Positions 1-64,000 are shown, counted from the stretch's first letter. The stretch is DNA of 64,000 nucleotides from Nannocystis bainbridge (GCF_028368995.1 NZ_JAQNDL010000002.1:1824001-1888000); one strand, 5' to 3'. Program-made: numbers and translations. The notes: a model not told the origin generated them from the sequence alone.

Positions 1-1
1 G

Positions 2-1045
2 ACCCGCAAGCCGGTCGAAGAGCTGAGCGGCGACGAGGTCAAGGCGCTGCTGGTCGAGTCGGGCCTGTGGACGGCCCTGCGCCAGCGCCCGTTCTCCCGC
101 GTCCCCAGCCCCGAGTCGACCCCGCGCGCGCTGTTCGTCACCGCGATCGACACCAGCCCGCTGTCGGCCGACGTCGCCGTGGTGCTCAAGGGCCACGAGG
201 CCGACTTCCAGCGCGGCCTGGCGGCGCTGAGCAAGCTCGCGCCGAAGACCTACCTGTGCAAGGGCCCCGGCCTGTCGCTCGACGCCGGCGGCGCCACGAA
301 CGTGCGCGTCGAGACCTTCGAGGGTCTGCACCCGGCCGGCCTGGTCGGCACGCACATCCACCTGCTCGAGCCGGTCAACCGCGAGCGCGTCGTGTGGCAC
401 ATCGGCTACCAGGACGTCGTCGCCGTCGGCCGCCTCGTCGCCACCGGCGAGCTCGACTTCCGCCGCGTCGTCGCCCTCGGCGGCCCGGTCGCCAAGCGCC
501 CGCGCCTGCTCGCGACCCGCAACGGCGCCAGCCTCGACGAGCTGACCGCCGGCGAGCTCAAGGTCTCGCCGGCCGGCGAGAACCGCGTCGTCAGCGGCTC
601 CGTGTTCGGCGGGCGCAAGGCCGTGGGCGAGGCCGACGGCTACCTCGGTCGCTTCGTCAACCAGGTCAGCGTGCTCGCCGAGGGCCGCCAGCGCGAGCTG
701 CTCGGCTGGCTCGCCCCGGGCGCCGGCAAGTACAGCACCATCCCGGTCTACTTCGGCTTCCTCGGCAAGCTGTTCGGCAAGAAGTTCGACCTCACCACCA
801 CGACCAACGGCTCGCCGCGGGCCATGGTCCCGATCGGCATGTACGAGCGCGTCATGCCGCTCGACATCCTGCCGACCTTCCTCCTCCGCTCGCTGCTCGT
901 CGGCGACACCGACCGGGCCGTCGAACTCGGCGCGCTCGAGCTCGACGAAGAAGACCTCGCGCTGTGCACCTTCGTCGACCCGGGTAAGTCGGACTTCGGC
1001 GCCGCGTTGCGGCACAACCTCAACGAGATCGAGAAAGAGGGCTGA
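2..1045 (+). CDS. nqrA: Na+-translocating NADH:quinone reductase subunit A (5' truncated by window edge)
   Basis: Frame is open from base 2 ([35 protein letters not shown]). Contains [11 protein letters not shown] and C-terminal [17 protein letters not shown] motifs of NqrA; first gene of the operon. Confidence 0.95.
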
Positions 1046-1050
1046 CGCAG

Positions 1051-2280
1051 ATGCGAAAACTGCTCGACAAGCTCGCGCACTCCTTCGAAAAGGGCGGCAA
1101 GCACGAGAAGCTGTACCCCCTCTACGAGGCGGCCGACACCTTCCTGTACACGCCCCCGGACGTCGCCAAGCGCGACTCTCACGTCCGCGACGCCCTCGAT
1201 CTCAAGCGCATGATGACCACCGTCGTCATCGCGCTGATCCCGTGCGTGTTGTTCGCGATGTACAACACCGGCCTGCAGGCGCACCTGATGATCGCCAAGG
1301 GCGCCGCGCCGCTCGACAACTGGCAGACCGCGCTCTTCCAGATGTTCGGCCTCGGCTTCGACCCGGCCAGCCTGCTCGCCTGCTTCCTGCACGGCGCCAT
1401 CTACTTCCTGCCCGTCTACGCCATCACGATGGCGATCGGCGGCAACTGCGAGGCGATCTTCTCGGTCGTGCGCAAGCACGAGATCAACGAGGGCTTCCTC
1501 GTCACCGGCCTGCTGTTCCCGCTGACGCTGCCGCCGACCATCCCGCTGTGGCAGGTCGCGCTCGGCATCGCCTTCGGCGTCGTCATCGGCAAGGAGGTCT
1601 TCGGCGGCACCGGCATGAACGTGCTGAACCCGGCGCTGACCGCCCGCGCGTTCCTGTTCTTCGCCTACCCGGCCCAGATCTCGGGCGACCAGCCGTGGGT
1701 GGCCGCCAACCTCTCCGCGCTGCCGCAGGGCGTCTCGGGCGCCACCGCGCTCGCCCGCGCCGCCGTCGACCCCGGCGTGGTGATGAACCAGACCGGCGGC
1801 TGGACCTCGACCTGGTGGGACGCCTTCATCGGCACCATCCCCGGCTCGATGGGTGAGACCTCGACGCTGGCGTGCCTGATCGGCGCCGCGGTCCTCATCA
1901 TCACCAGGGTCGGCTCGTGGCGGACCATGCTCGGCGTCGTGCTCGGCACGCTCGCGCTGTCGAGCCTGTTCAACGCCATCGGCAGCCAGACCAACCAGCT
2001 GTTCAACTTGCCGTTCGAGTGGCACATCGTGCTCGGCGGCTGGGCCTTCGGCACCGTGTTCATGGCCACCGACCCGGTCTCGTCGGCCTTCACCGACACC
2101 GGCAAGCTGATCTACGGCTTCGGCATCGGCGCCCTCGTCGTCCTGGTCCGGGTCGTGAACCCCGCCTACCCCGAGGGCATGATGCTGGCGATCCTGTTCA
2201 TGAACATGTTCGCCCCGCTCATCGACCACTTCTTCGTCCAGGCCAACATCAAGAGGAGGCTCGCCCGTCATGGCGCATAG
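1051..2280 (+). CDS. nqrB: Na+-NQR subunit B
   Basis: [33 protein letters not shown] flavinylation motif, [15 protein letters not shown]. Confidence 0.97.
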
Positions 2281-3052
2281 TACCGGCTACACCATCGGCT
2301 TCGCCGCACTGGTCTGCGTCGTCTGCGGGGTCGGCATCGCCAGCGCCGCGGTCGCGCTGGCCGACCGCCAGGCCGAGAACAAGAAGCTCGACCAGCAGAA
2401 GCAGGTCCTCGCGGTCGCCGGCCTGATGCAGGAGGGCGAGACGCTCAAGCCCGACGAGGTCAAGAAGCGCTTCGCCGACAACATCAAGCCCGAGGTCGTC
2501 GACCTCAAGGGCGGCGTGGCGGCCCAGGGCGTCGACCCCGCCGGCTTCGACCAGCGCAAGGCCCAGAAGGACCCGGCGCAGAGCCGCGAGGCCCCGCCGA
2601 ACAACGCCAAGGTCCTGCGCCTGCCCAACAACGCGCTGGTCTACAAGGTCCTCAAGGACGGCAAGGTCGACACCCTGATCTTCCCGATCGAGGGCTACGG
2701 CCTGTGGTCGACCCTGTACGGGTTCATCGCCCTCGACGCCAAGGACACCAACACCGTCAAGGGCATCACCTTCTACCAGCACGGCGAGACGCCGGGCCTC
2801 GGCGGCGAGGTCGACAACCCCAAGTGGAAGGCCCTGTGGCCCGGCCGCAAGGTCTACGGCGACAAGGGCGAGCCGCAGATCGCGGTCGTCAAGGGCCAGG
2901 CCGGCCCCGCGGCCAGCGACGCGTACCGCGTCGACGGCCTGTCCGGCGCCACGATCACGAGCAACGGCGTGACGAGCCTGGTCCGGTTCTGGTTCGGCCC
3001 TGACGGCTTCGGTCCCTACATCCAACACTCCAAGGCGGCGGGGGGTAAGTAA
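2270..3052 (+). CDS. nqrC: Na+-NQR subunit C
   Basis: N-terminal [37 protein letters not shown] motif. Confidence 0.96.
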
Positions 3053-3055
3053 GTC

Positions 3056-3679
3056 ATGGACAAGCAGACCAAGGGCGTCCTCTTCGACCCCCTGTTCAAC
3101 AACAACCCGATCGCCCTGCAGGTGCTCGGCATCTGCTCGGCGCTGGCGGTCACGACCAAGCTCGAGACCGCGCTGGTCATGTCGATCGCGCTGACCATCG
3201 TCACCGCGTTCAGCAACCTGGCGATCAGCCTGATCCGCAACCACATCCCCTCGAGCATCCGCATCATCGTCCAGCTGACGATCATCGCCTCGCTCGTCAT
3301 CATCACCGACCAGATCCTGAAGGCTTTCGTCTACGACGTGAGCAAGCAGATGAGCGTCTACGTCGGCCTCATCATCACCAACTGCATCGTCATGGGCCGC
3401 GCCGAGGCCTACGCGATGGCCAACAAGCCCGGCATCAGCTTCCTCGACGGCGTCGGCAACGGCCTCGGCTACAGCATGGTGCTGCTGGCGGTCGCCGTCC
3501 TCCGCGAGCTGTTCGGCTCCGGCAAGCTGTTCGGCGTCGAGATCCTCAAGACGGTCAACGACGGCGGCTGGTACACCACCAACGGCTTGATGGTGATGTC
3601 ACCGTCGGCGTTCTTCATCATCGGCGGCATGATCTGGGCTCTCCGGGTCGCCAAGCCGGCGCAGCAGGAGAAGGAGTGA
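3056..3679 (+). CDS. nqrD: Na+-NQR subunit D
   Basis: [33 protein letters not shown]. Confidence 0.97.
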
Positions 3680-3683
3680 GCCC

Positions 3684-4301
3684 ATGCTCGAGCACTACTT
3701 GAGCCTCCTGGCGAAGTCGATCTTCGTCGAGAACATGGCCCTGGCGTTCTTCCTGGGCATGTGCTCCTTCCTCGCGGTGTCGAAGAAGGTCGAGACGGCC
3801 ATCGGCCTGGGCGCCGCCGTCATCTTCGTGCTCGCGGTGTGCGTCCCGCTCAACCAGTTCATCATCGTGTCTCTCCTCAAGGAGGGCGCGCTGGCCTGGA
3901 TCCACCCGAGCTTCGCCACCGTCGACCTCACCTTCCTCAGCTTCCTGGTCCAGATCGGCAGCATCGCCGCCGTCGTCCAGGTCGTCGAGATGGCGGTCGA
4001 CCGCTACGCCCCCGCCCTTTACAACGCGCTCGGCGTGTTCCTGCCGCTGATCGCCGTCAACTGCGCCATCCTGGGCGCCTCGCTGTTCATGGAGCAGCGC
4101 GAGTACAGCCTGGGCGAGGCGGCCGTGTTCGGCGTCGGCTCCGGCATCGGCTGGGCCCTCGCGATCGTCGCGTTCGCCGCCCTGCGCGAGAAGATGCGCT
4201 ACAGCAACGTCCCCGAGGGTCTGCGCGGCCTCGGCATCGCGTTCATCCTCACCGGCCTGATGGCGATCGGCTTCCTCGCCTTCTCGGGCATCCAGCTCTG
4301 A
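3684..4301 (+). CDS. nqrE: Na+-NQR subunit E
   Basis: [36 protein letters not shown], ends FSGIQL. Confidence 0.97.
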
Positions 4302-4322
4302 CCCGTCGAGAGCCCCACCGTT

Positions 4323-5552
4323 ATGACCACCATCATCATCCTCGGCGTGGCGATGTTCACGTTCGTGATCCTGGCCCTGGTGCTCATCCTGCTCGCCGCC
4401 AAGGCGAAGCTGGTCAACACCGAGGCCGTCACGATCGGCATCAACGGCGACCCCACCCTGGCGATGCGGGTCCCCGCCGGCAGCACGCTGCTCAACACCC
4501 TCGCCAACCAGAAGATCTTCATCCCCTCGGCCTGCGGCGGCAAAGGCAGCTGCGGCGTATGCAAGGTGAAGGTCCACAGCGGCGGCGGCTCCATGGTCCC
4601 GACCGAGGCCGGTCACATCAGCAAGGGCGAGGCTCGCGAGGGCTGCCGGCTGTCGTGTCAGGTCAAGGTCAAGGGCGACATGCAGATCGAGCTGCCGCAC
4701 GAGATCTTCGAGATCAAGAAGTGGACCTGCAAGGTCCGCTCGAACAACGGCGTCGCCACCTTCATCAAGGAGTTCGTCATCGAGCTCCCGCCCGGTGAGG
4801 TCGTCCCGTTCCGCGCCGGCGGCTACATCCAGATCGAGTGCCCGCCGCACGTCGCGAACTACAAGGACATGGTCATCGAGGACAAGTATCGCGACGAGTG
4901 GGACAAGTATAACTTGTGGCGCTACGTCTCGAACTGCACCGAGACCGTCGAGCGCGCCTACTCGATGGCCAACTATCCGGAGGAGTACGGCATCATCATG
5001 CTGAACATCCGGATCGCGACCCCGCCGCCGAAGCTCCCCGACGCCCCTCCGGGCATCATGAGCTCGTTCATCTTCAGCCGCAAAGAGGGCGACCCCGTCG
5101 TCATCTCCGGCCCGTACGGCGAGTTCTTCGCCCGCGAGACCAAGAACGAGATGGTGTTCATCGGCGGCGGCGCCGGCATGGCGCCGATGCGCTCGCACAT
5201 CTTCGACCAGTTCAAGCGCCTCCGCACCGACCGCAAGGTCTCGTTCTGGTACGGCGCCCGCAGCCTCCGCGAGGCCTTCTACGTCGAGGACTTCGACGGC
5301 ATCCAGAGCGAGTTCCCCAACTTCAAGTGGCACCTCGCGCTGTCCGAGCCCAAGCCGGAGGACAACTGGACCGGCTACAAGGGCTTCATCCACCAGGTGC
5401 TGCTCGAGAACTACCTCAAGATGCACCCCGCCCCCGAAGACTGCGAGTACTACATCTGCGGCCCGCCGATGATGAACGCCGCCGTCATCAAGATGCTCAC
5501 CGATCTCGGCGTCGAGCCCGAGAACATCATGATGGACGACTTCGGCGGCTGA
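4323..5552 (+). CDS. nqrF: Na+-NQR subunit F (2Fe-2S/FAD/NADH)
   Basis: [44 protein letters not shown], ends DDFGG. Confidence 0.98.
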
Positions 5553-5583
5553 AAAGCGCCGAACCCACGCAGGGCAGCCCTTC

Positions 5584-6711
5584 GTGTCGGATCCGCTGAA
5601 ACAAAAGTACGGGAGCAGGGCGCAGGTCCTGCTCCCGCTTTGTCTTGTGGCGTTCGTGGCCCTGAGCGCCTGGCGCCTCTGGCCTTCGGGACAGGTCGCG
5701 CGAACGCCCGCGGGCGCGCCCGCAGCCGCCTCCACGAGCGGCCCGACGCACGTGGTCTCGGGCCCGACGATGGGCACCACGTGGCGCGTCACCGTGGTCC
5801 ATGAGGGCCGCGACCCGGCGCCGATCCTGCCGATGATCGAGGCCGAGCTGGCGCAGATCGATCGAGAGATGTCGACCTGGCGCGACGACTCCGCGATCAG
5901 CGAGTTCAACCGCCGCACCGAGACGTCTGCCTTCCCGGCCCCCGCCGCGCTGGTCGAGGTCGTCGCCCAGGCCCGCGACGTCAGCGAGCGCAGCGGCGGC
6001 GCCTTCGACGTCACCGTCTCGCCGCTGGTCGACGCCTGGGGCTTCGGCCGTCCCGGCCCCGTCGCCGCCCCGCCGACCGACGAGCAGCTCGCGGCCCTGC
6101 GCGCCCAGGTCGGCTGGCAGTCGCTGCACGCCGACCGCGAGGCCGCCACGCTGCGCAAGGACCAGCCCGCGCTCACGATCACGCTCTCGGCCATCGCCCC
6201 CGGCTACGCGGCCGACGTCCTGTCCGACCGCCTCGTCGCGCTCGGCTTCCCCCGCCACCTCGTCGACGTCGGCGGCGAGTTCCGGGCCCGCGGCGACGGC
6301 CCCGAGGGCCCGTGGCGCCTCGGCATCGAGCGCCCCGACGGCCCTACGGATGAGCGCGTCGTGCAAGAGGTCGTGCCGTTGCGCGACGCCGCGCTCGCCA
6401 CGAGCGGCGACTACCGCAACTACCGCGAGCAAGCCGGTCGACGGATCTCGCACACCATCGACCCACGCAGCGGCCGTCCGATCGATCACAAGCTGGCCTC
6501 GGTCACGGTCATCCACCGCACGGCCGCGCTCGCCGACGCGTACGCCACCGCGCTCAACGTCCTCGGCCCCGAAGACGGCTTCGCCCTCGCCGAGCGCGAG
6601 GCCCTGCCGGCCCTGTTCCTCGTGCGCGAGGGCGACGGCTTCGCCGCCCGCGCCACGGCGGCCTTCGCGGCCTTGCGCGGGGCCCCCCCGTCCGCCACCC
6701 TGAGTCCCTGA
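5584..6711 (+). CDS. apbE: FAD:protein FMN transferase (ApbE family)
   Basis: TMGTTWRV, GGAFDVTVSPLVDAWGFG, ATSGDYRNY, SHTIDPRSG, ADAYATAL; follows nqrF. Confidence 0.93.
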   Translation: MSDPLKQKYGSRAQVLLPLCLVAFVALSAWRLWPSGQVARTPAGAPAAASTSGPTHVVSGPTMGTTWRVTVVHEGRDPAPILPMIEAELAQIDREMSTWRDDSAISEFNRRTETSAFPAPAALVEVVAQARDVSERSGGAFDVTVSPLVDAWGFGRPGPVAAPPTDEQLAALRAQVGWQSLHADREAATLRKDQPALTITLSAIAPGYAADVLSDRLVALGFPRHLVDVGGEFRARGDGPEGPWRLGIERPDGPTDERVVQEVVPLRDAALATSGDYRNYREQAGRRISHTIDPRSGRPIDHKLASVTVIHRTAALADAYATALNVLGPEDGFALAEREALPALFLVREGDGFAARATAAFAALRGAPPSATLSP

Positions 6712-6712
6712 C

Positions 6713-6886
6713 ATGACCACGATCGTGCTCACCATCGCCGTCCTCGCGGCCGTCATGCTCGGCATGGCCGTCGGCGCCATCTTCGCCGGCAAGTACCTCA
6801 AGGGCTCGTGCGGCGGCCTCGCCAACGGCAGCTGCGAGTGCACCGACACCCAGCGGCGCGACTGCTCGACCCGCCCCGCCGCCTGA
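6713..6886 (+). CDS. nqrM: NqrM/DUF539-family Na+-NQR maturation protein (57 aa, missing from ORF track)
   Basis: Hand translation: MTTIVLTIAVLAAVMLGMAVGAIFAGKYLKGSCGGLANGSCECTDTQRRDCSTRPAA*. One TM helix followed by KGSCGGL and three more Cys; starts 1 nt after the apbE stop. Confidence 0.88.
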   Translation: MTTIVLTIAVLAAVMLGMAVGAIFAGKYLKGSCGGLANGSCECTDTQRRDCSTRPAA

Positions 6887-6888
6887 GC

Positions 6889-6944
6889 CGTCCCTCGGGA
6901 CATGTCCCCTGCGACATGTCCTTCATCACCTGCTCTATCCGACA
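6889..6944. repeat. Phased array of 14-bp TGTCC-N4-GGACA-like palindromes (4 units)
   Basis: cgtccctcgggaca|tgtcccctgcgaca|tgtccttcatcacc|tgctctatccgaca, directly after the nqrM stop. Confidence 0.85.
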
Positions 6945-7006
6945 GGTCGTGGGGCGCGTCGACTGGCGTGATCGCGGCAGATGAGCGACGCTCGCCGCGG
7001 TCTGGC

Positions 7007-8155
7007 ATGACGATCACCGACGCGGCCTACCTCGACGAGCGGCTCCGGGGCCTGGACCTGGCCCCGCTCCCGGTCTGGGTGCTGGACCCCGAGGTGATGC
7101 GGATCGCCTGGGCCAACGGCCCCGCGCTCGACATGTGGCGCGCCCACAGCCGCGAGGAGCTGGCCGGCCGCGACTTCCGCGTCGGCCCCGAAACCGTGCT
7201 CACGCGCCTTTACACGGCCATCGCGCGGGTCCGCGAGGGCCACTCGTGGTGGGACGAGTGGACCGTCTACCCGCGCGGCCAGCCGGTCCAGATCAAGGTC
7301 CACTTCTCGCCGCTGCCGCTGGCCGACGGCCGGATCGTCGTCCTCCAGCACGTCGTCCCGCGCGACGAGGGCCCCGCGCCCGATCAGCTGCGCGGCGTCC
7401 AGGCGCTCGTGCTCACGCCGATGATCGTCGCGCAGGCCGAGTTCGACGGCCGGATCGTCATGAAGAACCCCGCCGCGATCCTGGCCTTCGGTCGCCTCGC
7501 CGATCACTGGCCCGCGTGGTTCGTCGAGCCCGCCGCCGCCGAGGCCATGCTCGCCGCCGCTGCGGCCGGCGACAGTGTGCGCCGCGAAGTGCGGGTGACC
7601 ACCGAAGCCGGAGAACGGGTCCACGTCGTCGAGGTCTGCCCCGCGCGCGACGCCGTCACCGGTCGAATGATGGCGCTCATCCATCACGCCGACGAGACCG
7701 CGCGTCACGGCGCCGAGGTCGAGGCCGCGCGTCACCAGCGGCTCGCCGAGGAGCTCGACCGCACCCTCGCCCTCGTCGATCATCAGCGCCGCGAGATCCT
7801 CGGCCTGTCCGCCCCGCTCCTCGACATCGACGACCACACCCTCGCCATCCCGCTCGTCGGCGCCTTTGATCGCGAGCGCGGCGCCGACCTCGAGGCGCGG
7901 GTCCTGCCTGCCATCGCCGAGCGGCGCGTCCACACCGTCCTGCTCGACCTCACCGGCACCCTCGCCGGCGACGTCGCCAACGCCGAGCAGCTCATGCGCT
8001 TCGTGCGAGCGATCCGCCTGCTCGGTGCGCGCGCGATCCTCACCGGCATCCGCCCCGCTCTGGCCCGCGCCCTCGTCGAAGTCGGCTTCGACGGCGGCGA
8101 GACCCCGTTCGCTCGCTCGCTCGCCGCCGGCCTCGAGCTCGCGCGAGCTCGCTGA
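7007..8155 (+). CDS. PAS-like/STAS domain protein (RsbR-type)
   Basis: C-terminal LSAPLLDIDDHTLAIPLVG...LLDLTG...RLLGARAILTGIRP STAS signature. ATG 7007 preferred because the ORF-track start (6902) lies inside the repeat array. Confidence 0.8.
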   Translation: MTITDAAYLDERLRGLDLAPLPVWVLDPEVMRIAWANGPALDMWRAHSREELAGRDFRVGPETVLTRLYTAIARVREGHSWWDEWTVYPRGQPVQIKVHFSPLPLADGRIVVLQHVVPRDEGPAPDQLRGVQALVLTPMIVAQAEFDGRIVMKNPAAILAFGRLADHWPAWFVEPAAAEAMLAAAAAGDSVRREVRVTTEAGERVHVVEVCPARDAVTGRMMALIHHADETARHGAEVEAARHQRLAEELDRTLALVDHQRREILGLSAPLLDIDDHTLAIPLVGAFDRERGADLEARVLPAIAERRVHTVLLDLTGTLAGDVANAEQLMRFVRAIRLLGARAILTGIRPALARALVEVGFDGGETPFARSLAAGLELARAR

Positions 8156-8253
8156 GCCCCGCGGACGCCAGCCTCAATCTCGCGTGCTGCCCTGATGGCA
8201 GACCCGAAGCCCGTCCGCCGCTGTGACGTGCGACGCCGAGCTCCTCACTCATC

Positions 8254-8295
8254 TTACCTTCGAGACATGTTCATTCGAACATGTCCCATCAACCA
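8254..8295. repeat. 14-bp palindrome array (3 units)
   Basis: ttaccttcgagaca|tgttcattcgaaca|tgtcccatcaacca, between convergent genes. Confidence 0.75.
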
Positions 8296-8299
8296 TTCA

Positions 8300-9643
8300 T
8301 CATCTCACCCGCGCCAGCAGCTCGACCAGTTGCCCGCTGAGCATCCGGTACAGCGCCGCCGCCTCGCCCTCCAGCGCCGCCTCGTGGCGCGTCAGCGCTG
8401 CCCGGTCGCCGCGCGCCGCCGGCCCTGACACCCCGCGCGGGATCCCCAGCGCCAGCAGGTTCTCGAGCGCCGAGCGCAGCAGCTCCCCGACCGCGTGCGT
8501 CGCCATCGGCCCTGGCAGCCCCAGCGAGCGCATCGTCGCCGCCGACAGCTCCGCCAGCACCGCCACGTGGTTGCCCGCCAGCGCGCACGCGGCGTGGTAG
8601 CGCGTGCGCTGCTCTGCCGTCAGCCCTTGCAGATCCAGGTGGCCCTGCGGGCCGATCCAGCGCAACGCCACCGCGCGCGCCTCCGGGTCCCCCTCGATCC
8701 CGAACACGCACGAGCCCAGGCGCCCCTGCGGTCGCTCGCGGCGCAGGCTGCAGATCGGGTGCAGCGTCCCGACCGGGTGGCCCGCCGCCGCCGCCGCCGC
8801 CAGCCCTTCGCGCGCCACCACGGCCCCGGCCGCGTGCAGCACCGGCACCCGCGGCGCCGCGCGGGCCACCAGCGCCGCCGCCATCGCCCCCAGCTGACCA
8901 TCCTGTCCCAACAGCCAGATCGCGTCGGGTGTCCCTTCGGGCAGCTCACCTGTCCCGTCGACCAGCCCGCGCCCCGACCCCGTCGCCGTCGACCAGCCGC
9001 GCTCGCGCAGCCACGGCTCGGCGTGGGCCGCCACGTTGCTTCGACCGAACAGCCACACATGGCCGACGTGACCGACCTGCAGCCGGCGCAGCACCGCCGC
9101 CGGCACCGCCATCGTCAGGGCTTCCTGCGCCGCAGGATCATCGCCCGCCGCCAGCCAAGCGCGCACCGCCGTGCTGCTGATCTCCGGCAGCGCGCAGTCC
9201 TCGGCGTCGGCGAACCCGACCCGCGGCACCACGATCGGCGAGAACTCCGCCGCGATCTCGGCCGCCCGGTGCCAGCGCTGCAGCTCTCCGCGCACGACGA
9301 TGTCCGAACCGACCACCAGCCGCACCGCGTACCCCGGGTGCTCCTCCGCCACTGTGCGCAGCAGGTCGTAGCTGTAGCTCGGCCCCTCGCCGCGCCGCGC
9401 CGCCAGCCGCGCCTCGACGTCGCTGACCTCGACCGTCTCGGCCTGGGCCGCCATCGCCAGGCGCGTCAGCGCCAGCCGCTCGGCGAACGGCATCATCGAC
9501 TTGGCGAACGGGTGCGACCAGCACGGCGCCACCAACACCCGATCCGCCAGCCCGCGCGCCAGCAGATAGGTCGGGATCAGCGCGTGTCCGAGGTGCGGCG
9601 GATCGAAGCTGCCGCCGAGGACGGCGAGGACGGGACGCTGCAT
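8300..9643 (-). CDS. nadD: Nicotinate-nucleotide adenylyltransferase NadD fused to a Rossmann-like/DUF2520 domain
   Basis: N-terminal GGSFDPPHLGH and ISSTAVR. C-terminal HPICS, YHAACALAGNH and SGPAARGD...RH are typical of DUF2520. Confidence 0.85.
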   Translation of the reverse strand: MQRPVLAVLGGSFDPPHLGHALIPTYLLARGLADRVLVAPCWSHPFAKSMMPFAERLALTRLAMAAQAETVEVSDVEARLAARRGEGPSYSYDLLRTVAEEHPGYAVRLVVGSDIVVRGELQRWHRAAEIAAEFSPIVVPRVGFADAEDCALPEISSTAVRAWLAAGDDPAAQEALTMAVPAAVLRRLQVGHVGHVWLFGRSNVAAHAEPWLRERGWSTATGSGRGLVDGTGELPEGTPDAIWLLGQDGQLGAMAAALVARAAPRVPVLHAAGAVVAREGLAAAAAAGHPVGTLHPICSLRRERPQGRLGSCVFGIEGDPEARAVALRWIGPQGHLDLQGLTAEQRTRYHAACALAGNHVAVLAELSAATMRSLGLPGPMATHAVGELLRSALENLLALGIPRGVSGPAARGDRAALTRHEAALEGEAAALYRMLSGQLVELLARVR

Positions 9644-9704
9644 GCGCCCGCGATCGTCCCAGCCTTCGCCGGCCGCGGCAAGTCGCCGCGCGCCTTCGAC
9701 CCGC

Positions 9705-10925
9705 TCACTCCGGGTACAGCAAGAATTCGCGGCGGCGGGCCACGAACGCCGCGCGCTGCGGCTCCTGGCTCGCCGTCATCTCCGCCAGCGACGTCTGCGC
9801 CTCGATCGCCGCGCGCAGCCACGGCCCGCCGGCCAGCAGATCGATCGCCGGACGATCGGCCACGAACTCGTACGGCTCCGTGCGCCAGCGCATCGCCCCC
9901 TGTCCCAAGCGCCAGGTCGCGCGCAGCACCGCCCAGCTGGTGCGCAGCGAGCGGACCGCCGCCGGCTCGCGCACGTGCAGCTGGACCCCGCCGCAGCGGC
10001 GCCCGGCGAACTTCTGGAACATCGGCTTGAACCCGAGCGGCCGCACTTGCAGCCCCGGCAGCGCCGCGTCGTCCTCTTGCAGCGCCGCCGCCAGCGCCTG
10101 CCCGTCGAGCCACGGCGCGCCGAAGATCTCGAACGGCCGGGTCGTTCCGCGGCCCTCGCTGAGGTTCGTGCCCTCGAGCAGGCACTGCCCCGGATACACC
10201 AGCGCCGCGCCCATCGTCGGCATGTTCGGCGACGGCAGCACCCACGGCAGACCTGTCTCGAAGAACAGCATCGATCGCGCCCAGCCCGCGCACTGCAGCA
10301 CCTCGAGCCGCTCGCACCCGACCCGCCCGCGCTCGAGCATCGCCATGCGCGCCAGCTCGCCGAGCGTCATCCCGTGACGGACCGCCACGTCGTGCAGCCC
10401 GACGAAGCTCTCCTCGTTGGCCGCGATCGCGCCGCCCTCGACGAGATCGGGCGACCCGCCGAGCGGGTTCGGCCGGTCGAGGATCAGCACCCGCAGCCCC
10501 GCCTGCAGCGCCACCTCGGCGGCCAGCACTGCCGTCCACACGTACGTGTAGTAGCGGCTGCCGATGTCCTGCAGATCGATCACCAGCCACGCCGCCCCGT
10601 GGAACATCTCCGGCGTCGGGCTCAGGCTGGCGAACGTCTCGCCGTACAGGCTGTACGCCGGGACCGCCGCCCGCGGCGCCTCGCCGGCCACCACCTCCAT
10701 GTCCTGCGCCGCCGCGTCGAGCCCGTGCTCCGGGCCCAGCAGGCTGACCACGCGCGCCCCGATCCGGGCCATCACCGCCGTCGCGTGCTCGAGCTCCGCC
10801 GTCACCGACGCCGGGTGGCACAGCAGCGCCACCGGCACCTCGCGCAGCCGCGGACCCTCGCCGGCGGCCAGGCGATCGAGCCCCGTCTTCACCGCGGGCG
10901 CGCGGCCACCTGACCCTTCAGACAT
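9705..10925 (-). CDS. namZ: Exo-beta-N-acetylmuramidase NamZ (DUF1343)
   Basis: VKTGLDRL, GPEHG, DLQDIGSRYYTY, DRPNPLGG, RHGMTLGELA, PSPNMPT, LSEGRGTTRPFE. ATG at 10925. Confidence 0.9.
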   Translation of the reverse strand: MSEGSGGRAPAVKTGLDRLAAGEGPRLREVPVALLCHPASVTAELEHATAVMARIGARVVSLLGPEHGLDAAAQDMEVVAGEAPRAAVPAYSLYGETFASLSPTPEMFHGAAWLVIDLQDIGSRYYTYVWTAVLAAEVALQAGLRVLILDRPNPLGGSPDLVEGGAIAANEESFVGLHDVAVRHGMTLGELARMAMLERGRVGCERLEVLQCAGWARSMLFFETGLPWVLPSPNMPTMGAALVYPGQCLLEGTNLSEGRGTTRPFEIFGAPWLDGQALAAALQEDDAALPGLQVRPLGFKPMFQKFAGRRCGGVQLHVREPAAVRSLRTSWAVLRATWRLGQGAMRWRTEPYEFVADRPAIDLLAGGPWLRAAIEAQTSLAEMTASQEPQRAAFVARRREFLLYPE

Positions 10926-10938
10926 GTCATGAGCGAGC
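10911..10938. repeat. 14-bp palindrome pair overlapping the namZ start
   Basis: tgacccttcagaca|tgtcatgagcgagc. Confidence 0.5.
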
Positions 10939-11082
10939 ACGCCCTCGCTATAGCGGTCCGCCGCCTCGCCCTCAAATTCTCGGGCGCTCCCGCCGCGGGG
11001 CGGCCTCGCCCCTCGCCCGGTCTGCGCCCCCCTGATTCGTCGCTTTTTTGGGCCGCTCGCCGGGGCTTGGCATCCTACCTGT

Positions 11083-11853
11083 ATGCGCGATCCTCTGGCG
11101 CCCATCCCCTCGCCCACCGTCAGCCCCAACTTCTGGGACACCGCCCTGCTGCCCCGCGGCACGCGCGTCGGCGGCGACGAGCCCGTCGAGGAGTTCTCGC
11201 CGCTGCGCCTCCTGCAGCGCGACCAGGGCGACACCCACGGCCTCGATCGCCGCAGCCGTCGCCGCGCCGGCGCTCAGCCCTCGGGCGACCCCGACCACGG
11301 CAGCGCGCGCCTGATCTCCGCCGTCCACACCGTGCGGCGGGCCCTCCTCGGCCTCTCGACCGCTCACGGTTGGGCCCTCGTGCGCACCTTGACCGTCGCC
11401 CCGACCGGTCTGCTCGTCCACCTCCTCGACCTCCTCAGCCCCGGCCTCAACCCCGAGCTGCGCGACCAGGGCCGCAACCTCCTGGCCCGGATCGCCCCGC
11501 AGCTCGGCGCCCCGCTGCGGCCGCGCGCCATCCACCGCCCCGGCTCGCCGCTGGCGACCGTCGGCGGCTGTCTGCTGGCCCCGCGGGTCGTCGCCGATCT
11601 CTCGACCTGGGCCTCGCAGCCCAGCGCGCGGCGCGGCACCACCCGGGCCGGTCACGGGGCCTTCGCCGTCACCTTGCTGGCCCCCGCCGCCGATCCGCGC
11701 GGCGGCGTCGTCCGCATCGAGGGCGAGCTGGTGCCGATGACCGACCCGCAGCCGCAGGTCCTCGCCGTCGCCCTCTCGCCTCGGGCCCTCGCCGAGCTCG
11801 CACGCACCCTGCAGTGGCCCGAGGGTGGCCCCGCGCGGGTCGAGGTCGAATGA
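11083..11853 (+). CDS. Hypothetical protein
   Basis: 256-aa ORF with GC3-rich codon usage, divergent from namZ; no motif recognised. Confidence 0.55.
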   Translation: MRDPLAPIPSPTVSPNFWDTALLPRGTRVGGDEPVEEFSPLRLLQRDQGDTHGLDRRSRRRAGAQPSGDPDHGSARLISAVHTVRRALLGLSTAHGWALVRTLTVAPTGLLVHLLDLLSPGLNPELRDQGRNLLARIAPQLGAPLRPRAIHRPGSPLATVGGCLLAPRVVADLSTWASQPSARRGTTRAGHGAFAVTLLAPAADPRGGVVRIEGELVPMTDPQPQVLAVALSPRALAELARTLQWPEGGPARVEVE

Positions 11854-12150
11854 GCCGGGGGCCCGCCGCGAGATCCTCCCACCGAGGCCACGTTTTTCCC
11901 GCCAACGGCGTCGGTGGGCTCGCGCGCGCGGGAAAAGTTCGGTAAAACGCGGTCCCTTGCCCCCAGAGGAGCATTGACGCTGCTTTGCCTTGTCTCTATC
12001 CTCGCAGGCAACATCTCTGGCGTATCACTTTCGACACACCAGCGATCGGCGCTCCACGGCCCCCACGGGCCGCTCTCCACGGCCTCCGGGCCTGCATCTG
12101 CTCTTCCCGGCCCATCGGGCCTGTAGCGTGACTACCAAGGGGATCCGGCC

Positions 12151-13410
12151 TTGAACGCACCCAAGAAACCAGGAACCGACCTCAGCGCCCTCAAGGCGCG
12201 CCTCGCCAAGAAGACGGACGCGGCCCCACCGCCTCCCGCCGAGCCGGCAGCGCCGGCGGCTGCTGCTCCGGCGGCGCCCAAGGCGGCGCCTCCGGCCCGG
12301 CCGCCGTTCAAGAAGTCGGCCCCGCCGACCGATCTTCCGGCCCCGGGCGAGTCGGCGCCGATCGACATCCCCCCGCCGGGTGAAGTCGCCGCGCCGATCG
12401 ACATCCCCGCGCCCGGCGAGGTCGCTCTGCCGCCGCAGCCTGTCGCGCCCGAGCCCATCGCCGCGGTGCCTGCCGCGCGCAAGAGCCTCGAGGACGGCAC
12501 CCCGTTCGGCGCCACCGCCGTCGCCTTCGATCCGAACGCCGGCCTCATCGACTCCGGCGAGGTCCAGGCCAAGGGCAACCGCGGCCTCGTGATCCTCGCC
12601 GCCGGTGCAGCGCTCGCCTTCGGCGTCGCGCTCGGCTGGATCGGCCATCAGATCACCTCGAAGGGCGAGGTCAAGGCCGCGGCGCTGAAGAAGGGCGGCG
12701 ACATGTACAACGAGGCCAACAAGGTCTCGGACATGCGCAAGGGCATCTCGCTCAAGATCGACGAGCTGCAGAAGCTCGTGTCCACCGACCCGGCCAAGGG
12801 CGCCGAGGAGCTGGCCAACCTCGTCAAGACCAACTTCGAGAAGAGCCCCAAGATCGACGATCTGTTCGGCTGGCAGCTCGCGGGCATCGGCCCCGAGGGC
12901 ATCCGCCGCACCTTCGATCTCTACGAGGAGGCCAACGGCCTGCGCCTCGACCTCGGCTACCTCGTCAACTTCGTCGCCGGCAACGGCAAGGCGTTGACCG
13001 AGACCGGCGGCCCGCGGCTGTTCGCCGTCAAGTTCAAGAAGGACGGCGCCGTGCTGGTCGAGCGCGGCGAGCCGATGTGCGGCGAGGCGCCTTGCCCCGA
13101 GGGCAAGGAGGGCGAGGCTTCCGGTTACAAGGTCCGCGACGCGGTCAACCAGGAGTTCTCCGTCGCTGCTCGTGGCACCGACGACGGCCAGGTCCTGCCG
13201 CTGTCCGCCGACACTCAGGTCTACGGCTACGTCGTCGGCCTGAACCCGGAGAACAACGCCAAGCTGGTCGCAGCCTCGCTGTTCGCCAAGGTCAAGGCGC
13301 GTCTCGAGGAGATGTCCAAGGCCGAGGGCCGGGCGCTCAAGGCTCTCAAGAGCTACTCGGACGATCCGAACATCGACGGCGGCGGGCCCGCCGATCCCGG
13401 CGCCGACTGA
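12151..13410 (+). CDS. Hypothetical membrane protein (Pro-rich N-terminus, single TM)
   Basis: DLSALKARL, Pro/Ala linker, TM LVILAAGAALAFGVALGWIG; strong codon bias; abuts the PBP1A gene. Confidence 0.8.
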   Translation: MNAPKKPGTDLSALKARLAKKTDAAPPPPAEPAAPAAAAPAAPKAAPPARPPFKKSAPPTDLPAPGESAPIDIPPPGEVAAPIDIPAPGEVALPPQPVAPEPIAAVPAARKSLEDGTPFGATAVAFDPNAGLIDSGEVQAKGNRGLVILAAGAALAFGVALGWIGHQITSKGEVKAAALKKGGDMYNEANKVSDMRKGISLKIDELQKLVSTDPAKGAEELANLVKTNFEKSPKIDDLFGWQLAGIGPEGIRRTFDLYEEANGLRLDLGYLVNFVAGNGKALTETGGPRLFAVKFKKDGAVLVERGEPMCGEAPCPEGKEGEASGYKVRDAVNQEFSVAARGTDDGQVLPLSADTQVYGYVVGLNPENNAKLVAASLFAKVKARLEEMSKAEGRALKALKSYSDDPNIDGGGPADPGAD

Positions 13411-16068
13411 GTGCAGTCGGGATCACAGCCGCCCGTCCCACCCGCCGGCACCGCTGCCGACGACGCTGCCCCTTCGCGCCCTGCCGGCTCCGCAGGGGCA
13501 GCACCTCCGGTCCCCCCGCCGCCGCCGGCTCCACCGCGGCGCTCGGGGCCCGCGGGTCCGTCGCCGGTCGCTGCCGGCGCTCGGCTGTGGGTCACCAACC
13601 CGGCCCGCGCCGGCCTGTTCGGCTGGCTCGTGCGCTACTACCTGTTCGCGGCCGCGTGCGTCGCCGTGGCTCTGGGTTACTTCGGCGTGCGGGTCTACCG
13701 GGCCTATGACGCCGCCCTGCCCGACATCGCCGACGTCGAGCGCTACGACGCCCTCGCGCCGGGTGTCACGCGGATCTTCGCCGTCGACGGCAGCGTCCTC
13801 GCCGAGCTCGCGCGCGAGCACCGGGCCTACGCCCCGATCGACGAGATCCCCGACCGCCTGATCCAGGCCTTCCTCTCCGTCGAGGACCGCCGCTTCTTCA
13901 CCCACGCCGGCCTCGACTGGCGCGGTCTGGCGCGGGCGACCCTCGCCAACCTGCGCTCGGGCACCGTCATCCAGGGCGGCAGCACGATCACCCAGCAGGT
14001 CGCCAAGGGCTTCCTCAGCGACGAGCGCACCCTCGATCGCAAGCTGCGCGAGGCGCTGCTGTCGCTGCGGATCGAGGGTCGCCTCGGCAAGTGGCGGATC
14101 CTCGAGATCTACCTCAACAAGATCTTCCTCGGTCACGGCGCCTACGGCGTCGCTGCCGCCGCCAGCCGCTATTTCGGCAAGGAGCTGCACGAGCTCACCC
14201 TCGCCGAGGCCGCGCTGATCGCCGGCCTCGCGCGCGCCCCCTCGCGCTACAGCCCGCTCGCCAGCCCCGAGCGCGCGCTCAAGCGGCGCTCCGTCGTCCT
14301 CCAGGACATGGTCGAAGCCGGCGCCATCACGCCGGCCGAGCGCGACGCCGCCGACGACGAGCCGCTCAAGCTGGCCGCCGCGCCGCCCGACGTGTTCCGC
14401 CTGCGCGCCCCTTATTACGCCGAGCACGTGCGACGTGAGGCCGGCCTCCGCTTCGGCGACGCCGCCGTGCTGCAGGACGGCCTGCAAATCGAGACCGCCG
14501 CCCAGATCGACATGGGCGCCCAGGCCCACGCCGCCATCGACTCGGCGCTGCGGCGCATCGATCGCCGCCAGGGCTGGCGCGGCCCAGTCGCTCACCTGTC
14601 CGATGAGACAGCCCGCGCCACCCTGCTCGAGCGCACCGGCGACGAGTACGGCGACGACGCCATGACCGCCGACCCGCAGCGCTGGCGCCTCGCCCTCGTC
14701 ACCGAGGTCAACGCCAAGCAGGCCAGGGTCCGCGTCGGCAAGGTCGAGGCCCTGCTGCCGCTGAAGAAGATGGCCTGGGCCTCGCGCTACGACCGCAACA
14801 CCGGCGTCAACGACGTCAAGATCACCCGCGTCGACGAGGCCATCGAGGCCGGCGACGTCGTGTGGGTGCGGCCGGCGCAGAAGCGGCGCAGCGTCATCGC
14901 CGAGATCGACGACGAGGCCGCCGCCGCCGAGAGCGCCGCGAGTGAATCCGGCGACACCTCCGCTGGCTCCGCCGCGCTCGAGCCGCCCGACGAGGCCACC
15001 GGCCTGCTGCTGGTCGAGCTCGGGCAGATGCCGCGGGTCGAGGCGTCCCTCTACACCATGGCCCACGACACCGGCGAGGTCGAGGCGATGGAGGGCGGGC
15101 TCGACTACGACCGCTCGCAGTTCAACCGCACCACCCAGGCCTGCCGCCAGCCCGGCAGCGTGTTCAAGGCCATCTACTACGCCCTCGCGCTCGACGGCGG
15201 CCACTACAACATGGGCTCGGTGCTCGAGGACAAGCCCTACGTGCCCGAGCCCGGCGAGATGTGGAGCCCGCAGAACATCGGCCAGACGCTCGACGGCAAG
15301 GTCCTGCTGCGCACCGCGCTGATCAAGTCGCTCAACCTGCCCTCGATCCGCCTGTTCGTCAGCCTCGGCGCCGACAAGGTCGTCCCGTGGGCGCGCCGGC
15401 TCGGCTTCACCACCGAGCTCATCGCCGACCGCGCGCTGTCGCTGGGCGCCTCGTGCGTGCGCACCGACGAGCTCTCGCGGGCCTTCTCGATCTTCGTCCG
15501 CGGCGGCTCGTGGATCGACCCGATCTACATCCGCCGCGTGATCGACAAGCGCGGCCAGACCCTGCTCGACCAGCGCCACCCGCTCGACGCCGGCGTCGAC
15601 GTCGCCGGCCGCCTCGACCGCATGGCCGCCCTCGCCGTGCACGGCCCGCGCCAGGTCGTCGACGACCGCACCGCCTTCCTCATCACCCGCCTCATGCGCG
15701 AGGTCGTGACCGCCGGCATCGGCGGCCGCGCCTCGCAGATCGGCGTGCCCGCCGGCGGCAAGTCGGGCACCGCGTCGAAGAACGCCTACACCACCGACAC
15801 CTGGTTCGTCGGCTTCACCTCGCGCCACATGACCGCGGCGTGGATGGGCGACGACACCTACGAGCGCTCGCTCGGCGACGAGGACGCCAGCTACACCACG
15901 GCGACCCCGATGTGGACGCAGTTCATGGCCGGGGTGGTCGCCGGGATCCCGCACGAGAACCTGCCGATGAACCGACCCCCGGGCATCAGCAGCCGCAACG
16001 TCGACGCCCGCACCGGCGAAGAGCCGATGGCCGGCATGCCGTCGGCGACGCTCTACTTCAAGGACTGA
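13411..16068 (+). CDS. mrcA: Penicillin-binding protein 1A (class A PBP)
   Basis: Transglycosylase motifs EDRRFFTH, GGSTITQQ, RKLRE, LEIYLN; transpeptidase motifs SVFK, SLN, KSGT. Start uncertain. Confidence 0.92.
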   Translation: MQSGSQPPVPPAGTAADDAAPSRPAGSAGAAPPVPPPPPAPPRRSGPAGPSPVAAGARLWVTNPARAGLFGWLVRYYLFAAACVAVALGYFGVRVYRAYDAALPDIADVERYDALAPGVTRIFAVDGSVLAELAREHRAYAPIDEIPDRLIQAFLSVEDRRFFTHAGLDWRGLARATLANLRSGTVIQGGSTITQQVAKGFLSDERTLDRKLREALLSLRIEGRLGKWRILEIYLNKIFLGHGAYGVAAAASRYFGKELHELTLAEAALIAGLARAPSRYSPLASPERALKRRSVVLQDMVEAGAITPAERDAADDEPLKLAAAPPDVFRLRAPYYAEHVRREAGLRFGDAAVLQDGLQIETAAQIDMGAQAHAAIDSALRRIDRRQGWRGPVAHLSDETARATLLERTGDEYGDDAMTADPQRWRLALVTEVNAKQARVRVGKVEALLPLKKMAWASRYDRNTGVNDVKITRVDEAIEAGDVVWVRPAQKRRSVIAEIDDEAAAAESAASESGDTSAGSAALEPPDEATGLLLVELGQMPRVEASLYTMAHDTGEVEAMEGGLDYDRSQFNRTTQACRQPGSVFKAIYYALALDGGHYNMGSVLEDKPYVPEPGEMWSPQNIGQTLDGKVLLRTALIKSLNLPSIRLFVSLGADKVVPWARRLGFTTELIADRALSLGASCVRTDELSRAFSIFVRGGSWIDPIYIRRVIDKRGQTLLDQRHPLDAGVDVAGRLDRMAALAVHGPRQVVDDRTAFLITRLMREVVTAGIGGRASQIGVPAGGKSGTASKNAYTTDTWFVGFTSRHMTAAWMGDDTYERSLGDEDASYTTATPMWTQFMAGVVAGIPHENLPMNRPPGISSRNVDARTGEEPMAGMPSATLYFKD

Positions 16069-16070
16069 CC

Positions 16071-16140
16071 GGTCCCTTCGGACATGCCCTCTCGGGCATG
16101 TCCGGGAGAGCATGTCCGAGAGAGCATGCTCCGTCGGACA
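16071..16140. repeat. 14-bp palindrome array (5 units)
   Basis: ggtcccttcggaca|tgccctctcgggca|tgtccgggagagca|tgtccgagagagca|tgctccgtcggaca, 2 nt after the PBP1A stop. Confidence 0.9.
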
Positions 16141-16775
16141 GGTCATGGCGCCGTCGCTCACGGGACGAGCGGCCCGGTGGGTGCGGTGCCACCATTCCGT
16201 TTCGGTGCGCCAGCGCCGAATGCATCGAGACGCAGCGTGACCGCGGTTCGGCAATGCATGCACTGCGATTTTTGCGCTTCCGGGCCGCCTTCGTCGCAGA
16301 GGCTTCATGCCCCCGGCACCTACACCTGCGTGTCGCACCGACTGAGCCCAGCAAGCGCCCAAAAAGGCGAAAATCTCCCCACCCGACTGGCGCCGCCCAC
16401 GGAACCAAGGGGGTTCCCGGGTGGTTCCGAATCTCCCGGATGCATCCTGGGGTCCCTGTGACCCTCTCCTCGTTCGCGCGCTGGGAGCCACGCACTCGCC
16501 GAAATCATCGTTCGCTGGCCCCATGGTGGCAGAGTCGATGAATCGACGGATCTGGCCACTCGATCCCGCGACGGTGCGCATGGAATCCGTCCTACCGCGG
16601 CGATAGAGCCGTCTCGTTGCGATCGGACACGTCGCGGTCGAAGGCCGTGCTGCACGAGGTGGTTGTGGTCGAGGTCATCGCGGTCGTTGCTCGCATGGCG
16701 GTCGCCTTCAGACTTGCCGACGACGCCGCCCGCACCTGAGCGACCCGGCGTCGGAGCTGGAGAGTCGAGACCACC

Positions 16776-17405
16776 ATGCTATTCAACCAGACGAGTATCC
16801 TCCTCGCGTCGTTGACCGTCGCGTTCGCCATCCCCTTCATCGAGCCGACGTGCGACCTCGGACCGCACGATCCGGGGAAGTGCCACGACCGGCACGACTG
16901 CGAAGACGACGAGGTCTGCGTCGACTACAAGTGCGAGCCCGAGAAGGAGTGTTACAAAAACGCCGACTGCGACAACGACGAGAAGTGCGTCGACGGCGAG
17001 TGCGAGCCCGACAAGGACAAGGAGTGCTGGAAGGACGACGACTGCGACAAGGGCGAGAAGTGCGTCGACGGCGAGTGCGAGCCCGACAAGGACAAGGAGT
17101 GCTGGAAGGACGACGACTGCGACAAGGGCGAGAAGTGCGTCGACGGCGAGTGCGAGCCCGACAAGGACAAGGAGTGCTGGAAGGACGACGACTGCGACAA
17201 GGGCGAGAAGTGCGTCGACGGCGAGTGCGAGCCCGACAAGGACAAGGAGTGCTGGAAGGACGACGACTGCGACAAGGGCGAGAAGTGCGTCGACGGCGAG
17301 TGCGAGCCCGACAAGGACAAGGAGTGCTGGAAGGACGACGACTGCGACAAGGGCGAGAAGTGCATCAACGGCGACTGCAAATATACGAAGGACTGCCGAA
17401 TCTGA
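16776..17405 (+). CDS. Secreted Cys-rich repeat protein
   Basis: Signal-like N-terminus followed by 25-aa repeats ECWKDDDCDKGEKCVDGECEPDKDK. Confidence 0.85.
   Translation: MLFNQTSILLASLTVAFAIPFIEPTCDLGPHDPGKCHDRHDCEDDEVCVDYKCEPEKECYKNADCDNDEKCVDGECEPDKDKECWKDDDCDKGEKCVDGECEPDKDKECWKDDDCDKGEKCVDGECEPDKDKECWKDDDCDKGEKCVDGECEPDKDKECWKDDDCDKGEKCVDGECEPDKDKECWKDDDCDKGEKCINGDCKYTKDCRI
17022..17378 (+). repeat. Intragenic 75-bp near-perfect tandem repeat (about 4.7 copies)
   Basis: gagtgctggaaggacgacgactgc... recurs at 17022, 17097, 17172, 17247 and 17322. Confidence 0.95.
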
Positions 17406-17583
17406 CAGCCGATGCGCCCGCTCTTTCTGACGAGCCCGGGAGCGGCGGTTCGTGTCGGAATCATTGTTCGTTCAGCCCGACGCCGTGCCCGCCAGTTCGG
17501 GCGCGGCGGCGTCCGCTCGCCTCAGACGGTCCGGGAATCGCTGCGCCCCGCCCTGCCGACGATGCTCGCCAGCCGACCGATCC

Positions 17584-17625
17584 TGTCGCATCGCACATGT
17601 CCGATGCGACATGTCCTCACGGCCT
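17584..17625. repeat. 14-bp palindrome array (3 units)
   Basis: tgtcgcatcgcaca|tgtccgatgcgaca|tgtcctcacggcct. Confidence 0.8.
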
Positions 17626-17701
17626 TCTTCGTTCGCGGCCCGGTACTGGCCGGGCCTCGCCGTGCCGGACCGGCGAGCGCCGGCCCGCGGCGCGAGCTCG
17701 C

Positions 17702-18451
17702 TCAGAACCAGGTCGACAGCCCGATCGTGGCAGCCAGCGTGAACGACTGCGCGGTGCGGCCCCACACCGGCGGCGGCGCGGCCGGTACTCCGGGGCCGCC
17801 GGTGCGGCCGATGCCGTGGACCCACCGGTAGTCGAACGTCAGGCCGAAATCGACCGAGAAGTACTGCGTCACGAACGCGTGCGCGCCGAAGCCCACGCCG
17901 AGCAGCGGCGCCATCGCCCCGCCGCGGTTCCAGTTGGGGCCGTCGTTGTTGGTCAGCGTCGCGCCGGTGAAGCCGGTGCGGACCAGGATGAACGGCAGCA
18001 CCGGCCCCTCGGCGATCGGCAGGATCTCGAGGTACGGCGTGAACGTGCCGACGAACGCCGTCGTCGAGTTGTCGTTGTCGCCGTCGTTGGGGTCGTTGTT
18101 GCGGTCGAACGAGTGGCTCAGGTTCATGCCGAAGCGCGCCCCGAGGATCAGGTGGCGATGGATGCCGTAGCCGACCCCGAGCGCGATGACGGACGCGCCG
18201 CCGATCGGGTTGCCGTCGATCGCCACCGGGCGACCGGCGCCGAAGCCGATGACGTTCACGCGGGGGTTGTTCGGATCGCGCGCCTCACCCGGGTCGTAAT
18301 AAGGGCGGCCCTGCGTCCACGACAGCGCCTCGGTGTCGAGGTGGACGCGGACCTTGCCCTTCGGCGCGACCCTGGCTGCCTCTGCGGTGGTTGCGAAGGA
18401 CCCCAGGGCGCAGACGAGCGAGACGGAGAGTGCGAGTCGATGGAGCTTCAT
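17702..18451 (-). CDS. Outer-membrane beta-barrel protein
   Basis: Signal peptide MKLHRLALSVSLVCALGSFATTAEA, amphipathic strands, C-terminal IGLSTWF. Confidence 0.8.
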   Translation of the reverse strand: MKLHRLALSVSLVCALGSFATTAEAARVAPKGKVRVHLDTEALSWTQGRPYYDPGEARDPNNPRVNVIGFGAGRPVAIDGNPIGGASVIALGVGYGIHRHLILGARFGMNLSHSFDRNNDPNDGDNDNSTTAFVGTFTPYLEILPIAEGPVLPFILVRTGFTGATLTNNDGPNWNRGGAMAPLLGVGFGAHAFVTQYFSVDFGLTFDYRWVHGIGRTGGPGVPAAPPPVWGRTAQSFTLAATIGLSTWF

Positions 18452-18565
18452 GGCCCCGCCAGGGTAGGCCACGCGCGCCGTCGAGCCAAGCACCGCGGCG
18501 CTTGTGAAGATCGCGGCTTCGAGGCTACGCTCGCGGGCGAGAGGCCGCCATGTGGGCCGAGGCTC

Positions 18566-18642
18566 GAGCACTTCGCCCAGTCTGGTAGGGCATTTGATTT
18601 CGGATCAAAGGGTCGCGGGTTCAAATCCCGTACTGTTCACCA
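18566..18642 (+). tRNA. tRNA-Arg (anticodon UCG), atypical
   Basis: Cloverleaf: acceptor GAGCACT/ACTGTTC, D-arm GCCC-AGTCTGGTA-GGGC, anticodon arm TTTGA-TTTCGGA-TCAAA, T-arm GCGGG-TTCAAAT-CCCGT, encoded ACCA end. Confidence 0.85.
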
Positions 18643-19297
18643 CCGCCGCGGTCGGGCGGCCTCTCACTGATTTTCCCCTGCCCTCGCGCACGGGTCTCGC
18701 CCGCAGCGAAGCGACACGAAGGACTCGCCGAGCTCGCGTCGCCAGCGGCCTCGACTGTGCCGCTCTGCTAGTCGGCCGAACGTCGCACCACTCGACTTCG
18801 CCGCGCCGAGCGACTTGATTCGTGACCACCGAGCCATGCACCGCTCGGCCTCGCCGGCTCCGGTAGCGAGCGCATGAAAGCGACCGAGCATTGCGAATCA
18901 TCGCCTCCGCCGCGCGAGTCACCGCGTGGAGCGTCGCCGTCGCTCGTCGCCCGGTCTTCGGCGCGCGACCTCGTGAACGACTCGAGCGTCGCCGTCGCTC
19001 GCCGCAGCCTCCGCTCTCGGGCGCGTGATTTCGTCAGCGACAGGAGCCTCGTCGTCGCTCGTCGCCTCTGGCCTCTGCGAGCGCCGCACGCTCTTCTTTT
19101 CCGCTGCGCGGCCGCTCGCTCGCCCACGGGCCCCGCGACCTCGCGCGCGTCGCAGCGACCTCGTGCACGTGCACGGCCGTTGCGGTCGCTCGCGCGGCCC
19201 TCGTGATTGACCGCATCCTCCACCTCCCGTACGGTATCCAGCGGGCTGCTCCGCGACTGCGTGGCGTACGCTCGCTTCCCTCACCGCGAAGAGCCGT

Positions 19298-19852
19298 ATG
19301 ACCGCCGCCACTCGAGCCCAGCCGCGCGCCGCCGCACCCGAGCGGATCCTCTCCCTCGATCGTCTCGCCGCTCTCTCGAGCGACGCCCTGCGCGGCCTCT
19401 ACGCCCGCGGCTCGGTGCCCGACGATCTCACCGCGCTCGACGGTCGCCCGAAGGGCCGCATGCTGGCGGTCCGCGGCCTCGAGCACGGCCCCGCCGGCCG
19501 CCTGCTGCGCGCCATGGCCCGCCACCCGCGCTTCCCGTGGGACGGCAAGAGCTTCTTCCCCGACCAGGCCGACGCGAGCCGCGGCATCAACCGCGTCGAC
19601 CTCGTGGTCCGCCGCTTCGATCTGTTCCCGTTCGCCACCCGCATCGAGCCCTCGGTGCTCGACGGCCAGCCGTGCGTCTACCTCGACTACGAGCAGCCCG
19701 GCAACCCCTGGTTCATCGCCCGGATCCGCGACGAGCTCCGCGAAGTCGGGCCCGACCTGTACCTCGGGCCTGCCCTGTGGAAACGCCTCCGCGGCGGCGC
19801 CAGCCACCTGCTGTGGTTCGCCGTCGATTTCGCCACCCCGTCGAACGCGTGA
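19298..19852 (+). CDS. Hypothetical protein
   Basis: 184-aa ORF with good codon bias (PWDGKSF...GINRV...LDYEQPGNP...IRDELREV). Confidence 0.75.
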   Translation: MTAATRAQPRAAAPERILSLDRLAALSSDALRGLYARGSVPDDLTALDGRPKGRMLAVRGLEHGPAGRLLRAMARHPRFPWDGKSFFPDQADASRGINRVDLVVRRFDLFPFATRIEPSVLDGQPCVYLDYEQPGNPWFIARIRDELREVGPDLYLGPALWKRLRGGASHLLWFAVDFATPSNA

Positions 19853-19870
19853 CCCCGGCCCGGCGACGCG

Positions 19871-19993
19871 GCCACTCGCGGGCATGTCCGTGGCGACATG
19901 TCCTCGTAGACATTCGATGCATGTGCCCTTTCGGACATTCTCGAAAGGACATGTTCGATTCGACATGTCCTCATGGTCATGTCCGTGAAGACA
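19871..19993. repeat. 14-bp palindrome array (8 units, one 11-bp offset)
   Basis: gccactcgcgggca|tgtccgtggcgaca|tgtcctcgtagaca|(11 nt)|tgccctttcggaca|ttctcgaaaggaca|tgttcgattcgaca|tgtcctcatggtca|tgtccgtgaagaca. Confidence 0.9.
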
Positions 19994-20030
19994 TTTCGCC
20001 TCGGCCTGAGTCCGGGCGCGCGTCCCGTGC

Positions 20031-21593
20031 TCACCGCCGAGGCCGCCTGCGACGAGCCAGCGCCAGCGCCAGCAGGCTCCCGAGCCCAGCGCCGCCGTCG
20101 GCCTGACATCGTCCGCATCCGGCGGTCCGCGGCGGCGGCTCCCCCGTTGCGCCGCCCGGACTCGCCAAAAGCCGCGTCGCCTCATGGACGGCGGCCAGGC
20201 CGCCCACCACGTGCTCCGCCAGCACCACCTCGCGGCCCGCCGGGGCGGCCACCGGCACGTGCACGATCTGGTAGCGCTGCGATCCCCACACCTCGCGCCG
20301 CGGCTGCGCGCACGCGATCAGGCCGGGCCACCGGTGGCGAATGGCGAACTGGGCCTGAAAATTCGTGCCGCCATCGCTCGGCTGCGACTGCACGTTCTCC
20401 GTCACCGGCGCCAGCACCAGATCTTCGCCCGCAGCGGCCGGGTCGAGCCGAAGCTGCAGCTTGGTGTGCGTCAGCCCGTTGGGCCCCTCGTCCGGCCCCC
20501 AGACGCGCGGCCGGGGTTGCCGCCGCGCGTACTTGCTGCGCACCGCGGGATCGGTGGCGAGGAACGGCTCCTCGGCGGCGAGATCGAACTGAACCGCGTG
20601 GCTCGACGGAGGCGCTCTCCACATGGCCCAAAGGTCATCCCCGCCCAGGCTCCCCATGGTCCCCCAATCCAGCGGGGCCCCGAACTCCCGCCGGTGCGCG
20701 TACTCGGTGAGCACCGCCCCCGGCCGCGCCGCGAACAAGTGATCGAGGAGCGCCGCGTAGACCCCGTCGAACACCGCCTGGCTCGCCGGCGAGAGCTCGA
20801 GGCTGGACGGCACCGCCACGTTGTCACGACCGACGGCCCCGTACTGCCCATGCGCCAGCACGTGGACCGTCAGCGCGCGCGGCCCGTCAGCGTCGAGCAG
20901 CCCGAGTCGCACCGGCAGCGCCAGCGTCTCGCTCTCGTAGCTGAACTGCAGCGGCGACAGCTTCACGCCGCCCGTCGCGTCGCGCCGCGCGCGGCCGCGG
21001 TCCACTCGAGCCACCAAGAATCGCAGGCCCGCCTGGGCGTACGACCGCAGCGCCGCCTCGGCGCCGGCCGGCAGCGCGTAGCCGTGCTCTCGCAACCACT
21101 CGACCACCCGCGCCGAGTCGCGCGCGCCGAGCATCTCGAAGTCGTACTCGCTCGCGGTCGGGCGCGCCTCGATCGGCACCGGCGGCCACGTATCGAACCA
21201 CAGGCTGCTCGCGTTCCTGACCGGGAACCAGTCCCCACGCGCCTGCGCCTCGGCCTGCTCGCACGGGTTCTGCTCCCACACCGCCGTCAATCGCGGTCTC
21301 GTGGCCGCGTCGACCCGCGCCAGCACGTCGGCCGGCAGCGTGCGCACGTCCCCGCGCCGCAGCGCCTGCGGCACCGGCACCACCAGCGCGAAGTCCTCCG
21401 GCGGCCCTGCATATTCGCTCTGCATCGTCACCACCGTGCGCGTCCCGTCGCGCAACACCACCACCGTGGCCGCTCCTCCGCGCAGCGTCGCCCCCGGCCG
21501 ACCGACGAAGAGCCCCATCGCCGCGGCGGAGTCCGGGGCCAGCGACAAGCTGCCCGAAAGCACCGCCATGCGCGCCACTCGCCACTCCCGCAT
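20031..21593 (-). CDS. DUF2330 domain protein with MYXO-CTERM-like tail
   Basis: RTVVTMQSEYAGPPEDFALVVPVP, WLREHGY, LPVRLG; C-terminal GCGRC + hydrophobic stretch + RRRR. Confidence 0.8.
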   Translation of the reverse strand: MREWRVARMAVLSGSLSLAPDSAAAMGLFVGRPGATLRGGAATVVVLRDGTRTVVTMQSEYAGPPEDFALVVPVPQALRRGDVRTLPADVLARVDAATRPRLTAVWEQNPCEQAEAQARGDWFPVRNASSLWFDTWPPVPIEARPTASEYDFEMLGARDSARVVEWLREHGYALPAGAEAALRSYAQAGLRFLVARVDRGRARRDATGGVKLSPLQFSYESETLALPVRLGLLDADGPRALTVHVLAHGQYGAVGRDNVAVPSSLELSPASQAVFDGVYAALLDHLFAARPGAVLTEYAHRREFGAPLDWGTMGSLGGDDLWAMWRAPPSSHAVQFDLAAEEPFLATDPAVRSKYARRQPRPRVWGPDEGPNGLTHTKLQLRLDPAAAGEDLVLAPVTENVQSQPSDGGTNFQAQFAIRHRWPGLIACAQPRREVWGSQRYQIVHVPVAAPAGREVVLAEHVVGGLAAVHEATRLLASPGGATGEPPPRTAGCGRCQADGGAGLGSLLALALARRRRPRR

Positions 21594-21797
21594 CCTCCCT
21601 CGCTATCACGCCAGCGCCCCGCCCTGATCGGACACCGAGCGGACGCACTCCCGGGCAGCAACTCGCAGTCGCAGCCGCGCCGCCAGCGAGCCCCCACGCG
21701 CTCCTTTCAAGCCGCTGAACGCTCCACCCGCTTCGCTCCGCCCATCGCCGCCGCGAGCGCATGAGTCCGCCCGAGCCGCGTCGCGGCTCGACCGGCA

Positions 21798-21839
21798 TGA
21801 CCGAACGGCCATGTCCTTGTGAACATGTCCTACACCATC
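21798..21839. repeat. 14-bp palindrome array (3 units)
   Basis: tgaccgaacggcca|tgtccttgtgaaca|tgtcctacaccatc. Confidence 0.7.
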
Positions 21840-21898
21840 ACCCGCCGTGCACGCCCGCGCGCCCTCGCCCGCGTCGGCATGGCATACTCGCCCTCCCC

Positions 21899-22573
21899 GT
21901 GCTCCGCCGCTTCGCCCTGCTCGGCGACATCCACGCCGAGGATCGCCGCCTCGCCTTGGCCCTCACATGGCTCAAAGGACAGGCCATCGACGCCGTCCTC
22001 GCCGTCGGCGACCTGGCCGACGGCGACGGTGACCTCGACCACTGCTGCGCCCTCCTGGCCGCCCACCGGGTCCTCGGCGTGTGCGGCAACCATGATCGCT
22101 GGCTCCTGGGTGACGAGCTGCGCGGGCTCAAGCACGCCCACCAGGCCGTCGACCTCGCCCCGGCCACCCTCGCCTACCTCGCGGCCCTGCCAGCCACCCG
22201 CAGGCTGGCGACCGTGCGCGGCGACCTCTTGCTCGGCCACGGCGTCGGCCCCGACGACATGGTCCGGCTGCACGCCCACCACGCCGGCTACGACCTCGCC
22301 GCCAACTTCGCCCTCGCCGATCTGCTCGCCGATCCGTCGCTGCCGCTGGTCGCCGGCGGGCACACCCATCACCGCATGGTCCGCGCCTTTGACCGCCCGG
22401 CCGGCCCGCCGCTCGTGTTCATCAACCCCGGCACCCTGCACCGCGATCACGACAGCGGCTTCGCCGTCGTCGACCTCGAGCGGGCCCAGGTCGCCTACTT
22501 CGATCTCGTCGAACAGCCCGACCATTCGCTCGCCGTCCGCCCCGCCGAGGTCGCCCCGCTGCCGGGCGCCTGA
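21899..22573 (+). CDS. Calcineurin-like metallophosphoesterase
   Basis: GDIH, GDLAD, GNHD, GHG, GHTH, NPG motifs; GTG start chosen at 21899. Confidence 0.88.
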   Translation: MLRRFALLGDIHAEDRRLALALTWLKGQAIDAVLAVGDLADGDGDLDHCCALLAAHRVLGVCGNHDRWLLGDELRGLKHAHQAVDLAPATLAYLAALPATRRLATVRGDLLLGHGVGPDDMVRLHAHHAGYDLAANFALADLLADPSLPLVAGGHTHHRMVRAFDRPAGPPLVFINPGTLHRDHDSGFAVVDLERAQVAYFDLVEQPDHSLAVRPAEVAPLPGA

Positions 22574-22574
22574 G

Positions 22575-22602
22575 CGAACTCCGGGACATGTCCGCCGGGA
22601 CA
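22575..22602. repeat. 14-bp palindrome pair
   Basis: cgaactccgggaca|tgtccgccgggaca, directly after the stop codon. Confidence 0.7.
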
Positions 22603-22834
22603 GCCGCGTCCCGTCCGTCGCGGCGACGGCCGCACTCCGGGCCCGCAGACACCGTTCCCCGCGAGCCGCGTCGTCGCCGTGACGACCGCGCCCGGTGACA
22701 GCCCGCGGCCCCGCGGCCCCGCCGACGCTGCGACGGCTGCACACACGCACGCACGGACGCCGTTCCCTCGCCGGCCTGGCCGTCGCCTCGCCGCCACTTG
22801 ACGCCTCGCGCGGCCTCCGTGAACACTCCTCGGC

Positions 22835-23227
22835 GTGAACTTGCAGATACACAGCCCGCTACTCGTGACAGTATTGGTCACCGATCCACGCCTCGACGAG
22901 GGCGAGCGCGAGGCGCTGGCCCAGGCGCTCTACCTGCAGCTGCGCGACGCTCACGACGCGTTGCTCGACCTCCGTCGCCCGCGCGAGAGCGAACTGCCGC
23001 CAGGCGCCAAGGCGGCCGGCGCCACCGTCCTCGGGGCCTTCGTCGCCACCGTCGCCGCCGCCTCCTTGCGCCACTTCTTCGAGATCTTGGAGGAGCGCCT
23101 GCGGGCCCTCGAGGTCTCCCTTCAGCTCGACCTCGGCGGCCGCACCGTCCGGGTCATCGCCCGCAGCGCCGCCGACTTCGAAGCCGCCCTCGCCGCGGCC
23201 GCCGAGCTGGCCGCGGGGGGGCGCTGA
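22835..23227 (+). CDS. Small caspase-associated protein (EACC1-like)
   Basis: 130 aa with PPGAKA followed by a hydrophobic segment; ends 4 nt before the caspase gene. Confidence 0.65.
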   Translation: MNLQIHSPLLVTVLVTDPRLDEGEREALAQALYLQLRDAHDALLDLRRPRESELPPGAKAAGATVLGAFVATVAAASLRHFFEILEERLRALEVSLQLDLGGRTVRVIARSAADFEAALAAAAELAAGGR

Positions 23228-23231
23228 GCGT

Positions 23232-24764
23232 ATGGCTCGACGTATCGCCCTTATCGTCGGCGTGAGCCACTATACCGGCCTCGCCCCGCTGCCCAACTCG
23301 CTCCGCGACGCCGCGATGCTCGTCTCGGTGCTGCAGCACGTCGCCGGCTTCGACGACGTCCAGCTGCTGCAGGACCCCGACGAGCGGCGCCTCGGCGAGG
23401 CCGTCGAGCTGCTGTTCAACGACCGCGCCCCCGAAGACCTGCTGCTCTTCTATTTCTCGGGCCACGGGGTCAAGGACGACCGCGGCCTGCTGTTCTTCGC
23501 GGTGCCCGAGACCCGGCGCCACGCCAACGGCGAGCTCGTGCGCTCGTCGGCGGTCAGCTCGCGCCACGTGCACGACGTCATGAACAACTCGCGCTCGCGG
23601 CGGCAGGTCGTGATCCTCGACTGCTGCTTCTCGGGCGCGTTCGCCGACGGCACCCACGCCAAGGACGGCGGCCGCGTCGACCTGCGCGAGAGCATGGGCG
23701 GCGAAGGCCGGGCCGTGCTCGCCTCGAGCTCGTCGACGCAGTACTCGTTCGACACCCAGGACGGCGGCCTCTCGCTCTACACACAATTCCTGGTCCACGG
23801 CATCGCCACCGGCGAGGCCGACCTCAACCACGACGGCCTCATCACCGCCGACGAGCTGCACGAGTACGCCCGCACCAAGGTCCAGGCGACCCGCCCGGCC
23901 ATGTCGCCGCAGATCCTGCCCGCCAAGGAGGGCTATTCGATCGTCATCAGCAAGGCCAGGCGCGTCGATCCGGTGCTCGCCTACGCGGCCAAGGTGCGCG
24001 AGCTCGCCGATCCCTCCGGCGCGCTGCCGGTGACCGCCGTCGAGGTCCTGAGGCACCAGCGCCGGCAGCTCGGGCTGTCCGGCGATCAGGCGCGCCTGCT
24101 CGAGGAGAACGAGCTCGCGCCGATCCGCAAGCGGGCGGTCAACCGCGCCACCCTGCGCCGCTCGGTGTTCGCGGCCCGGCGCAAGAAGCGGATCGAGGTC
24201 GACCGACCGCTCCTCAACGAGCTGCGGATCGCCCTCAACCTCACCGAGAGCGACCTCCGCTCCATGCTCGAGGAGCCGATCACGCTCCAGCGCCAGAAGG
24301 TCCGCGGCTGGATGTTCTGGCCCGAGCGCATGGCGATCCTCAGCGCCTTCATGGTCGGCTTCGCCATCGTCGTCACCCTCGCGCGGCCGACCTGGGACGC
24401 CTGGCGCGCGGACACGAAGACCACGCCGCAGCTCCAGCCGCACGTCGTCGCCGCGCCGACCGAGCCGAAGCCGCCCGCGGCCGAGGCCAAGCCCCGGCGC
24501 GAGCGGCCGTGGTGGTGCATCTGCTACGTGCGAAACAACGACGTCGCCGTCACTGCCTGTCGCGAGTCCGCCGCGAACTGCGAGTCGCTGCGGCGCGTGA
24601 TCCACGGCGGCTCGGACGAGATCCGGGCCCGCTCCGCGACCACCAGCTGCGAGTCCGTGCACGCCGAGCACCCCGGCGACGTGCTCGTCGCCAGCACGTG
24701 GCGCCCGTCGCAGAAAGCGGGCTCGTGGGTCAGCGAAGGCGCCTGCCTGCTGCCGGCGCGCTGA
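23232..24764 (+). CDS. Caspase-family (peptidase C14) protein with TM and Cys-rich C-terminal domain
   Basis: RIALIVGVSHY, catalytic FYFSGHG and ILDCCFSG, TM MAILSAFMVGFAIVVTLA, C-terminal WWCICY...C...C...C...C. Confidence 0.9.
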   Translation: MARRIALIVGVSHYTGLAPLPNSLRDAAMLVSVLQHVAGFDDVQLLQDPDERRLGEAVELLFNDRAPEDLLLFYFSGHGVKDDRGLLFFAVPETRRHANGELVRSSAVSSRHVHDVMNNSRSRRQVVILDCCFSGAFADGTHAKDGGRVDLRESMGGEGRAVLASSSSTQYSFDTQDGGLSLYTQFLVHGIATGEADLNHDGLITADELHEYARTKVQATRPAMSPQILPAKEGYSIVISKARRVDPVLAYAAKVRELADPSGALPVTAVEVLRHQRRQLGLSGDQARLLEENELAPIRKRAVNRATLRRSVFAARRKKRIEVDRPLLNELRIALNLTESDLRSMLEEPITLQRQKVRGWMFWPERMAILSAFMVGFAIVVTLARPTWDAWRADTKTTPQLQPHVVAAPTEPKPPAAEAKPRRERPWWCICYVRNNDVAVTACRESAANCESLRRVIHGGSDEIRARSATTSCESVHAEHPGDVLVASTWRPSQKAGSWVSEGACLLPAR

Positions 24765-24770
24765 CGGCTC

Positions 24771-25262
24771 TCACGGGGTGCAGTCGTGATAGCCCAGGCC
24801 GTTCCACGCCAGGTTCGGGCACTCGTCGCCCATCGCCTTGACGATCGCGCCCTGACCGACGATGGCGCGCGCGGCGAGCCGATCGACGTCGGCCGCCGCC
24901 TGGCTCGAGTAACCGCCGACGAACACGAAATAGAGGCCCTTGCCGAAGTTCTGGTGGACGATCCACGGCATCAATCGGCGCGAGCGCAGGACGGCGCGGG
25001 CGATCCCGCGGGCCTCTTCCAGGGTGTTGTCGGCCGAGATCCGGATCGCGTACGCGGTCTGCGAGTGATCGACGCGCAGGACCTCCTCGAGCTCGGCCTC
25101 GCTCGCTTGCGACGCGCTCGGCCGCGGCGCCTCGGTCGGCGGCGGCGGGAGCTTGATGACCTCGACCGGCGCGTGGCCATCCGCGCCCGACGAGCACCCG
25201 AACAGGGACGATGCGATAGCGAGCGCGACATAGCTGCGCCCGCGGCGAATATGGAGCTTCAT
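24771..25262 (-). CDS. Putative lipoprotein, SPOR-like domain
   Basis: Lipobox LFGC; YAIRI...YFVFVGGYSSQAAA resembles SPOR. Confidence 0.65.
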   Translation of the reverse strand: MKLHIRRGRSYVALAIASSLFGCSSGADGHAPVEVIKLPPPPTEAPRPSASQASEAELEEVLRVDHSQTAYAIRISADNTLEEARGIARAVLRSRRLMPWIVHQNFGKGLYFVFVGGYSSQAAADVDRLAARAIVGQGAIVKAMGDECPNLAWNGLGYHDCTP

Positions 25263-25361
25263 CCCGCCGATGCTACGCAACCGCGCGCCCGGGGCAATCC
25301 GCGAACGCCGATAACTCGCGCCCGCTCGCGCAGCCCGCCGTGATCCCCGCGCCGCAGACCA

Positions 25362-25417
25362 TGTCCGCGAGGACATGCCCGAAGGGACCTGCTCTTCGGA
25401 GCATGTCTTCCGGGGCC
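25362..25417. repeat. 14-bp palindrome array (4 units)
   Basis: tgtccgcgaggaca|tgcccgaagggacc|tgctcttcggagca|tgtcttccggggcc. Confidence 0.85.
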
Positions 25418-25483
25418 TTTTAGAATGTTGGGCGGGCGCCCGTTCGCCGCGCGACGCTGCTCTTTGCGCCTCTGAAGGTTCGC

Positions 25484-25534
25484 CGCGAGGTTCATCGCGC
25501 AGCGAGGTTCATCGCGCAGCGAGGTTCATCGCGC
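25484..25534. repeat. 17-bp tandem repeat x3
   Basis: (gcgaggttcatcgcgca)3. Confidence 0.85.
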
Positions 25535-25577
25535 CACCCTCGTCCCGACGCCGACCGCGAGCCTCGCCGCGCTCGCA

Positions 25578-25647
25578 TGCCCATACGAACATGTCAAAAA
25601 CGCCATGTCCTCGCGGACATGCCCGTACGAACATGTCCCTCGCTACA
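25578..25647. repeat. 14-bp palindrome array (5 units)
   Basis: tgcccatacgaaca|tgtcaaaaacgcca|tgtcctcgcggaca|tgcccgtacgaaca|tgtccctcgctaca. Confidence 0.88.
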
Positions 25648-25653
25648 CCCCGC

Positions 25654-26925
25654 TCACAGGCACTCGTTGCGCGGGTCGCCCGGCTCGTGGCACTTCAGGC
25701 ACACCCGGTGGTTGCGGGCCGCCAGCGCCGAGCAGCGCATCGACGCCGCGAAGCCGGGCCCGTGCGGGCTGACGTTCAGCCCCGGCATGGCGGCCCTGGT
25801 GGTAGCGTGGCAGGCCAGGCAGCTGTCCTCCGTGTGGCAGCTGGCGCAGGTGGCGATGTTGCGCTGGGCCGCGAACGCGTGGCTCTGCGGCGAGTCGGGC
25901 GGGCCCTCCCAGCCGATCGGATGGAACCGCAGCGACGAGCCGACCCCGAACTTCGCGTCGGGCCCGCTGCCCATCCCGAGCCGCTGGTGGCAGGCCAGGC
26001 AGTCGGTCTGCATGCGGTGACACGACTGGCAGTCCTGCGTGTTCGCGCGGGCGTCGAGCGCGTGCGTCGTCATGTAGTCGCCCGCGTGGATCCGCATCGG
26101 CCGGACCGCGCCCGCGTGGCAGTCGGTGCAGAACGTCTCGTTGTGGCACTGCGCGCACAGGCTCGGGTTGGCCTTGGCGATCCCGCGGTGGTCCTCGACG
26201 AACGCGAGGTCGTGCGCCGCGCCCCACGAGCTCTTGCCGCGGGGCACCAGCGCCGGCATCACCCGGTCGCTGAAGCTGCGCGTCGCCAGCTTGCCGTTGG
26301 TGTCGGCCGGGTGGCAGGTCGCGCAGCTGCTGCTGGCCTTGCGGCCGTCGTGGCAGGTCAGGCACGACGCCTCGCTCGGCAGCTGCAGCACCGTCGCCAT
26401 GCGCACCTTCGACATGTCGCCGTGGCACGACTGGCAGTTGGCGCCGGCCGTCAGGTGCTTCTTGTGCGAGAAGTTGAGGTTGGCCTTCGGCGCCCGCAGC
26501 GTCGCCGTCACCCGCCCCTCCGACAGCCGCGTGTGGCACTGCCCGCAGCGCGCCGGCTCGGTCGCCGGGCGCGGGTGCTGCGGCCCGTGGCAGCTGTCGC
26601 ACACCGCCCCGGTCGGGAAGTTGAAGTCCGCCGTCTTGTCGCTCTCGCCGATCTTGGTGTGGCAGCGCGCGCACGCCAGCCCGAGCCCGAGGTGCTGCCC
26701 GTGGTTGAAGCGCAGCGGGATGTCCTGCTCGGGGTACACCGGGCTGCCGCCGCGCATCGGCCCGTGCGTCACCGGGGCCGTCGCCGGCACCTCGCCGATC
26801 GTCAGCCCGCCGCCCGCCTGCACGTAAAGACCTGTCCCGAAGGCCAGCCCGATCATGGTGACCGCGGCGGCCGCCGCGAGCCCGCGACCTCGTCCTCCCC
26901 GTGGTGTGTTCGTGTACCGCGTCAT
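25654..26925 (-). CDS. Multiheme cytochrome c (13 CxxCH), c3/c7-like N-terminal part
   Basis: ATG 26925 preceded by GGAGGTGA; N-terminal hydrophobic helix; 13 CxxCH motifs counted; FNHGQH and FSHKKH c3-type motifs. Confidence 0.92.
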   Translation of the reverse strand: MTRYTNTPRGGRGRGLAAAAAVTMIGLAFGTGLYVQAGGGLTIGEVPATAPVTHGPMRGGSPVYPEQDIPLRFNHGQHLGLGLACARCHTKIGESDKTADFNFPTGAVCDSCHGPQHPRPATEPARCGQCHTRLSEGRVTATLRAPKANLNFSHKKHLTAGANCQSCHGDMSKVRMATVLQLPSEASCLTCHDGRKASSSCATCHPADTNGKLATRSFSDRVMPALVPRGKSSWGAAHDLAFVEDHRGIAKANPSLCAQCHNETFCTDCHAGAVRPMRIHAGDYMTTHALDARANTQDCQSCHRMQTDCLACHQRLGMGSGPDAKFGVGSSLRFHPIGWEGPPDSPQSHAFAAQRNIATCASCHTEDSCLACHATTRAAMPGLNVSPHGPGFAASMRCSALAARNHRVCLKCHEPGDPRNECL

Positions 26926-26927
26926 GC

Positions 26928-28442
26928 TCACCTCCGGACCCGGATCGACCAGTCGGCCGTCAGCGCGCCGAACAGCCGGAAGGCCTGCGAATAAAAGGTC
27001 GTGAACATCTCCTCGCCGAGCACCGCGAGGTGGATGCCGCGCCACAGCTGGGCGTTGAGCCCGAGCTGCAGCGCCACGCTGTAGCCGCGGCGCGCCCCGG
27101 TCAGGTCGTCGCGGTAGTACACGCCGTAGATGCGGGCGTCGAGCGCCAGCCGGTCCCACCACACCATCGTCCGCGTGTCGAGGCTGCCGCCGGCCCGCGT
27201 GCCGCCCTCGCCACCGAGGCCGTAACCGTCGAGCCGGCCCGAGAAGCGGCGCCCGCGGTACGCCGCCGACGCCCCGCCGCCGGCACCGAGCTGCAGCGAC
27301 TTGAGCGGCGAGGTCGCCAGCGCACCCGTCGTCTCGCTGCGAAAGAACCGCATCTGCCCGCGCGCCTGCAGCGAGATCCGCGGCATCGGCCGCACCTCGA
27401 ACACCAGCCGCGCGTCCTCGAACGGCGTCAGCGCGAACACGTTGAAGATCGAGTCGAGGTCGAAGATCGGCAGCGTGCGGATGTACAGCGCGCGCAGCAG
27501 GTGCTGCGGCGTGAACGCCAGCTGCAGGCCCGCGGTCACGTCGTCGAGCCGACCTGTCCCGAGGTTCATGCGCAGCGCGCCGTACGGGCTGACCCGCCCG
27601 CCGGCGAAGTTGCCGGCGAAGCTGGCGCTCACCACCTCCTGATCGACCCCCGAGGGCAGGCCGAGGCTGCCGTCGTCGTCGACGATCTTGCGGTTGATGC
27701 CGGCCGGCGTGAACGTGCGCCGGTAGGCCACGCGCGCGTCGATCCACTTGAGCCCCCACAGCGACACGCCGGCGCCGAACATCGGCGAGAACGCGCGGTC
27801 GGCCGCGGTGCCCTGGGTCCCGTCGAGCTCGAACGTCGGCAGCCCGAACACCGCCGTGCCGTCGACCTGCAGCCCGCCGAACGCCTCGAGCGCGAGGTGG
27901 GCCGGGATCCGCACGCGCGTCCACGCGCCGTCGAACGCGTACCAGTCGAGCCCGCTGAACTCGAACTGGCGCCCGAGCTTGAAGTCGACCCGGTTGCCGA
28001 GGTTCTCGCCCTCGAGGTACGCGAACATGACGTCGATCTGGCGCCCGTCGATCGAATTGACCAGCCGCCCCGACGTATCCTCGCCCGGACGCACGTAGCT
28101 GCCGAAATCGTGGCGCAGCCGCATCGAGGTCACGATCCGCAGCTGCCCGTCCTCCCACGCCCGCCGCCGCTCGTCGGCCGCGCGCGGCGGCATCAGCTCG
28201 TAGACCCCCAGGTTGACGTACTGGACCAGCCGACGCCGCGAGAGCAGCTGTCCTTCGGGACCTGGCACTTGGACCATGTACCCTTCGCCCAGCGTGCGGG
28301 CGACCGCGCGCACCTCGGTCGCCGCGGCCTCCTCGGGCGCCGCGGCGATCACCGCGGCCAGCGCGAGCGGCAGGGCCCGGACGCGGCCCCGGCCCGGCGC
28401 GCCGGCGACGCTGTGCGCGATCGATCCCCCTGCCCGCAGCAA
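26928..28442 (-). CDS. Putative outer-membrane beta-barrel (porin-like) co-transcribed with the cytochrome
   Basis: Signal-like LPLALAAVIAAAPEEAAA; many alternating aromatic/hydrophobic strands (VDFKLGRQF, IDARVAYRRTF, FRLFGALTADW); stop 2 nt before the cytochrome ATG. TTG start is uncertain. Confidence 0.72.
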   Translation of the reverse strand: MLRAGGSIAHSVAGAPGRGRVRALPLALAAVIAAAPEEAAATEVRAVARTLGEGYMVQVPGPEGQLLSRRRLVQYVNLGVYELMPPRAADERRRAWEDGQLRIVTSMRLRHDFGSYVRPGEDTSGRLVNSIDGRQIDVMFAYLEGENLGNRVDFKLGRQFEFSGLDWYAFDGAWTRVRIPAHLALEAFGGLQVDGTAVFGLPTFELDGTQGTAADRAFSPMFGAGVSLWGLKWIDARVAYRRTFTPAGINRKIVDDDGSLGLPSGVDQEVVSASFAGNFAGGRVSPYGALRMNLGTGRLDDVTAGLQLAFTPQHLLRALYIRTLPIFDLDSIFNVFALTPFEDARLVFEVRPMPRISLQARGQMRFFRSETTGALATSPLKSLQLGAGGGASAAYRGRRFSGRLDGYGLGGEGGTRAGGSLDTRTMVWWDRLALDARIYGVYYRDDLTGARRGYSVALQLGLNAQLWRGIHLAVLGEEMFTTFYSQAFRLFGALTADWSIRVRR

Positions 28443-28837
28443 ACGCTCGTATGCTAAGCCATTCGCCGGCCCTCGGTCTCCACCGATCGTGCCGCCACCA
28501 CCTCGCCCCGGGGTCCCCCTTGCCGCGCTCCCGTCTCGCACGACCCAGGTCCGCCGCGCCCATCCATCGCTCCGCCGCCGCCACGCCGGCCGCACGAGGA
28601 CCTGGCGCCGCGCGCACGGACCCCTCCGCCGTCGGACCTGCGCACGCGACCGGGCCCTCGATCCCGGCGGCGATGACCGCGAATTCATCTTCGCCCGACA
28701 GCCGCGGTCAGCGTGCCGCTTCGTCCGCGACGCCGACCGCCGACCGCCGTCACGCCGCGTCGCGGGCCTCCCTCCGCGAACCCGCGCACTCGGCTTCAGG
28801 CCCCGCGATCGCGGCGCCTGCCCCCGCCACCGCCCCG

Positions 28838-30718
28838 TTGCGGCGCGCGAGCCGCCGCACCGCCCTCGCTCTCGGCCTCGCGCTGATCGGCTGTCGTCCG
28901 CAGGCGACCACCGCCCCGAGCGACACCGGTCCGGTCGCGTGGATCGACGCCGACCCGCTGCAGCCGGCCGAGATCCCCGCCGGCGGCGCTCCGCGGGCCG
29001 CCGTGGCCCGCCTCGATCGCCTGCTCGACCTCCTCGACGCCGCGCGCTTCACCGGTGACGAGGCCGCGCGCGAGGCCCTGTGGACTGCGCTCGGCGGCGC
29101 CGCCATGGGTCGCGGCCCAGAGGCCACGCGCGAGGCCGAGACGCGGCTCTTGACCGCCGCGCTGGGCCTCGATCTCAAGCCCGGCCTCGACGACGACGCG
29201 CGTGGTTTCCTGGCCGGCGCCATCACCTTGCTGTCCGCCGATCTCGGGCTCGTCGCCGGCAGCGAGGACCTCTCGGTGCGGGTCGCCGCCTACCGCAACA
29301 TCGCCGAGGACGGCCACCCGCGCGCCGCCGACAACGCTCGCTGGCGCCTCTACGACCACGTGCGCGGCTGTTTGGCCGGCGCCGCCGCGGCCACGCCCGA
29401 GCGTCGGCTCGAGGTCGCGGTCCACGGCCTGTATGTCCGCGAGGACAGCCTGGCCGCCTGGCTCGACGACCGGGCCGTGCACGCCCAGGCCCCGTGGCCG
29501 CCGCCCGCCGAGATGTGGGGCCTCCTCGTGGCCGAGCGCGACGCCCTCGCCGCCCTGCCGCGCTGGCGCGGCGCCCTGGCTCGCCGCGACCGCGACGATG
29601 CTGTCCTTCAGGACACCTTCCTCGCCGCCCTCCCGGCCGCCCGCGACAGCGCATGGGACCTCCAGCGCGTGCCCGCCGGGACTGGCCGCAAGGACAGCCT
29701 CGCTCCCGTCGTCGGCATCGCCGGCGAGGAGGTCACGGTCGACCTCGGCCGCCCCGGCGCGCGCCGCAGCAGCCGCGGCGCCCCCGAGCTCGTGCGCGCC
29801 GTCGAGGCCGCCCTGGCCCGCGACGGCCGCGGCGCCGTGCTCCTGGTCGCCCCGCCGCTGCTGCCCTCGCCCGCGCTGGGCTCGATCCTCCGCACCCTGC
29901 TCGACGCTCGCGTCGCCCGCATCGAGTCGGCCGTGCGCGAGCCTCGGCTGCCCGAAGGGACAGGTGACATCGTCGCCACCCTCCCGCTCGAGGTCGTGCG
30001 CCCCAGCGACCAGGGCCCGGCCGCGCAGGCCCTCGCCCGCGCGCGCGTGCGGGTCCACCTCGGCGGCCGCGGCCCGCGGCTGGCCGTCGACGGCGGCTGG
30101 CTCGACCTCCTGCCCGGCCCCTCCGACCTCGACGCCCAGCTCGCCCGCCTCGACCGCGCCTACCCGCGCGAGCGCATGATCACCCTGACCCTCGGCGACG
30201 ACGTGCTCTACCAGCAGTTGCAGGATCTGCTGCGCGCGCTGCTCGGCGGCCCGCAGCGGCGCTTCGACGTCGTCGCCTGGACCCCGGCCGCCGCCCCGCC
30301 GCCCGCCGAGCCGGCCGACAAGGCCGTCGCCGAGGCCCGCCGCAAGCTCGAGGTCCGCAGCGAGCTGTTCCAGCGCACCGCCAGCGCCGGCCTCGTCCTC
30401 CCGGCCCCGCCGCCCGGCGCCCCGTCGGCCCCGCTCCTGCCCGAGGGCGACCAGAAGCGCGCCGAGGCGCTCGCCCTCGGCTTCGTCCGCTGCCTGCCCG
30501 AGCTCGAGACCCCGCTGCGCCCCGGCGAGGCCGTCGACGTCGAGCTCCGCTTCGAGGAGGGCCGCCTCGCCGGCATCGAGCCCAAAGCGCCCAGGACCCG
30601 CGTCGCCGCCCCGCGCCTGGCCGCCCTCAAGACCTGCATCGAGGACGAGGCCCGCGGCTTCCGCCTGCGCGAGCAGCAGGCCGCCGTGCGCTTCATCGTC
30701 CGCGTCCGCCCGAGCTGA
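28838..30718 (+). CDS. Hypothetical lipoprotein with possible ExbD-like and TonB-C/AgmX-like domains
   Basis: Lipobox LIGC after RRASRRTALALGLA. Start uncertain (TTG 28838 or ATG 28673). Confidence 0.65.
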   Translation: MRRASRRTALALGLALIGCRPQATTAPSDTGPVAWIDADPLQPAEIPAGGAPRAAVARLDRLLDLLDAARFTGDEAAREALWTALGGAAMGRGPEATREAETRLLTAALGLDLKPGLDDDARGFLAGAITLLSADLGLVAGSEDLSVRVAAYRNIAEDGHPRAADNARWRLYDHVRGCLAGAAAATPERRLEVAVHGLYVREDSLAAWLDDRAVHAQAPWPPPAEMWGLLVAERDALAALPRWRGALARRDRDDAVLQDTFLAALPAARDSAWDLQRVPAGTGRKDSLAPVVGIAGEEVTVDLGRPGARRSSRGAPELVRAVEAALARDGRGAVLLVAPPLLPSPALGSILRTLLDARVARIESAVREPRLPEGTGDIVATLPLEVVRPSDQGPAAQALARARVRVHLGGRGPRLAVDGGWLDLLPGPSDLDAQLARLDRAYPRERMITLTLGDDVLYQQLQDLLRALLGGPQRRFDVVAWTPAAAPPPAEPADKAVAEARRKLEVRSELFQRTASAGLVLPAPPPGAPSAPLLPEGDQKRAEALALGFVRCLPELETPLRPGEAVDVELRFEEGRLAGIEPKAPRTRVAAPRLAALKTCIEDEARGFRLREQQAAVRFIVRVRPS

Positions 30719-30747
30719 TCGGCATGCCCACGCTCCGTCTCCATACC

Positions 30748-30873
30748 TGCCCCCCAGGACATGGCCCAGAGGCCATGTCCTCCGAGACCGGCGCGATCGA
30801 CCATGCCCTGATCGCCATGTCCTTCGAAACCTGTCCCTCCGAGCATGTCCCCGAGGCCATGCTCCTCCGACCC
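30748..30873. repeat. 14-bp palindrome array (9 units, longest in window)
   Basis: tgccccccaggaca|tggcccagaggcca|tgtcctccgagacc|ggcgcgatcgacca|tgccctgatcgcca|tgtccttcgaaacc|tgtccctccgagca|tgtccccgaggcca|tgctcctccgaccc. Confidence 0.9.
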
Positions 30874-30899
30874 GCGCCCGCACGCGCCTGCGAGGCCGC

Positions 30900-32615
30900 G
30901 TGATCCGGCTCGCCCTCCCGCTCCTCGCCGGCGCGCTCACGGCCGCGCTAGCGACCGCCTGCGAGCCGGCCTTCGACTGCCAGGCGCCGGTCGACGCCGA
31001 CGCGCTCGAGCTCTCGGGCGAGGGCGCCGGCGCCACCATGAGCTCGTTTTGCAGCGCCTACACCCTCGGGGTCGAGGTCGACGCGCTGATCATCCACAAC
31101 ACCCGGATCCAGCGCCTGCAGCTGCCCTGCCTGTGCGGCGTGACCGAGTCGCTCGAGATCACCGACAACCCCGAGCTCGTCGACCTGAGCGGCCTCGGGC
31201 GCGTGCGGGCGATCGGCGGCGGCCTGATCGTCGCCCGCAACCCCAAGCTCGAGTCGCTGACCGGCCTGCCGGTCGACGCAGCGCTCGGCGTCTCGATCGA
31301 CGAGTCCAGCATCGTCATCGAGGACAACGACGCCCTCGTCGACCTCGCTGGCCTGCCTGACGGCGGCGGCGAGCTGCGCGGCGACCTCCAGATCGTCGGC
31401 AACGAGCGCCTCGCCAGCCTCTCCGCCCTGCCGCCCGGGCTCATGCGGGTCCGCGGTTTGCGGGTCGCCGGCAACCCCGCCCTCGACGACCTCGGCGGCC
31501 TCCCGCGGGGCCTGACCTCGATCGGCGACGGCGGCCTCGTCCTCGCCGAGAACCACGGCCTGCGCGATCTGGCCGGCCTCCCGCCCGGCCTCGCCAGCAT
31601 CGACGGCCCGCTCGTGATCCACGGCAACCTCGCCCTCGAGCAGCTCGCCGGCGTGCCCGCGGCGCTGGTCGTCGTCGGCGCGCTCGAGATCAGCGCGAGC
31701 CCGCTCCTGCGCGACCTGTCCGGCCTGTCCGAGGGCCTGCAGGTCGCCGGCCTGCTCGAGATCCGCGACGACGACGGCCTCGTCGACCTGTCCGGCCTGC
31801 CCGCCGGCCTGCAGCTCGGCCTCGATCCCGAGACCGGCGACAGCTTGCGCGTGCAGGACAACGACGCCCTCGTCGACCTCGCCGGTTTGCCCGCCGACAT
31901 CACCGCCCTGGCCGGCAGCGCCCGCATCGTCGCCAACCCCGACCTCGTCGATCTCGCCGGGCTCTTCGGACATGTGCGAAAGATCGGCGGCAGCCTCGAG
32001 ATCGGCGAAAACCACGCCCTCGTCGACCTCACCGGCCTGCCTGACGACCTTCAGCTCGGCGTCGATCGCCTCGGCCTCAGCTTCATCATCGCCGGCAACC
32101 AGGGCCTCGAGCGCCTCACCGGCTACCCCGCCGGCCTCGCCGCCTTGCCCGGCGGCCTCGCCGTGCTGCAGAACCACGGCCTGCCCGACCTCACCGGCCT
32201 CGAGTTGCTGCGCCACGTCGTCGGTGACCTCATCCTCGGCCGCCGCCGCATCGCCGAGCTCGAGCTCCCCTGCACCGACCCCGAGGCGCTCGGCGGCAAC
32301 GAAGGCATGCAGACCCTGAGCGGCCTGTCCGCGCTCGAGCGCGTCGACGGCAACCTCGCGATCGCCTGCAACCCCGCGCTCGTGGCCCTCGATGCCTTCG
32401 CCTCCCTGCAGTCCACCGGCGGCAGCCTCACCCTGCGTCAGAACCCCGCCCTCGCCGACATCACCGGCCTCGGCGGCGCTGCTGGATCCCTGACCCACGT
32501 CGGCGGCGTATACGAGCTCGAGTGCAGCCCGCTCGTCGACCCCGAGGCCGCCGTCGCGGTGCTCGACAAGGTCGACGCCCCGGTCCCCACCGTGCTCGAC
32601 CTCGCGTGCCCGTGA
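30900..32615 (+). CDS. Leucine-rich (receptor L-domain-like) repeat lipoprotein
   Basis: Lipobox LATAC; repeated LxIxxNxxLxDLxGL units. Confidence 0.85.
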   Translation: MIRLALPLLAGALTAALATACEPAFDCQAPVDADALELSGEGAGATMSSFCSAYTLGVEVDALIIHNTRIQRLQLPCLCGVTESLEITDNPELVDLSGLGRVRAIGGGLIVARNPKLESLTGLPVDAALGVSIDESSIVIEDNDALVDLAGLPDGGGELRGDLQIVGNERLASLSALPPGLMRVRGLRVAGNPALDDLGGLPRGLTSIGDGGLVLAENHGLRDLAGLPPGLASIDGPLVIHGNLALEQLAGVPAALVVVGALEISASPLLRDLSGLSEGLQVAGLLEIRDDDGLVDLSGLPAGLQLGLDPETGDSLRVQDNDALVDLAGLPADITALAGSARIVANPDLVDLAGLFGHVRKIGGSLEIGENHALVDLTGLPDDLQLGVDRLGLSFIIAGNQGLERLTGYPAGLAALPGGLAVLQNHGLPDLTGLELLRHVVGDLILGRRRIAELELPCTDPEALGGNEGMQTLSGLSALERVDGNLAIACNPALVALDAFASLQSTGGSLTLRQNPALADITGLGGAAGSLTHVGGVYELECSPLVDPEAAVAVLDKVDAPVPTVLDLACP

Positions 32616-32745
32616 CGCCACGCGTACGAGCCCTTGGGTACTCGTGACGCACCGCGCGTACGGACCCTCGCGGGCCCGTGACACCCCGCCTATGAGCCCC
32701 GCAAGCCCGTGACGCACCGGCGTACGAGTCCCACGTCACACGGGC
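32609..32745. repeat. Degenerate 31-34-bp tandem repeat x4
   Basis: cccgtgacgc...cgtacgagccc starts at 32609, 32641, 32675 and 32706. Confidence 0.75.
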
Positions 32746-32746
32746 C

Positions 32747-33601
32747 TCAGCCGCGCAGCCCCGCCCACGCGCCCGCCCACGCGCGCACCTCGAACGTCAC
32801 CGCCCATGACGCATCGCCCTTGCCCCACGCCGTCAGCAGCACTCGTCGCCGGTGCCGCGACACGCTCACCCGCGGCTGCTCCCCGTTCTGCCACCGCAGC
32901 GGCGAACTAGTCTCGGCCCACGGCTTCTCGCACAGCACCACCAGGCGCACCAGCTGACACCACGGCAGCGGCACCACCAGCTGCGCCCCCGCCGGTAGCT
33001 GCGGCGACGTGATCGTAATCGCCGGATCGTCCACCCCGCCGCCGCAGTCGAGCGCGACCTCGTTCAGCCGCGTCGCATCGTCCCACGTCGTCGTGTCGTG
33101 GTGCCACGCGCCCCGACCCCCCGGATCGTACCCCGTTCGCGCGACCGGCCCGGCCACCCGCGCGCGCAACCCCGTAAGCCGCTCCGCGAGCCGCTGCAGC
33201 GGCGCCGCGTCGACCGCCTCCTCGCGCACCGCCGAAGCGTGCAGCGAGAACCAGTACGGCCCGATGCAGTCGCGGTAGCCGAGCCCGATCTCGTGGCCGC
33301 ACGCGCACACCAGGTTGGGCAGCTCCGGCCCGTAGTGGGCCAGCCCGCAGCAGCCGATCGTGCGCGCCCCGTCGGCGTGGATCCGCAGCCACTTCATCGA
33401 CGGCGCGAGCAGCCACGGATAGCTCGCCGGCTCGGTCAGGAGCGACCCGCGGAGCAGCGGGCTGTCGCGGCGCACGAACCACCGCGACGGCAGCGACCAC
33501 GTGTGGCTCATGTGGAGGTTCAGCGCATCCGCCAGCTCGAGCTCGCGCAGCCACGACGTGAGCGCCGCGCCGCAACGAGGACACCGAAACCGCGAGCGCA
33601 T
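32747..33601 (-). CDS. Hypothetical Cys-rich (possible Zn-binding) protein
   Basis: CPRCG, GCCG, NLVCACG, DC motifs. Confidence 0.7.
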   Translation of the reverse strand: MRSRFRCPRCGAALTSWLRELELADALNLHMSHTWSLPSRWFVRRDSPLLRGSLLTEPASYPWLLAPSMKWLRIHADGARTIGCCGLAHYGPELPNLVCACGHEIGLGYRDCIGPYWFSLHASAVREEAVDAAPLQRLAERLTGLRARVAGPVARTGYDPGGRGAWHHDTTTWDDATRLNEVALDCGGGVDDPAITITSPQLPAGAQLVVPLPWCQLVRLVVLCEKPWAETSSPLRWQNGEQPRVSVSRHRRRVLLTAWGKGDASWAVTFEVRAWAGAWAGLRG

Positions 33602-33677
33602 CGCCGCCACCCCGCCAACTTACCGCGAACCCGCGAGGCCCGGCGCACGCCCTGCGATGCCTCGCTCCTTCGCTGCC

Positions 33678-33735
33678 GCGCGACCCCTCGACTCCGCGCG
33701 CTCCCTCGACTCCGCGCGACCCCTCGACTCCGCGC
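33678..33735. repeat. 18-bp tandem repeat x3
   Basis: (gcgcgacccctcgactcc)3, one copy variant. Confidence 0.8.
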
Positions 33736-33838
33736 ACCCCCGACCCGCACCCGATAGCGACCGCTCGCAACCTCCGGCACCTCTCGCAGGCCCGGGCACC
33801 GCGTTGTCTCGGCCTCGGCGCGGCGATAGGCTGCGACG

Positions 33839-34396
33839 GTGAGCGGACCTATCTATGAAACGCTGCTCGAATTCAGCCGCACCCTCCGCGACGATCACCT
33901 CGACGAAGATCTTTCACGCATCGAGCTGCCCAACAACCGCGTGCTCGACACCCAGGTAATTCACGCCCGCGGCAAGCTCGACGGCCGCCCCGTCGTCGTC
34001 TCCTACCACTCGCACTGGATCGTCGGCTCCACCTATCGACCGCATATCCTCGAGGTCTTCGTCACCGGCAACCACCTCAAGACCGAAGCCGAGTGCCGCG
34101 CCCGCAGCTTCCTCGACGACGTGCTGCGGTGGTTCGGCGGAGGCGGCCTGCGCGGCCCCGACCCGATCTTCACCGAACGACGGATCGACGCCGCCAGGGA
34201 CGCCGACCTCACCGACCTCGACCGCCCCGAGTTCACCGCCCGCCTCGCCAACCTCAGCGGCCTCGTCTACTGCCACAAGGTCCAGATCCAGGCCGGCACC
34301 GGCATCAACGCCTGGTTCCACGCCCTCCCGTTCCAGCGCTCGCTGCCCCAGCTCCAAGCCCTCGTCCGCACCGTCGCCGACCTCGCATCCACATGA
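33839..34396 (+). CDS. Hypothetical protein
   Basis: 185-aa ORF with strong C-ending codon bias. Confidence 0.7.
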   Translation: MSGPIYETLLEFSRTLRDDHLDEDLSRIELPNNRVLDTQVIHARGKLDGRPVVVSYHSHWIVGSTYRPHILEVFVTGNHLKTEAECRARSFLDDVLRWFGGGGLRGPDPIFTERRIDAARDADLTDLDRPEFTARLANLSGLVYCHKVQIQAGTGINAWFHALPFQRSLPQLQALVRTVADLAST

Positions 34397-34477
34397 CCGT
34401 ATCGACATGCTCTCGGAGACATTTTCGATAGGACATGTCCTATAGGACATTGTCCACACAACATGTCCTATCCGACA
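34394..34477. repeat. 14-bp palindrome array (6 units)
   Basis: tgaccgtatcgaca|tgctctcggagaca|ttttcgataggaca|tgtcctataggaca (perfect palindrome)|ttgtccacacaaca|tgtcctatccgaca. Confidence 0.9.
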
Positions 34478-34803
34478 CTCGATCGCGTCCCGAGCAACGT
34501 CTTCCACGCTGCCTAACTCACCCGAACCCAAGTCAGCGCATCGCATAGCGTCGCGTCTGCACCGAGCCGCGCCGCACATGTCCTATCCGACACTCGATCG
34601 CGTCCCGAGCAACGTCTTCCCACGCTGCCTGACTCATCCGAACCCAAGTCAGCGCATCGCATCGCATCGCATCACGTCTGGCCCGAGCCGCGCCGCACAT
34701 GTCCTATCCGACACTCGATCGCGTCCGAGTAACGCCCCCCTACGCCGCCTGACTCACCCGTACCAAGCCAGCGCCTCGCCTCGCATCTGCACCAAGCCGC
34801 GCC
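34461..34803. repeat. 115-121-bp tandem repeat x3, each copy starting with a 14-bp palindrome
   Basis: acatgtcctatccgacactcgatcgcgtcc... at 34461, 34576 and 34697. Confidence 0.9.
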
Positions 34804-34817
34804 TCGCAAGCTCCCCA

Positions 34818-34966
34818 TATCGCCTCGGGCCTCGGCTAAAGCTCGCTGCGTAAGCTTTCCCTTCGTATCGCCTCGGGCCTCGGCGAAGGCTCGCCGGTCC
34901 CTTCGTATCGCCTCGAGCCCCGGCCGAGCCTCAAGCTCCCCCGCATCGCCGCGAGCCTCCGCGAAG
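34818..34966. repeat. Approx. 40-bp degenerate tandem repeat x4
   Basis: Core tatcgcctcgggcctcggc recurs four times. Confidence 0.75.
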
Positions 34967-35181
34967 AATCGCCGCGCAACGAGCCACGCCGTTATCGTCG
35001 CGAGAAAGCGCCCGTTCGGCGGCCAGCCCTGGCCGTCGAACGGGCGCCGACGCTCTCTCCCAGGAGACACCCCGCATCGAAGCCCACGACGGCGAGGCTG
35101 CCTCTCACGGCTGCAGCCGTGCCTGGGGGTCCGGGGAAGGGTCGACCACAGCCCCCCCGAAGGACATGTCCCCACCTCCAT

Positions 35182-38100
35182 CTAGAACGGCTGCAAGAAC
35201 GTCAAATTCACCCCGACCCGCGGCAGCTGAAACTCCCCCGGCGCCACCCCTTGATACTCTGCCAGATAATCCGGCAGCACCTCATCGAGGCACGTCGAGC
35301 GTCGGCGGACCAGCGGCACCGCCACATCGAACCGGATGAACTGCGGCGTCACCCCCAGCAGCTGCAGGAAGGCCGTCACCCCGTAGCCGACCTGCCCGTA
35401 CCAGCTCTCCTTCCCGAACCACCCGCGCAGCGTATCGCACGGCGACACCGAAGCCGCCCCTGTGAACAGCGTCCCCCCGATCCCTCGCAGCCAGAACAGG
35501 TGGACCAGGTTCACATTGAAGTTCGACCAGAACATGTGCCGGTACTCGAGCTGCGCCAGCGCCACCCCGCGGCCGAACAGCTCGTTCCCCCCGTACGCTC
35601 CGAGCCCGTCGACCCCGCCCGCGCGCACCAGGCTGCGGAACTCCGGCCGGCCCATCAGCGGCACCATCATCGTCAGCTCGACCCGGCTCGCCAGCGTGTG
35701 TTGGTGTGCCAGCGGCCAGATGTGCACCCACGACGCCGACGCCGTCAGCCCGTGCCGGTGATCCGGCGCTGGCACCCCCGTGCGCAGCGTCTCCTGCGCG
35801 TACAGCCCGAACGCCAGCCGGTGCCCGCGATCGGGCCACAGGCTGAACTTGCGCGTATCGTCGATGATCGCCAGCGACTGGGCGAACCGCACCCCGCCGA
35901 CCCCGTCGAGCCCGCGCGCTGTCAGCGAGTGGACCTCGCCGAACATGCGCACCCGCCCGCGCCGGCGCCGGCGGTTGACCTTGTCGCCGAACCACACCGT
36001 CGCCCCGCCGCCGATCGCCGCCGCCGACTCGCGGTCGCGGTGCAGCTGCAGGTGGCCGATCGATCCGAGGTCGCGGCGCCGGCTCATCTCGAACAGCACC
36101 CGCCCTGACAGCGCCTGCAGCCGCGCCGCCGGCGTCTGCCCCGCCAGGAACTCCGACGCCGACACCTCGAAGCCGAACCCCGTGTAGACGAAGCGGAAGC
36201 TCGTCGGCGAGCGATTGTTGTAGAGCGGGTCGACGTTGCGCCGCGGCCCCTGCGGCTCCTCGAGCAGGCGCGTGCGCGGGTCGACCATCACCGAGCGCAG
36301 CTTGTGCTGCGTCTCGAGCGTGAACACATGGTCGATCGTACCTGACCCCGGGGACACCTCGTGATTGTTCCCCGACCCCAGCGACCCGTTCCACACCAGA
36401 TAGTGGCGCTGCCCGCCGCGCTCGGTCGCCAGCACCTGCACCGGCTCGACCGCCGCGTGCTCGCCTTCTCGCCGGATCGTGATCGTGTGCTGCCAGCGGC
36501 CGTCATCGAGCGGCACGCTGTCGACCTTCGCCACCGAGTAATCGACCGCCGGATAGGCCGCCAGCCACTGGTCGAAGAACCACCCGAGCGAGCGCCCGTA
36601 GGCCGCCTCGGCCGCGGCCACCGGGTCGCCGGTGCGGTCGCGCGCGACCCTGTCGTAGAACGCCTCGCGCTGGCCCGGCGTCAGCAGGTCGACCATCTTC
36701 TCGTGGATCCGGCGCCCGGTCGGCAGCGGGTGCGAGAAGAACAGCGGGTGCAGGCGCAGCGGCATGACGTCCTCGCTGCCGCGGAAGTAGCTCTGGGCGA
36801 ACGCCGCCTGGCCGGTGTAGAGGAAGTTGTCGACCATCGGCACGAACGTGATGCGCCGCAGGATGTCGCTGGCGAACTCGTCGCCCTGGGCCCGGCGGGC
36901 CCGCCACACGTCGAGCAGCGCCGTCGCCACCGCGTCGTAGAGCCACAGGTCGGTCGACGGATCGTGGCGACCCACATAGGCCCCGTACATGATCTCGTCG
37001 AGCATCGCCCGGGCCGCCGCCGCCTGATGAAAGCCCTGGAACCGCCGGCCCGGCGACACCTGGGCGAACTGATCGCTGACCAGCACCGCCGACGGGTGCG
37101 CCTGGGCGATCTCGGCCCGCAGCGGCCCCTGCACCACCGTCAGGCGGCTGTCGGGCGGCGGCTCCAGGCCGGCGATCGTGGCCACGTCGATCGCCTCGCG
37201 GGCGATCCGCAGCATGTGACCCGGCACGTCGCGATAAAGCTGCAACCAGCGCTCGTCGGGCACCTGATCGCCCGGGCGCCAGAACATGTGGAGCACCTCG
37301 ATCCGCACCCCGCGGTGGGTCTCGTGGGCCCGCTTCCACCGCGGGCCCCAGAACACCTCGGGGTACGCGACCTCGTCCGCCCCGACCGCCCCGCTGACGA
37401 CCACCACCTCGTCGCGCCCCAGCGCCTTGGCCTCGCTGGCCGTCGGGACATGTCCTGGAGACCATGTCGGAACCGCGGCGAACCGCGCGTCGACCGTCCA
37501 GCGCGCCGGCGTCACGATCCGCGCGTCGGGGTCGAGGCGCGCGCCGCCGCGGGCCGGCGCGCTCGGCAGCGGCGCCACCGCCCCGCTCAGGCTGCAGCGC
37601 CGGCGCGAGCAGCCGAACGGCCAGTAGCGGCGCGGCACCTCGACCGTGTACGCCAGCGTCAGCGTGTCTGTCCCTTCGGACATGGTCACCTCGACGTCGC
37701 GGCGCGCGTGGATCTGGCGGACCCGCGCCGCGCCGGTGTGCTCGCCGACCGTCAGCCGCCCGCGGTGGAACGGCCCGTCGAGGTAGTTCGCCTTGGCCAC
37801 CTCGTCGAGCTCGTTCGGCTCGCGCCCCAGCGCCTCGGCGAAGTTCAGCAGCACCAGCGTCTCGCCGGCGCGGGCCGGTCGGCTCAGCGTGTAGGTCGCC
37901 TCGCCGACGGCCGCCCCGCCTGCTCGCGGCACTCGCTTGCCGTCGGGCAGCCGCTCACCGCCTCGCACGACCTCGAGGCGGACCGCCACCGCCGTCACCG
38001 CGAGCGCGTCACTCGTCGGCGCCAGGTCCGTCGCCGGTCCGGTCGGCGGTTCCGCGTGAGCTTGCAGCGGCGAAAGGCCCGACGGATCTGAAGCGGCCTC

Positions 38101-38355
38101 GATCGGCTCGTCGCGCGGCACCAGGACCGGCGACGTCCGGACCGCCCACGGACTCGCCGTGACGCCCGGAGTCGCCGTCGCGACCGCGAGTCCGACCAAC
38201 CACGGCGCGAGCAGCCCACTGGACAACCGCGCTCTTCTGGGGCCAGCCACAGCCGGCTTGAGAGTGCCCGACCTCTCCCCACCGCACCAGGGCCAGCCGC
38301 TCACCCGGCGTTCGGCGCGGGTTTGCCCACCGTTTCCCGCCACGAGCTTGCCCAC
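35182..38355 (-). CDS. M1-aminopeptidase-like domain (no HExxH) fused to an Omp85/BamA-type beta-barrel
   Basis: LGWFFDQWL and VDPRTRLLE are typical of M1 C-terminal regions. C-terminal GGNELFG..AQLEYRH, IRFDVAVPL and terminal LTFLQPF are typical of Omp85 barrels. Start uncertain. Confidence 0.7.
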   Translation of the reverse strand: MGKLVAGNGGQTRAERRVSGWPWCGGERSGTLKPAVAGPRRARLSSGLLAPWLVGLAVATATPGVTASPWAVRTSPVLVPRDEPIEAASDPSGLSPLQAHAEPPTGPATDLAPTSDALAVTAVAVRLEVVRGGERLPDGKRVPRAGGAAVGEATYTLSRPARAGETLVLLNFAEALGREPNELDEVAKANYLDGPFHRGRLTVGEHTGAARVRQIHARRDVEVTMSEGTDTLTLAYTVEVPRRYWPFGCSRRRCSLSGAVAPLPSAPARGGARLDPDARIVTPARWTVDARFAAVPTWSPGHVPTASEAKALGRDEVVVVSGAVGADEVAYPEVFWGPRWKRAHETHRGVRIEVLHMFWRPGDQVPDERWLQLYRDVPGHMLRIAREAIDVATIAGLEPPPDSRLTVVQGPLRAEIAQAHPSAVLVSDQFAQVSPGRRFQGFHQAAAARAMLDEIMYGAYVGRHDPSTDLWLYDAVATALLDVWRARRAQGDEFASDILRRITFVPMVDNFLYTGQAAFAQSYFRGSEDVMPLRLHPLFFSHPLPTGRRIHEKMVDLLTPGQREAFYDRVARDRTGDPVAAAEAAYGRSLGWFFDQWLAAYPAVDYSVAKVDSVPLDDGRWQHTITIRREGEHAAVEPVQVLATERGGQRHYLVWNGSLGSGNNHEVSPGSGTIDHVFTLETQHKLRSVMVDPRTRLLEEPQGPRRNVDPLYNNRSPTSFRFVYTGFGFEVSASEFLAGQTPAARLQALSGRVLFEMSRRRDLGSIGHLQLHRDRESAAAIGGGATVWFGDKVNRRRRRGRVRMFGEVHSLTARGLDGVGGVRFAQSLAIIDDTRKFSLWPDRGHRLAFGLYAQETLRTGVPAPDHRHGLTASASWVHIWPLAHQHTLASRVELTMMVPLMGRPEFRSLVRAGGVDGLGAYGGNELFGRGVALAQLEYRHMFWSNFNVNLVHLFWLRGIGGTLFTGAASVSPCDTLRGWFGKESWYGQVGYGVTAFLQLLGVTPQFIRFDVAVPLVRRRSTCLDEVLPDYLAEYQGVAPGEFQLPRVGVNLTFLQPF

Positions 38356-38410
38356 CGGGCAGGCCGGGCTCTACAGTCGTCGTGGCGGGTCCCCGCCGGA
38401 GCTTTTAGCC

Positions 38411-40747
38411 ATGACTTCGCTTTCTCGATGGTTCCGCGGCGCGCGCGCCCCAGGTTCGAACGGTATGACGGCACAGGCTCGACCGCTGCCGGTCAGCGAG
38501 TGGCTCCGCGGCTTCACCCTCGGCCTCCTGGTCGCCGTCGGCTGCGGCCGCAGCGACTACCTCGGCCCCTGTGCCAGCGACGCCGACTGCGGCACCGGCT
38601 ACATCTGCGCCGCCGACGGCGTGTGCATCGAGGTCGGCGGCGAGTGCATCGTCGACGCCGACTGTCCTGACGGCGAGAAGTGCCTCAACTACGAGTGCGT
38701 CGGCCCGCAGGTGTGCGACGACAACCTCGAGTGCCCCCCGGGCACGATCTGCGTGATCCCCGAGGGCGAGGACATGGGCGTGTGCCAGGGCCCGCCGCCG
38801 ACCTGCCCGCCCTGCCCGGTCGGCACCGAGTGCGACGACAACGGCCAGTGCGTCCCGGTCGACCCGCCCGTCTGCCAAAACGACTTCGAGTGCCCCCAGG
38901 GCCAGATCTGCGTCGACGGCACCTGCACCGACCCCGGCGAGTGCGAGTTCGACTTCGAGTGCCCGTTCGAGCAGCAGTGCGTCGAGGGCCAGTGCGTCCC
39001 GGTCGGCTGCGACTTCTGCCAGTGCGAGAACGACTTCGACTGCCCGTTCGGCCAGGTCTGCGTCGACAACTTCTGCCAGCCGGAGTGCTTCAGCGACGAC
39101 CAGTGCCCGTTCGGCGAGGTCTGCCTCGACGGCTCCTGCGTCACCGGCGAGTGCACCATCGACCAGGACTGCCCGCCCAACGAGGTGTGCGAGAACGGCT
39201 TCTGCCAGGGCCAGTTCTGCTTCGACAGCACCGACTGCGACCCCGGCGAGCAGTGCATCGATTTCCAGTGCGTGCCCGGCGGCATGTGCCAGACCGACGC
39301 CGACTGCCCGCAAGGCACCGAGTGTGAGAACGGCGCCTGCGTCCCGATCGCCGGCTGCAACACCGACCTCGACTGCCCGCAGGGCCAGCAGTGCCAGGGC
39401 GGCGTGTGCATCCCCGGCCAGCTGTGCATGAACGACGCCGACTGCCCGCCCGGCGAGCTGTGCGTCGGCGGCGTCTGCTTCTTCCCGCCCGAGTGCATCC
39501 AGGACGCCGACTGCCCGGCAGGCCAGCTGTGCGTCGACGGCGACTGCCAGGATCCGCCGCCGCCGATCTGCATGTCGGACCTCGACTGTCCTCCGGGACA
39601 GGTCTGCAACCTGCAGACCCTGATGTGCGAGCTGTCGCCGCCGCCGCAGTGCATCGACAACGACGACTGCCCCGCCGGCCAGATCTGCGACGCCAACCAG
39701 CAGTGCGTCGACGCTCCGCCCCCGCAGTGCATCGACAACGACGACTGCCCCGCCGGCCAGATCTGCGACGCCAACCAGCAGTGCGTCCCCATCGTCCCCC
39801 AGTGCATCGACAACGACGACTGCCCGGTCGGCCAGATCTGCGACGCCAACCAGCAGTGCGTCCCCATCGTCCCCCAGTGCATCGACAACGACGACTGCCC
39901 CGTCGGCCAGATCTGCGACGCCAACCAGCAGTGCGTCCCCATCGTCCCCCAGTGCATCGACAACGACGACTGCCCCGTCGGCCAGATCTGCGACGCCAAC
40001 CAGCAGTGCGTCCCCATCGTCCCTCAGTGCATCGACAACGACGACTGCCCCGTCGGCCAGATCTGCGACGTCAACCAGCAGTGCGTCCCCATCGTCCCCC
40101 AGTGCATCGACAACGACGACTGCCCGGTCGGCCAGATCTGCGACGCCAACCAGCAGTGCGTCCCCATCGTCCCTCAGTGCATCGACAACGATGACTGCCC
40201 GGTCGGCCAGATCTGCGACGCCAACCAGCAGTGCGTCCCCATCGTCCCTCAGTGCATCGACAACGATGACTGCCCGGTCGGCCAGATCTGCGACGCCAAC
40301 CAGCAGTGCGTCCCCATCGTCCCTCAGTGCATCGACAACGACGACTGCCCGGTCGGCCAGATCTGCGACGCCAACCAGCAGTGCGTCGTCGCCCCGCCCC
40401 CGGTGTGCGTCGGCAACGACGACTGCGTCATCGACGAGGTCTGCATCGCCGGCACCTGCACCTTCATCGGGGACTGCCAGACCGACGTCCACTGCGCGAC
40501 CGGCCAGACCTGCGAGGCGGGCGTGTGCACCGGCCAGCCGCAGTGCACGACCAACGCCGAGTGCGCCGCCAACGAGTTCTGCCTGTTCGGCGAGTGCTTC
40601 GCGCCGAAGATGTGCGTGAAGAACAAGGACTGCGACACTGGCCAGGTCTGCGTGTTCGGCCTGTGCTCCGCCGGGGTCGAGTGCGCCGAGCATGCCGACT
40701 GCCCGGTCGGCCAGGCCTGCTTCGAGGGTCACTGCAACACCCTTTGA
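38411..40747 (+). CDS. Cys-rich repeat lipoprotein (CxxDxDCxxGxxCxxGxC repeats)
   Basis: Lipobox VAVGC; roughly 30 four-Cys modules. Confidence 0.88.
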   Translation: MTSLSRWFRGARAPGSNGMTAQARPLPVSEWLRGFTLGLLVAVGCGRSDYLGPCASDADCGTGYICAADGVCIEVGGECIVDADCPDGEKCLNYECVGPQVCDDNLECPPGTICVIPEGEDMGVCQGPPPTCPPCPVGTECDDNGQCVPVDPPVCQNDFECPQGQICVDGTCTDPGECEFDFECPFEQQCVEGQCVPVGCDFCQCENDFDCPFGQVCVDNFCQPECFSDDQCPFGEVCLDGSCVTGECTIDQDCPPNEVCENGFCQGQFCFDSTDCDPGEQCIDFQCVPGGMCQTDADCPQGTECENGACVPIAGCNTDLDCPQGQQCQGGVCIPGQLCMNDADCPPGELCVGGVCFFPPECIQDADCPAGQLCVDGDCQDPPPPICMSDLDCPPGQVCNLQTLMCELSPPPQCIDNDDCPAGQICDANQQCVDAPPPQCIDNDDCPAGQICDANQQCVPIVPQCIDNDDCPVGQICDANQQCVPIVPQCIDNDDCPVGQICDANQQCVPIVPQCIDNDDCPVGQICDANQQCVPIVPQCIDNDDCPVGQICDVNQQCVPIVPQCIDNDDCPVGQICDANQQCVPIVPQCIDNDDCPVGQICDANQQCVPIVPQCIDNDDCPVGQICDANQQCVPIVPQCIDNDDCPVGQICDANQQCVVAPPPVCVGNDDCVIDEVCIAGTCTFIGDCQTDVHCATGQTCEAGVCTGQPQCTTNAECAANEFCLFGECFAPKMCVKNKDCDTGQVCVFGLCSAGVECAEHADCPVGQACFEGHCNTL
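39647..40388 (+). repeat. Intragenic 75-bp tandem repeat (about 10 copies)
   Basis: cagtgcatcgacaacgacgactgc... encoding QCIDNDDCPVGQICDANQQCVPIVP. Confidence 0.95.
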
Positions 40748-40866
40748 TGGGCCGCTCGCGCCGATGACGAGAGCCCGCAGCGCCGTCGCTGCGGGCTCGT
40801 GACGTCGGCGCCCCCTGGCGCCCCCTGGCGCTCACGCGCGCGGCCTGACGCGCGAGCCGCCCGATG

Positions 40867-40920
40867 CGCTTCGTTCCGCGCGCGCGCCCGTTCGTGCCGC
40901 CGACGCGGTCGTTCGTGCCG
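40867..40920 (+). promoter_or_regulatory. Putative LytTR-family operator: 3 direct repeats at 21-bp period
   Basis: cttcgttccg (40869), gttcgtgccg (40890), gttcgtgccg (40911). Resembles the AlgR box CCGTTCGTC; lies upstream of an operon encoding a LytTR regulator. Confidence 0.7.
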
Positions 40921-40965
40921 TGGCCCGCGTCGCGCGGCGCGGCGCGGGGTCTCATCGCCGTGCCC

Positions 40966-42288
<1,323 letters not shown>

Positions 42289-42289
42289 C

Positions 42290-43351
42290 ATGCTGGCGAT
42301 GCGCCCCGTGCTCCGCGCTCTCGGCCTGTGGCTCGCCGTCGTGACGATCTTCGTCGGCAAGACCTGGGCCTCGTCGCAGCTGATCGCCCGGCCCTTGCCG
42401 CTCGCCGACATCGTCGTCGCCGAGCTGCTGACCTTCGGCCCGTGGCTGGCCCTGGCGCCGCTCGCTCTGCTGGCCGCGCGGCGCTTCCCCCTGGTCGGGC
42501 CCGGCCGCGCCCGCCACCTCGCCGTCCTCCTCGTAATCGGCGTCGGCCTCGCGCTGCTCCACGTCGTGCTCGCGGTGCTGCTCGTCGCCTTGCTCGCCGG
42601 CGCGTGGCCCTCGCTCGGCGCGCTGCTCGAGCAAGTCCGCCACGCCTTCGCGCGCGCCGCTGGCCCTCACCTGGTCGTCTATGCCGCCCTGGTCGCCGTC
42701 GCCCACGCGCTCGCGTTCCGCCGCGACGCCGAGGTCCGGGCCCGCCGCGCCGCCGCGCTCGAGGCCGCCCTGGCCCGCGCCGAGCGCGATCGCCTGCGCA
42801 TGCAGCTACACCCGCATTTCCTGTTTAACACCCTGCACGCCGTCTCCGCGCTGATGAGCCGCGACGTCGCCGGCGCGCGGCGCATGATCGCCGGCCTCAG
42901 CGAGCTGCTGCGGGTCGCGCTCGACGACGACGACGACGACGTGCCGCTCGCGCGCGAGCTCGAGATCCTGGGCCTCTACCTCGAGATCCAGCAGACCCGC
43001 TTCGCCGAGAGGCTGACGATCACGCTCGACGTCGACCCGGAGGCCCGCGCGGCGCGGGTGCCCAAGCTGCTGCTGCAGCCGCTGGTCGAGAACGCGATCC
43101 GCCACGGCATCGAGCCGCGGGCGGGCGGCGGCGCGCTCGGCCTCGAGGCCCGCCGCCGCGGCGATCGCCTGCAGCTCACCCTGCACGACGACGGCGCCGG
43201 CCTGGCCCCCGTCGCGCGCGAGGGTGTCGGCCTCGGCAACACCCGCGCGCGGCTCGAGAAGTCGTACCCCGGCGATCACCGGTTCTCGCTCGCGCCCCGC
43301 CCCGGCGGCGGCGTGGTGGCCACCATCGACCTGCCGTTTCGCCGCGGCTAA
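42290..43351 (+). CDS. LytS/YehU-family sensor histidine kinase
   Basis: TM region, LRMQLHPHFLFNTLH, LLQPLVENAIRHG, DDGAG, GVGLGN. Confidence 0.93.
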   Translation: MLAMRPVLRALGLWLAVVTIFVGKTWASSQLIARPLPLADIVVAELLTFGPWLALAPLALLAARRFPLVGPGRARHLAVLLVIGVGLALLHVVLAVLLVALLAGAWPSLGALLEQVRHAFARAAGPHLVVYAALVAVAHALAFRRDAEVRARRAAALEAALARAERDRLRMQLHPHFLFNTLHAVSALMSRDVAGARRMIAGLSELLRVALDDDDDDVPLARELEILGLYLEIQQTRFAERLTITLDVDPEARAARVPKLLLQPLVENAIRHGIEPRAGGGALGLEARRRGDRLQLTLHDDGAGLAPVAREGVGLGNTRARLEKSYPGDHRFSLAPRPGGGVVATIDLPFRRG

Positions 43352-43367
43352 CCTCGACGCAGAGCCG

Positions 43368-44114
43368 ATGACCATCCGGGCGCTGATCGTCGATGACGAG
43401 CCGCTCGCGCGCGACCTCCTGCGCGAGATGCTGGCCGCGCACCCGCGCGTGGCCGTGGTCGGCGAGTGCCGCAGCGGCGCCGAGGCCGTGCGCGCGATCG
43501 ACCGGCTCGCCCCCGACGTCGTGTTCCTCGACGTGCAGATGCCGGAGATGAGCGGCTTCGAGGTCGTCGCGGCCGTCGGCGCCGCGCGCATGCCGAGGGT
43601 CGTGTTCGTCACCGCCCACGACCGCTACGCCGTGCAGGCCTTCGAGGTCCACGCGCTCGACTACCTGCTCAAGCCGTTCGACGACGCGCGCCTGGCCCGC
43701 GCGGTCGCCCGCCTCGACGCCGCCGGCGACGGCCTGGGCGCCCGCCTGGCCGCCCTGCTGGCCGAGCGCGCGCCGGCGCGGCCCGAGCGGCTGGTGATCC
43801 ACGACGGCGGCCGCGCGGTGTTCGTTCCGCTGGCCGAGGTCGACTGGATCGAGGCCGCGGGCAAGTACGTGGTCGTGCACGCCGGCGCCGCCAGCCACGT
43901 CCTGCGCGAGTCGATCTCGACCCTCGAGGCCGAGCTGGACCCGCGCCGGTTCGCCCGCATCCATCGCTCCACGATCGTGCGCGTCGAGCAGATCCACGCG
44001 GTCGAGACCCTGCTCGGCGGCGACTACGAGGTGGTCCTCCGCGACGGCACCCGCCTCACCACCAGCCGCGGCCACCGCCACCGCGTCCAGGCCCTGCTCG
44101 GCCGCCGCGGCTGA
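43368..44114 (+). CDS. LytTR-family response regulator
   Basis: IVDDEPLAR, FLDVQMP, DYLLKP, FARIHRSTIV. Confidence 0.94.
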   Translation: MTIRALIVDDEPLARDLLREMLAAHPRVAVVGECRSGAEAVRAIDRLAPDVVFLDVQMPEMSGFEVVAAVGAARMPRVVFVTAHDRYAVQAFEVHALDYLLKPFDDARLARAVARLDAAGDGLGARLAALLAERAPARPERLVIHDGGRAVFVPLAEVDWIEAAGKYVVVHAGAASHVLRESISTLEAELDPRRFARIHRSTIVRVEQIHAVETLLGGDYEVVLRDGTRLTTSRGHRHRVQALLGRRG

Positions 44115-44278
44115 ACCACGCCGCGAACTCCAGCCTCACGCGGCGCATCCAATCCCTGCGGCCGGCTCGCTGGCGTCACCGACGAACTCCTCGGGCTCGG
44201 CCGCCTGACCTTCGGCCGCTCGCGGCGCAGTGACACGAGTCCTGTCTGCTCCGCGTCGTGCGGCGCAGACGGTCGACA

Positions 44279-44362
44279 TGCCCGCGAAGACATGTCCATC
44301 GCGCAATGTCGCAACAGACATGTCCCCGATGACATGCCCCTCGAGACATGCCCCCGGGGACA
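44279..44362. repeat. 14-bp palindrome array (6 units)
   Basis: tgcccgcgaagaca|tgtccatcgcgcaa|tgtcgcaacagaca|tgtccccgatgaca|tgcccctcgagaca|tgcccccggggaca. Confidence 0.92.
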
Positions 44363-44377
44363 CCTCGCTCGCGCCGC

Positions 44378-47300
44378 TCAGCGCGCCGCCGCGACGCTCG
44401 GCTGCCCCTTGGGGAAGCTCCCGTACGAGAACAGCGACGCCGGGGCGACCTCGACCACGTCGGCGATCTTCTTCAGCCCCGCGAGGTCGACGCGCTCGCG
44501 GTTGCCGACCAGGCTGACGACCGGCGGCACCGCGGCGAAGCTCGACGCGAAGCCCTGCAGCTGCTCCTGCGTCATCGCCCCGATGGTCTGCCACACCCAC
44601 GGGCGCGGGTCGGTCTTCTCACCCAGCTCGTCCCACGCGTGGACCATCCACCCGCTCGCGCGCGGATCGACGCGGCTGCTGCGGTACTCCTGCTCGATGG
44701 CGGCGCGGGTCGAGCCCAGGCGCACGCTGTCGAGCGGGCGGCCGAGCAGCTCGAAGAACACCTTGAGCGCCTCCGAGGTCTTGTCCGACTGCGTGCCGAG
44801 CCCGCCGCGCAGCGCCCACGCGTCGGTCGGCCGCGAGCCGGCGAACAGCACGCCCCACGCGTAGTAGACCAGCCCTCGCGACTCGCGCATCTCCTGGAAC
44901 AGCAGCGTGTTCATGCCGCCGCCGAGGTACTCGCTGAGCATGCGCGCCGCCGGCCGCTGCTCGCGGGCCAGCGCGGCCGACGGCAGCGCCACCGCGATCG
45001 TCGACTTGGCGACGTCGCGGTGGGTGAAGTAGAGCGTCGGCTTCGGCACCTTGCGGTAGGCCACCGGCGGGCGCTGCGGCAGCTTGCGGTGCTGCTTGCC
45101 GAGCGCCACGACCTTGGCCGCCTCGGGCGCGGCGCGCGGGCCGAAGTAGAGGGTCTTGTGCTGGTAGTCGACGAACTCGCGCGCCAGGTTGGCCAGCGCC
45201 GCGGGCTTGGCCCCGACGATCTGCGCGTTGGTGGGGGCCTGCAGGTACTCGCTGTCCTTGCCGTGGATCGCGTAGTCGGCCAGCGCGCCGGCCAGCTCGT
45301 CGGGATCCTCGAGCGCGTCGCGACGGGTGCTGATCACGTTGTCGGCGATCCCGCGCAGCACCACCGGATCGATCTTCACCTCGCGCAGCCAGCGATCGAC
45401 CAGCGCCAGGCTCTGCTCCATGTTGGCGTCGACGCCCTCGACGGTGATGGCGCTCTCGTGAGCGCCGCACGCGAACTCGACGTGGGTGCCGAGCGCGAAC
45501 AGCTTCTTCTTCAGCGCCTCGGCCGACAGCTCGCCGGCGCCCGACTGCTCGACCACGTCGAGCGCGTGGCACAGCATGCGCTCGCGCTTGTGCCCGCGCT
45601 CGAACCGGTAGGTCAGCGAGAACAGGTCGTTGCGGCCGTTCTGGACCGCCACCAGCGGCCCGCCCGGCAGCTCGGCGCGCACGTAGTGGGTGCCCTCGAC
45701 CAACCACTCAGGCTCGATCGGCTTGGCCGGCCGCTTCAGCGCCGCCTCGGCGAACTGGCTGTGCCGCTCGGGGTGCAGCTCGACCGGCGTCAGCGCCGGC
45801 TTGTCGATCTTGGCCACCTCGGGCTTGCCGGCCTTCCGATGCACGGCGCTGAAGTTGGCGCCGAGGTACTTGTTGGCGACGCGCACGACGTCGTCGCGGG
45901 TGACCTCGCGGATCTTGCGATCGCGGGCGACCACGTCCTGCCACGCGCGGCCCTCGACGAACGCGTCGGCCATCTTGTGCGCGCGGAAGCTGTTGCTCTC
46001 GCGGGCGCGCTTGTCGGCGATGTCCTGGTTGAGCACGATCGCCGCCACGTCCTCGGCCGTGAACTCGCCGCGCTTGAGCTTGGCGACCACGCCCAGCAGC
46101 AGCGCCTCGACCTCGGCGTGGGTCTGGCCCTCGCGCAGCTGGGCGCGCGTCATGAACCACCCGGACTCGTGCAGGAACGTGCTGCTGGCCCCGGCCGACG
46201 GCACCTTCTGGCTCAGCTCGAGCTCGACGTTGAGCAGGCCGCTGGTGCTGTTGTCCATCAACCAGTCCATCACCGTCAGCGCCGGCTCGTCGGCGTGATC
46301 GGACGCGGTGGTCTGCCAGGCCAGCGCGACCTCCTGCTCACCCTCGGCGATCACGTCGGCCTGCACCCGCGCGGCGATCGGCTGCAGCGAGCCCGGATCG
46401 AGCTTGTCGAGCGCCCGCGGCTCGAGCTTGCCCAGCGCCTGCTCGAGCTTCGGCAGCGCGGTCGCGGCGTCGATGTCGCCGGCCAGCACGATCGCCATGT
46501 TGTTCGGCACGTACCAGCGGCCGAAGTAGTCGACCATGTCCTGATATGCCGGGACCTTGAGGTGCTCGATCTCGCCGATCGTCGTCTGCGTGCCGTAGGG
46601 GTGGCGCGGGAACAGATTGCGCGTGGTCGCGAAGTAGGTCCGCGCCCACGGGTTGTCGAGCGAGAGGTTCTTCTCCTCGTAGACCGCCTCCATCTCGGTG
46701 GTGAACAGGCGGAACACCGGATCGGAGAACCGCTCGCCCTCGACGTCGGCCCACACGTCGAAGCGGTTGCTCGGCACGTCGACGATGTAGACGGTCTGGT
46801 CGAACGAGGTGAAGGCGTTGACGCCGAAGATCCCGAGCTCGGCGTAGACGCGGTCGAACTCGTTGGGGATAGCGGTGGCCGCGACCTTCTGGTTGGCGGC
46901 GTCGAGCTCGGCGAAGATCCGCTGGCGCTCGGCCGGATCTTTGGTCGCCCGCAGATCGCGGTACAGCTGCTCGATGCGGGCCAGGTGCGGCGCCTCGGCG
47001 GCGTGGTCGAGGGTGCCGAGCTCGTCGGTGCCCTTGAAGAGCATGTGCTCGAGGTAGTGCGCGAGCCCGGTCGAGCTCGCCGGATCGGAGCGGCTGCCGG
47101 CGCGCACGGCGATCCAGGCGTCGAAGCGCGGCTTCTGCCGATCGGTGCTGATGTACACGGTCATGCCGTTGCTCAGCCGGTGCACCGAGACGGCCAGCGG
47201 ATCGCCCGCCAGCGCGGCGTGGGTCGGCGGCAGCGCGGAGGCGGCGAGGATGGCGTCGCGGGCCGCCGGAGCGCCGGCGGCCGCGGTCTCGCCGGGCGGC

Positions 47301-47383
47301 GTGGAGGTCGTGGAAGCGGCGGTCTTGCAGCCGACGGCGGCGAGGACAAAGGCGCCGAACAGGCGCGAGGCGAACGTGGACAT
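44378..47383 (-). CDS. M16 (insulinase/pitrilysin) family metallopeptidase, lipoprotein
   Basis: Lipobox AVGC, GLAHYLEHMLFKG, NAFTS, MRESRGLVY. Confidence 0.93.
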   Translation of the reverse strand: MSTFASRLFGAFVLAAVGCKTAASTTSTPPGETAAAGAPAARDAILAASALPPTHAALAGDPLAVSVHRLSNGMTVYISTDRQKPRFDAWIAVRAGSRSDPASSTGLAHYLEHMLFKGTDELGTLDHAAEAPHLARIEQLYRDLRATKDPAERQRIFAELDAANQKVAATAIPNEFDRVYAELGIFGVNAFTSFDQTVYIVDVPSNRFDVWADVEGERFSDPVFRLFTTEMEAVYEEKNLSLDNPWARTYFATTRNLFPRHPYGTQTTIGEIEHLKVPAYQDMVDYFGRWYVPNNMAIVLAGDIDAATALPKLEQALGKLEPRALDKLDPGSLQPIAARVQADVIAEGEQEVALAWQTTASDHADEPALTVMDWLMDNSTSGLLNVELELSQKVPSAGASSTFLHESGWFMTRAQLREGQTHAEVEALLLGVVAKLKRGEFTAEDVAAIVLNQDIADKRARESNSFRAHKMADAFVEGRAWQDVVARDRKIREVTRDDVVRVANKYLGANFSAVHRKAGKPEVAKIDKPALTPVELHPERHSQFAEAALKRPAKPIEPEWLVEGTHYVRAELPGGPLVAVQNGRNDLFSLTYRFERGHKRERMLCHALDVVEQSGAGELSAEALKKKLFALGTHVEFACGAHESAITVEGVDANMEQSLALVDRWLREVKIDPVVLRGIADNVISTRRDALEDPDELAGALADYAIHGKDSEYLQAPTNAQIVGAKPAALANLAREFVDYQHKTLYFGPRAAPEAAKVVALGKQHRKLPQRPPVAYRKVPKPTLYFTHRDVAKSTIAVALPSAALAREQRPAARMLSEYLGGGMNTLLFQEMRESRGLVYYAWGVLFAGSRPTDAWALRGGLGTQSDKTSEALKVFFELLGRPLDSVRLGSTRAAIEQEYRSSRVDPRASGWMVHAWDELGEKTDPRPWVWQTIGAMTQEQLQGFASSFAAVPPVVSLVGNRERVDLAGLKKIADVVEVAPASLFSYGSFPKGQPSVAAAR

Positions 47384-47536
47384 CGATGCGATCCGGTGCG
47401 GGAGCGCCCAATCTTACGCCGCCGCGATCGTGGTCACGCCCGGCTCGCGCCGCGCGAACATGGTTCGAGGCCGCGGCGCGGCGAGACGTCGATCACGCCC
47501 TGCGCGGCGATCCGCGGGCCGGCGCGGGCGCCGGCG

Positions 47537-47938
47537 TCAGTTGGGCATCGGCACCGGACCCGACGCCGGGCGGGTGCCGCGGCGGCGCACGACCGGACCG
47601 GCGTGGTGGTGCACCATCTTCCAGTCGCCGTCCTCGCGCACGAACACGTTGGTGGCCACCAGCTCGGTGTCGCCGATCGTCTGGGCGCAGATGACGTAGC
47701 CCATGTCCTCGCCCGGGTACGCCTCGGCGGCGCCGTACTCGATCTCCCGCGGCGCCGAGCCGGCCAGGATCGCCTGCCAGCTCTCCATGATCTCCTCGCG
47801 CTCGACCAGCGGGGTCCAGCCCGGATGCACGCACGTCACCGGCACCGCCCGCGCCCACACGTCGTCCATCGCGCCCAGGTCGGCGCTAGAGAAGGCCTCG
47901 TAGAACCTACGGTTGGCGGCCAGCAGCGCGTCGCTCAT
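47537..47938 (-). CDS. SnoaL-like/NTF2 family protein
   Basis: ANRRFYEAF, CVHPGW, ATNVF, WKMVHHHA. Confidence 0.85.
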   Translation of the reverse strand: MSDALLAANRRFYEAFSSADLGAMDDVWARAVPVTCVHPGWTPLVEREEIMESWQAILAGSAPREIEYGAAEAYPGEDMGYVICAQTIGDTELVATNVFVREDGDWKMVHHHAGPVVRRRGTRPASGPVPMPN

Positions 47939-48016
47939 CTGCGGCAGATATAGCAGCCGCCGTCGCCGACGGCTCGCGCCGAACATCGCTCGTCCCGGGA
48001 CGGATCGAGCGCGCCG

Positions 48017-49181
<1,165 letters not shown>

Positions 49182-49189
<8 letters not shown>

Positions 49190-49736
49190 CGGGCAGCACC
49201 TCGGCGCGCACGTCCGCGGCGCGCCTGCTCTGGAACTCGCGCAGCGCCTCGGCCAGCGCCGGGCGGGCCAGCGCCAGCACCCGGATCGCCTGCAGCGCGG
49301 CGTTGTAGGCCCCGGCGGGGCCGATCGCCAGGGTCCCGACCGGCACGCCGCGGGGCATCTGCACGATCGACAGCAGCGAGTCGAGGCCCTGCAGCGCCGA
49401 GGTCTGGATCGGCACCCCGAACACCGGCAGGCGCGTCTCCGCGGCCACCATGCCCGGAAGGTGGGCGGCCCCGCCCGCGCCGGCGACGATCACCGCCAGC
49501 CCGCGCGCCTCGGCCGTGCGCGCGTACTCGGCCAGCCACTCGGGCGTACGGTGGGCCGAGACCACGCGGCACTCGTGCGGCACGCCGAATTGCTTCAGCA
49601 CCCCCGCGGCCTCGCGCATCGTCTCCCAGTCGGAGCGGCTGCCCATGATCACGCCGACGAGCGGTGGCTCGTCGCCGCTCGATCGGCTCGGTTCGACAGG
49701 GCTCGCTCGCTCGCCAGCCGGGTCCCCTGCGCTCAT
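49182..49736 (-). CDS. purE: N5-CAIR mutase
   Basis: [37 protein letters not shown]. Confidence 0.97.
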
Positions 49737-49794
49737 GGGCGGATTATCCCGATCTGGTGGAACACGACAACAAAAACTCGTGTACCTGGCCCTG

Positions 49795-50442
49795 ATGGCG
49801 AGAATTTCCGCGTTCGTGGCCGCTTGCCTGGTGTTCTTGCTGGCCAGCGAGGCCGGCGCGGAGCTCGAACCGAAGCGCAAGGGGCTGCAGGTCGATGTCG
49901 CGGGCGGCCTGTCCTTTTGCATGCCGGGCGGCGCGGCGCGGTGTAAGCGCGTCGACGGCGTCGTCGCCCCGCACGCCGGCGGCGTCGTCACCGTCGGCTA
50001 TCGGTTCCGCCCGTGGCTGCTGGCCGGCCTTTCGTACGAATTCGGGCTGCTGCGGCCGTCGTACACCGACATCCTCGGCGGCCGCCAGCTCTACGGCCCC
50101 GCCCGCCACCAGGGCCTGTTCGGCGTCGTGCGCACGGGCGTCGACATCGGCCGCATCGATCTCGGGCTCGAAGTCGGCCTCGGCTACTCGCAGCAGGTCG
50201 CTACCTACGTCCTCGACGAATTCCGCGGTCAGCGCTACGGCACGCTCGGGTTCGCGGCCCGCGTCACGCCGCTGCTCGCCGTCTACCTCACCCGTCGCGT
50301 CTACATGGGCCTGCGCTGGGACGTGACCCTGAACTTCCACCGCAGCCCGGCGTGCAGCCCCGGGCGCTGTGACGGCCCCGTGCGCGCGCCCGCGTTCGGC
50401 CACCACTCCCTGCTCGGCCTGATGGTCGGCGTCACGATCTGA
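49795..50442 (+). CDS. Outer-membrane beta-barrel protein
   Basis: Signal peptide [22 protein letters not shown]; similar to the next gene. Confidence 0.7.
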
Positions 50443-50528
50443 GCGGCTTCCGCGCGATTTCACCCGCGCGCGCATGCTCGATCGGCCGGCGCCTTGCGCC
50501 GTCGCCGACTGCCTCACAGAACACCCGC

Positions 50529-51194
50529 ATGACCCCTGCCCGGTTCGTCCTCTGCGCCCTTGCCGCGACCCTCACCCTCAGCGTGGCCACTGCCGTCCAG
50601 GCCGCGGACGTGAAGCGTCGCGGCGGGCAGGCCGAGATGATGATCGGCGGATCGCTGTGCATCCCGAGCCAGGCCGGCTGCAAGTCGACCGACGAGATCG
50701 CCGGCCGCACCATGCCTTCGTTCGGCATGGGCTTCACGCTCGGCTTCCGCCCGCTCCGCGCCCTCATGATCGGCGCCGCCTACAACGTCGGCTTCTTCAA
50801 CGCCGACTATCAGACCGCCAGCACCGACGCCTACCGGGCCTCGTACCAGAACAGCTTCTTCGCGGTGATCCGCGGCATCCTGCCGATCTGGCGCCTCGAC
50901 CTCGGGCTCGAGATCGGCCCCGGCTTCTCGCGCCAGGTGTTCAACGCCCGCGGCGGCGTGCTGCCGTACGATCGCCAGTATTCGCAGGGCTTCGCCCTCA
51001 AGACCGCGCCCTCGATCGACTTCTTCGTCACCCGCCAGTTCTTCATCGGCGGCAAGGTCGACTTCATCTGGAATTTCCACCGCGAGGTCTGCACCGCCGA
51101 CGGCGGCAACCGGGCCTGCTTCAAGCGCGACGACAACGATCAGGCCAGCGTCCACCAGATGATCGTCGGCTTCCACCTCGGCACCACCTTCTGA
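50529..51194 (+). CDS. Outer-membrane beta-barrel protein
   Basis: Signal peptide, beta strands, two Cys pairs, C-terminal HLGTTF. Confidence 0.78.
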   Translation: MTPARFVLCALAATLTLSVATAVQAADVKRRGGQAEMMIGGSLCIPSQAGCKSTDEIAGRTMPSFGMGFTLGFRPLRALMIGAAYNVGFFNADYQTASTDAYRASYQNSFFAVIRGILPIWRLDLGLEIGPGFSRQVFNARGGVLPYDRQYSQGFALKTAPSIDFFVTRQFFIGGKVDFIWNFHREVCTADGGNRACFKRDDNDQASVHQMIVGFHLGTTF

Positions 51195-51247
51195 AGTGAA
51201 GTGAAGCGACGCGCGGCGGGTCGGGCGCGCTGCTAAAGTCCGCCGGC

Positions 51248-52720
51248 ATGTGGACCCCGCCCGCCAAGATCCGCCACGCGATCCCGCCGGCGCGCTGGCC
51301 GAGCGCCGCGGAGGCGGCCGCCAGCCGGTGGTTTTCGCCGATCGACGTCGGCCCCTGTCGGCTGCACGCGCGCACCTGGGTCCCGGCGATGGTGCCGTGG
51401 CGGGCCTCCGACGACGGCCGCGTCACGCCCGACGTGATCGCCTGGTACGCGCGCTTCGCCGCCGGCGAGCCGGGCGCGCTGGTGGTCGAGGCCACGGGGA
51501 TCCGCGACGTCCCGAGCGGCCCCTTGCTGCGGATCGGCGACGACCGCTTCGTCGCCGGCCTGGCCGACCTGGTCGCCGCCGTGCGCGAGGCCAGCGGCGG
51601 CCGCACGCGCCTGTTCATCCAGCTGATCGATTTCCTCGCGGTCAAGCGCCGCCCCGCGCCCGACAAGTTCTTCGCCCGCTTCTTGCGCGTCGACGCCGGC
51701 CACCGCGAGCGCCTCGCCGCCGCCCTCGCCGACGACCGCTGGCTGGCCGCGCCCGAGGCCGAGCTGCGCGCGTTTCTCCTGGCTGCCGAGACAGGTCTCT
51801 TGGAGCAGGTCCTCACGGACAGGGAGCGACGCGAGCTCGAGTTCGGCTACCGCGAGCTGGTGACCGACCTCGACCTGCCGCACGTGCGCGACCTGCCGCG
51901 GGTGCTGCCCGAGCTGTTCGCCGCGGCGGCTGCGCGGGCCGAGGCCGCCGGGTTCGACGGCGTCGAGCTGCACTACGCCCACGCCTACACGATGGCGAGC
52001 TTCCTCTCGCGCACCAACACCCGCGCTGACGGCTACGGCGGCACGCTCGCGGGTCGCGCTCGCCTGCCGCTCGAGGTGCTCGCGGCCGTGCGCGCGCGCG
52101 TCGGCGCCGGCACAGCGGTCGGCTGCCGCATGCTCGGCGACGAGGTCATCGCCGGCGGCAGCGACCTCGCCGACGCGGTCCAGTTCGCCCGCGACTTCGC
52201 GGCCGCCGGCATGGATTTCGTGAGCGTGTCCAAGGGCGGCAAGTTCGACGACGCCCACCCGCCCAAGGTCGGCGAGGCCGTCTACCCCTACACCGGCCCG
52301 AGCGGCTACGAGTGCATGCCCACGGTCCACAGCGACGCGCGCGGCCCGTTCGCGCGCAACGTCCCGCTCGCCGCCGCCATCCGGGCCGCCATCCGGGCCG
52401 ACGGCCGGATCACCCCCGTGGTCGCTGCCGGCGGGATCCACGAGTTCGGCCAGGCCGAGGCGATCCTCGCCGCCGGCGACGCCGACATCGTCGCCGCCGC
52501 CCGCCAGAGCCTCGCCGACCCCGACTGGTTTTTAAAGGTTCGCGAGGGCCGCGGCGCCGAGGTCCGCCGCTGCAAGTTCACCAACTACTGCGAGGCGCTC
52601 GACACCCAGCACAAGCAGGTCACCTGCCAGCTGTGGGACCGCGTCGAGCTCGACGAGCCCGGCCTGACCCGCTCGCACGACGGCAAGCGCCGGCTGGTCG
52701 CCCCGACCTGGCGGCGCTGA
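51248..52720 (+). CDS. NADH:flavin oxidoreductase (OYE-like)
   Basis: VPAM, VEATG, AGFDGVELHYAHAY, NTRADGYGG, ARQSLADPDW, C-terminal CKFTNYC...C. Confidence 0.88.
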   Translation: MWTPPAKIRHAIPPARWPSAAEAAASRWFSPIDVGPCRLHARTWVPAMVPWRASDDGRVTPDVIAWYARFAAGEPGALVVEATGIRDVPSGPLLRIGDDRFVAGLADLVAAVREASGGRTRLFIQLIDFLAVKRRPAPDKFFARFLRVDAGHRERLAAALADDRWLAAPEAELRAFLLAAETGLLEQVLTDRERRELEFGYRELVTDLDLPHVRDLPRVLPELFAAAAARAEAAGFDGVELHYAHAYTMASFLSRTNTRADGYGGTLAGRARLPLEVLAAVRARVGAGTAVGCRMLGDEVIAGGSDLADAVQFARDFAAAGMDFVSVSKGGKFDDAHPPKVGEAVYPYTGPSGYECMPTVHSDARGPFARNVPLAAAIRAAIRADGRITPVVAAGGIHEFGQAEAILAAGDADIVAAARQSLADPDWFLKVREGRGAEVRRCKFTNYCEALDTQHKQVTCQLWDRVELDEPGLTRSHDGKRRLVAPTWRR

Positions 52721-52866
52721 CCTGGCGCAGCGGACATGTCGCAAAGGACATTCCTGGAGCGCCAGCCCGGGCTGCCCCGCACGCCGCGAGGACCGGCTGG
52801 TCGCCCCGACGTGGCGGCGATGACCTGGCGCATCGGACATGCCGCAAAGGACATGCCCTGGAGCGC
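52690..52866. repeat. Approx. 74-bp direct duplication of the gene 3' end plus 14-bp array
   Basis: ccggctggtcgccccgac.tggcggcg.tgacctggcgca.cggacatg.cgcaaaggaca at 52690 and 52793. Confidence 0.85.
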
Positions 52867-52953
52867 ATGTCCGGTTCGACATGTCGTGAAGGACATCGAA
52901 CTTCGCAGGTCCGTGCTCTCGGAGGCTTCCTCGCGGACATGTCCTGAGCCTCG
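52826..52953. repeat. 14-bp palindrome arrays (5 + 2 units; 3 more at 52723-52764)
   Basis: tggcgcatcggaca|tgccgcaaaggaca|tgccctggagcgca|tgtccggttcgaca|tgtcgtgaaggaca ... cttcctcgcggaca|tgtcctgagcctcg. Confidence 0.88.
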
Positions 52954-52961
52954 GTCCCGGG

Positions 52962-54056
52962 TCACCCGCGGCGGGCGATCCGCGACTCGGGCGTGCCGGG
53001 GCCGATCGTGAACAGCGCCAGCGTCAGCTGACAGCCATCGGCGCTGACGGCCACCGGGCAGGTCACGAAGCCGGGCACGCGCAGCTGGGCGCTGCGGGTG
53101 ACGCCCTGCCAGGGGGCGTCCAGGCCGTCGCGTTCGGCGAACCACACCCCCGCGCGGCCGTCGTTGGGATCGCCGAAGCCGCCGCCCTCGCTGTCGAACG
53201 CGCCGAAGAACAGCCGCAGCCCGTCGGGCGCCAGCGCCGGACAGGCGAGCACGCCGAAGCCCGGGTCGGCCGGCGTCACCTCGACCGGCGCCACGTCGGG
53301 GAAGCTCGGGTGCACCTGCGGATCGCGGGCGACCTGCCAGAACTTGAAGCCGAGCTGGAACTGCCCCCACGCCGGCCCGTCGTCGCGCTGGAACAGCAGC
53401 GTCGCGCCGTCGGCGGTCGGGTTGGGGTGGCTCTCGACCCGATTGCCGAACGCCAGCGCCCCGCCCGCGACCGTCGGTACGCCCCACCCGTCGCCGTCGC
53501 GCGGCAGCACGTAGATGTCGCCGTTGCCGCCGAAGAACAGCTCCTGCGTGGCGGCGACGAACGCGGGGTGATCGGCCTCGAACGACGACGACGGCCACAC
53601 CGACGCCCCGGCCGGGAACGCCACCGCCGGGTCGTCGCGGACCGAGCGGACCACGTGCCACTGGCCGCCCAGGAACGCCCGCCAGTGCAGCGTCTCGGCG
53701 TCGGGCGACAGCATCGGCGAGCTGCCCGGCGGGTCGAGCCCCAGCGACTCGACCGCCCAGTCCTCGACCCCGAGGCCCCAGCAGCCGACCGGAGCGCCGG
53801 TCGTCTCGGTGGTCCCCGAGGACATGTCCGGAAGGACACCCGTGGTCGAAGACGAGGTCGTCGGCGAGCTCGTGCTCGCGTCGGTCGTGCCCGTCGGCGC
53901 CGATGTCGATGTCGTCGTCGTCGAGGTCGTCGTCGACGACGCCGTGGTCGCGCCGCCCGAGCCGCCGCCGGTCCCGCCTTCGCCGTCGAAGGCCGGGTTC
54001 TGTCGCAGGCAGCCAGCCACCAGCGCCGCCGCCGTCATCGCCCACGCGCGCCGCAT
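52962..54056 (-). CDS. Lipoprotein with Thr-rich linker and PD40/TolB-like beta-propeller
   Basis: Lipobox VAGC; repeats PMLSPDAETL, PNPTADGATL, PALAPDGLRL, VAVSADGCQL. Confidence 0.75.
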   Translation of the reverse strand: MRRAWAMTAAALVAGCLRQNPAFDGEGGTGGGSGGATTASSTTTSTTTTSTSAPTGTTDASTSSPTTSSSTTGVLPDMSSGTTETTGAPVGCWGLGVEDWAVESLGLDPPGSSPMLSPDAETLHWRAFLGGQWHVVRSVRDDPAVAFPAGASVWPSSSFEADHPAFVAATQELFFGGNGDIYVLPRDGDGWGVPTVAGGALAFGNRVESHPNPTADGATLLFQRDDGPAWGQFQLGFKFWQVARDPQVHPSFPDVAPVEVTPADPGFGVLACPALAPDGLRLFFGAFDSEGGGFGDPNDGRAGVWFAERDGLDAPWQGVTRSAQLRVPGFVTCPVAVSADGCQLTLALFTIGPGTPESRIARRG

Positions 54057-54147
54057 CTCCGATCGGCATAGCGGATCGCCGGCCCGCCGTCGACGTCCGC
54101 AAGGCCGGGCCCCGTGTGACCGACGTTCGGCGGCCGGCCCGCCGCTC

Positions 54148-56613
54148 TCACGGCCCGAGGATCGGCGCCTCGATGAACGCCGGGACCACGTCGTCGCGCA
54201 GGTGCACCCGCGCGACCAGCCCGTCGGGGTCGAGCCCCGCGGTCGCAAAGTCGAACACGTGGCCGATCCCGGACACGTACGGCACCTCGTGGGTGTCGCC
54301 GACCGGCAGGTCGTCCTTGGTGAACGACAGCGTCAGCGGCACGCGCAGGTGCACGGGCGCGTCGGCGGCGACCTCGGGATCGAGCAAGCGAAAGCCGCCG
54401 ACCGGCCACTTGTCGTCCATGACGTAGGCCGGCGGCGGCCGCGTCACGTCGAGCGTCAACTGACCGCCGGCGAGCACCGCCGAGAGCGCGTGCTCGGGCG
54501 CGAACGCGACCTCGAACGGCGCCGTCGTCAGCGCGTAGTCCTCGGTCGCCTGGCCGTCGAACGCGCGGCCGTCGATGCGCAGGCGATAGGTGCCGGCCGG
54601 CAGGTCCGCCGGCACCTGCCAGTCGACGAACCACTTCTGCTGGCGCTCGGCCAGCAGCTTGCCGTTGGGCTTGGGGTCCGGCGCGTAGTGGGTGAGCATG
54701 TGGTAGCGGCTGTTGTCGAGCGCCGCACCGGCCCAGCCGCTCGGCGACGCCACGTCGACGAAGCCGCCGCCGTCGTCGACCTGGACCGTCACGCGCGGCT
54801 CGCCGAGCCCCGGCTCGCCGCCGTTCCAGGCCGCCCGCAGCGTCTCGCCGCGCCAGATCGTCGGCGGCGGCTCGGCCGTCAGCCCGGGCGCGTCGACGCC
54901 GGCCTCGAGCGCGCGCGGCTCGAACGACTTGCCGACCGACAGCGACGGCGACTGCTCCGACCACACCGGCGAACCGTCGCCGGCGATCAGCGCCTCGACC
55001 TCGGTCATCTGCCCGTCGACCAGGTACTTGGCGAGCAGCGGGCCCCACAGGCTCATCTCCGACTCGTAGCCGCCCTGCAGCCAGTCGTCGGGCTGGGTCA
55101 GGTACAGCAGGTGATCCTGCGAGTAGCCGAACACCATGCCGTCGACGGCGCGGTCCTCGTAGGCGGTGCGCGCGTACTGAATCACCGACGCTGTCGGCTC
55201 GCCGGGCAGCGTCAGCATGTAGAAATCGTCGAGGCGCGCCACGGTCAAGTAGGTCTGATGGACCTCGCCGTGCGGCACCGTCTCGCCGAGCGACTCGAGC
55301 AGCCCTTGCATCGGCATGCAGTTCTTCGGCTTGCCCTCCAGGCTGGTCGCGGGGTTGCCGTCGTCGACGTCGGCCTCGGCGCCCTTGCACTGCCACGCGC
55401 CCCACAGGTACGGCCCGCCCTGCGCGTTCTGGAACTCGGGGTAGTCGTCGTAGCCCATCCCGCTGTACGTCAGGTCGATGCGGCGCGAACGGACCCCGAG
55501 CGTCGCCTCGTCGCGCCACTCGATCGCGTCGTAGAGCGCGAGGATCCGCGGCGCCGCGGCGTGACCGATGCGCTCGATGCGGGCCGGCTCCGGGTGGCCG
55601 AGGCCGTCGCCCGCGGGCGAGGCGTCGCCGCCGCCCGACTGCGCGAACATGCCGAAGATCGGCTGGCCCTTGGCGGCGAAGAACGCCTCCTCGAACTTCA
55701 TCTCGAGCCCGCCCGCCGCGTCCTCGGTGAACAGCTCGTTGGGCGAGTCGAACACCGTGCCGTGCATGCCGAAGTTGATTACCGTCGCCATCGGCGTGCC
55801 GTCGGGCCGGCGCACCGCCAGCAGCGTCAGGCGGGCGTCCTTGCCGTACGTCGGGTCGTTCTCGCCGCGGCGGTCGCGGTACACCGCGTCGTCCGGATCC
55901 CAGTCGTCCAGCCACGTCGCGCCCCACTGCGCCGGCGCCAGGTCGGCGACCGCGGCCGCGATCACGTCGGCCATCGCCGTCGTCATGCGATCGATCAGCT
56001 CCTCGTCGGGCGAGTCGCCGCCGACGAACCCGAGCGGCGCCGGCAGCCGCCAGTAGCGGGCCAGGTTGTGGTGCGAGTGCGTCGCGGCGGTGATGAGGCG
56101 GCCGGTGATGTCGATGCCGTGGTCGGCCTTGAGCTTCTCGATCGCGCCCTCGGTCAGCGAGTGCTCCGAGCTCATCGTCGGCATCTTCATCACCACCAGC
56201 CGCTCGCCGCCGACCTCGATCACCATCGCCTTGATCGTGCCGAGCCCGTAGAAGCCGCTCGCGCCGTTCAGCAGGTGGTTCCACGGCGTGTTGTTGGTGA
56301 CCGTCCGCCCGCCGTAGCCGGCCATCGACGCGCCGACCGGTCCGGTCAGATAACCGACGGCCACGCCGGCCTGGATCGGGCCCTGCGGCAGCGGATCGAT
56401 CTCTTCCGTGGTGCTGGCGGTCGTCCCGCTGGAGGTCGTCGGCGGCGCCCCGGACGAGGTCGGTGTCACATCGGTGGACGAGCCGGTGGCGGCGGTCGCG
56501 TCCGACGTCGACGAGGCGTCCGTGGCCGACGTCTCCGCGGCCGAACCCGGACAACCTGCCAGCGCGAGCGCCGCGAAGGCCCGCCACCACCAAAGCTGCT
56601 GCTTCATCATCAT
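54148..56613 (-). CDS. Neutral/alkaline non-lysosomal ceramidase family lipoprotein
   Basis: Lipobox LAGC, ATHSHH, NFGMHGT, GGGDASP, TLPGEP, GGYE. Confidence 0.8.
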   Translation of the reverse strand: MMMKQQLWWWRAFAALALAGCPGSAAETSATDASSTSDATAATGSSTDVTPTSSGAPPTTSSGTTASTTEEIDPLPQGPIQAGVAVGYLTGPVGASMAGYGGRTVTNNTPWNHLLNGASGFYGLGTIKAMVIEVGGERLVVMKMPTMSSEHSLTEGAIEKLKADHGIDITGRLITAATHSHHNLARYWRLPAPLGFVGGDSPDEELIDRMTTAMADVIAAAVADLAPAQWGATWLDDWDPDDAVYRDRRGENDPTYGKDARLTLLAVRRPDGTPMATVINFGMHGTVFDSPNELFTEDAAGGLEMKFEEAFFAAKGQPIFGMFAQSGGGDASPAGDGLGHPEPARIERIGHAAAPRILALYDAIEWRDEATLGVRSRRIDLTYSGMGYDDYPEFQNAQGGPYLWGAWQCKGAEADVDDGNPATSLEGKPKNCMPMQGLLESLGETVPHGEVHQTYLTVARLDDFYMLTLPGEPTASVIQYARTAYEDRAVDGMVFGYSQDHLLYLTQPDDWLQGGYESEMSLWGPLLAKYLVDGQMTEVEALIAGDGSPVWSEQSPSLSVGKSFEPRALEAGVDAPGLTAEPPPTIWRGETLRAAWNGGEPGLGEPRVTVQVDDGGGFVDVASPSGWAGAALDNSRYHMLTHYAPDPKPNGKLLAERQQKWFVDWQVPADLPAGTYRLRIDGRAFDGQATEDYALTTAPFEVAFAPEHALSAVLAGGQLTLDVTRPPPAYVMDDKWPVGGFRLLDPEVAADAPVHLRVPLTLSFTKDDLPVGDTHEVPYVSGIGHVFDFATAGLDPDGLVARVHLRDDVVPAFIEAPILGP

Positions 56614-56769
56614 CGCCGACTATACCGTCGCGTGACCGCGACAGATCCGCGCCAGCGCGGCCGGGGCGTGCACGCGAGCTCACGCTCCCCGCTGCGCCCG
56701 CGCCCGCGGGGCCCCGGCTCCGCCGACAAAGCTGGCTGCCTTTGCTAGCCTCGGGACCTCGCGCCCGTT

Positions 56770-58236
56770 GTGACCCCCCTCGCCGGTGCCCTCTTCGCAG
56801 CCACGTGCCTCGCCGCGCGAGCGTCGGGCCTCGCCTCGTCGTGGGCGCAAGAACCTGTCTCGAAGGACAGCGAGCTCGCGCCCGAGCTGACGCCGCCGAG
56901 CGATGTGGCGCCGCCGAGCGGGCCGCTCAAGTCGGACGCCGCGGTCGGTGGGGGCCCCGAGCCGACCCCTGTGCCTGCGGCCGCGCTGCCGCCCGCCACC
57001 GTGCCCGAGGGCGCGCGCCCGGACACCATGATGACGCCGGCCGGTCCGGCGCCGAACCTGCCGCCGCGTGAGCGCGTGCGCTGGGGCTGGTTGACCCACC
57101 CGCTGTCGCCGACGCCGAGCCAGTATCAGATCCGCAAGGGCCAGAGCCCGCACCGCGTGCTGCCGCTGCCGAGCGTGCGCTCCCAGCCCGGCGTCGGCCT
57201 CATGCTCGGCGCCAACATCTCGTACGCCTATCGCCGCAAAGAGGGCGACCCCAACCGCATCTACATGATCTTCGAGTCGCGGGTGTCGCTGAAGAAGGTC
57301 CAGGACCACAGCTTCTTCATCCGCCTGCGCGATCTCCTGCGCCGCGAAGAGGTGTTCGAGTTCGGCGTGCTCGGCTACGTCGACCCCGTGTTCCCGTACT
57401 ACGGGATCGGCAACAACAACAACCTCGAGGGCATCGACCTCCAGGCTCGCTACTACCAGGCCCACCTCAACACCGTCGGCGGCTCGCTGACCTACCAGCA
57501 CCCGCTGTGGCGCCTGCAGGCCCTCGGCGACAAGCCGCCGGGGATGCTGCGCTCGTACGCCGGCCTGGCCTACTACGCCGACCGCGTGCGCACCTACGAC
57601 AACTCGCTGCTGCAGGCCGAGAACCCGGCCGCCGACCTCAGCGCCCGCCGTGGCCTCATCCGCCTCGGCCTGACGTGGGACCGCCGCGACAACGAGTGGA
57701 GCCCCGGCAAGGGCAGCCTGTTCGACGTCATCGTCGACAACGCGGGCCCGTGGACCGGCTCGACCGACGCGTGGGGCCGGCTGTCGGCCAACTTCCGCAC
57801 CTACTGGACGCTCGGCGTGGACAAGCTGGTGCTGGCCCACCGCCTGAGCTTCGACGCGCTGTGGGGCGACGCGCCGCTGGTCCCGCTCGGCGAGTTCGGC
57901 GGGCTGCTGACCACCGACGGCCTCGGCGGGGCGTCGGCCGGCCGCGGCTGGATGCGGCGCCGCTACATCGGCCGCCTGAAGGCGTTCGGCAGCCTCGAGC
58001 TGCGCTTCGAACCGCTCGAGCTGAAGGTCCGCCGCCACACGCTGGGCATCGGCCTCAAGGGCTTCGTCGATCTGGGCGTGGTGGCCGACCGCATGCAAGA
58101 CCTGCCGAAGCACTGGCATGTGTCCGGAGGGACCGGTCTGCAGGTGATCTGGGACCAGTTCGCGGTGCTGCGGCTCGACGCCGGCTTCTCGCGCGAGAGC
58201 TTCGGCATCTACTTCATCAACGAGCACGCGTTCTGA
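56770..58236 (+). CDS. BamA/TamA (Omp85) family outer-membrane protein
   Basis: WDRRDNEWSPGKG, GRGWMRRRY, LELRF, FVDLG, LRLDAG, terminal F; no POTRA domain evident. Confidence 0.8.
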   Translation: MTPLAGALFAATCLAARASGLASSWAQEPVSKDSELAPELTPPSDVAPPSGPLKSDAAVGGGPEPTPVPAAALPPATVPEGARPDTMMTPAGPAPNLPPRERVRWGWLTHPLSPTPSQYQIRKGQSPHRVLPLPSVRSQPGVGLMLGANISYAYRRKEGDPNRIYMIFESRVSLKKVQDHSFFIRLRDLLRREEVFEFGVLGYVDPVFPYYGIGNNNNLEGIDLQARYYQAHLNTVGGSLTYQHPLWRLQALGDKPPGMLRSYAGLAYYADRVRTYDNSLLQAENPAADLSARRGLIRLGLTWDRRDNEWSPGKGSLFDVIVDNAGPWTGSTDAWGRLSANFRTYWTLGVDKLVLAHRLSFDALWGDAPLVPLGEFGGLLTTDGLGGASAGRGWMRRRYIGRLKAFGSLELRFEPLELKVRRHTLGIGLKGFVDLGVVADRMQDLPKHWHVSGGTGLQVIWDQFAVLRLDAGFSRESFGIYFINEHAF

Positions 58237-58338
58237 GGCGCTGACTCGCGGGCGCGCGGCAGGGCTCGCGCGGGTCGCTCCGCAACTGCCGACTGCGGCT
58301 CGAGAGGCCGACCCGCACGCGGCCGCCGTCGCGGGCAC

Positions 58339-58459
58339 GAAAAAAAGACACGCCTCTCTGCGCGCCCTCTTCGAGAGGCCGACGCACACGCGATCGCCGG
58401 CACGCACGCGGCCGCATCGCGCGCACGGAGAAAGGCGCGCCTCTCGGCGCGCCCCCTTC
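58339..58459 (-). terminator. Two tandem, duplicated hairpin+U-tract terminators for the PPIase gene
   Basis: On the minus strand: ggcgcgccgagaggcgcgcc-tttct and gggcgcgcagagaggcgtgtc-ttttttt. Confidence 0.6.
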
Positions 58460-58469
58460 ACGTCTCACC

Positions 58470-58483
58470 TGTCCTTGCGGACA
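58470..58483. repeat. Single consensus 14-bp palindrome
   Basis: tgtccttgcggaca. Confidence 0.7.
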
Positions 58484-58490
58484 GCTTCGC

Positions 58491-59726
58491 TCAATCGGCG
58501 TCGCCGGCTTCGGGCTCGGCCTTGGCGTCGTCGCCGGCGGGCGCGGGGCCGCGGGCCTTCATCTCGATGGGCGGGTGGCCGGCCGGCATCTCGCTCGGGT
58601 TGACCACGGCCGGGCGCTTGGGGCCGCGCGGGTCGGGGCCGAGCAGCTCCTCCATCTTGTTCTGGACCTTGTACTTGGCCAGCAGCGCGTCCTTCAGCTC
58701 GCGGCGGCCCTGGTGGAGCTTGCGCTGGCTGAGGCGCTCCTTGATCTGGTCGGCGAGCGCCTCCTTGGGCAGGTCGCCGGGCGGGTACTTGGCCAGGATC
58801 TTGATGATGTGGATGCCGAACTTGGTCTCGACGGGCTTCGAGATCTCGCCGGGCTTGAGCTTGAAGGCCGCGACGCTGAACTCCTCGACCATGCGGTCCT
58901 TGGTGAAGATGCCGAGGTCACCGCCCTTGTCGGCGCTGGGGCCGACCGAGTTCTCCTTGGCCAGCTGCGTGAAGTCGGCGCCCGCTGCGGTGGCCTTCTT
59001 GTAAAGCTCGTCGGCCTTGGCCACCGCCTCCTTGCGCCACTTGTCCTTGTCCTCCTGCGACGGCTCGGGCGGCTTCTCGCCCATCGGCGTCGGCTGCTCC
59101 TGCGGCCCGATCGGGATCAGGATGTGCGCGGCGTGGATCCGCTCGCCCTCCGACTTGTAGTTGGGCTTGATCTTCTCGTACTCCTCGTCGACCTCGGCGC
59201 TGGTGACCTCCAGCTTGCCGTCCTTCTCGAGGAACTGCTGCTCGAGGATCTCGGCCACGTACATGTCGCGGAGGCTCTGCTCGGTCTCGCCGCGGCGCTG
59301 CAGGTGCTTGTCCCAGTCCTTGATGCCCTGCTTCTGCTGGGTCTCGCGCTCGGCAAGCTTGGCAGCGTCGGCCTCGACGCCGCGGGCCTTGGCCTCCTGG
59401 CGCAGGATCTCGTTGTAGACCAGGCGCTCGGTGATCGACTTGCGATAGCGCCGGTCGGCCGACGGCGGGATCTCGCGGCCGCGGTCGGTGTACTTCTTCA
59501 CCTTGAGGTCGTAGATGTCCTTGAACTGGGCCAGCGGGATCGCGACCTCGTTGACGGTGGCGATGACTTCCGGAAGCGCCGGCAGGCCCTCGCCCGCGGC
59601 GGCCTTGGTCGGCTGCTCCGGGGCGGCCTTCTCGTCGGTCTTCTGCGGCGTGGGCGTGCTCGGCGAGCAGCCGACGGCGAGGGCGAGACAAAGTCCGAGG
59701 GACACGCGAGGGACGAAGCGAAGCAT
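58491..59726 (-). CDS. PpiC-type peptidyl-prolyl isomerase lipoprotein (SurA/PrsA-like)
   Basis: Lipobox AVGC, IHAAHILI, FTQLAKENS, KGGDLG, PVETKFGIHIIK. Confidence 0.92.
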   Translation of the reverse strand: MLRFVPRVSLGLCLALAVGCSPSTPTPQKTDEKAAPEQPTKAAAGEGLPALPEVIATVNEVAIPLAQFKDIYDLKVKKYTDRGREIPPSADRRYRKSITERLVYNEILRQEAKARGVEADAAKLAERETQQKQGIKDWDKHLQRRGETEQSLRDMYVAEILEQQFLEKDGKLEVTSAEVDEEYEKIKPNYKSEGERIHAAHILIPIGPQEQPTPMGEKPPEPSQEDKDKWRKEAVAKADELYKKATAAGADFTQLAKENSVGPSADKGGDLGIFTKDRMVEEFSVAAFKLKPGEISKPVETKFGIHIIKILAKYPPGDLPKEALADQIKERLSQRKLHQGRRELKDALLAKYKVQNKMEELLGPDPRGPKRPAVVNPSEMPAGHPPIEMKARGPAPAGDDAKAEPEAGDAD

Positions 59727-59953
59727 TCTGTTCTCCTGGCCGAAGCGAAGCGGGCTGAGCCCGTGCAGACCGGTCGCCGCATTCGCGCGGCGACCGCAGG
59801 GCGTCGGCGGCGCGAGATTGTAAGCCGGAGCGAGCGTCCGATCCAAGCGGCGACAAGCGCGGCCCCCCCGGCGCAACGGACCCGCCCCCCGGAGACCGCG
59901 CGTGAGCCTCCCCCGCGGCGCCTGCGGCGATTTTCGCGTAGCATCCCGCGCCC

Positions 59954-61348
59954 ATGACCCGCCTGGTCCAGATCCGCGGCACGAGGACGGCGCCGGAGCC
60001 GCCCATGACCGCGCAGGAGCTGCCCGCCACGTCGGAGCTCCCCGGAGTCGCCGGGCCGCGCGTCTACGTCGAGACCCTCGGCTGCCAGATGAACGAGGCC
60101 GACTCTTCGCTCATCGTCGGCCAGCTGGCGGCCCGCGGCTACGTGCGCGTGCCCGATCCGGCGACCGCCGACGTGATCCTGCTCAACACCTGCGCGGTCC
60201 GGGAAAAGGCCGAGGAGCGGGTCTACGGGCGCACCAGCCAGCTGCTGCGGCACAAGAAGGACAATCCGGATCTGGTGTTCGGCATTACCGGGTGCATGGC
60301 CGAGCACCTGCGCGACAAGGTCCAGAAGCAGGCGCCGCACATCGGCCTGGTCGCCGGCCCCGACAGCTACCGCCGGATCGGCAGCCTGGTCGACCGCGCG
60401 CGCGCCGGGGAGCGCGTCGTCGACGTCGCCCTCGACCGCGAGGAGACCTACGACGGCCTCGACGGGGTGCCCGACGACGACGGCGTCAGCGGTCAGGTCA
60501 CGATCCAGCGCGGCTGCGACAAGTTCTGCACGTTCTGCGTGGTCCCGTACACCCGCGGCCGCGAGCGCGGCGTGGCCCCGCGCGAGGTCCTGCGCCAGGC
60601 CAGGCAGCTGGCCGAGCGCGGTTACAAAGAGATCGTCCTGCTCGGCCAGACGGTCAACTCGTACGTGTGGGAGGACGCGAGCTTCGCCGACCTGCTGCGG
60701 GCGATCGCGGCGCTCGATGGGATCGAGCGGATCCGCTTCACGAGCCCCTACCCCGTCGACTTCACCGACCCGCTGATCGCGACGATGGCCGAGCTCGAGA
60801 AGGTGTGCCCGTACATCCACCTGCCGGCGCAGTCCGGCTCGGATCGGATGCTGACGGCGATGAAGCGCGGCTACTCGCGCGGCGAGTTCGTCGATCTGGT
60901 CGGCCGCCTGCGCGCCGCCATGCCCGACCTGGCGCTGTCGACCGATCTGATGGTCGGCTTCTGCGGCGAGACCGAAGAGGATCACGCCGAGACGCTGTCG
61001 CTGATGCGCGAGGTCCGGTTCGACTCGGCGTTCATGTTCCGCTACAGCGACCGCGGGATCACCTACGCCGCCCGCAAGCTGCAGGACGACGTGCCCGACG
61101 AGGTCAAGGGCCGCCGCCTGCAAGAGGTCATCGAGCTGCAGGAGCAGCACACCCGCGCGTCGCACCACGCCCGCGTCGGCAAGCGCGAGCGCGTGCTCAT
61201 CAGCGGCCTGTCCCACCGCGGCGACCGGGTGCTCGGCCGCACGCCCCGGTTCCAGAGCGTGCTGCTGCCCCTCGGGACAGGTTCTCCGGGACAGACGATC
61301 GAGGTCGCCATCTCGGCGACGACGGGCCACTCGCTCATCGCCAGCTGA
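59954..61348 (+). CDS. miaB: tRNA-2-methylthio-N6-dimethylallyladenosine synthase
   Basis: TLGCQMNEADS, LNTCAVREKAE, GCDKFCTFCVVPYTRG, HLPAQSGS, C-terminal TRAM. Confidence 0.95.
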   Translation: MTRLVQIRGTRTAPEPPMTAQELPATSELPGVAGPRVYVETLGCQMNEADSSLIVGQLAARGYVRVPDPATADVILLNTCAVREKAEERVYGRTSQLLRHKKDNPDLVFGITGCMAEHLRDKVQKQAPHIGLVAGPDSYRRIGSLVDRARAGERVVDVALDREETYDGLDGVPDDDGVSGQVTIQRGCDKFCTFCVVPYTRGRERGVAPREVLRQARQLAERGYKEIVLLGQTVNSYVWEDASFADLLRAIAALDGIERIRFTSPYPVDFTDPLIATMAELEKVCPYIHLPAQSGSDRMLTAMKRGYSRGEFVDLVGRLRAAMPDLALSTDLMVGFCGETEEDHAETLSLMREVRFDSAFMFRYSDRGITYAARKLQDDVPDEVKGRRLQEVIELQEQHTRASHHARVGKRERVLISGLSHRGDRVLGRTPRFQSVLLPLGTGSPGQTIEVAISATTGHSLIAS

Positions 61349-61361
61349 GCGCGGCGCCGTC

Positions 61362-62214
61362 TCACTCGGCGGCCGCCGTCGACTCCGCGCGAGCCAGCAG
61401 CGCCGCTCGCCGGGCCCGGCTCAAGTACAAGAAATTCGCCGGCAGCCCGAAGCGCAGCGGCGCCTGCGTCGCCGGCGAGTCCTTCGCCGGGAAGCGCTCT
61501 GCCAGCGCCGCCGCCGCGCGCACGAGCGTGCGGTCGATCGCCCCGAGGTCGTACTCGGCCCCGAGCTGCAGCTTCGCGCGGACTGGCGGCGGCACGATCG
61601 ACACCGCGGCGCGGGCGACCGCGCGGTAGAAGAACCCGAGCCCGCGGGCCCAGTCGGTCCATCATCGCCGCGAAGTCGGCCTCGCACGTGAGCACGTTCT
61701 GGACCCCGTAGAGGCGGGCGACCGGACCGCTCTCGGCGAAGTAGCGGTCGCGGTCGGCGGCGGACACCGGGGCGACGAAGCGGTCGTACGCGGTGAGGAA
61801 CCCGTAGACCGCGGTCGCGCTGACCCAGTCGAGCAGCTCCGGGTCGAGCGCCCGGTACGGTTCACCGGCCGGCGTCGCGCCGTTGACCTTCGCGTGCAGC
61901 TTGTTGACGCCGGCGATCACCCGCCGCGCTGCGCTCTGCGGCCCGAACGCGCCGACCATCGCCGCGATCGCGGTCCGCCGCGAGCGACCGACCGGGTCGG
62001 CCTTGTACGTCGAGTGGTCCCATACGCCGCTGCGGATCCGCGCGTCCGCGAACTCGAGCAGCACCGCCGCGATGCCGCCGATCGCCAGCGCCACCGGGTT
62101 CTTGTAGATGCGCCAGTGGACCGAGTCCGGGCCGACGAAGCCGGGCTCGCCCCGCGGGTTCGCGTAGTCGATCTGCCAGCCCATGTACCGCGCCCGCGAA
62201 TCACTGGAGCCCAT
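61362..62214 (-). pseudogene. Oxygenase MpaB/DUF2236 family, frameshifted
   Basis: MGSSDSRARY...GVWDHS...YRALDPELLDWV...MMDRLGPR is in one frame; GLGFFYRAVARAAVSIVPP...PANFLY continues in another frame from about 61645. Confidence 0.75.
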
Positions 62215-62309
62215 GCCGCACCTCCCGAGGACAGCGATCGTATGACCGTCCTTCGCGCCGCGGGCAAGCCTCGCCGCGAGCGGGCCCGCGCTCAGAGTCA
62301 CGTCGGGGG

Positions 62310-62379
62310 CCGTCCTAGTCACATGTTCCTTCAGACATGCTCTTTCGAACATGCCTTCGAGGCCATGTCCGGGGCGGCT
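62310..62379. repeat. 14-bp palindrome array (5 units)
   Basis: ccgtcctagtcaca|tgttccttcagaca|tgctctttcgaaca|tgccttcgaggcca|tgtccggggcggct. Confidence 0.85.
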
Positions 62380-62573
62380 CCCCGCCCCCACGCGTGCTCG
62401 GTGTCGGCGCGGCGTGCCGAAGCGCGAGAGACTGCGCCGCTGCGCCGCGAGTCCTGGTCTCGCCGGTGGTCGGCGGCGGCAGCAAGAGCGGCGGCGCCCT
62501 CGCTCGCGACCCAAACGCGAAGGGCCCGCGCCGCAGCGGCGCGAGCCCTCGCTCGGGACGGCCTGCGTCGGCC

Positions 62574-63839
62574 TCAGAAGTTGAAGCCGAAGCCGAAGCC
62601 CTGCATGCCGCGGCTGAGGATCGGGCCGCCGCGGACGTTCTGGATCCGCGACACCGACTTGAGGCTCTTCTCGGTCTTGATGAAGTCCTTCGCGTCGGTG
62701 CGGTCCTGGTAGATGATGACCGCGAGCACGCCGGCGAGCAGGACGGTGGTGAGCAGGGCGACGTCGCCGCCGATCAGGCGGTTGCGCATCGTGTTGCCCT
62801 TGTCGGCCACGTCCGAGGCCATGGCGGTGTACTCCTGGGACTGCAGCGGGTCCGTCTTGTCGAGCTTCGAGTTGTTGAGGTCGTCGAGCGCCGACTTGTA
62901 CGGGCCGCGGGCCGCGAGGCCCAGCGAGTAGAAGATGCCGGTGGTGAGCAGGGCGCCGGCGGTGAGGCCGAGGGCCACCCACGCGCGGGTCTGGAAGTAG
63001 CCGAACACCGGGCCGCGCTTGCACACCGGGCGCAGGTCCTTGGGGTCGTCCTTGTTGACGCGCGGCTTGGGCGGGCCGTTGCGGCAGAAGTCCTTGAAGT
63101 CCTTCTTGAGGTCGACCTTGACGTTGCTGGTGTCGATGAGCTCACCCTGGCCGGCCGCGACCTTGCCGACGGCGTCGTCGATCGCCGCCTTCTCGGCCGC
63201 CAGCTCCTCGGGGGTCTTGGCCGGCTCGTCGAGCTCGGCGAGGATCTTCTGCTCCTCGGCCGTGGCCGGGGCGACGGGCGTGCGATAGTTGTTGAGCGTC
63301 GTGACCATCGCCCGCGGCAGCGCGAGCGGGAGGATCAGGTCGTCGGGGTTGATCGTCGGCGTGAACTCCTTGACCTTGGCCTTCTTGGCGACGTCGTAGA
63401 CGACGATCGAGCTCGGCGTGGTCGGCCCGCCGACGGTGCCGTAGATCAGGTAGTCGTAGCCGGTGCCCGACTTGGCGGCGCCCTTGTTGAGCCACTCGAT
63501 GACCTTGCCGACGCACGCGTCGGCCCCGCCCTTGCACTTGACCTTGCCGGCGGCGCCGTCGATGTCGAGCGCGACACCCTTGACGGTGTAACCGGCGGCG
63601 CTCATGTCGGTCAGGATCTGCGAGCGCAGCCCCTCGGCCGCCGCCGGGTCGCCGCTCAGGCGAAACAAACCGATCGTGTTGCCGGTCGAAGCAGGAGCCG
63701 GCGCCGCGGCGAACATGCCGAAGGACGCCGGCGAGGACGCAGCCGCGGGCAACGGCGAGAAGGCGAGCGCCGCACAGAGGACGCCGGTAAAGGCGCGGAG
63801 GAGCGGCGACGGGCGAGACGACGTGATGGCTGCGGTCAT
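62574..63839 (-). CDS. Hypothetical secreted/membrane protein
   Basis: Signal-like N-terminus, two TM helices near the C-terminus, ends GFGFGFNF; strong codon bias. Confidence 0.8.
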   Translation of the reverse strand: MTAAITSSRPSPLLRAFTGVLCAALAFSPLPAAASSPASFGMFAAAPAPASTGNTIGLFRLSGDPAAAEGLRSQILTDMSAAGYTVKGVALDIDGAAGKVKCKGGADACVGKVIEWLNKGAAKSGTGYDYLIYGTVGGPTTPSSIVVYDVAKKAKVKEFTPTINPDDLILPLALPRAMVTTLNNYRTPVAPATAEEQKILAELDEPAKTPEELAAEKAAIDDAVGKVAAGQGELIDTSNVKVDLKKDFKDFCRNGPPKPRVNKDDPKDLRPVCKRGPVFGYFQTRAWVALGLTAGALLTTGIFYSLGLAARGPYKSALDDLNNSKLDKTDPLQSQEYTAMASDVADKGNTMRNRLIGGDVALLTTVLLAGVLAVIIYQDRTDAKDFIKTEKSLKSVSRIQNVRGGPILSRGMQGFGFGFNF

Positions 63840-64000
63840 GTGGCGGGTCGGGGAAGCGCGGGGATGATAGCGGTCTGATTTTGCCCTGGAAAGCCCCACG
63901 ATCATGACCGGGGCTCAGGGGTCGCCGAATCCGACGCGGAACGGACCCGCGGGACCAGCACGAGGCCTGCGAGGGTGATCAGGACCCCGACCCCGAGGGC

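Follow-up and report, generated by a model that had tools for sequence, protein, structure and literature searches.

Dyads and arrays in the window

The window, by which we mean the whole 64,000-nucleotide stretch of Nannocystis bainbridge DNA analysed here, carries genes for ApbE, NamZ, PBP1A, PurK and MiaB, labels given in an earlier note and confirmed by Pfam; the gene labelled 'nadD' in that note encodes, according to Pfam, a cytidylyltransferase-like protein with DUF2520. Within and between the genes lies the dyad TGTCC-N4-GGACA, present in 10 copies versus 0.08±0.31 expected (100 shuffles), so that the note was right in seeing the same 14-bp motif recur; the longer form CTGTCC-N4-GGACAG is found twice, for an expectation of 0.00 in shuffles. 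The sites are given below (relatives are five genomes of the same genus; genes were called with a simple in-house caller, so start codons are approximate; mismatches are counted against the 10 specified bases).

5680-5693: dyad TGGCC-TTCG-GGACA, 1 mismatch, in the N-terminal part of the ApbE ORF 5584-6711, outside the shorter gene call; kept in 5/5 relatives
6889-6944: 4-unit intergenic array directly past a gene end
8930-8943: single dyad, 1 mismatch, in the interdomain linker of the cytidylyltransferase-like/DUF2520 gene 8300-9643 (minus strand); same mismatch in 5/5 relatives, spacer variable
10254-10267: weak dyad, 2 mismatches, in the NamZ gene 9705-10892 (minus strand); 14-mer identical in 5/5 relatives, its ACA codon also found in 3/5 other genera
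14295-14308: single dyad, 1 mismatch, in the PBP1A gene
14597-14610: single dyad, 1 mismatch, in the PBP1A gene 13630-16068 (plus strand)
16071-16140: 5-unit array beginning 3 nt past the PBP1A stop codon (16066-16068); G001, G005 and G007 have arrays here with different spacers
17584-17625: 3-unit intergenic array
19885-19993: two adjoining intergenic arrays, 2 + 5 units, between convergent genes
21798-21825: 2-unit intergenic array
22575-22602: 2-unit intergenic array beginning 2 nt past the gene end at 22573
25362-25389: 2-unit intergenic array
25578-25647: 5-unit intergenic array adjoining the end of gene 25654-26856 (minus strand)
26833-26846: single dyad, 1 mismatch, within the multihaem cytochrome gene 25654-26856 (minus strand), close to its 5' end; identical in 5/5 relatives
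28249-28262: single dyad, 1 mismatch, in gene 26928-28442 (minus strand)
29434-29447: exact dyad in gene 28838-30718 (plus strand); exact in 5/5 relatives
29602-29615: exact dyad in gene 28838-30718; exact in 5/5 relatives
29683-29696: dyad, 1 mismatch, in gene 28838-30718
29949-29962: dyad, 1 mismatch, in gene 28838-30718
30748-30859: two intergenic arrays, 3 + 4 units, past the gene end at 30718
34394-34449: 4-unit array whose first half-site, TGACC, includes the stop codon of gene 33839-34396
36343-36356: dyad, 1 mismatch, in gene 35182-37998 (minus strand)
37437-37464: two-unit copy, 1 and 2 mismatches, in gene 35182-37998
37669-37682: exact dyad in gene 35182-37998
39587-39600: exact dyad in the Cys-rich protein 38465-40747, within one of its CPxGQxC repeats
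44279-44362: 6-unit array between convergent genes ending at 44114 and 44378
48831-48844: weak dyad in the PurK linker, 2 mismatches, CATGTC occurring twice at a distance of 14 bp
51808-51821: dyad, 1 mismatch, in the Oxidored_FMN gene 51248-52720 (plus strand)
52723-52895: arrays, 2 + 5 units, beginning 3 nt past the stop codon (52718-52720), between convergent genes
53811-53838: two-unit copy, 1 and 0 mismatches, spanning the called start of gene 52962-53825 (minus strand)
56856-56869: single dyad, 1 mismatch, 36 nt upstream of the called start of an Omp85-family gene, or within ORF 56770-58236; half-sites kept and spacer variable in the five relatives
58121-58134: dyad, 1 mismatch, in the Omp85-family gene; exact in 5/5 relatives
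58470-58483: exact single dyad CTGTCC-TTGC-GGACAG between convergent genes; both half-sites kept in 3/5 relatives, one change in G007, G003 aligned out of register; spacers and flanks differ
61266-61293: copy of two units, with 1 and 2 mismatches, within the MiaB TRAM domain (GGG ACA GGT TCT CCG GGA CAG)

The earlier note placed copies at 18 in-gene positions, and at 15 of these the first coordinate opens a unit with at most one mismatch: four are exact (29434, 29602, 37669 and 39587) and eleven carry one mismatch (5680, 8930, 14597, 26833, 28249, 29949, 37437, 53811, 56856, 58121 and 61266). The remaining ones are weaker, with two mismatches at 10254 and three at 48817 and 51780, the better units within these last two ranges being 48831 (two mismatches) and 51808 (one); judging by its sequence, the PurK dyad at 48831 is indistinguishable from chance. 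The note had passed over the dyads at 14295, 29683 and 36343, and it overstated the three-unit copies, as the extra units at 28263, 28277, 37465 and 51794 carry 4-5 mismatches, those at 28263 and 28277 four apiece. Note that the sites at 5680 and 56856 count as in-gene only on the assumption that the longer ORFs 5584-6711 and 56770-58236 are the real genes, and that, of the pair at 53811-53838, the unit at 53825 falls just beyond the called gene 52962-53825.

Abundance in the genome and within genes

The 11-Mb genome contains 1,987 exact TGTCC-N4-GGACA dyads with a strict 14-bp period: distances from CATG to CATG peak at 14, 28, 42 and 56 bp (3,736, 2,073, 1,586 and 751 pairs, for a background of about 60-480), and, given the base composition, no 8-mer is more over-represented than GACATGTC (30-fold). 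Directly before the dyad, 52% of copies have A and 43% have C, so that the extended motif is the 14-bp dyad C[A/C]TGTCC-N4-GGACA[G/T]G, with neighbours overlapping by 4 bp, exactly as the earlier note had written it (CMTGTCC-N4-GGACAKG). The motif is real and its frequency lies far over chance.

Copies within genes are a minority, the intergenic density being about 7.5 times higher, a point that had escaped the earlier note. Gene interiors nonetheless hold 648 exact dyads versus 18.4±4.0 in 20 synonymous-codon shuffles of the genome, which eliminate 97% of them; in the same shuffles, controls with N3 spacing, N5 spacing or swapped arms display no in-gene excess. All three codon phases are occupied (56, 215 and 377 copies), and A/T makes up 28.4% of the third codon positions at motif bases versus 5.5% genome-wide, in agreement with the earlier claim that the motif runs against codon bias. 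In the called genes of the window, exact copies number 4 versus 0.10 in codon shuffles, and copies with at most one mismatch 15 versus 4.0, a count reached in 0/500 shuffles; at up to two mismatches the figures are 55 and 42.9, so two-mismatch matches in window genes are mostly due to chance. Copies of three units are not favoured in genes, the counts dropping through 1407, 396, 113 and 30.

Conservation and origin of the sites

Constraint was assessed at 45 sites in 68 genes, using the five relatives, which are non-independent samples. Third codon positions within the motif were invariant in 145/170 cases, as compared with fractions of 0.679 in the remainder of the same genes, 0.561 in the flanks and 0.40 in the N4 spacer; for A/T third positions, 42/47 were invariant in the motif versus 236/1,430 elsewhere. 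The observed invariance was matched in 0/5,000 trials of a per-site permutation, and a site with at most one mismatch was retained in 187/224 site-relative pairs. Many one-mismatch sites carry the identical mismatch in all six genomes rather than a completed motif. As the motif is held unchanged within genes against codon preference, the DNA word itself is apparently under selection; synonymous shuffling, the occupation of three phases and third-position invariance support a constraint on the word rather than on the protein, which is what the earlier note had proposed. Conservation taken alone is compatible with continuing drive (uptake bias, biased repair), a point against the binding-site reading given below.

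In alignments with orthologues from five other genera, in-gene sites were free of indels, and they arose in place, by substitution. Genomes of the genus contain 114-2,090 dyads, those of six other genera of the family 3-5. Where an intergenic region of G000 has a site, the orthologous region has one too in 70 of 86 cases; where G000 has none, a site is present in 15 of 182. The position of intergenic sites is conserved while their sequence turns over, and the number of units per array differs among relatives.

Arrays at gene ends

Most copies lie just downstream of genes, often beginning on the stop codon. Site density per kb of intergenic region is 5.45 between convergent, 1.88 between tandem and 0.64 between divergent genes, with sites close to the upstream stop codon; arrays are phased to this codon, peaks appearing at +12 and +17 and recurring thereafter at 14-nt intervals, and preferentially comprise 5-6 units (70-84 bp). 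A location at gene 3' ends and stop codons would also suit a role at the RNA level, which counts against reading the dyad as a DNA site. It also counts against the binding-protein reading given below that the genes beside the 16 perfect sites of divergent promoter regions have unrelated functions.

The earlier note envisaged a site kept every 1-3 kb, as for chromosome-architecture motifs or uptake sequences. The spacing of loci does not support regular upkeep: its coefficient of variation is 1.20, more dispersed than Poisson, and random relocation of in-gene sites (1.18 for local moves, 1.02 for global moves) does not lower regularity, giving no signal of chromosome organisation. The motif being a palindrome, it can have no strand skew of the KOPS or Chi kind, and its 14-bp phased arrays starting at stop codons are unlike uptake sequences. 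A search of the genus for an extra ParB_N paralogue yielded none, a further point against the binding-protein reading.

Comparison with known systems

The motif finds its closest analogues in HIP1 of cyanobacteria, in REP/BIME elements and in DNA uptake sequences. HIP1 (highly iterated palindrome, GCGATCGC) is described in passages of PMC5861425 as 15- to 300-fold over-represented within and between ORFs and, being conserved between genomes, as selected; the same passages attribute to it no role at the level of peptide, RNA or gene regulation, nor any known reader. It is a contiguous 8-mer to which orphan methyltransferases are linked in an excerpt of PMC4390886. The TGTCC-N4-GGACA motif displays the same kind of excess and conservation but differs from HIP1 in being a two-part 14-bp dyad that forms phased arrays at stop codons, reaches outside genes about 7.5 times its in-gene density and is confined to one myxobacterial genus; moreover, HIP1 is reported as periodic at the 10-90 kb scale, whereas the spacing of our motif is not regular.

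REP/BIME elements lie mostly at gene 3' ends, and the arrays described here likewise concentrate past genes. According to parts of PMC2817692, they are high-copy extragenic palindromic units forming regularly spaced composite arrays and serving as protein-binding sites. Unlike them, our motif has 14-bp units with free spacers, no hairpin covariation and hundreds of conserved copies within genes, and a RAYT gene was not found in the genome (90% complete). The DUS of Neisseria and USS of Pasteurellaceae are words at about 1 per kb which, like our motif, are lineage-specific and also occupy tolerant in-gene positions; these oriented, non-palindromic 9-12-mers often occur as inverted pairs past genes, without phased tandem arrays.

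Finally, the published site of the LuxR-type regulator CviR, CTGNCCNNNNGGNCAG (PMC10847564, in part), has a 16-bp architecture identical to that of single sites with C before TGTCC, its N coinciding with one of the two half-site positions at which the motif tolerates mismatches most. CviR, however, governs a small quorum-sensing regulon from promoter sites, whereas the motif has thousands of sites, mostly past genes and in arrays. The resemblance may serve as a lead on the likely fold of a putative reader and carries no claim of membership.

Interpretation

That the matches arise as side effects of peptide motifs or local composition, the DNA itself carrying no signal, is scarcely credible. 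The CPxGQxC repeat of gene 38465-40747 does by itself yield many two-mismatch matches and one exact dyad, 39587-39600, for which it may account; three of six dyads sampled in a sister genus sit in repeats of this type, and two-mismatch matches in window genes are mostly chance. Yet protein-preserving shuffles give 18.4 copies versus the 648 observed, phase 0 (the Cys-Pro reading) holds only 56, and without the Cys-rich gene the window still has 14 copies versus 3.24 in codon shuffles, so that this explanation is largely refuted. A selfish miniature repeat of REP/MITE type, inserting or expanding by itself and surviving where least harmful, would fit the density order convergent, tandem, divergent and the variable unit number, but is very improbable: spacers and flanks are unrelated among copies (a similar flank is found elsewhere for only 288/5,686), no Y1/RAYT transposase was found in the 90% complete genome, in-gene copies lack indels relative to outgroups, and a 14-bp unit cannot insert in frame, three-unit in-gene copies not being favoured.

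A motif acting in RNA, arrays past the stop forming 10-bp helix blocks or binding an RNA-binding protein, would protect mRNA 3' ends, terminate transcription without a U-tract or couple to translation termination, single in-gene copies being internal pause or processing signals. The distribution near upstream stops and the phasing to them accord with this, arrays as RNA fold far better than shuffles (z-scores -4.7 and -6.7), and classical terminators are not enriched (7 vs 4.6±2.2), which makes another gene-end signal plausible. We nevertheless regard it as unlikely: among 305 units selected by their neighbours only, mirrored positions do not covary (C-G 57, T-A 55, C-A 54, T-G 52), C>T (112) versus mirror G>A (134) reveals no G-U wobble bias, spacers have no tetraloop strand preference (TTCG 90, CGAA 87) and their complementarity across arrays is at chance (1.59 vs 1.58), no T-tail follows the arrays (2.25 T vs 2.24 in the mirror, n=1,519), which are mirror-symmetric even under one-directional transcription, and no Rfam family matches the motif. 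Molecular drive without cellular function, in which biased uptake and recombination or context-specific mismatch repair would constantly restore the motif and so imitate purifying selection, seems to us likewise unlikely. It would agree with hyper-abundance limited to the genus, origin in place by substitution, sites in change-tolerant protein regions (at codon positions 1 and 2, conservation of flanks and spacers falls below the average of the gene), depletion in a 200-kb region whose GC is lower and whose codon usage is atypical (20 sites vs about 110 expected) and the Cys-repeat gene, where relatives have the exact motif in different repeats. Phased arrays of preferably 5-6 units on stop codons are, however, unexpected from uptake or repair bias, many sites keep the same single mismatch in six genomes instead of being completed, and for HIP1 a similar conservation was read as selection over replenishment by Xu et al. 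(PMC5861425, in part).

The reading we prefer, though tentatively and at slightly less than even chances, is that the dyad is the site of a genus-specific dimeric DNA-binding protein, probably of helix-turn-helix type, that polymerises on arrays and occupies single sites within genes. Such a symmetric dimer would read the site in double-stranded DNA; in head-to-tail arrays, adjacent dimers would have the central CATG in common, assembling into a short filament, typically of 5-6 units (70-84 bp). As arrays begin at or on stop codons and are commonest between convergent genes, they would mark or insulate gene ends, whereas single dyads, including the roughly 650 exact ones in genes, would each be bound by one dimer. 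Since the sites would matter to the cell, they would have been written into coding sequence by point substitutions where the protein tolerates it, and would then be held there by purifying selection against the strong preference for G/C-ending codons.

Architecture and abundance of the motif

The motif TGTCC-N4-GGACA is a perfect dyad with a symmetric tolerance to mismatches, and, being its own reverse complement, it necessarily gives equal forward and reverse counts. The window contains 10 copies against 0.08 ± 0.31 expected from dinucleotide shuffles. The whole source genome (11.05 Mb in five contigs, 71.5% GC) contains 1,987 exact copies, which form a sharp peak at 9 nt in the distribution of TGTCC to GGACA distances (1,987 pairs versus a background of about 10), and the 8-mer with the greatest excess over base composition is GACATGTC (30-fold). 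Immediately before the dyad, 52% of the copies have A and 43% have C, with T or G mirrored on the far side, and the spacer tends towards YYRR. Genome-wide, CATG–CATG distances peak at 14, 28, 42 and 56 nt (3,736, 2,073, 1,586 and 751 pairs, respectively, for a background of about 60–480). The unit proposed in the earlier note, CMTGTCC-N4-GGACAKG with a CATG common to neighbours, is thus correct with respect to both the flanking bases and the 14-nt periodicity. In 305 units selected solely because their neighbours match, this CATG is 88–99% conserved.

Most copies lie in arrays at gene ends

Genes were called with a simple codon log-odds caller, which gave 7,923 genes with approximate start codons, covering 81.8% of the genome. 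Given this coverage, the 737 of the 1,987 exact dyads that lie within called genes and the 1,236 that lie outside correspond to a density about 7.5 times greater outside genes. Counting sites with at most one mismatch, the density depends on the type of intergenic region as follows.

Intergenic sites (at most one mismatch) by type of region
Convergent: 5.45 sites/kb, 59% of regions with a site
Co-directional: 1.88 sites/kb, 27% of regions with a site
Divergent: 0.64 sites/kb (the lowest), 16% of regions with a site

In co-directional regions, the sites lie near the upstream stop codon. Relative to the stop codon, CATG[TC]C starts are most frequent at +12 (108 genes) and +17 (112 genes) and then recur every 14 nt; in these two registers a half-site, TGAcC or TGAca, opens with the stop codon TGA itself. 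Examples of stop-phased arrays in the window are:

16066-16140
34394-34449
52718-52750

This phasing may reflect function, or it may reflect ORFs that end at the first stop available in an array. Intergenic arrays favour 5–6 units (130 and 92 arrays, versus 95 with 4 units), and their spacers and flanks are unrelated from copy to copy. A larger repeat, a MITE or an IS-derived repeat was therefore rejected as the source of the arrays: a similar flank exists elsewhere for 288 of 5,686 array flanks, whereas the copies of such elements have a conserved body and ends in common.

The segment spanning roughly 16100-25600 is variable and carries an array in nearly all its intergenic gaps; most of the five syntenic relatives lack orthologues of its genes at 16776-17405, 20031-21464 and 22874-25262. 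Every copy of the tandem repeat located directly after the four-unit array 34394-34449 opens with ACATGTCCTATCCGACA, a dyad with one mismatch. Other features of the window are:

34461-34787, tandem repeat of 116-121 bp, 2.8 copies
18566-18639, tRNA gene, the sole Rfam match within the window

The motif is in excess within genes

As proposed in the earlier note, we compared real coding sequences with synonymous-codon shuffles, which preserve every protein sequence. The counts are not equal: the interiors of 6,981 genes (7.76 Mb) contain 648 exact dyads versus 18.4 ± 4.0 in 20 shuffles, a 35-fold excess, and none of the controls (N3 or N5 spacing, swapped arms, direct repeats) is in excess in gene interiors. 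Within the genes of the window, exact copies number 4 versus 0.10 in shuffles, and copies with at most one mismatch 15 versus 4.0, a count reached in 0 of 500 shuffles; with at most two mismatches the numbers are 55 and 42.9, so that two-mismatch matches are mostly due to chance. In-gene copies use all three codon phases (56, 215 and 377 copies), the commonest of which reads GTC and GAC, both preferred codons. The statement that the motif runs against codon bias holds, since the third positions it fixes are A or T in 28.4% of cases versus 5.5% genome-wide. In-gene counts fall steadily with increasing array size (1407, 396, 113, 30, 19 and 8), and site density climbs 2.3-fold with gene length, from 0.168/kb (300–900 bp) to 0.389/kb (2.4–4 kb).

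The 18 in-gene places listed in the earlier note stand in part. The first unit is exact in 4 of them and has one mismatch in 11, two in 1 and three in 2; where three units were claimed, the additional ones mostly carry 4–5 mismatches. Pfam supports the gene labels (ApbE, a cytidylyltransferase-like/DUF2520 protein, NamZ, PBP1A, PurK, an FMN oxidoreductase and MiaB). The sites at 5680 and 56856 are intragenic solely if longer ORFs are taken, and the site at 39587 lies in a protein made of CPxGQxC repeats, a peptide that by itself yields many near-matches: its codons (TGC CCN NNN GGC CAG) imitate the motif at two mismatches. The window encodes two such Cys-rich repeat proteins, at 38465-40747 and 16776-17405, and different Cys-protein repeats carry the exact TGT..GGA version in different relatives. 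The corresponding DNA repeats are:

39647-40387, 75-bp repeat, 9.8 copies, with DUF7107 and Dickkopf_N matches
16960-17378, 75-bp repeat, 5.6 copies

The idea of a site kept every 1–3 kb did not survive, the coefficient of variation of inter-locus distances being 1.20. Nor do in-gene sites add regularity, since their random relocation gives 1.18 (local) or 1.02 (global) versus the real 1.20. They do not fill gaps either: the intergenic site closest to them lies at a median distance of 1,815, versus 1,822 for random gene positions.

In-gene sites are conserved and were written in place

Conservation was assessed with the five genus-mates syntenic with the window (84–93% identity), adding four further 20-kb regions picked for their many in-gene sites and leaving out the Cys-repeat gene at 38465-40747. 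The resulting set comprised 68 aligned genes with 88,750 positions and 45 sites carrying no more than one mismatch. Of 170 third codon positions that the motif fixes, 145 are the same in every relative, versus invariant fractions of 0.679 in the rest of the same genes, 0.561 in the flanks and 0.40 in the spacer; Fisher tests gave 3.4e-7 and 1.4e-11, values that overstate the evidence because the relatives are kin. The effect is most visible for A/T third positions, which are invariant in 42 of 47 cases in the motif (89%) versus 236 of 1,430 elsewhere (16.5%). When sites were permuted within the same gene and phase, the observed conservation was reached in 0 of 5,000 trials. Altogether, 187 of 224 site–relative pairs keep the site with at most one mismatch, and 15 positions hold a site in a relative but none in N. 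bainbridge. Conservation in spacers and flanks falls below the average of the gene, and does so at codon positions 1 and 2 as well, which indicates that sites are placed where the protein tolerates change. Note that one relative (G007) displays a 1-base gap in coding sequence at aligned positions 29683-29696, possibly a frameshift or else an artefact of its assembly. Between genes, of 86 orthologous regions matched to one with a site in N. bainbridge, 70 also have a site, compared with 15 of 182 matched to a region without; the units themselves cannot be aligned.

At the sites in NamZ, MiaB and PurK, alignment by codon to orthologues from five motif-free genera revealed no indels. The MiaB peptide PLGTGSPGQ of the genus, encoded at the site by GGG ACA GGT TCT CCG GGA CAG, replaces PL[DGN]xGxPG[EDN], which is written with G/C-ending codons outside the genus; the named proteins nearest to this MiaB, from MAGs of Nannocystaceae and Kofleriaceae, are 70% and 57–59% identical to it. 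The lack of indels, together with the replacements and rare codons of MiaB, shows that the motif was written in place; the PurK site is weak, with the same AT-rich codons in one outgroup too. An in-frame insertion of 42 bp (three units) is ruled out by the same lack of indels and by the steady fall of in-gene array sizes.

The motif is specific to the genus. The 14-mer is found 114–2,090 times per genome within it (controls, 1–6), 3–5 times in six other genera of the family and 0–7 times elsewhere; the extended form CATGTCC-N4-GGACATG occurs 369 times in N. bainbridge, 2–266 times in 10 of 10 genus-mates, 0–5 times in eight other genera of the family and never in 12 other families. Two sister genera (G011 and G013) show a modest excess of the 14-mer (genome-wide, 87 and 161 copies against 10 and 1 in controls), which is ambiguous because three of six sampled dyads in G013 fall in CPxGQxC repeats. 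We rejected a sister-genus dialect of the motif, as 200 kb of each of these two genomes lack the 14-bp periodicity and a comparable dyad. Within N. bainbridge, positions 1100000-1300000 of contig C1 (200 kb) carry 20 sites, versus about 110 predicted from the contig mean of 55.6/100 kb; this region, where GC is 68.9%, genes are short, codon usage is atypical and the codon model calls only 65% of the length coding, was probably acquired recently.

The evidence favours a signal in DNA over one in RNA

A role of the motif in RNA would agree with the stable RNA folds of the arrays, which follow from their self-complementary 10-mers, but the remaining evidence weakens it. Mirrored positions of the 305 units do not covary (C-G 57, T-A 55, C-A 54, T-G 52, Watson–Crick pairs being at expectation) and spacer complementarity across arrays is at chance (1.59 versus 1.58), so that we rejected a hairpin maintained by covariation. 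One-mismatch variants in genes are symmetric with respect to transcription (C>T 112, mirror G>A 134), as are oriented spacers (TTCG 90, CGAA 87), which speaks against G-U wobble or a tetraloop strand bias. Arrays are not followed by the U-tract of an intrinsic terminator: downstream sequences have 2.25 T versus 2.24 in the mirror (n = 1,519), and at least five T in 7.0% versus 6.6%. Finally, Rfam gave no family match to the motif in the window.

Comparison with known systems and a putative reader

Our search of the literature outside supplementary files, covering TGTCC/GGACA operators and palindromic repeats of Sandaracinus and other myxobacteria, turned up no report of this element. REP/BIME elements and uptake sequences share with the motif its location or its lineage specificity, but each fails defining tests. 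The former are expected with a RAYT (Y1) transposase, whereas PF01797 has no match in the N. bainbridge assembly (90.5% complete), the same profile matching 6 of 14 control genomes; they are imperfect palindromes with a compensated hairpin, whereas the 305 units lack compensating changes; and they are confined to extragenic DNA, unlike a motif with 648 copies in gene interiors. On an effect of REP elements near termination codons, the literature search returned nothing. Uptake sequences, which a competence receptor reads with a bias in uptake, are oriented, non-palindromic words, in contrast to this symmetric dyad. Chi and KOPS show an orientation bias with replication, and a motif identical to its reverse complement cannot be skewed.

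The nearest known phenomenon is HIP1, one of the hyper-abundant short palindromes that have lacked an explanation for decades. Palindromes of this type show a many-fold excess, ORFs included, and a conservation between related genomes above background, as does the motif (35-fold in genes, 10 versus 0.08 in the window; 145/170 versus 0.679). A further trait of the type is a cognate orphan methyltransferase that targets the core of the palindrome. For HIP1, excess and conservation in ORFs have been read as selection for a function that is not known (PMC5861425). The motif offers more anatomy than HIP1: a dyad in two parts, as is typical for sites of dimeric DNA readers, a strict 14-bp phasing and arrays anchored at stop codons.

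The symmetry of the motif, its free spacer, the doubly constrained shared CATG, the positional conservation and the two half-sites of 5–7 bp with centres 9 bp apart fit a site for a dimeric reader of double-stranded DNA. Such a protein would polymerise on arrays and bind singly at sites elsewhere. The site of the LuxR-type regulator CviR, CTGNCC-N4-GGNCAG, CTGNCCNNNNGGNCAG (PMC10847564), corresponds to the C-variant of the motif (C before the dyad, 43%), its N position being among the most tolerant of the motif. LuxR-type operators are bound by a cognate LuxR-family regulator at regulon promoters, whereas the sites reported here are rarest in divergent promoter regions; the likeness hints at the fold that the putative reader might have, nothing more. 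An additional ParB/Noc paralogue, as expected for parS/NBS sites, was rejected, since PF02195 has one match in N. bainbridge and most genus members, as in motif-free genera. A self-regulated reader gene beside perfect sites was not recognised either, the neighbours of the 16 divergent regions with such sites showing no pattern (hemerythrin, P450, SDR, STAS, DUF218, PEBP, HupE, one WYL-domain regulator and others). Live rivals to selection for a bound site are a continuing drive that restores or spreads the motif and a role in RNA.

Tentatively, and with the odds rather against it, the dimeric reader could belong to a new bacterial chromatin or boundary system, in which a genus-specific protein would polymerise on arrays started at stop codons at about a quarter to a half of transcription-unit ends and occupy hundreds of selected single sites in essential genes, possibly bridging them to arrays. 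With its usable anatomy, sharp genus boundary and clean in-gene selection signal, the motif offers a way to find the reader, by pull-down or phylogenetic profiling, and to test function through synonymous recoding. There are practical consequences as well: conserved DNA signals would be lost if genes from these organisms were recoded or codon-optimised, and native DNA can be told from recent acquisitions with the motif as a strong marker. If the chromatin or boundary system is real, the genome would bear a second, DNA-level code atop the protein code.

What the first reader, a model, noticed from the sequence alone, without database searches (positions are those of the whole stretch)
6889..62379. 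Phased tandem arrays of a degenerate 14-bp palindrome (TGTCC-N4-GGACA) across the window
Seen: about 16 intergenic regions carry head-to-tail arrays of 2-9 units (6889, 8254, 10911, 16071, 17584, 19871, 21798, 22575, 25362, 25578, 30748, 34394, 35153, 44279, 52723/52826, 62310), roughly 75-80 units by hand count. The 14-bp period is exact and the ends are conserved (TGYC...GRCA, junctions CATG/CCTG/CAGG), but the central bases differ from unit to unit. These are therefore not slippage microsatellites, REP hairpins or CRISPR repeats. Arrays often start within a few nt of a stop codon, including between convergent genes, and flank functionally unrelated genes, which argues against a normal regulon. 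Inference: they are sites for an abundant dimeric DNA-binding protein that loads cooperatively. 14 bp is about 4/3 helical turns, so successive dimers would spiral round the DNA and re-align every third site. By analogy with short palindromes used by RacA (ram), Noc (NBS), MatP (matS) or SlmA, this could be an undescribed nucleoid-organisation, segregation, silencing or self-marking system. No cognate protein is identifiable in this window.
Basis: partly seen in the sequence, partly recalled or inferred. Interest (0 to 1): 0.92.

Follow-up and report, generated by a model that had tools for sequence, protein, structure and literature searches.

The report
Phased 14-bp palindrome arrays at gene ends
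One bacterial genus carries over a thousand head-to-tail arrays of a 14-bp palindrome just after stop codons, plus over a thousand single copies kept even inside genes, which looks like an undescribed genome-wide protein-binding signal.

Summary
Genome-wide, in 11.05 Mb, there are 1,057 arrays of 4 or more units at an exact 14-bp period (C3: 270 real against 3 in an order-5 Markov control). There are also 1,152 isolated exact TGTCC-N4-GGACA units (median 6 for palindromes of like composition). The motif occurs in 11 of 11 genomes of the genus, which public record titles name Nannocystis, and is essentially missing outside it.

Arrays sit at gene 3' ends. 43% of convergent gaps hold one, against 14% of tandem and 6% of divergent gaps. 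The median distance from the stop codon is 13 nt and the modal size is 5-6 units.

They are not REP/RAYT elements, MITEs, slippage satellites, CRISPR or hairpin-plus-U terminators. There is no compensatory covariation and no sense-strand bias. Arrays persist at orthologous loci in five species while their centres turn over. In-gene units are conserved at synonymous sites (134/142 against 941/1140, p=9e-5; control palindromes show no effect).

Best reading (0.45): operator-like sites for an unidentified homodimeric DNA-binding protein that polymerises at transcription-unit ends. Rivals are RNA 3' hairpins, a selfish repeat and an uptake signal. No binder was identified, and I found no description in print.

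The parts
6889..6944 (.). 4-unit array, 2 nt after the stop of the last gene of the nqr-apbE cluster
   Evidence: Conserved in five other genomes of the genus, with motif ends invariant.
8254..8295 (.). 3-unit array in a convergent gap, ending 4 nt before the stop of the minus-strand gene at 8300
   Evidence: 4-6 units at the same gap in G001, G003, G007
16071..16140 (.). 5-unit array, 2 nt after the stop of the PBP1A-like gene
17584..17625 (.). 3-unit array in a convergent gap
19885..19993 (.). 2-unit plus 5-unit arrays separated by an 11-nt out-of-phase linker, in a convergent gap
21798..21839 (.). 3-unit array
   Evidence: No array at this gap in G001.
22575..22602 (.). 2-unit array, 1 nt after a stop codon
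25362..25417 (.). 4-unit array
25578..25647 (.). 5-unit array ending 6 nt before the stop of the minus-strand cytochrome c gene
30748..30873 (.). 9-unit array, the longest in the window, between two plus-strand genes
   Evidence: 7-8 units at the same gap in G001, G010 and G007, and 5+2 in G003.
34394..34477 (.). 6-unit array whose first unit begins with the TGA stop codon of the gene at 33839-34396
44279..44362 (.). 6-unit array in a convergent gap
52723..52895 (.). 2-unit plus 5-unit arrays in a convergent gap. In four other species the array (5-7 units) fills the whole 66-94 bp gap.
62324..62365 (.). 3-unit array
58470..58483 (.). Isolated single unit in a convergent gap. Half-sites are kept and the centre differs in three other species (one with a single change); G003 keeps only the 3' half.
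29434..29447 (.). Isolated exact unit inside a gene, identical in all five species while neighbouring third codon positions vary
29602..29615 (.). Isolated exact unit inside the same gene, identical in all five species
37669..37682 (.). Isolated exact unit inside a minus-strand gene, identical in 4 of 5 species
10911..10938 (.).
   Evidence: Not called by the PWM finder.
35153..35180 (.).

Best explanation
TGTCC-N4-GGACA is the recognition site of an abundant, genus-specific, symmetric (homodimeric) sequence-specific DNA-binding protein that has not been identified. Single sites are scattered through the chromosome, including inside genes. Where nothing else constrains the sequence, sites are tiled head-to-tail with zero spacing. 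That happens just past stop codons and above all in gaps between convergent genes. Dimers could then load side by side over about 70-84 bp (5-6 units), each rotated about 120 degrees from its neighbour and back in register every 42 bp. The likeliest role of these filaments is to mark or insulate the ends of transcription units, as a roadblock or termination aid, or as a topological or nucleoid anchor. This genome has almost no hairpin-plus-U terminators. Shown: the sequence facts, the distribution, the conservation and the selection. Inferred: that a protein binds, that binding is cooperative, and what it does.
For: (1) The elementary unit is the 14-mer. 1,152 exact units lie outside any array, against a median of 6 for 283 palindromes of the same composition; only 98 exact junction 10-mers lie outside arrays.
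(2) The PWM is symmetric, with conserved half-sites (T1 .84, G2 .92, C4 .74, C5 .73 and their mirror positions) and a free centre enriched in A/T at positions 7-8.
(3) There is no compensatory covariation at stem positions 3-12, 4-11 and 5-10: observed .404/.580/.581 against expected .399/.572/.580.
(4) There is no polarity relative to transcription. The largest strand asymmetry is .06 over 1,886 units in tandem contexts, and centre tetramers show no sense-strand preference.
(5) The phase is exact: only multiples of 14 appear. Lag 42 is over-represented, and unit strength correlates relatively better at lag 3 (-.07 to -.09) than at lags 1, 2, 4 and 5 (-.17 to -.26).
(6) Selection acts on the motif. 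At third codon positions of 38 in-gene units, G000 and G010 agree at 134/142 motif positions against 941/1140 flank positions (p=9e-5). 159 control palindromes give 366/428 against 4112/4770 (p=.71). Motif against control gives p=.005. In 60 aligned arrays, positions 2 and 13 are .93 and .91 identical against .67-.73 for the centre.
(7) Arrays are present in 25 of 27 species-by-locus comparisons at the window's gaps, while unit numbers and centres differ.
(8) Placement: 43% of convergent, 14% of tandem and 6% of divergent gaps hold an array of 3 or more units. The median stop-to-array distance is 13 nt. 357 of 494 convergent arrays have 5-6 units. Hairpin-plus-T terminators occur at only 3.7% of array-free 3' ends, against 2.2% on the opposite strand.
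(9) The geometry matches operators read by known dimers: the CviR box CTGNCCNNNNGGNCAG (passages, PMC12114271) and the PadR dyad ATGT-8N-ACAT (passage, PMC10295242).
Against: No protein has been identified or shown to bind. Operator-like sites normally lie in promoters, and these avoid them. The 3'-end placement could reflect tolerance rather than function. As RNA the arrays fold much better than shuffles (z=-4.2), so an RNA role is not excluded. When the other eight positions are exact, symmetric double variants are somewhat over-represented at 4-11 (T-A 38 observed against about 11 expected); this fits either pairing or a paralogous dimer. The outer half-site of terminal units is weaker than the inner one, which could also mean that the junction matters. 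Conserved single sites inside genes sit awkwardly with a roadblock function. Gene positions come from my own crude caller, and 167 of 1,057 arrays fall inside its calls.
Confidence: 0.45

Rival explanations
1. RNA-level 3'-end element. Transcribed arrays fold into runs of small UGUCC-loop-GGACA hairpins that terminate transcription without a U-tract, or that protect mRNA 3' ends from exonucleases. They would work in both directions between convergent genes.
For: Arrays begin a median 13 nt after stop codons and occupy 43% of convergent gaps. The genome almost lacks canonical terminators. Arrays fold far better than shuffles (mean z=-4.2, 91% below -2). Loops such as TTCG, CGAA and GAAA are common.
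Against: There is no compensatory covariation. By the product of the per-pair frequencies, only about 10% of array units have five perfect pairs. There is no sense-strand bias of units or loops in unidirectional contexts. Exact 14-nt phasing and the lag-3 periodicity have no role for independent hairpins. MFE per nt (-0.41) is no better than in array-free 3' regions (-0.44). 485 isolated units lie inside gene calls and are conserved at synonymous sites. No Rfam family matches.
Confidence: 0.2
2. Selfish or mutational by-product. A REP-like repeat is spread or expanded by an enzyme that cuts at the TG/CA boundaries and duplicates 14 bp. It accumulates where insertions are harmless, at gene 3' ends, and has no host function.
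For: The motif is genus-restricted. It is depleted from promoter-bearing divergent gaps. Unit numbers differ between species at the same locus. Clear local duplications of 14, 28 and 42 bp occur in some arrays. Adjacent units are slightly more alike than chance (.31-.33 against .27-.29).
Against: No Y1/RAYT transposase was found in the genome (0 matches; the genome is 90% complete). There are no families with a shared interior: 17,823 of 18,467 array-to-array BLAST hits are under 40 nt, and the 32 hits of 120 nt or more appear to be identical contig-end duplicates (every listed top hit is). A 14-bp insertion cannot create in-frame sites, yet 485 exact units lie in gene calls and are under purifying selection. 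Motif positions are conserved while centres drift.
Confidence: 0.15
3. DNA-uptake or self-recognition signal of the DUS/USS kind. The motif is favoured by a receptor during natural transformation, or by another self/non-self system. It is enriched by molecular drive throughout native DNA and piles up where it is tolerated.
For: The motif is genus-specific. Density is about one unit per kb, in both coding and intergenic DNA. It is retained at synonymous sites. It is poorer in bins with atypical codon usage and lower GC (Spearman .33 and .48 over 550 bins). It clusters at gene ends, as I recall DUS pairs doing in Neisseria.
Against: Strictly phased arrays with a preferred size of 5-6 units, dyad symmetry and a 42-bp periodicity are not features of known uptake signals (recalled). 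Competence of this genus and any receptor were not examined here.
Confidence: 0.1

Closest known systems
REP/BIME elements of enterobacteria and pseudomonads (recalled, established knowledge)
   Same: Hundreds to thousands of extragenic palindromic units. They are clade-specific, clustered in regular arrays and concentrated at 3' ends and between convergent genes. In E. coli they are bound by host proteins (gyrase, IHF, Pol I).
   Different: REPs are 20-40 nt stem-loops with compensatory changes. They alternate in orientation with linkers and are tied to a RAYT transposase. Here the unit is 14 bp and self-symmetric, tiled with zero spacing, without covariation and without a RAYT. Conserved single copies also occur inside genes.
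Tandem operator arrays bound cooperatively by small dimers: MetJ met boxes, Fur hexamer arrays, omega heptads, ParR-parC centromeres (recalled)
   Same: Short units are repeated head-to-tail at an exact period. Each is read by one dimer, with cooperativity between neighbours that spiral round the helix. Array sizes of 2-10 units are typical.
   Different: Those arrays lie in a few promoters or one centromere per replicon. Here there are over 1,000 arrays at gene 3' ends across the chromosome, and no cognate protein is known.
Dyad operators of LuxR-type and PadR-type dimers (CviR box CTGNCCNNNNGGNCAG, passages in PMC12114271; PadR ATGT-8N-ACAT, passage in PMC10295242)
   Same: The half-site geometry TGnCC-N4-GGnCA is identical to the inner 14 bp of the CviR box, including the poorly specified third position. 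TGT-N8-ACA fits the PadR dyad. Tiling a 16-bp dyad with a 2-bp overlap would give the 14-bp period.
   Different: This is a resemblance of sequence only. Isolated units are mostly not flanked by A/T. Placement is not in promoters. No family member was tested.
DNA uptake sequences (Neisseria DUS, Pasteurellaceae USS; recalled)
   Same: A genus-specific short motif at about one per kb, in genes and between them, often at terminators and maintained across species.
   Different: Uptake sequences are asymmetric 9-12-mers and do not form phased tandem arrays.
Chromosome-organising palindromes (parS, Noc NBS, matS, SlmA SBS; recalled)
   Same: 13-16-bp palindromes read by dimers.
   Different: Those number tens per genome and are confined to or excluded from a macrodomain. 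Here there are thousands, on all five contigs at 5-19 arrays per 100 kb, tandemly arrayed.

Membership tests
REP/BIME with RAYT | High-copy extragenic repeat concentrated at gene 3' ends and convergent gaps | tested here: met
   Of 1,057 arrays of 4 or more units, 494 are convergent, 355 tandem, 41 divergent and 167 inside gene calls. 43%, 14% and 6% of the respective gaps are occupied.
REP/BIME with RAYT | Unit is a 20-40 nt imperfect palindrome whose stem is kept by compensatory changes | tested here: not met
   The unit is 14 bp. Complementarity at positions 3-12, 4-11 and 5-10 equals the product of the marginal frequencies.
REP/BIME with RAYT | Cognate Y1 transposase (RAYT, PF01797) in the genome | tested here: not met
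   0 matches in G000 at E<=0.001. The control search hit 6 of 14 reference genomes. The genome is 90% complete.
MITE / IS ends | Copies share a conserved interior bounded by terminal inverted repeats | tested here: not met
   In an all-against-all BLAST of 1,057 arrays with 40-nt flanks, 17,823 of 18,467 hits are under 40 nt. The 32 hits of 120 nt or more appear to be 100% identical contig-end duplicates (all listed top hits are).
Slippage micro/minisatellite | Neighbouring units nearly identical | tested here: not met
   Centre identity between adjacent units is .31-.33 against .27-.29 expected. TRF finds only a few arrays.
CRISPR array | Repeats of 23-50 bp separated by unique spacers of similar size | tested here: not met
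   Direct reading shows a 10-bp conserved junction and a 4-bp variable centre.
Intrinsic (hairpin plus U-tract) terminator | G+C-rich hairpin followed by a T-run on the sense strand | tested here: not met
   A crude scan hits 11.8% of array-bearing 3' ends on the sense strand and 10.5% on the opposite strand, so there is no polarity.
Dimeric HTH operator (LuxR-type or PadR-type dyads) | Two conserved inverted half-sites about 9 bp apart with a free spacer | tested here: met
   PWM. Half-sites are kept and centres vary across species at 58470 and in arrays.
Dimeric HTH operator (LuxR-type or PadR-type dyads) | A cognate family member binds the site | not testable with these tools
   No candidate was nominated. 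A shortlist of small proteins with strong codon bias was started but not pursued.
Dimeric HTH operator (LuxR-type or PadR-type dyads) | Sites lie in promoter regions of a regulon | tested here: not met
   Only 6% of divergent gaps hold an array of 3 or more units. Flanking genes in the window are functionally unrelated.
Macrodomain organiser sites (parS, NBS, matS, SBS) | Sites confined to, or excluded from, one chromosomal domain | tested here: not met
   Arrays lie on all five contigs and in almost every 200-kb bin.
DNA uptake sequence (DUS/USS) | Clade-specific motif at about 1 per kb in coding and non-coding DNA | tested here: met
DNA uptake sequence (DUS/USS) | Preferential uptake of motif-bearing DNA by a competence receptor | not testable with these tools
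   This needs a transformation or uptake assay.

The most novel reading that the evidence does not exclude
The genus has evolved a protein-based, sequence-addressed boundary system. A polymerising dimer assembles on 70-84-bp phased arrays placed right after stop codons. There it serves as the general, bidirectional end-of-transcription-unit signal (roadblock, terminator or insulator) in a genome that has largely given up hairpin-plus-U terminators. Conserved single sites inside genes would act as low-affinity nucleation or anchoring points.
Probability: 0.2. Interest if true: 0.95.

Novelty: new variant of a known kind. Interest (0 to 1): 0.8.

Why it matters
How very G+C-rich bacteria with few intrinsic terminators delimit transcription units is an open question. 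So is what the abundant clade-specific intergenic repeats of bacteria actually do.

This is a clean, experimentally tractable case. The motif is sharply defined. It has thousands of copies, an exact phase and a preferred array size. It is under clear purifying selection, even at synonymous sites. It belongs to a single culturable genus with sister genera that lack it.

That contrast makes the binder discoverable by pull-down or by phyletic profiling, and the function testable by 3'-end mapping and by deleting arrays. If a dedicated polymerising DNA-binding protein marks gene ends genome-wide, that would be a new principle of bacterial genome organisation. If instead it proves to be an uptake signal or a new kind of selfish repeat, it would be the first of that kind in Myxococcota.

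Tried and rejected
- **Tandem Repeats Finder.** At minimum score 30 it picks up only a few arrays (16074, 34418, 44316 and a 42-bp row at 30764), because units are too divergent. I replaced it with a PWM chain finder.
- **Time-outs.** One search uses mononucleotide shuffles, not dinucleotide shuffles.
- **RNA evidence.** The run search found only soil, root and rhizosphere metagenome or metatranscriptome contigs holding at most 0.43 of the sampled words. Laying four RNA runs gave contigs of relatives over the nqr genes and nothing interpretable at the arrays. This gives no evidence either way.
- **Rfam.** At gathering thresholds it finds only a tRNA in the window.
- **RAYT.** None found.
- **Viral contigs.** One unrelated hit in IMG/VR.
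- **Other genera.** 200 kb from each of two other genera of the family show no lag-14 peak. These are samples only.
- **Earlier findings of this scan.** Nothing on words, place or sequence.
- **Literature.** Eight searches were run. The five aimed at finding a description (Nannocystis with palindrom, with intergenic and repeat, with genome and tandem; myxobacteria with 'repetitive extragenic palindromic'; the junction 10-mer) gave none. The 10-mer appears in the listing shown (15 of 47 papers) mainly as the p53 half-site consensus. Searches confirmed the CviR and PadR motifs. One search failed to confirm the MrpC consensus (GTGTC-N8-GACAC), which therefore stays a recollection.
- **Junction as the elementary site.** Rejected, because isolated exact units outnumber isolated exact junctions 1,152 to 98.
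- **UUCG-tetraloop RNA hairpins.** Rejected, because TTCG and CGAA are equally frequent on the sense strand.
- **Naming the binder.** I started a shortlist of small proteins with strong codon bias and looked at genes beside divergent-gap and very long arrays. Neither gave a lead, and both were dropped.

Full report
**What is there**

At the coordinates given, the sequence shows head-to-tail 14-bp units with conserved ends and variable centres. For example, 6889 reads CGTCCCTCGGGACA TGTCCCCTGCGACA TGTCCTTCATCACC TGCTCTATCCGACA, and nine units start at 30748. Because unit ends abut, the junction GGACA|TGTCC is itself a 10-bp palindrome.

The window is G000:C3:1824001-1888000, in an 11.05-Mb, 71.5% G+C assembly of five contigs.

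**Is it more than chance?**

Genome-wide, GGACATGTCC occurs 956 times and TGTCC-N4-GGACA 1,987 times, against about 9.5 expected from base composition. The window has 10 exact units against 0.08 in dinucleotide shuffles.

Distances between copies of GACATGTC peak at 14 (223), 28 (75), 42 (69), 56 (38) and 70 (12). No other distance exceeds 9.

I refined a position weight matrix over five rounds and chained hits at 14-bp steps, allowing one weak unit. This finds 1,890 two-unit arrays, 992 three-unit arrays and 1,057 arrays of four or more units, the longest with 21. On contig C3 there are 270 arrays of four or more units against 3 in an order-5 Markov simulation. Two- and three-unit rows include false positives (121 and 49 in the simulation).

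In the window the finder lists 26 rows of three or more units. The other 13 are weak or gapped rows: 12 inside gene calls (eight are copies of one 75-bp coding repeat) and one (11997) in a gap between calls.

**Anatomy of the unit**

The matrix is symmetric: T1 .84, G2 .92, T/C3 .55/.26, C4 .74, C5 .73, four weakly specified positions, then the mirror image. Positions 7-8 are about 60% A/T in a 71% G+C genome.

Centres are not random. CTTC/GAAG, GATC, TCGA, CGAA/TTCG and GTTC/GAAC dominate.

The 14-mer, not the junction, is the elementary element. 1,152 exact units lie outside any array, against a median of 6 and a 95th percentile of 29 for 283 palindromes of the same composition. Only 98 exact junctions lie outside arrays.

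**Hairpin or double-stranded site?**

Over 5,597 units in 1,057 arrays, complementarity at the variable stem positions equals the product of the single-position frequencies. For 3-12 it is .404 against .399; for 4-11.580 against .572; for 5-10.581 against .580. Deviations on one arm are therefore not compensated on the other.

By those frequencies only about one unit in ten has five perfect pairs.

In 355 arrays lying between two genes of the same direction, and oriented by those genes, the largest strand asymmetry of the matrix is .06. Centre tetramers and their reverse complements are about equally common on the sense strand, for example CGAA 41 and TTCG 40.

With the other eight positions exact, symmetric double variants are moderately over-represented only at 4-11 (38 against about 11 once background is allowed for).

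As RNA the arrays fold much better than mononucleotide shuffles (mean z=-4.2). Their energy per nucleotide (-0.41) is no better than that of array-free 3' regions (-0.44).

Unit strength, after removing each array's mean, correlates at -.07 to -.09 at lag 3 but at -.17 to -.26 at lags 1, 2, 4 and 5. This holds even without arrays that show evident internal duplications. Together with the excess at 42 bp, it points to a three-unit, four-helical-turn register.

Taken together, these results favour symmetric recognition of duplex DNA over a maintained RNA or single-strand hairpin.

**Where the arrays sit**

I used a codon-usage gene caller of my own (7,865 calls covering 78-82% of each contig). 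It is a crude tool. Stop codons are exact; starts are approximate.

The 1,057 arrays of four or more units fall as follows: 494 between convergent genes, 355 between tandem genes, 41 between divergent genes and 167 inside gene calls. Arrays of three or more units occupy 43% of 1,427 convergent gaps, 14% of 4,342 tandem gaps and 6% of 1,453 divergent gaps.

The median distance from a stop codon to the array is 13 nt. Sharp modes occur at -3 (the TGA stop forms unit positions 1-3; 93 cases), +2 (69) and +3 (53).

Convergent arrays have a preferred size: 357 of 494 have five or six units, that is 70-84 bp.

Of 5,925 gene 3' ends with at least 40 nt of downstream gap, 1,329 carry an array. A crude hairpin-plus-T-run scan hits only 3.7% of the array-free ends, against 2.2% on the opposite strand.

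Arrays are commoner after genes with typical, strong codon usage: 17.5% to 48% across quintiles in convergent gaps. The motif is sparse in 20-kb bins with atypical codon usage and lower G+C. Part of this trend may come from spurious low-scoring gene calls.

Arrays occur on all five contigs at 5-19 per 100 kb. They are denser on C3 and C4 and are not confined to one domain.

**Who has it**

The double-junction pattern is present in 11 of 11 genomes of the genus (1-223 hits, scaling with assembly size). It is present in 1 of 8 other genera of the family (2 hits) and in 0 of 12 genomes of other families of the class.

A scan of one genome per species of all prokaryotes returned 78 loci. 64 are titled Nannocystis, 11 are titled Nannocystaceae or Myxococcales MAGs, and 3 are single hits in unrelated taxa.

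200-kb samples of two other genera of the family show no lag-14 peak. IMG/VR holds one unrelated hit.

**Conservation**

The window is collinear with four other species at 78-94% identity in genes.

At the window's 13 array-bearing gaps, arrays are present in 25 of 27 species-by-locus comparisons where both anchors mapped. Unit numbers and centres differ. The gap after 52720 holds 5-7 units in each of five species, and in four of them the array fills the whole 66-94 bp gap.

In the alignment of the gap after 6886, CATGTCC, CGACATGTCC and CGACA are invariant in six species while the centres and the surrounding spacer vary.

In 60 arrays alignable between G000 and G010, identity is .93 and .91 at positions 2 and 13 against .67-.73 at positions 6-9. 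A further 43 arrays aligned only in their flanks, and 46 had no hit in the stretch fetched.

Inside genes, 38 isolated exact units could be aligned to 1.28 Mb of G010. At third codon positions the motif-specified bases are identical at 134/142, against 941/1140 in the 45-nt flanks (Fisher p=9e-5) and 35/43 in the centre. For 159 control palindromes of like composition the figures are 366/428 against 4112/4770 (p=.71). Motif against control gives p=.005 (a smaller first pass is).

The motif is therefore under purifying selection as a nucleotide sequence, even where it overlaps coding sequence.

**What it is not**

- **REP/RAYT elements.** The distribution fits. However, the unit is 14 bp, shows no covariation, and no PF01797 transposase is found in a 90%-complete genome.
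- **MITEs.** Array-to-array BLAST gives almost only hits under 40 nt (17,823 of 18,467). The 32 hits of 120 nt or more appear to be identical duplicates at contig ends; every listed top hit is one.
- **Slippage satellites.** Adjacent centres are barely more alike than chance, although some arrays show recent 14-, 28- or 42-bp duplications.
- **CRISPR and classical terminators.** Neither fits. No Rfam family matches.

**Most likely mechanism**

I read the unit as the operator of an unidentified homodimeric DNA-binding protein specific to this genus.

- Half-site centres are 9 bp apart, which places them in adjacent major grooves on one face of the helix.
- Neighbouring units are 14 bp apart, a rotation of about 120 degrees, so dimers can tile without clashing and return to register every 42 bp.
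- The weaker outer half-site of terminal units fits cooperative stabilisation from the inside.

The geometry equals the inner 14 bp of the CviR box CTGNCCNNNNGGNCAG (passages in PMC12114271). It also fits the PadR dyad ATGT-8N-ACAT (passage in PMC10295242). These are resemblances, not memberships.

The function is inferred. Arrays of a preferred 70-84 bp, placed right after stop codons and above all between convergent genes, in a genome with almost no intrinsic terminators, suggest a boundary role: roadblock or termination aid, insulation of convergent transcription, or a topological or nucleoid anchor. It remains possible that 3' gaps are simply the only places where long arrays are tolerated, and that the real function is genome-wide binding, which the conserved in-gene singles would also serve.

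**Rivals**

An RNA 3'-end hairpin array (0.2), a selfish or duplication-driven repeat (0.15) and an uptake or self-recognition signal (0.1) are set out with their evidence in the fields above. None is excluded, and each has a simple decisive experiment.

**In print?**

The five literature searches aimed at finding a description returned none. They paired Nannocystis with palindrom, with intergenic and repeat, and with genome and tandem; paired myxobacteria with 'repetitive extragenic palindromic'; and searched the junction 10-mer. The 10-mer appears in the listing shown (15 of 47 papers) mainly as the p53 half-site consensus, a coincidence. The library lacks most subscription journals.

**Limits**

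- Gene positions come from my own caller.
- Thresholds of the array finder are arbitrary.
- Relatives are a sample, and several are incomplete MAGs.
- Conservation tests select sites that are exact in G000.
- No expression, binding or modification data could be obtained.

Noticed in passing
G000:C4:257400-259650 (outside the window): A 2.2-kb gene-free stretch of 80% G+C. It carries a higher-order repeat (roughly 165-265 bp apart) in which each copy holds the same 4-unit block of the motif (TGCTCGAAGGGACA GGTnCGAACGGACA GGAnGCTTCGGCCA TGTCC...). Six arrays lie in one divergent gap.
   Followed up: partly
G000:C3:1237890-1238183 (outside the window): The longest array in the genome: 21 units, A/T-richer than usual, after a 127-aa gene.
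   Followed up: partly
window 34461-34787: A tandem repeat of 116-121 bp (2.8 copies, 85-88% matches) directly follows the 34394 array. Each copy starts with a motif unit (ACATGTCCTATCCGACA).
   Followed up: no
window 16960-17378 and 39647-40387: Near-perfect 75-bp coding tandem repeats (5.6 and 9.8 copies, 97-98% matches) in cysteine-rich DUF7107/Dickkopf-like proteins. Copy number differs between species.
   Followed up: partly
G000:C3 about 1.4-1.6 Mb: GC skew changes sign from + to - about 300 kb before the window, which marks a replication origin or terminus. C3 and C4 have the highest array density, and 13 of the 17 arrays of 9 or more units lie on C3.
   Followed up: partly
arrays genome-wide: Centre tetramers are non-random. 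GATC, TCGA, CTTC/GAAG, CGAA/TTCG and GTTC/GAAC occur about 3-6 times more often than the single-position frequencies predict (my arithmetic). Across a junction, position 12 of one unit and position 3 of the next are complementary less often than expected (.38 against .44, z=-8).
   Followed up: partly
G000 contig ends (C1 about 4.52-4.53 Mb, C2 1-2 kb and about 3.02-3.03 Mb, C5 about 711-717 kb): Several arrays with flanks are 100% identical between contig ends, in both orientations. These are probably unresolved large repeats at assembly breaks.
   Followed up: no
window 18566-18639: A tRNA gene, the only Rfam match in the window.
   Followed up: no
window 1051-6711: An Na+-NQR/Rnf-type operon (NqrB to NqrF-like genes, then ApbE), ending 2 nt before the 6889 array. 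Metatranscriptome contigs of relatives cover 1069-5552.
   Followed up: no
L185:1001-1038: The one IMG/VR hit is a short direct and inverted repeat (CTCTCGGACATGTC twice) inside a 65% G+C viral contig. It looks unrelated to the arrays.
   Followed up: partly
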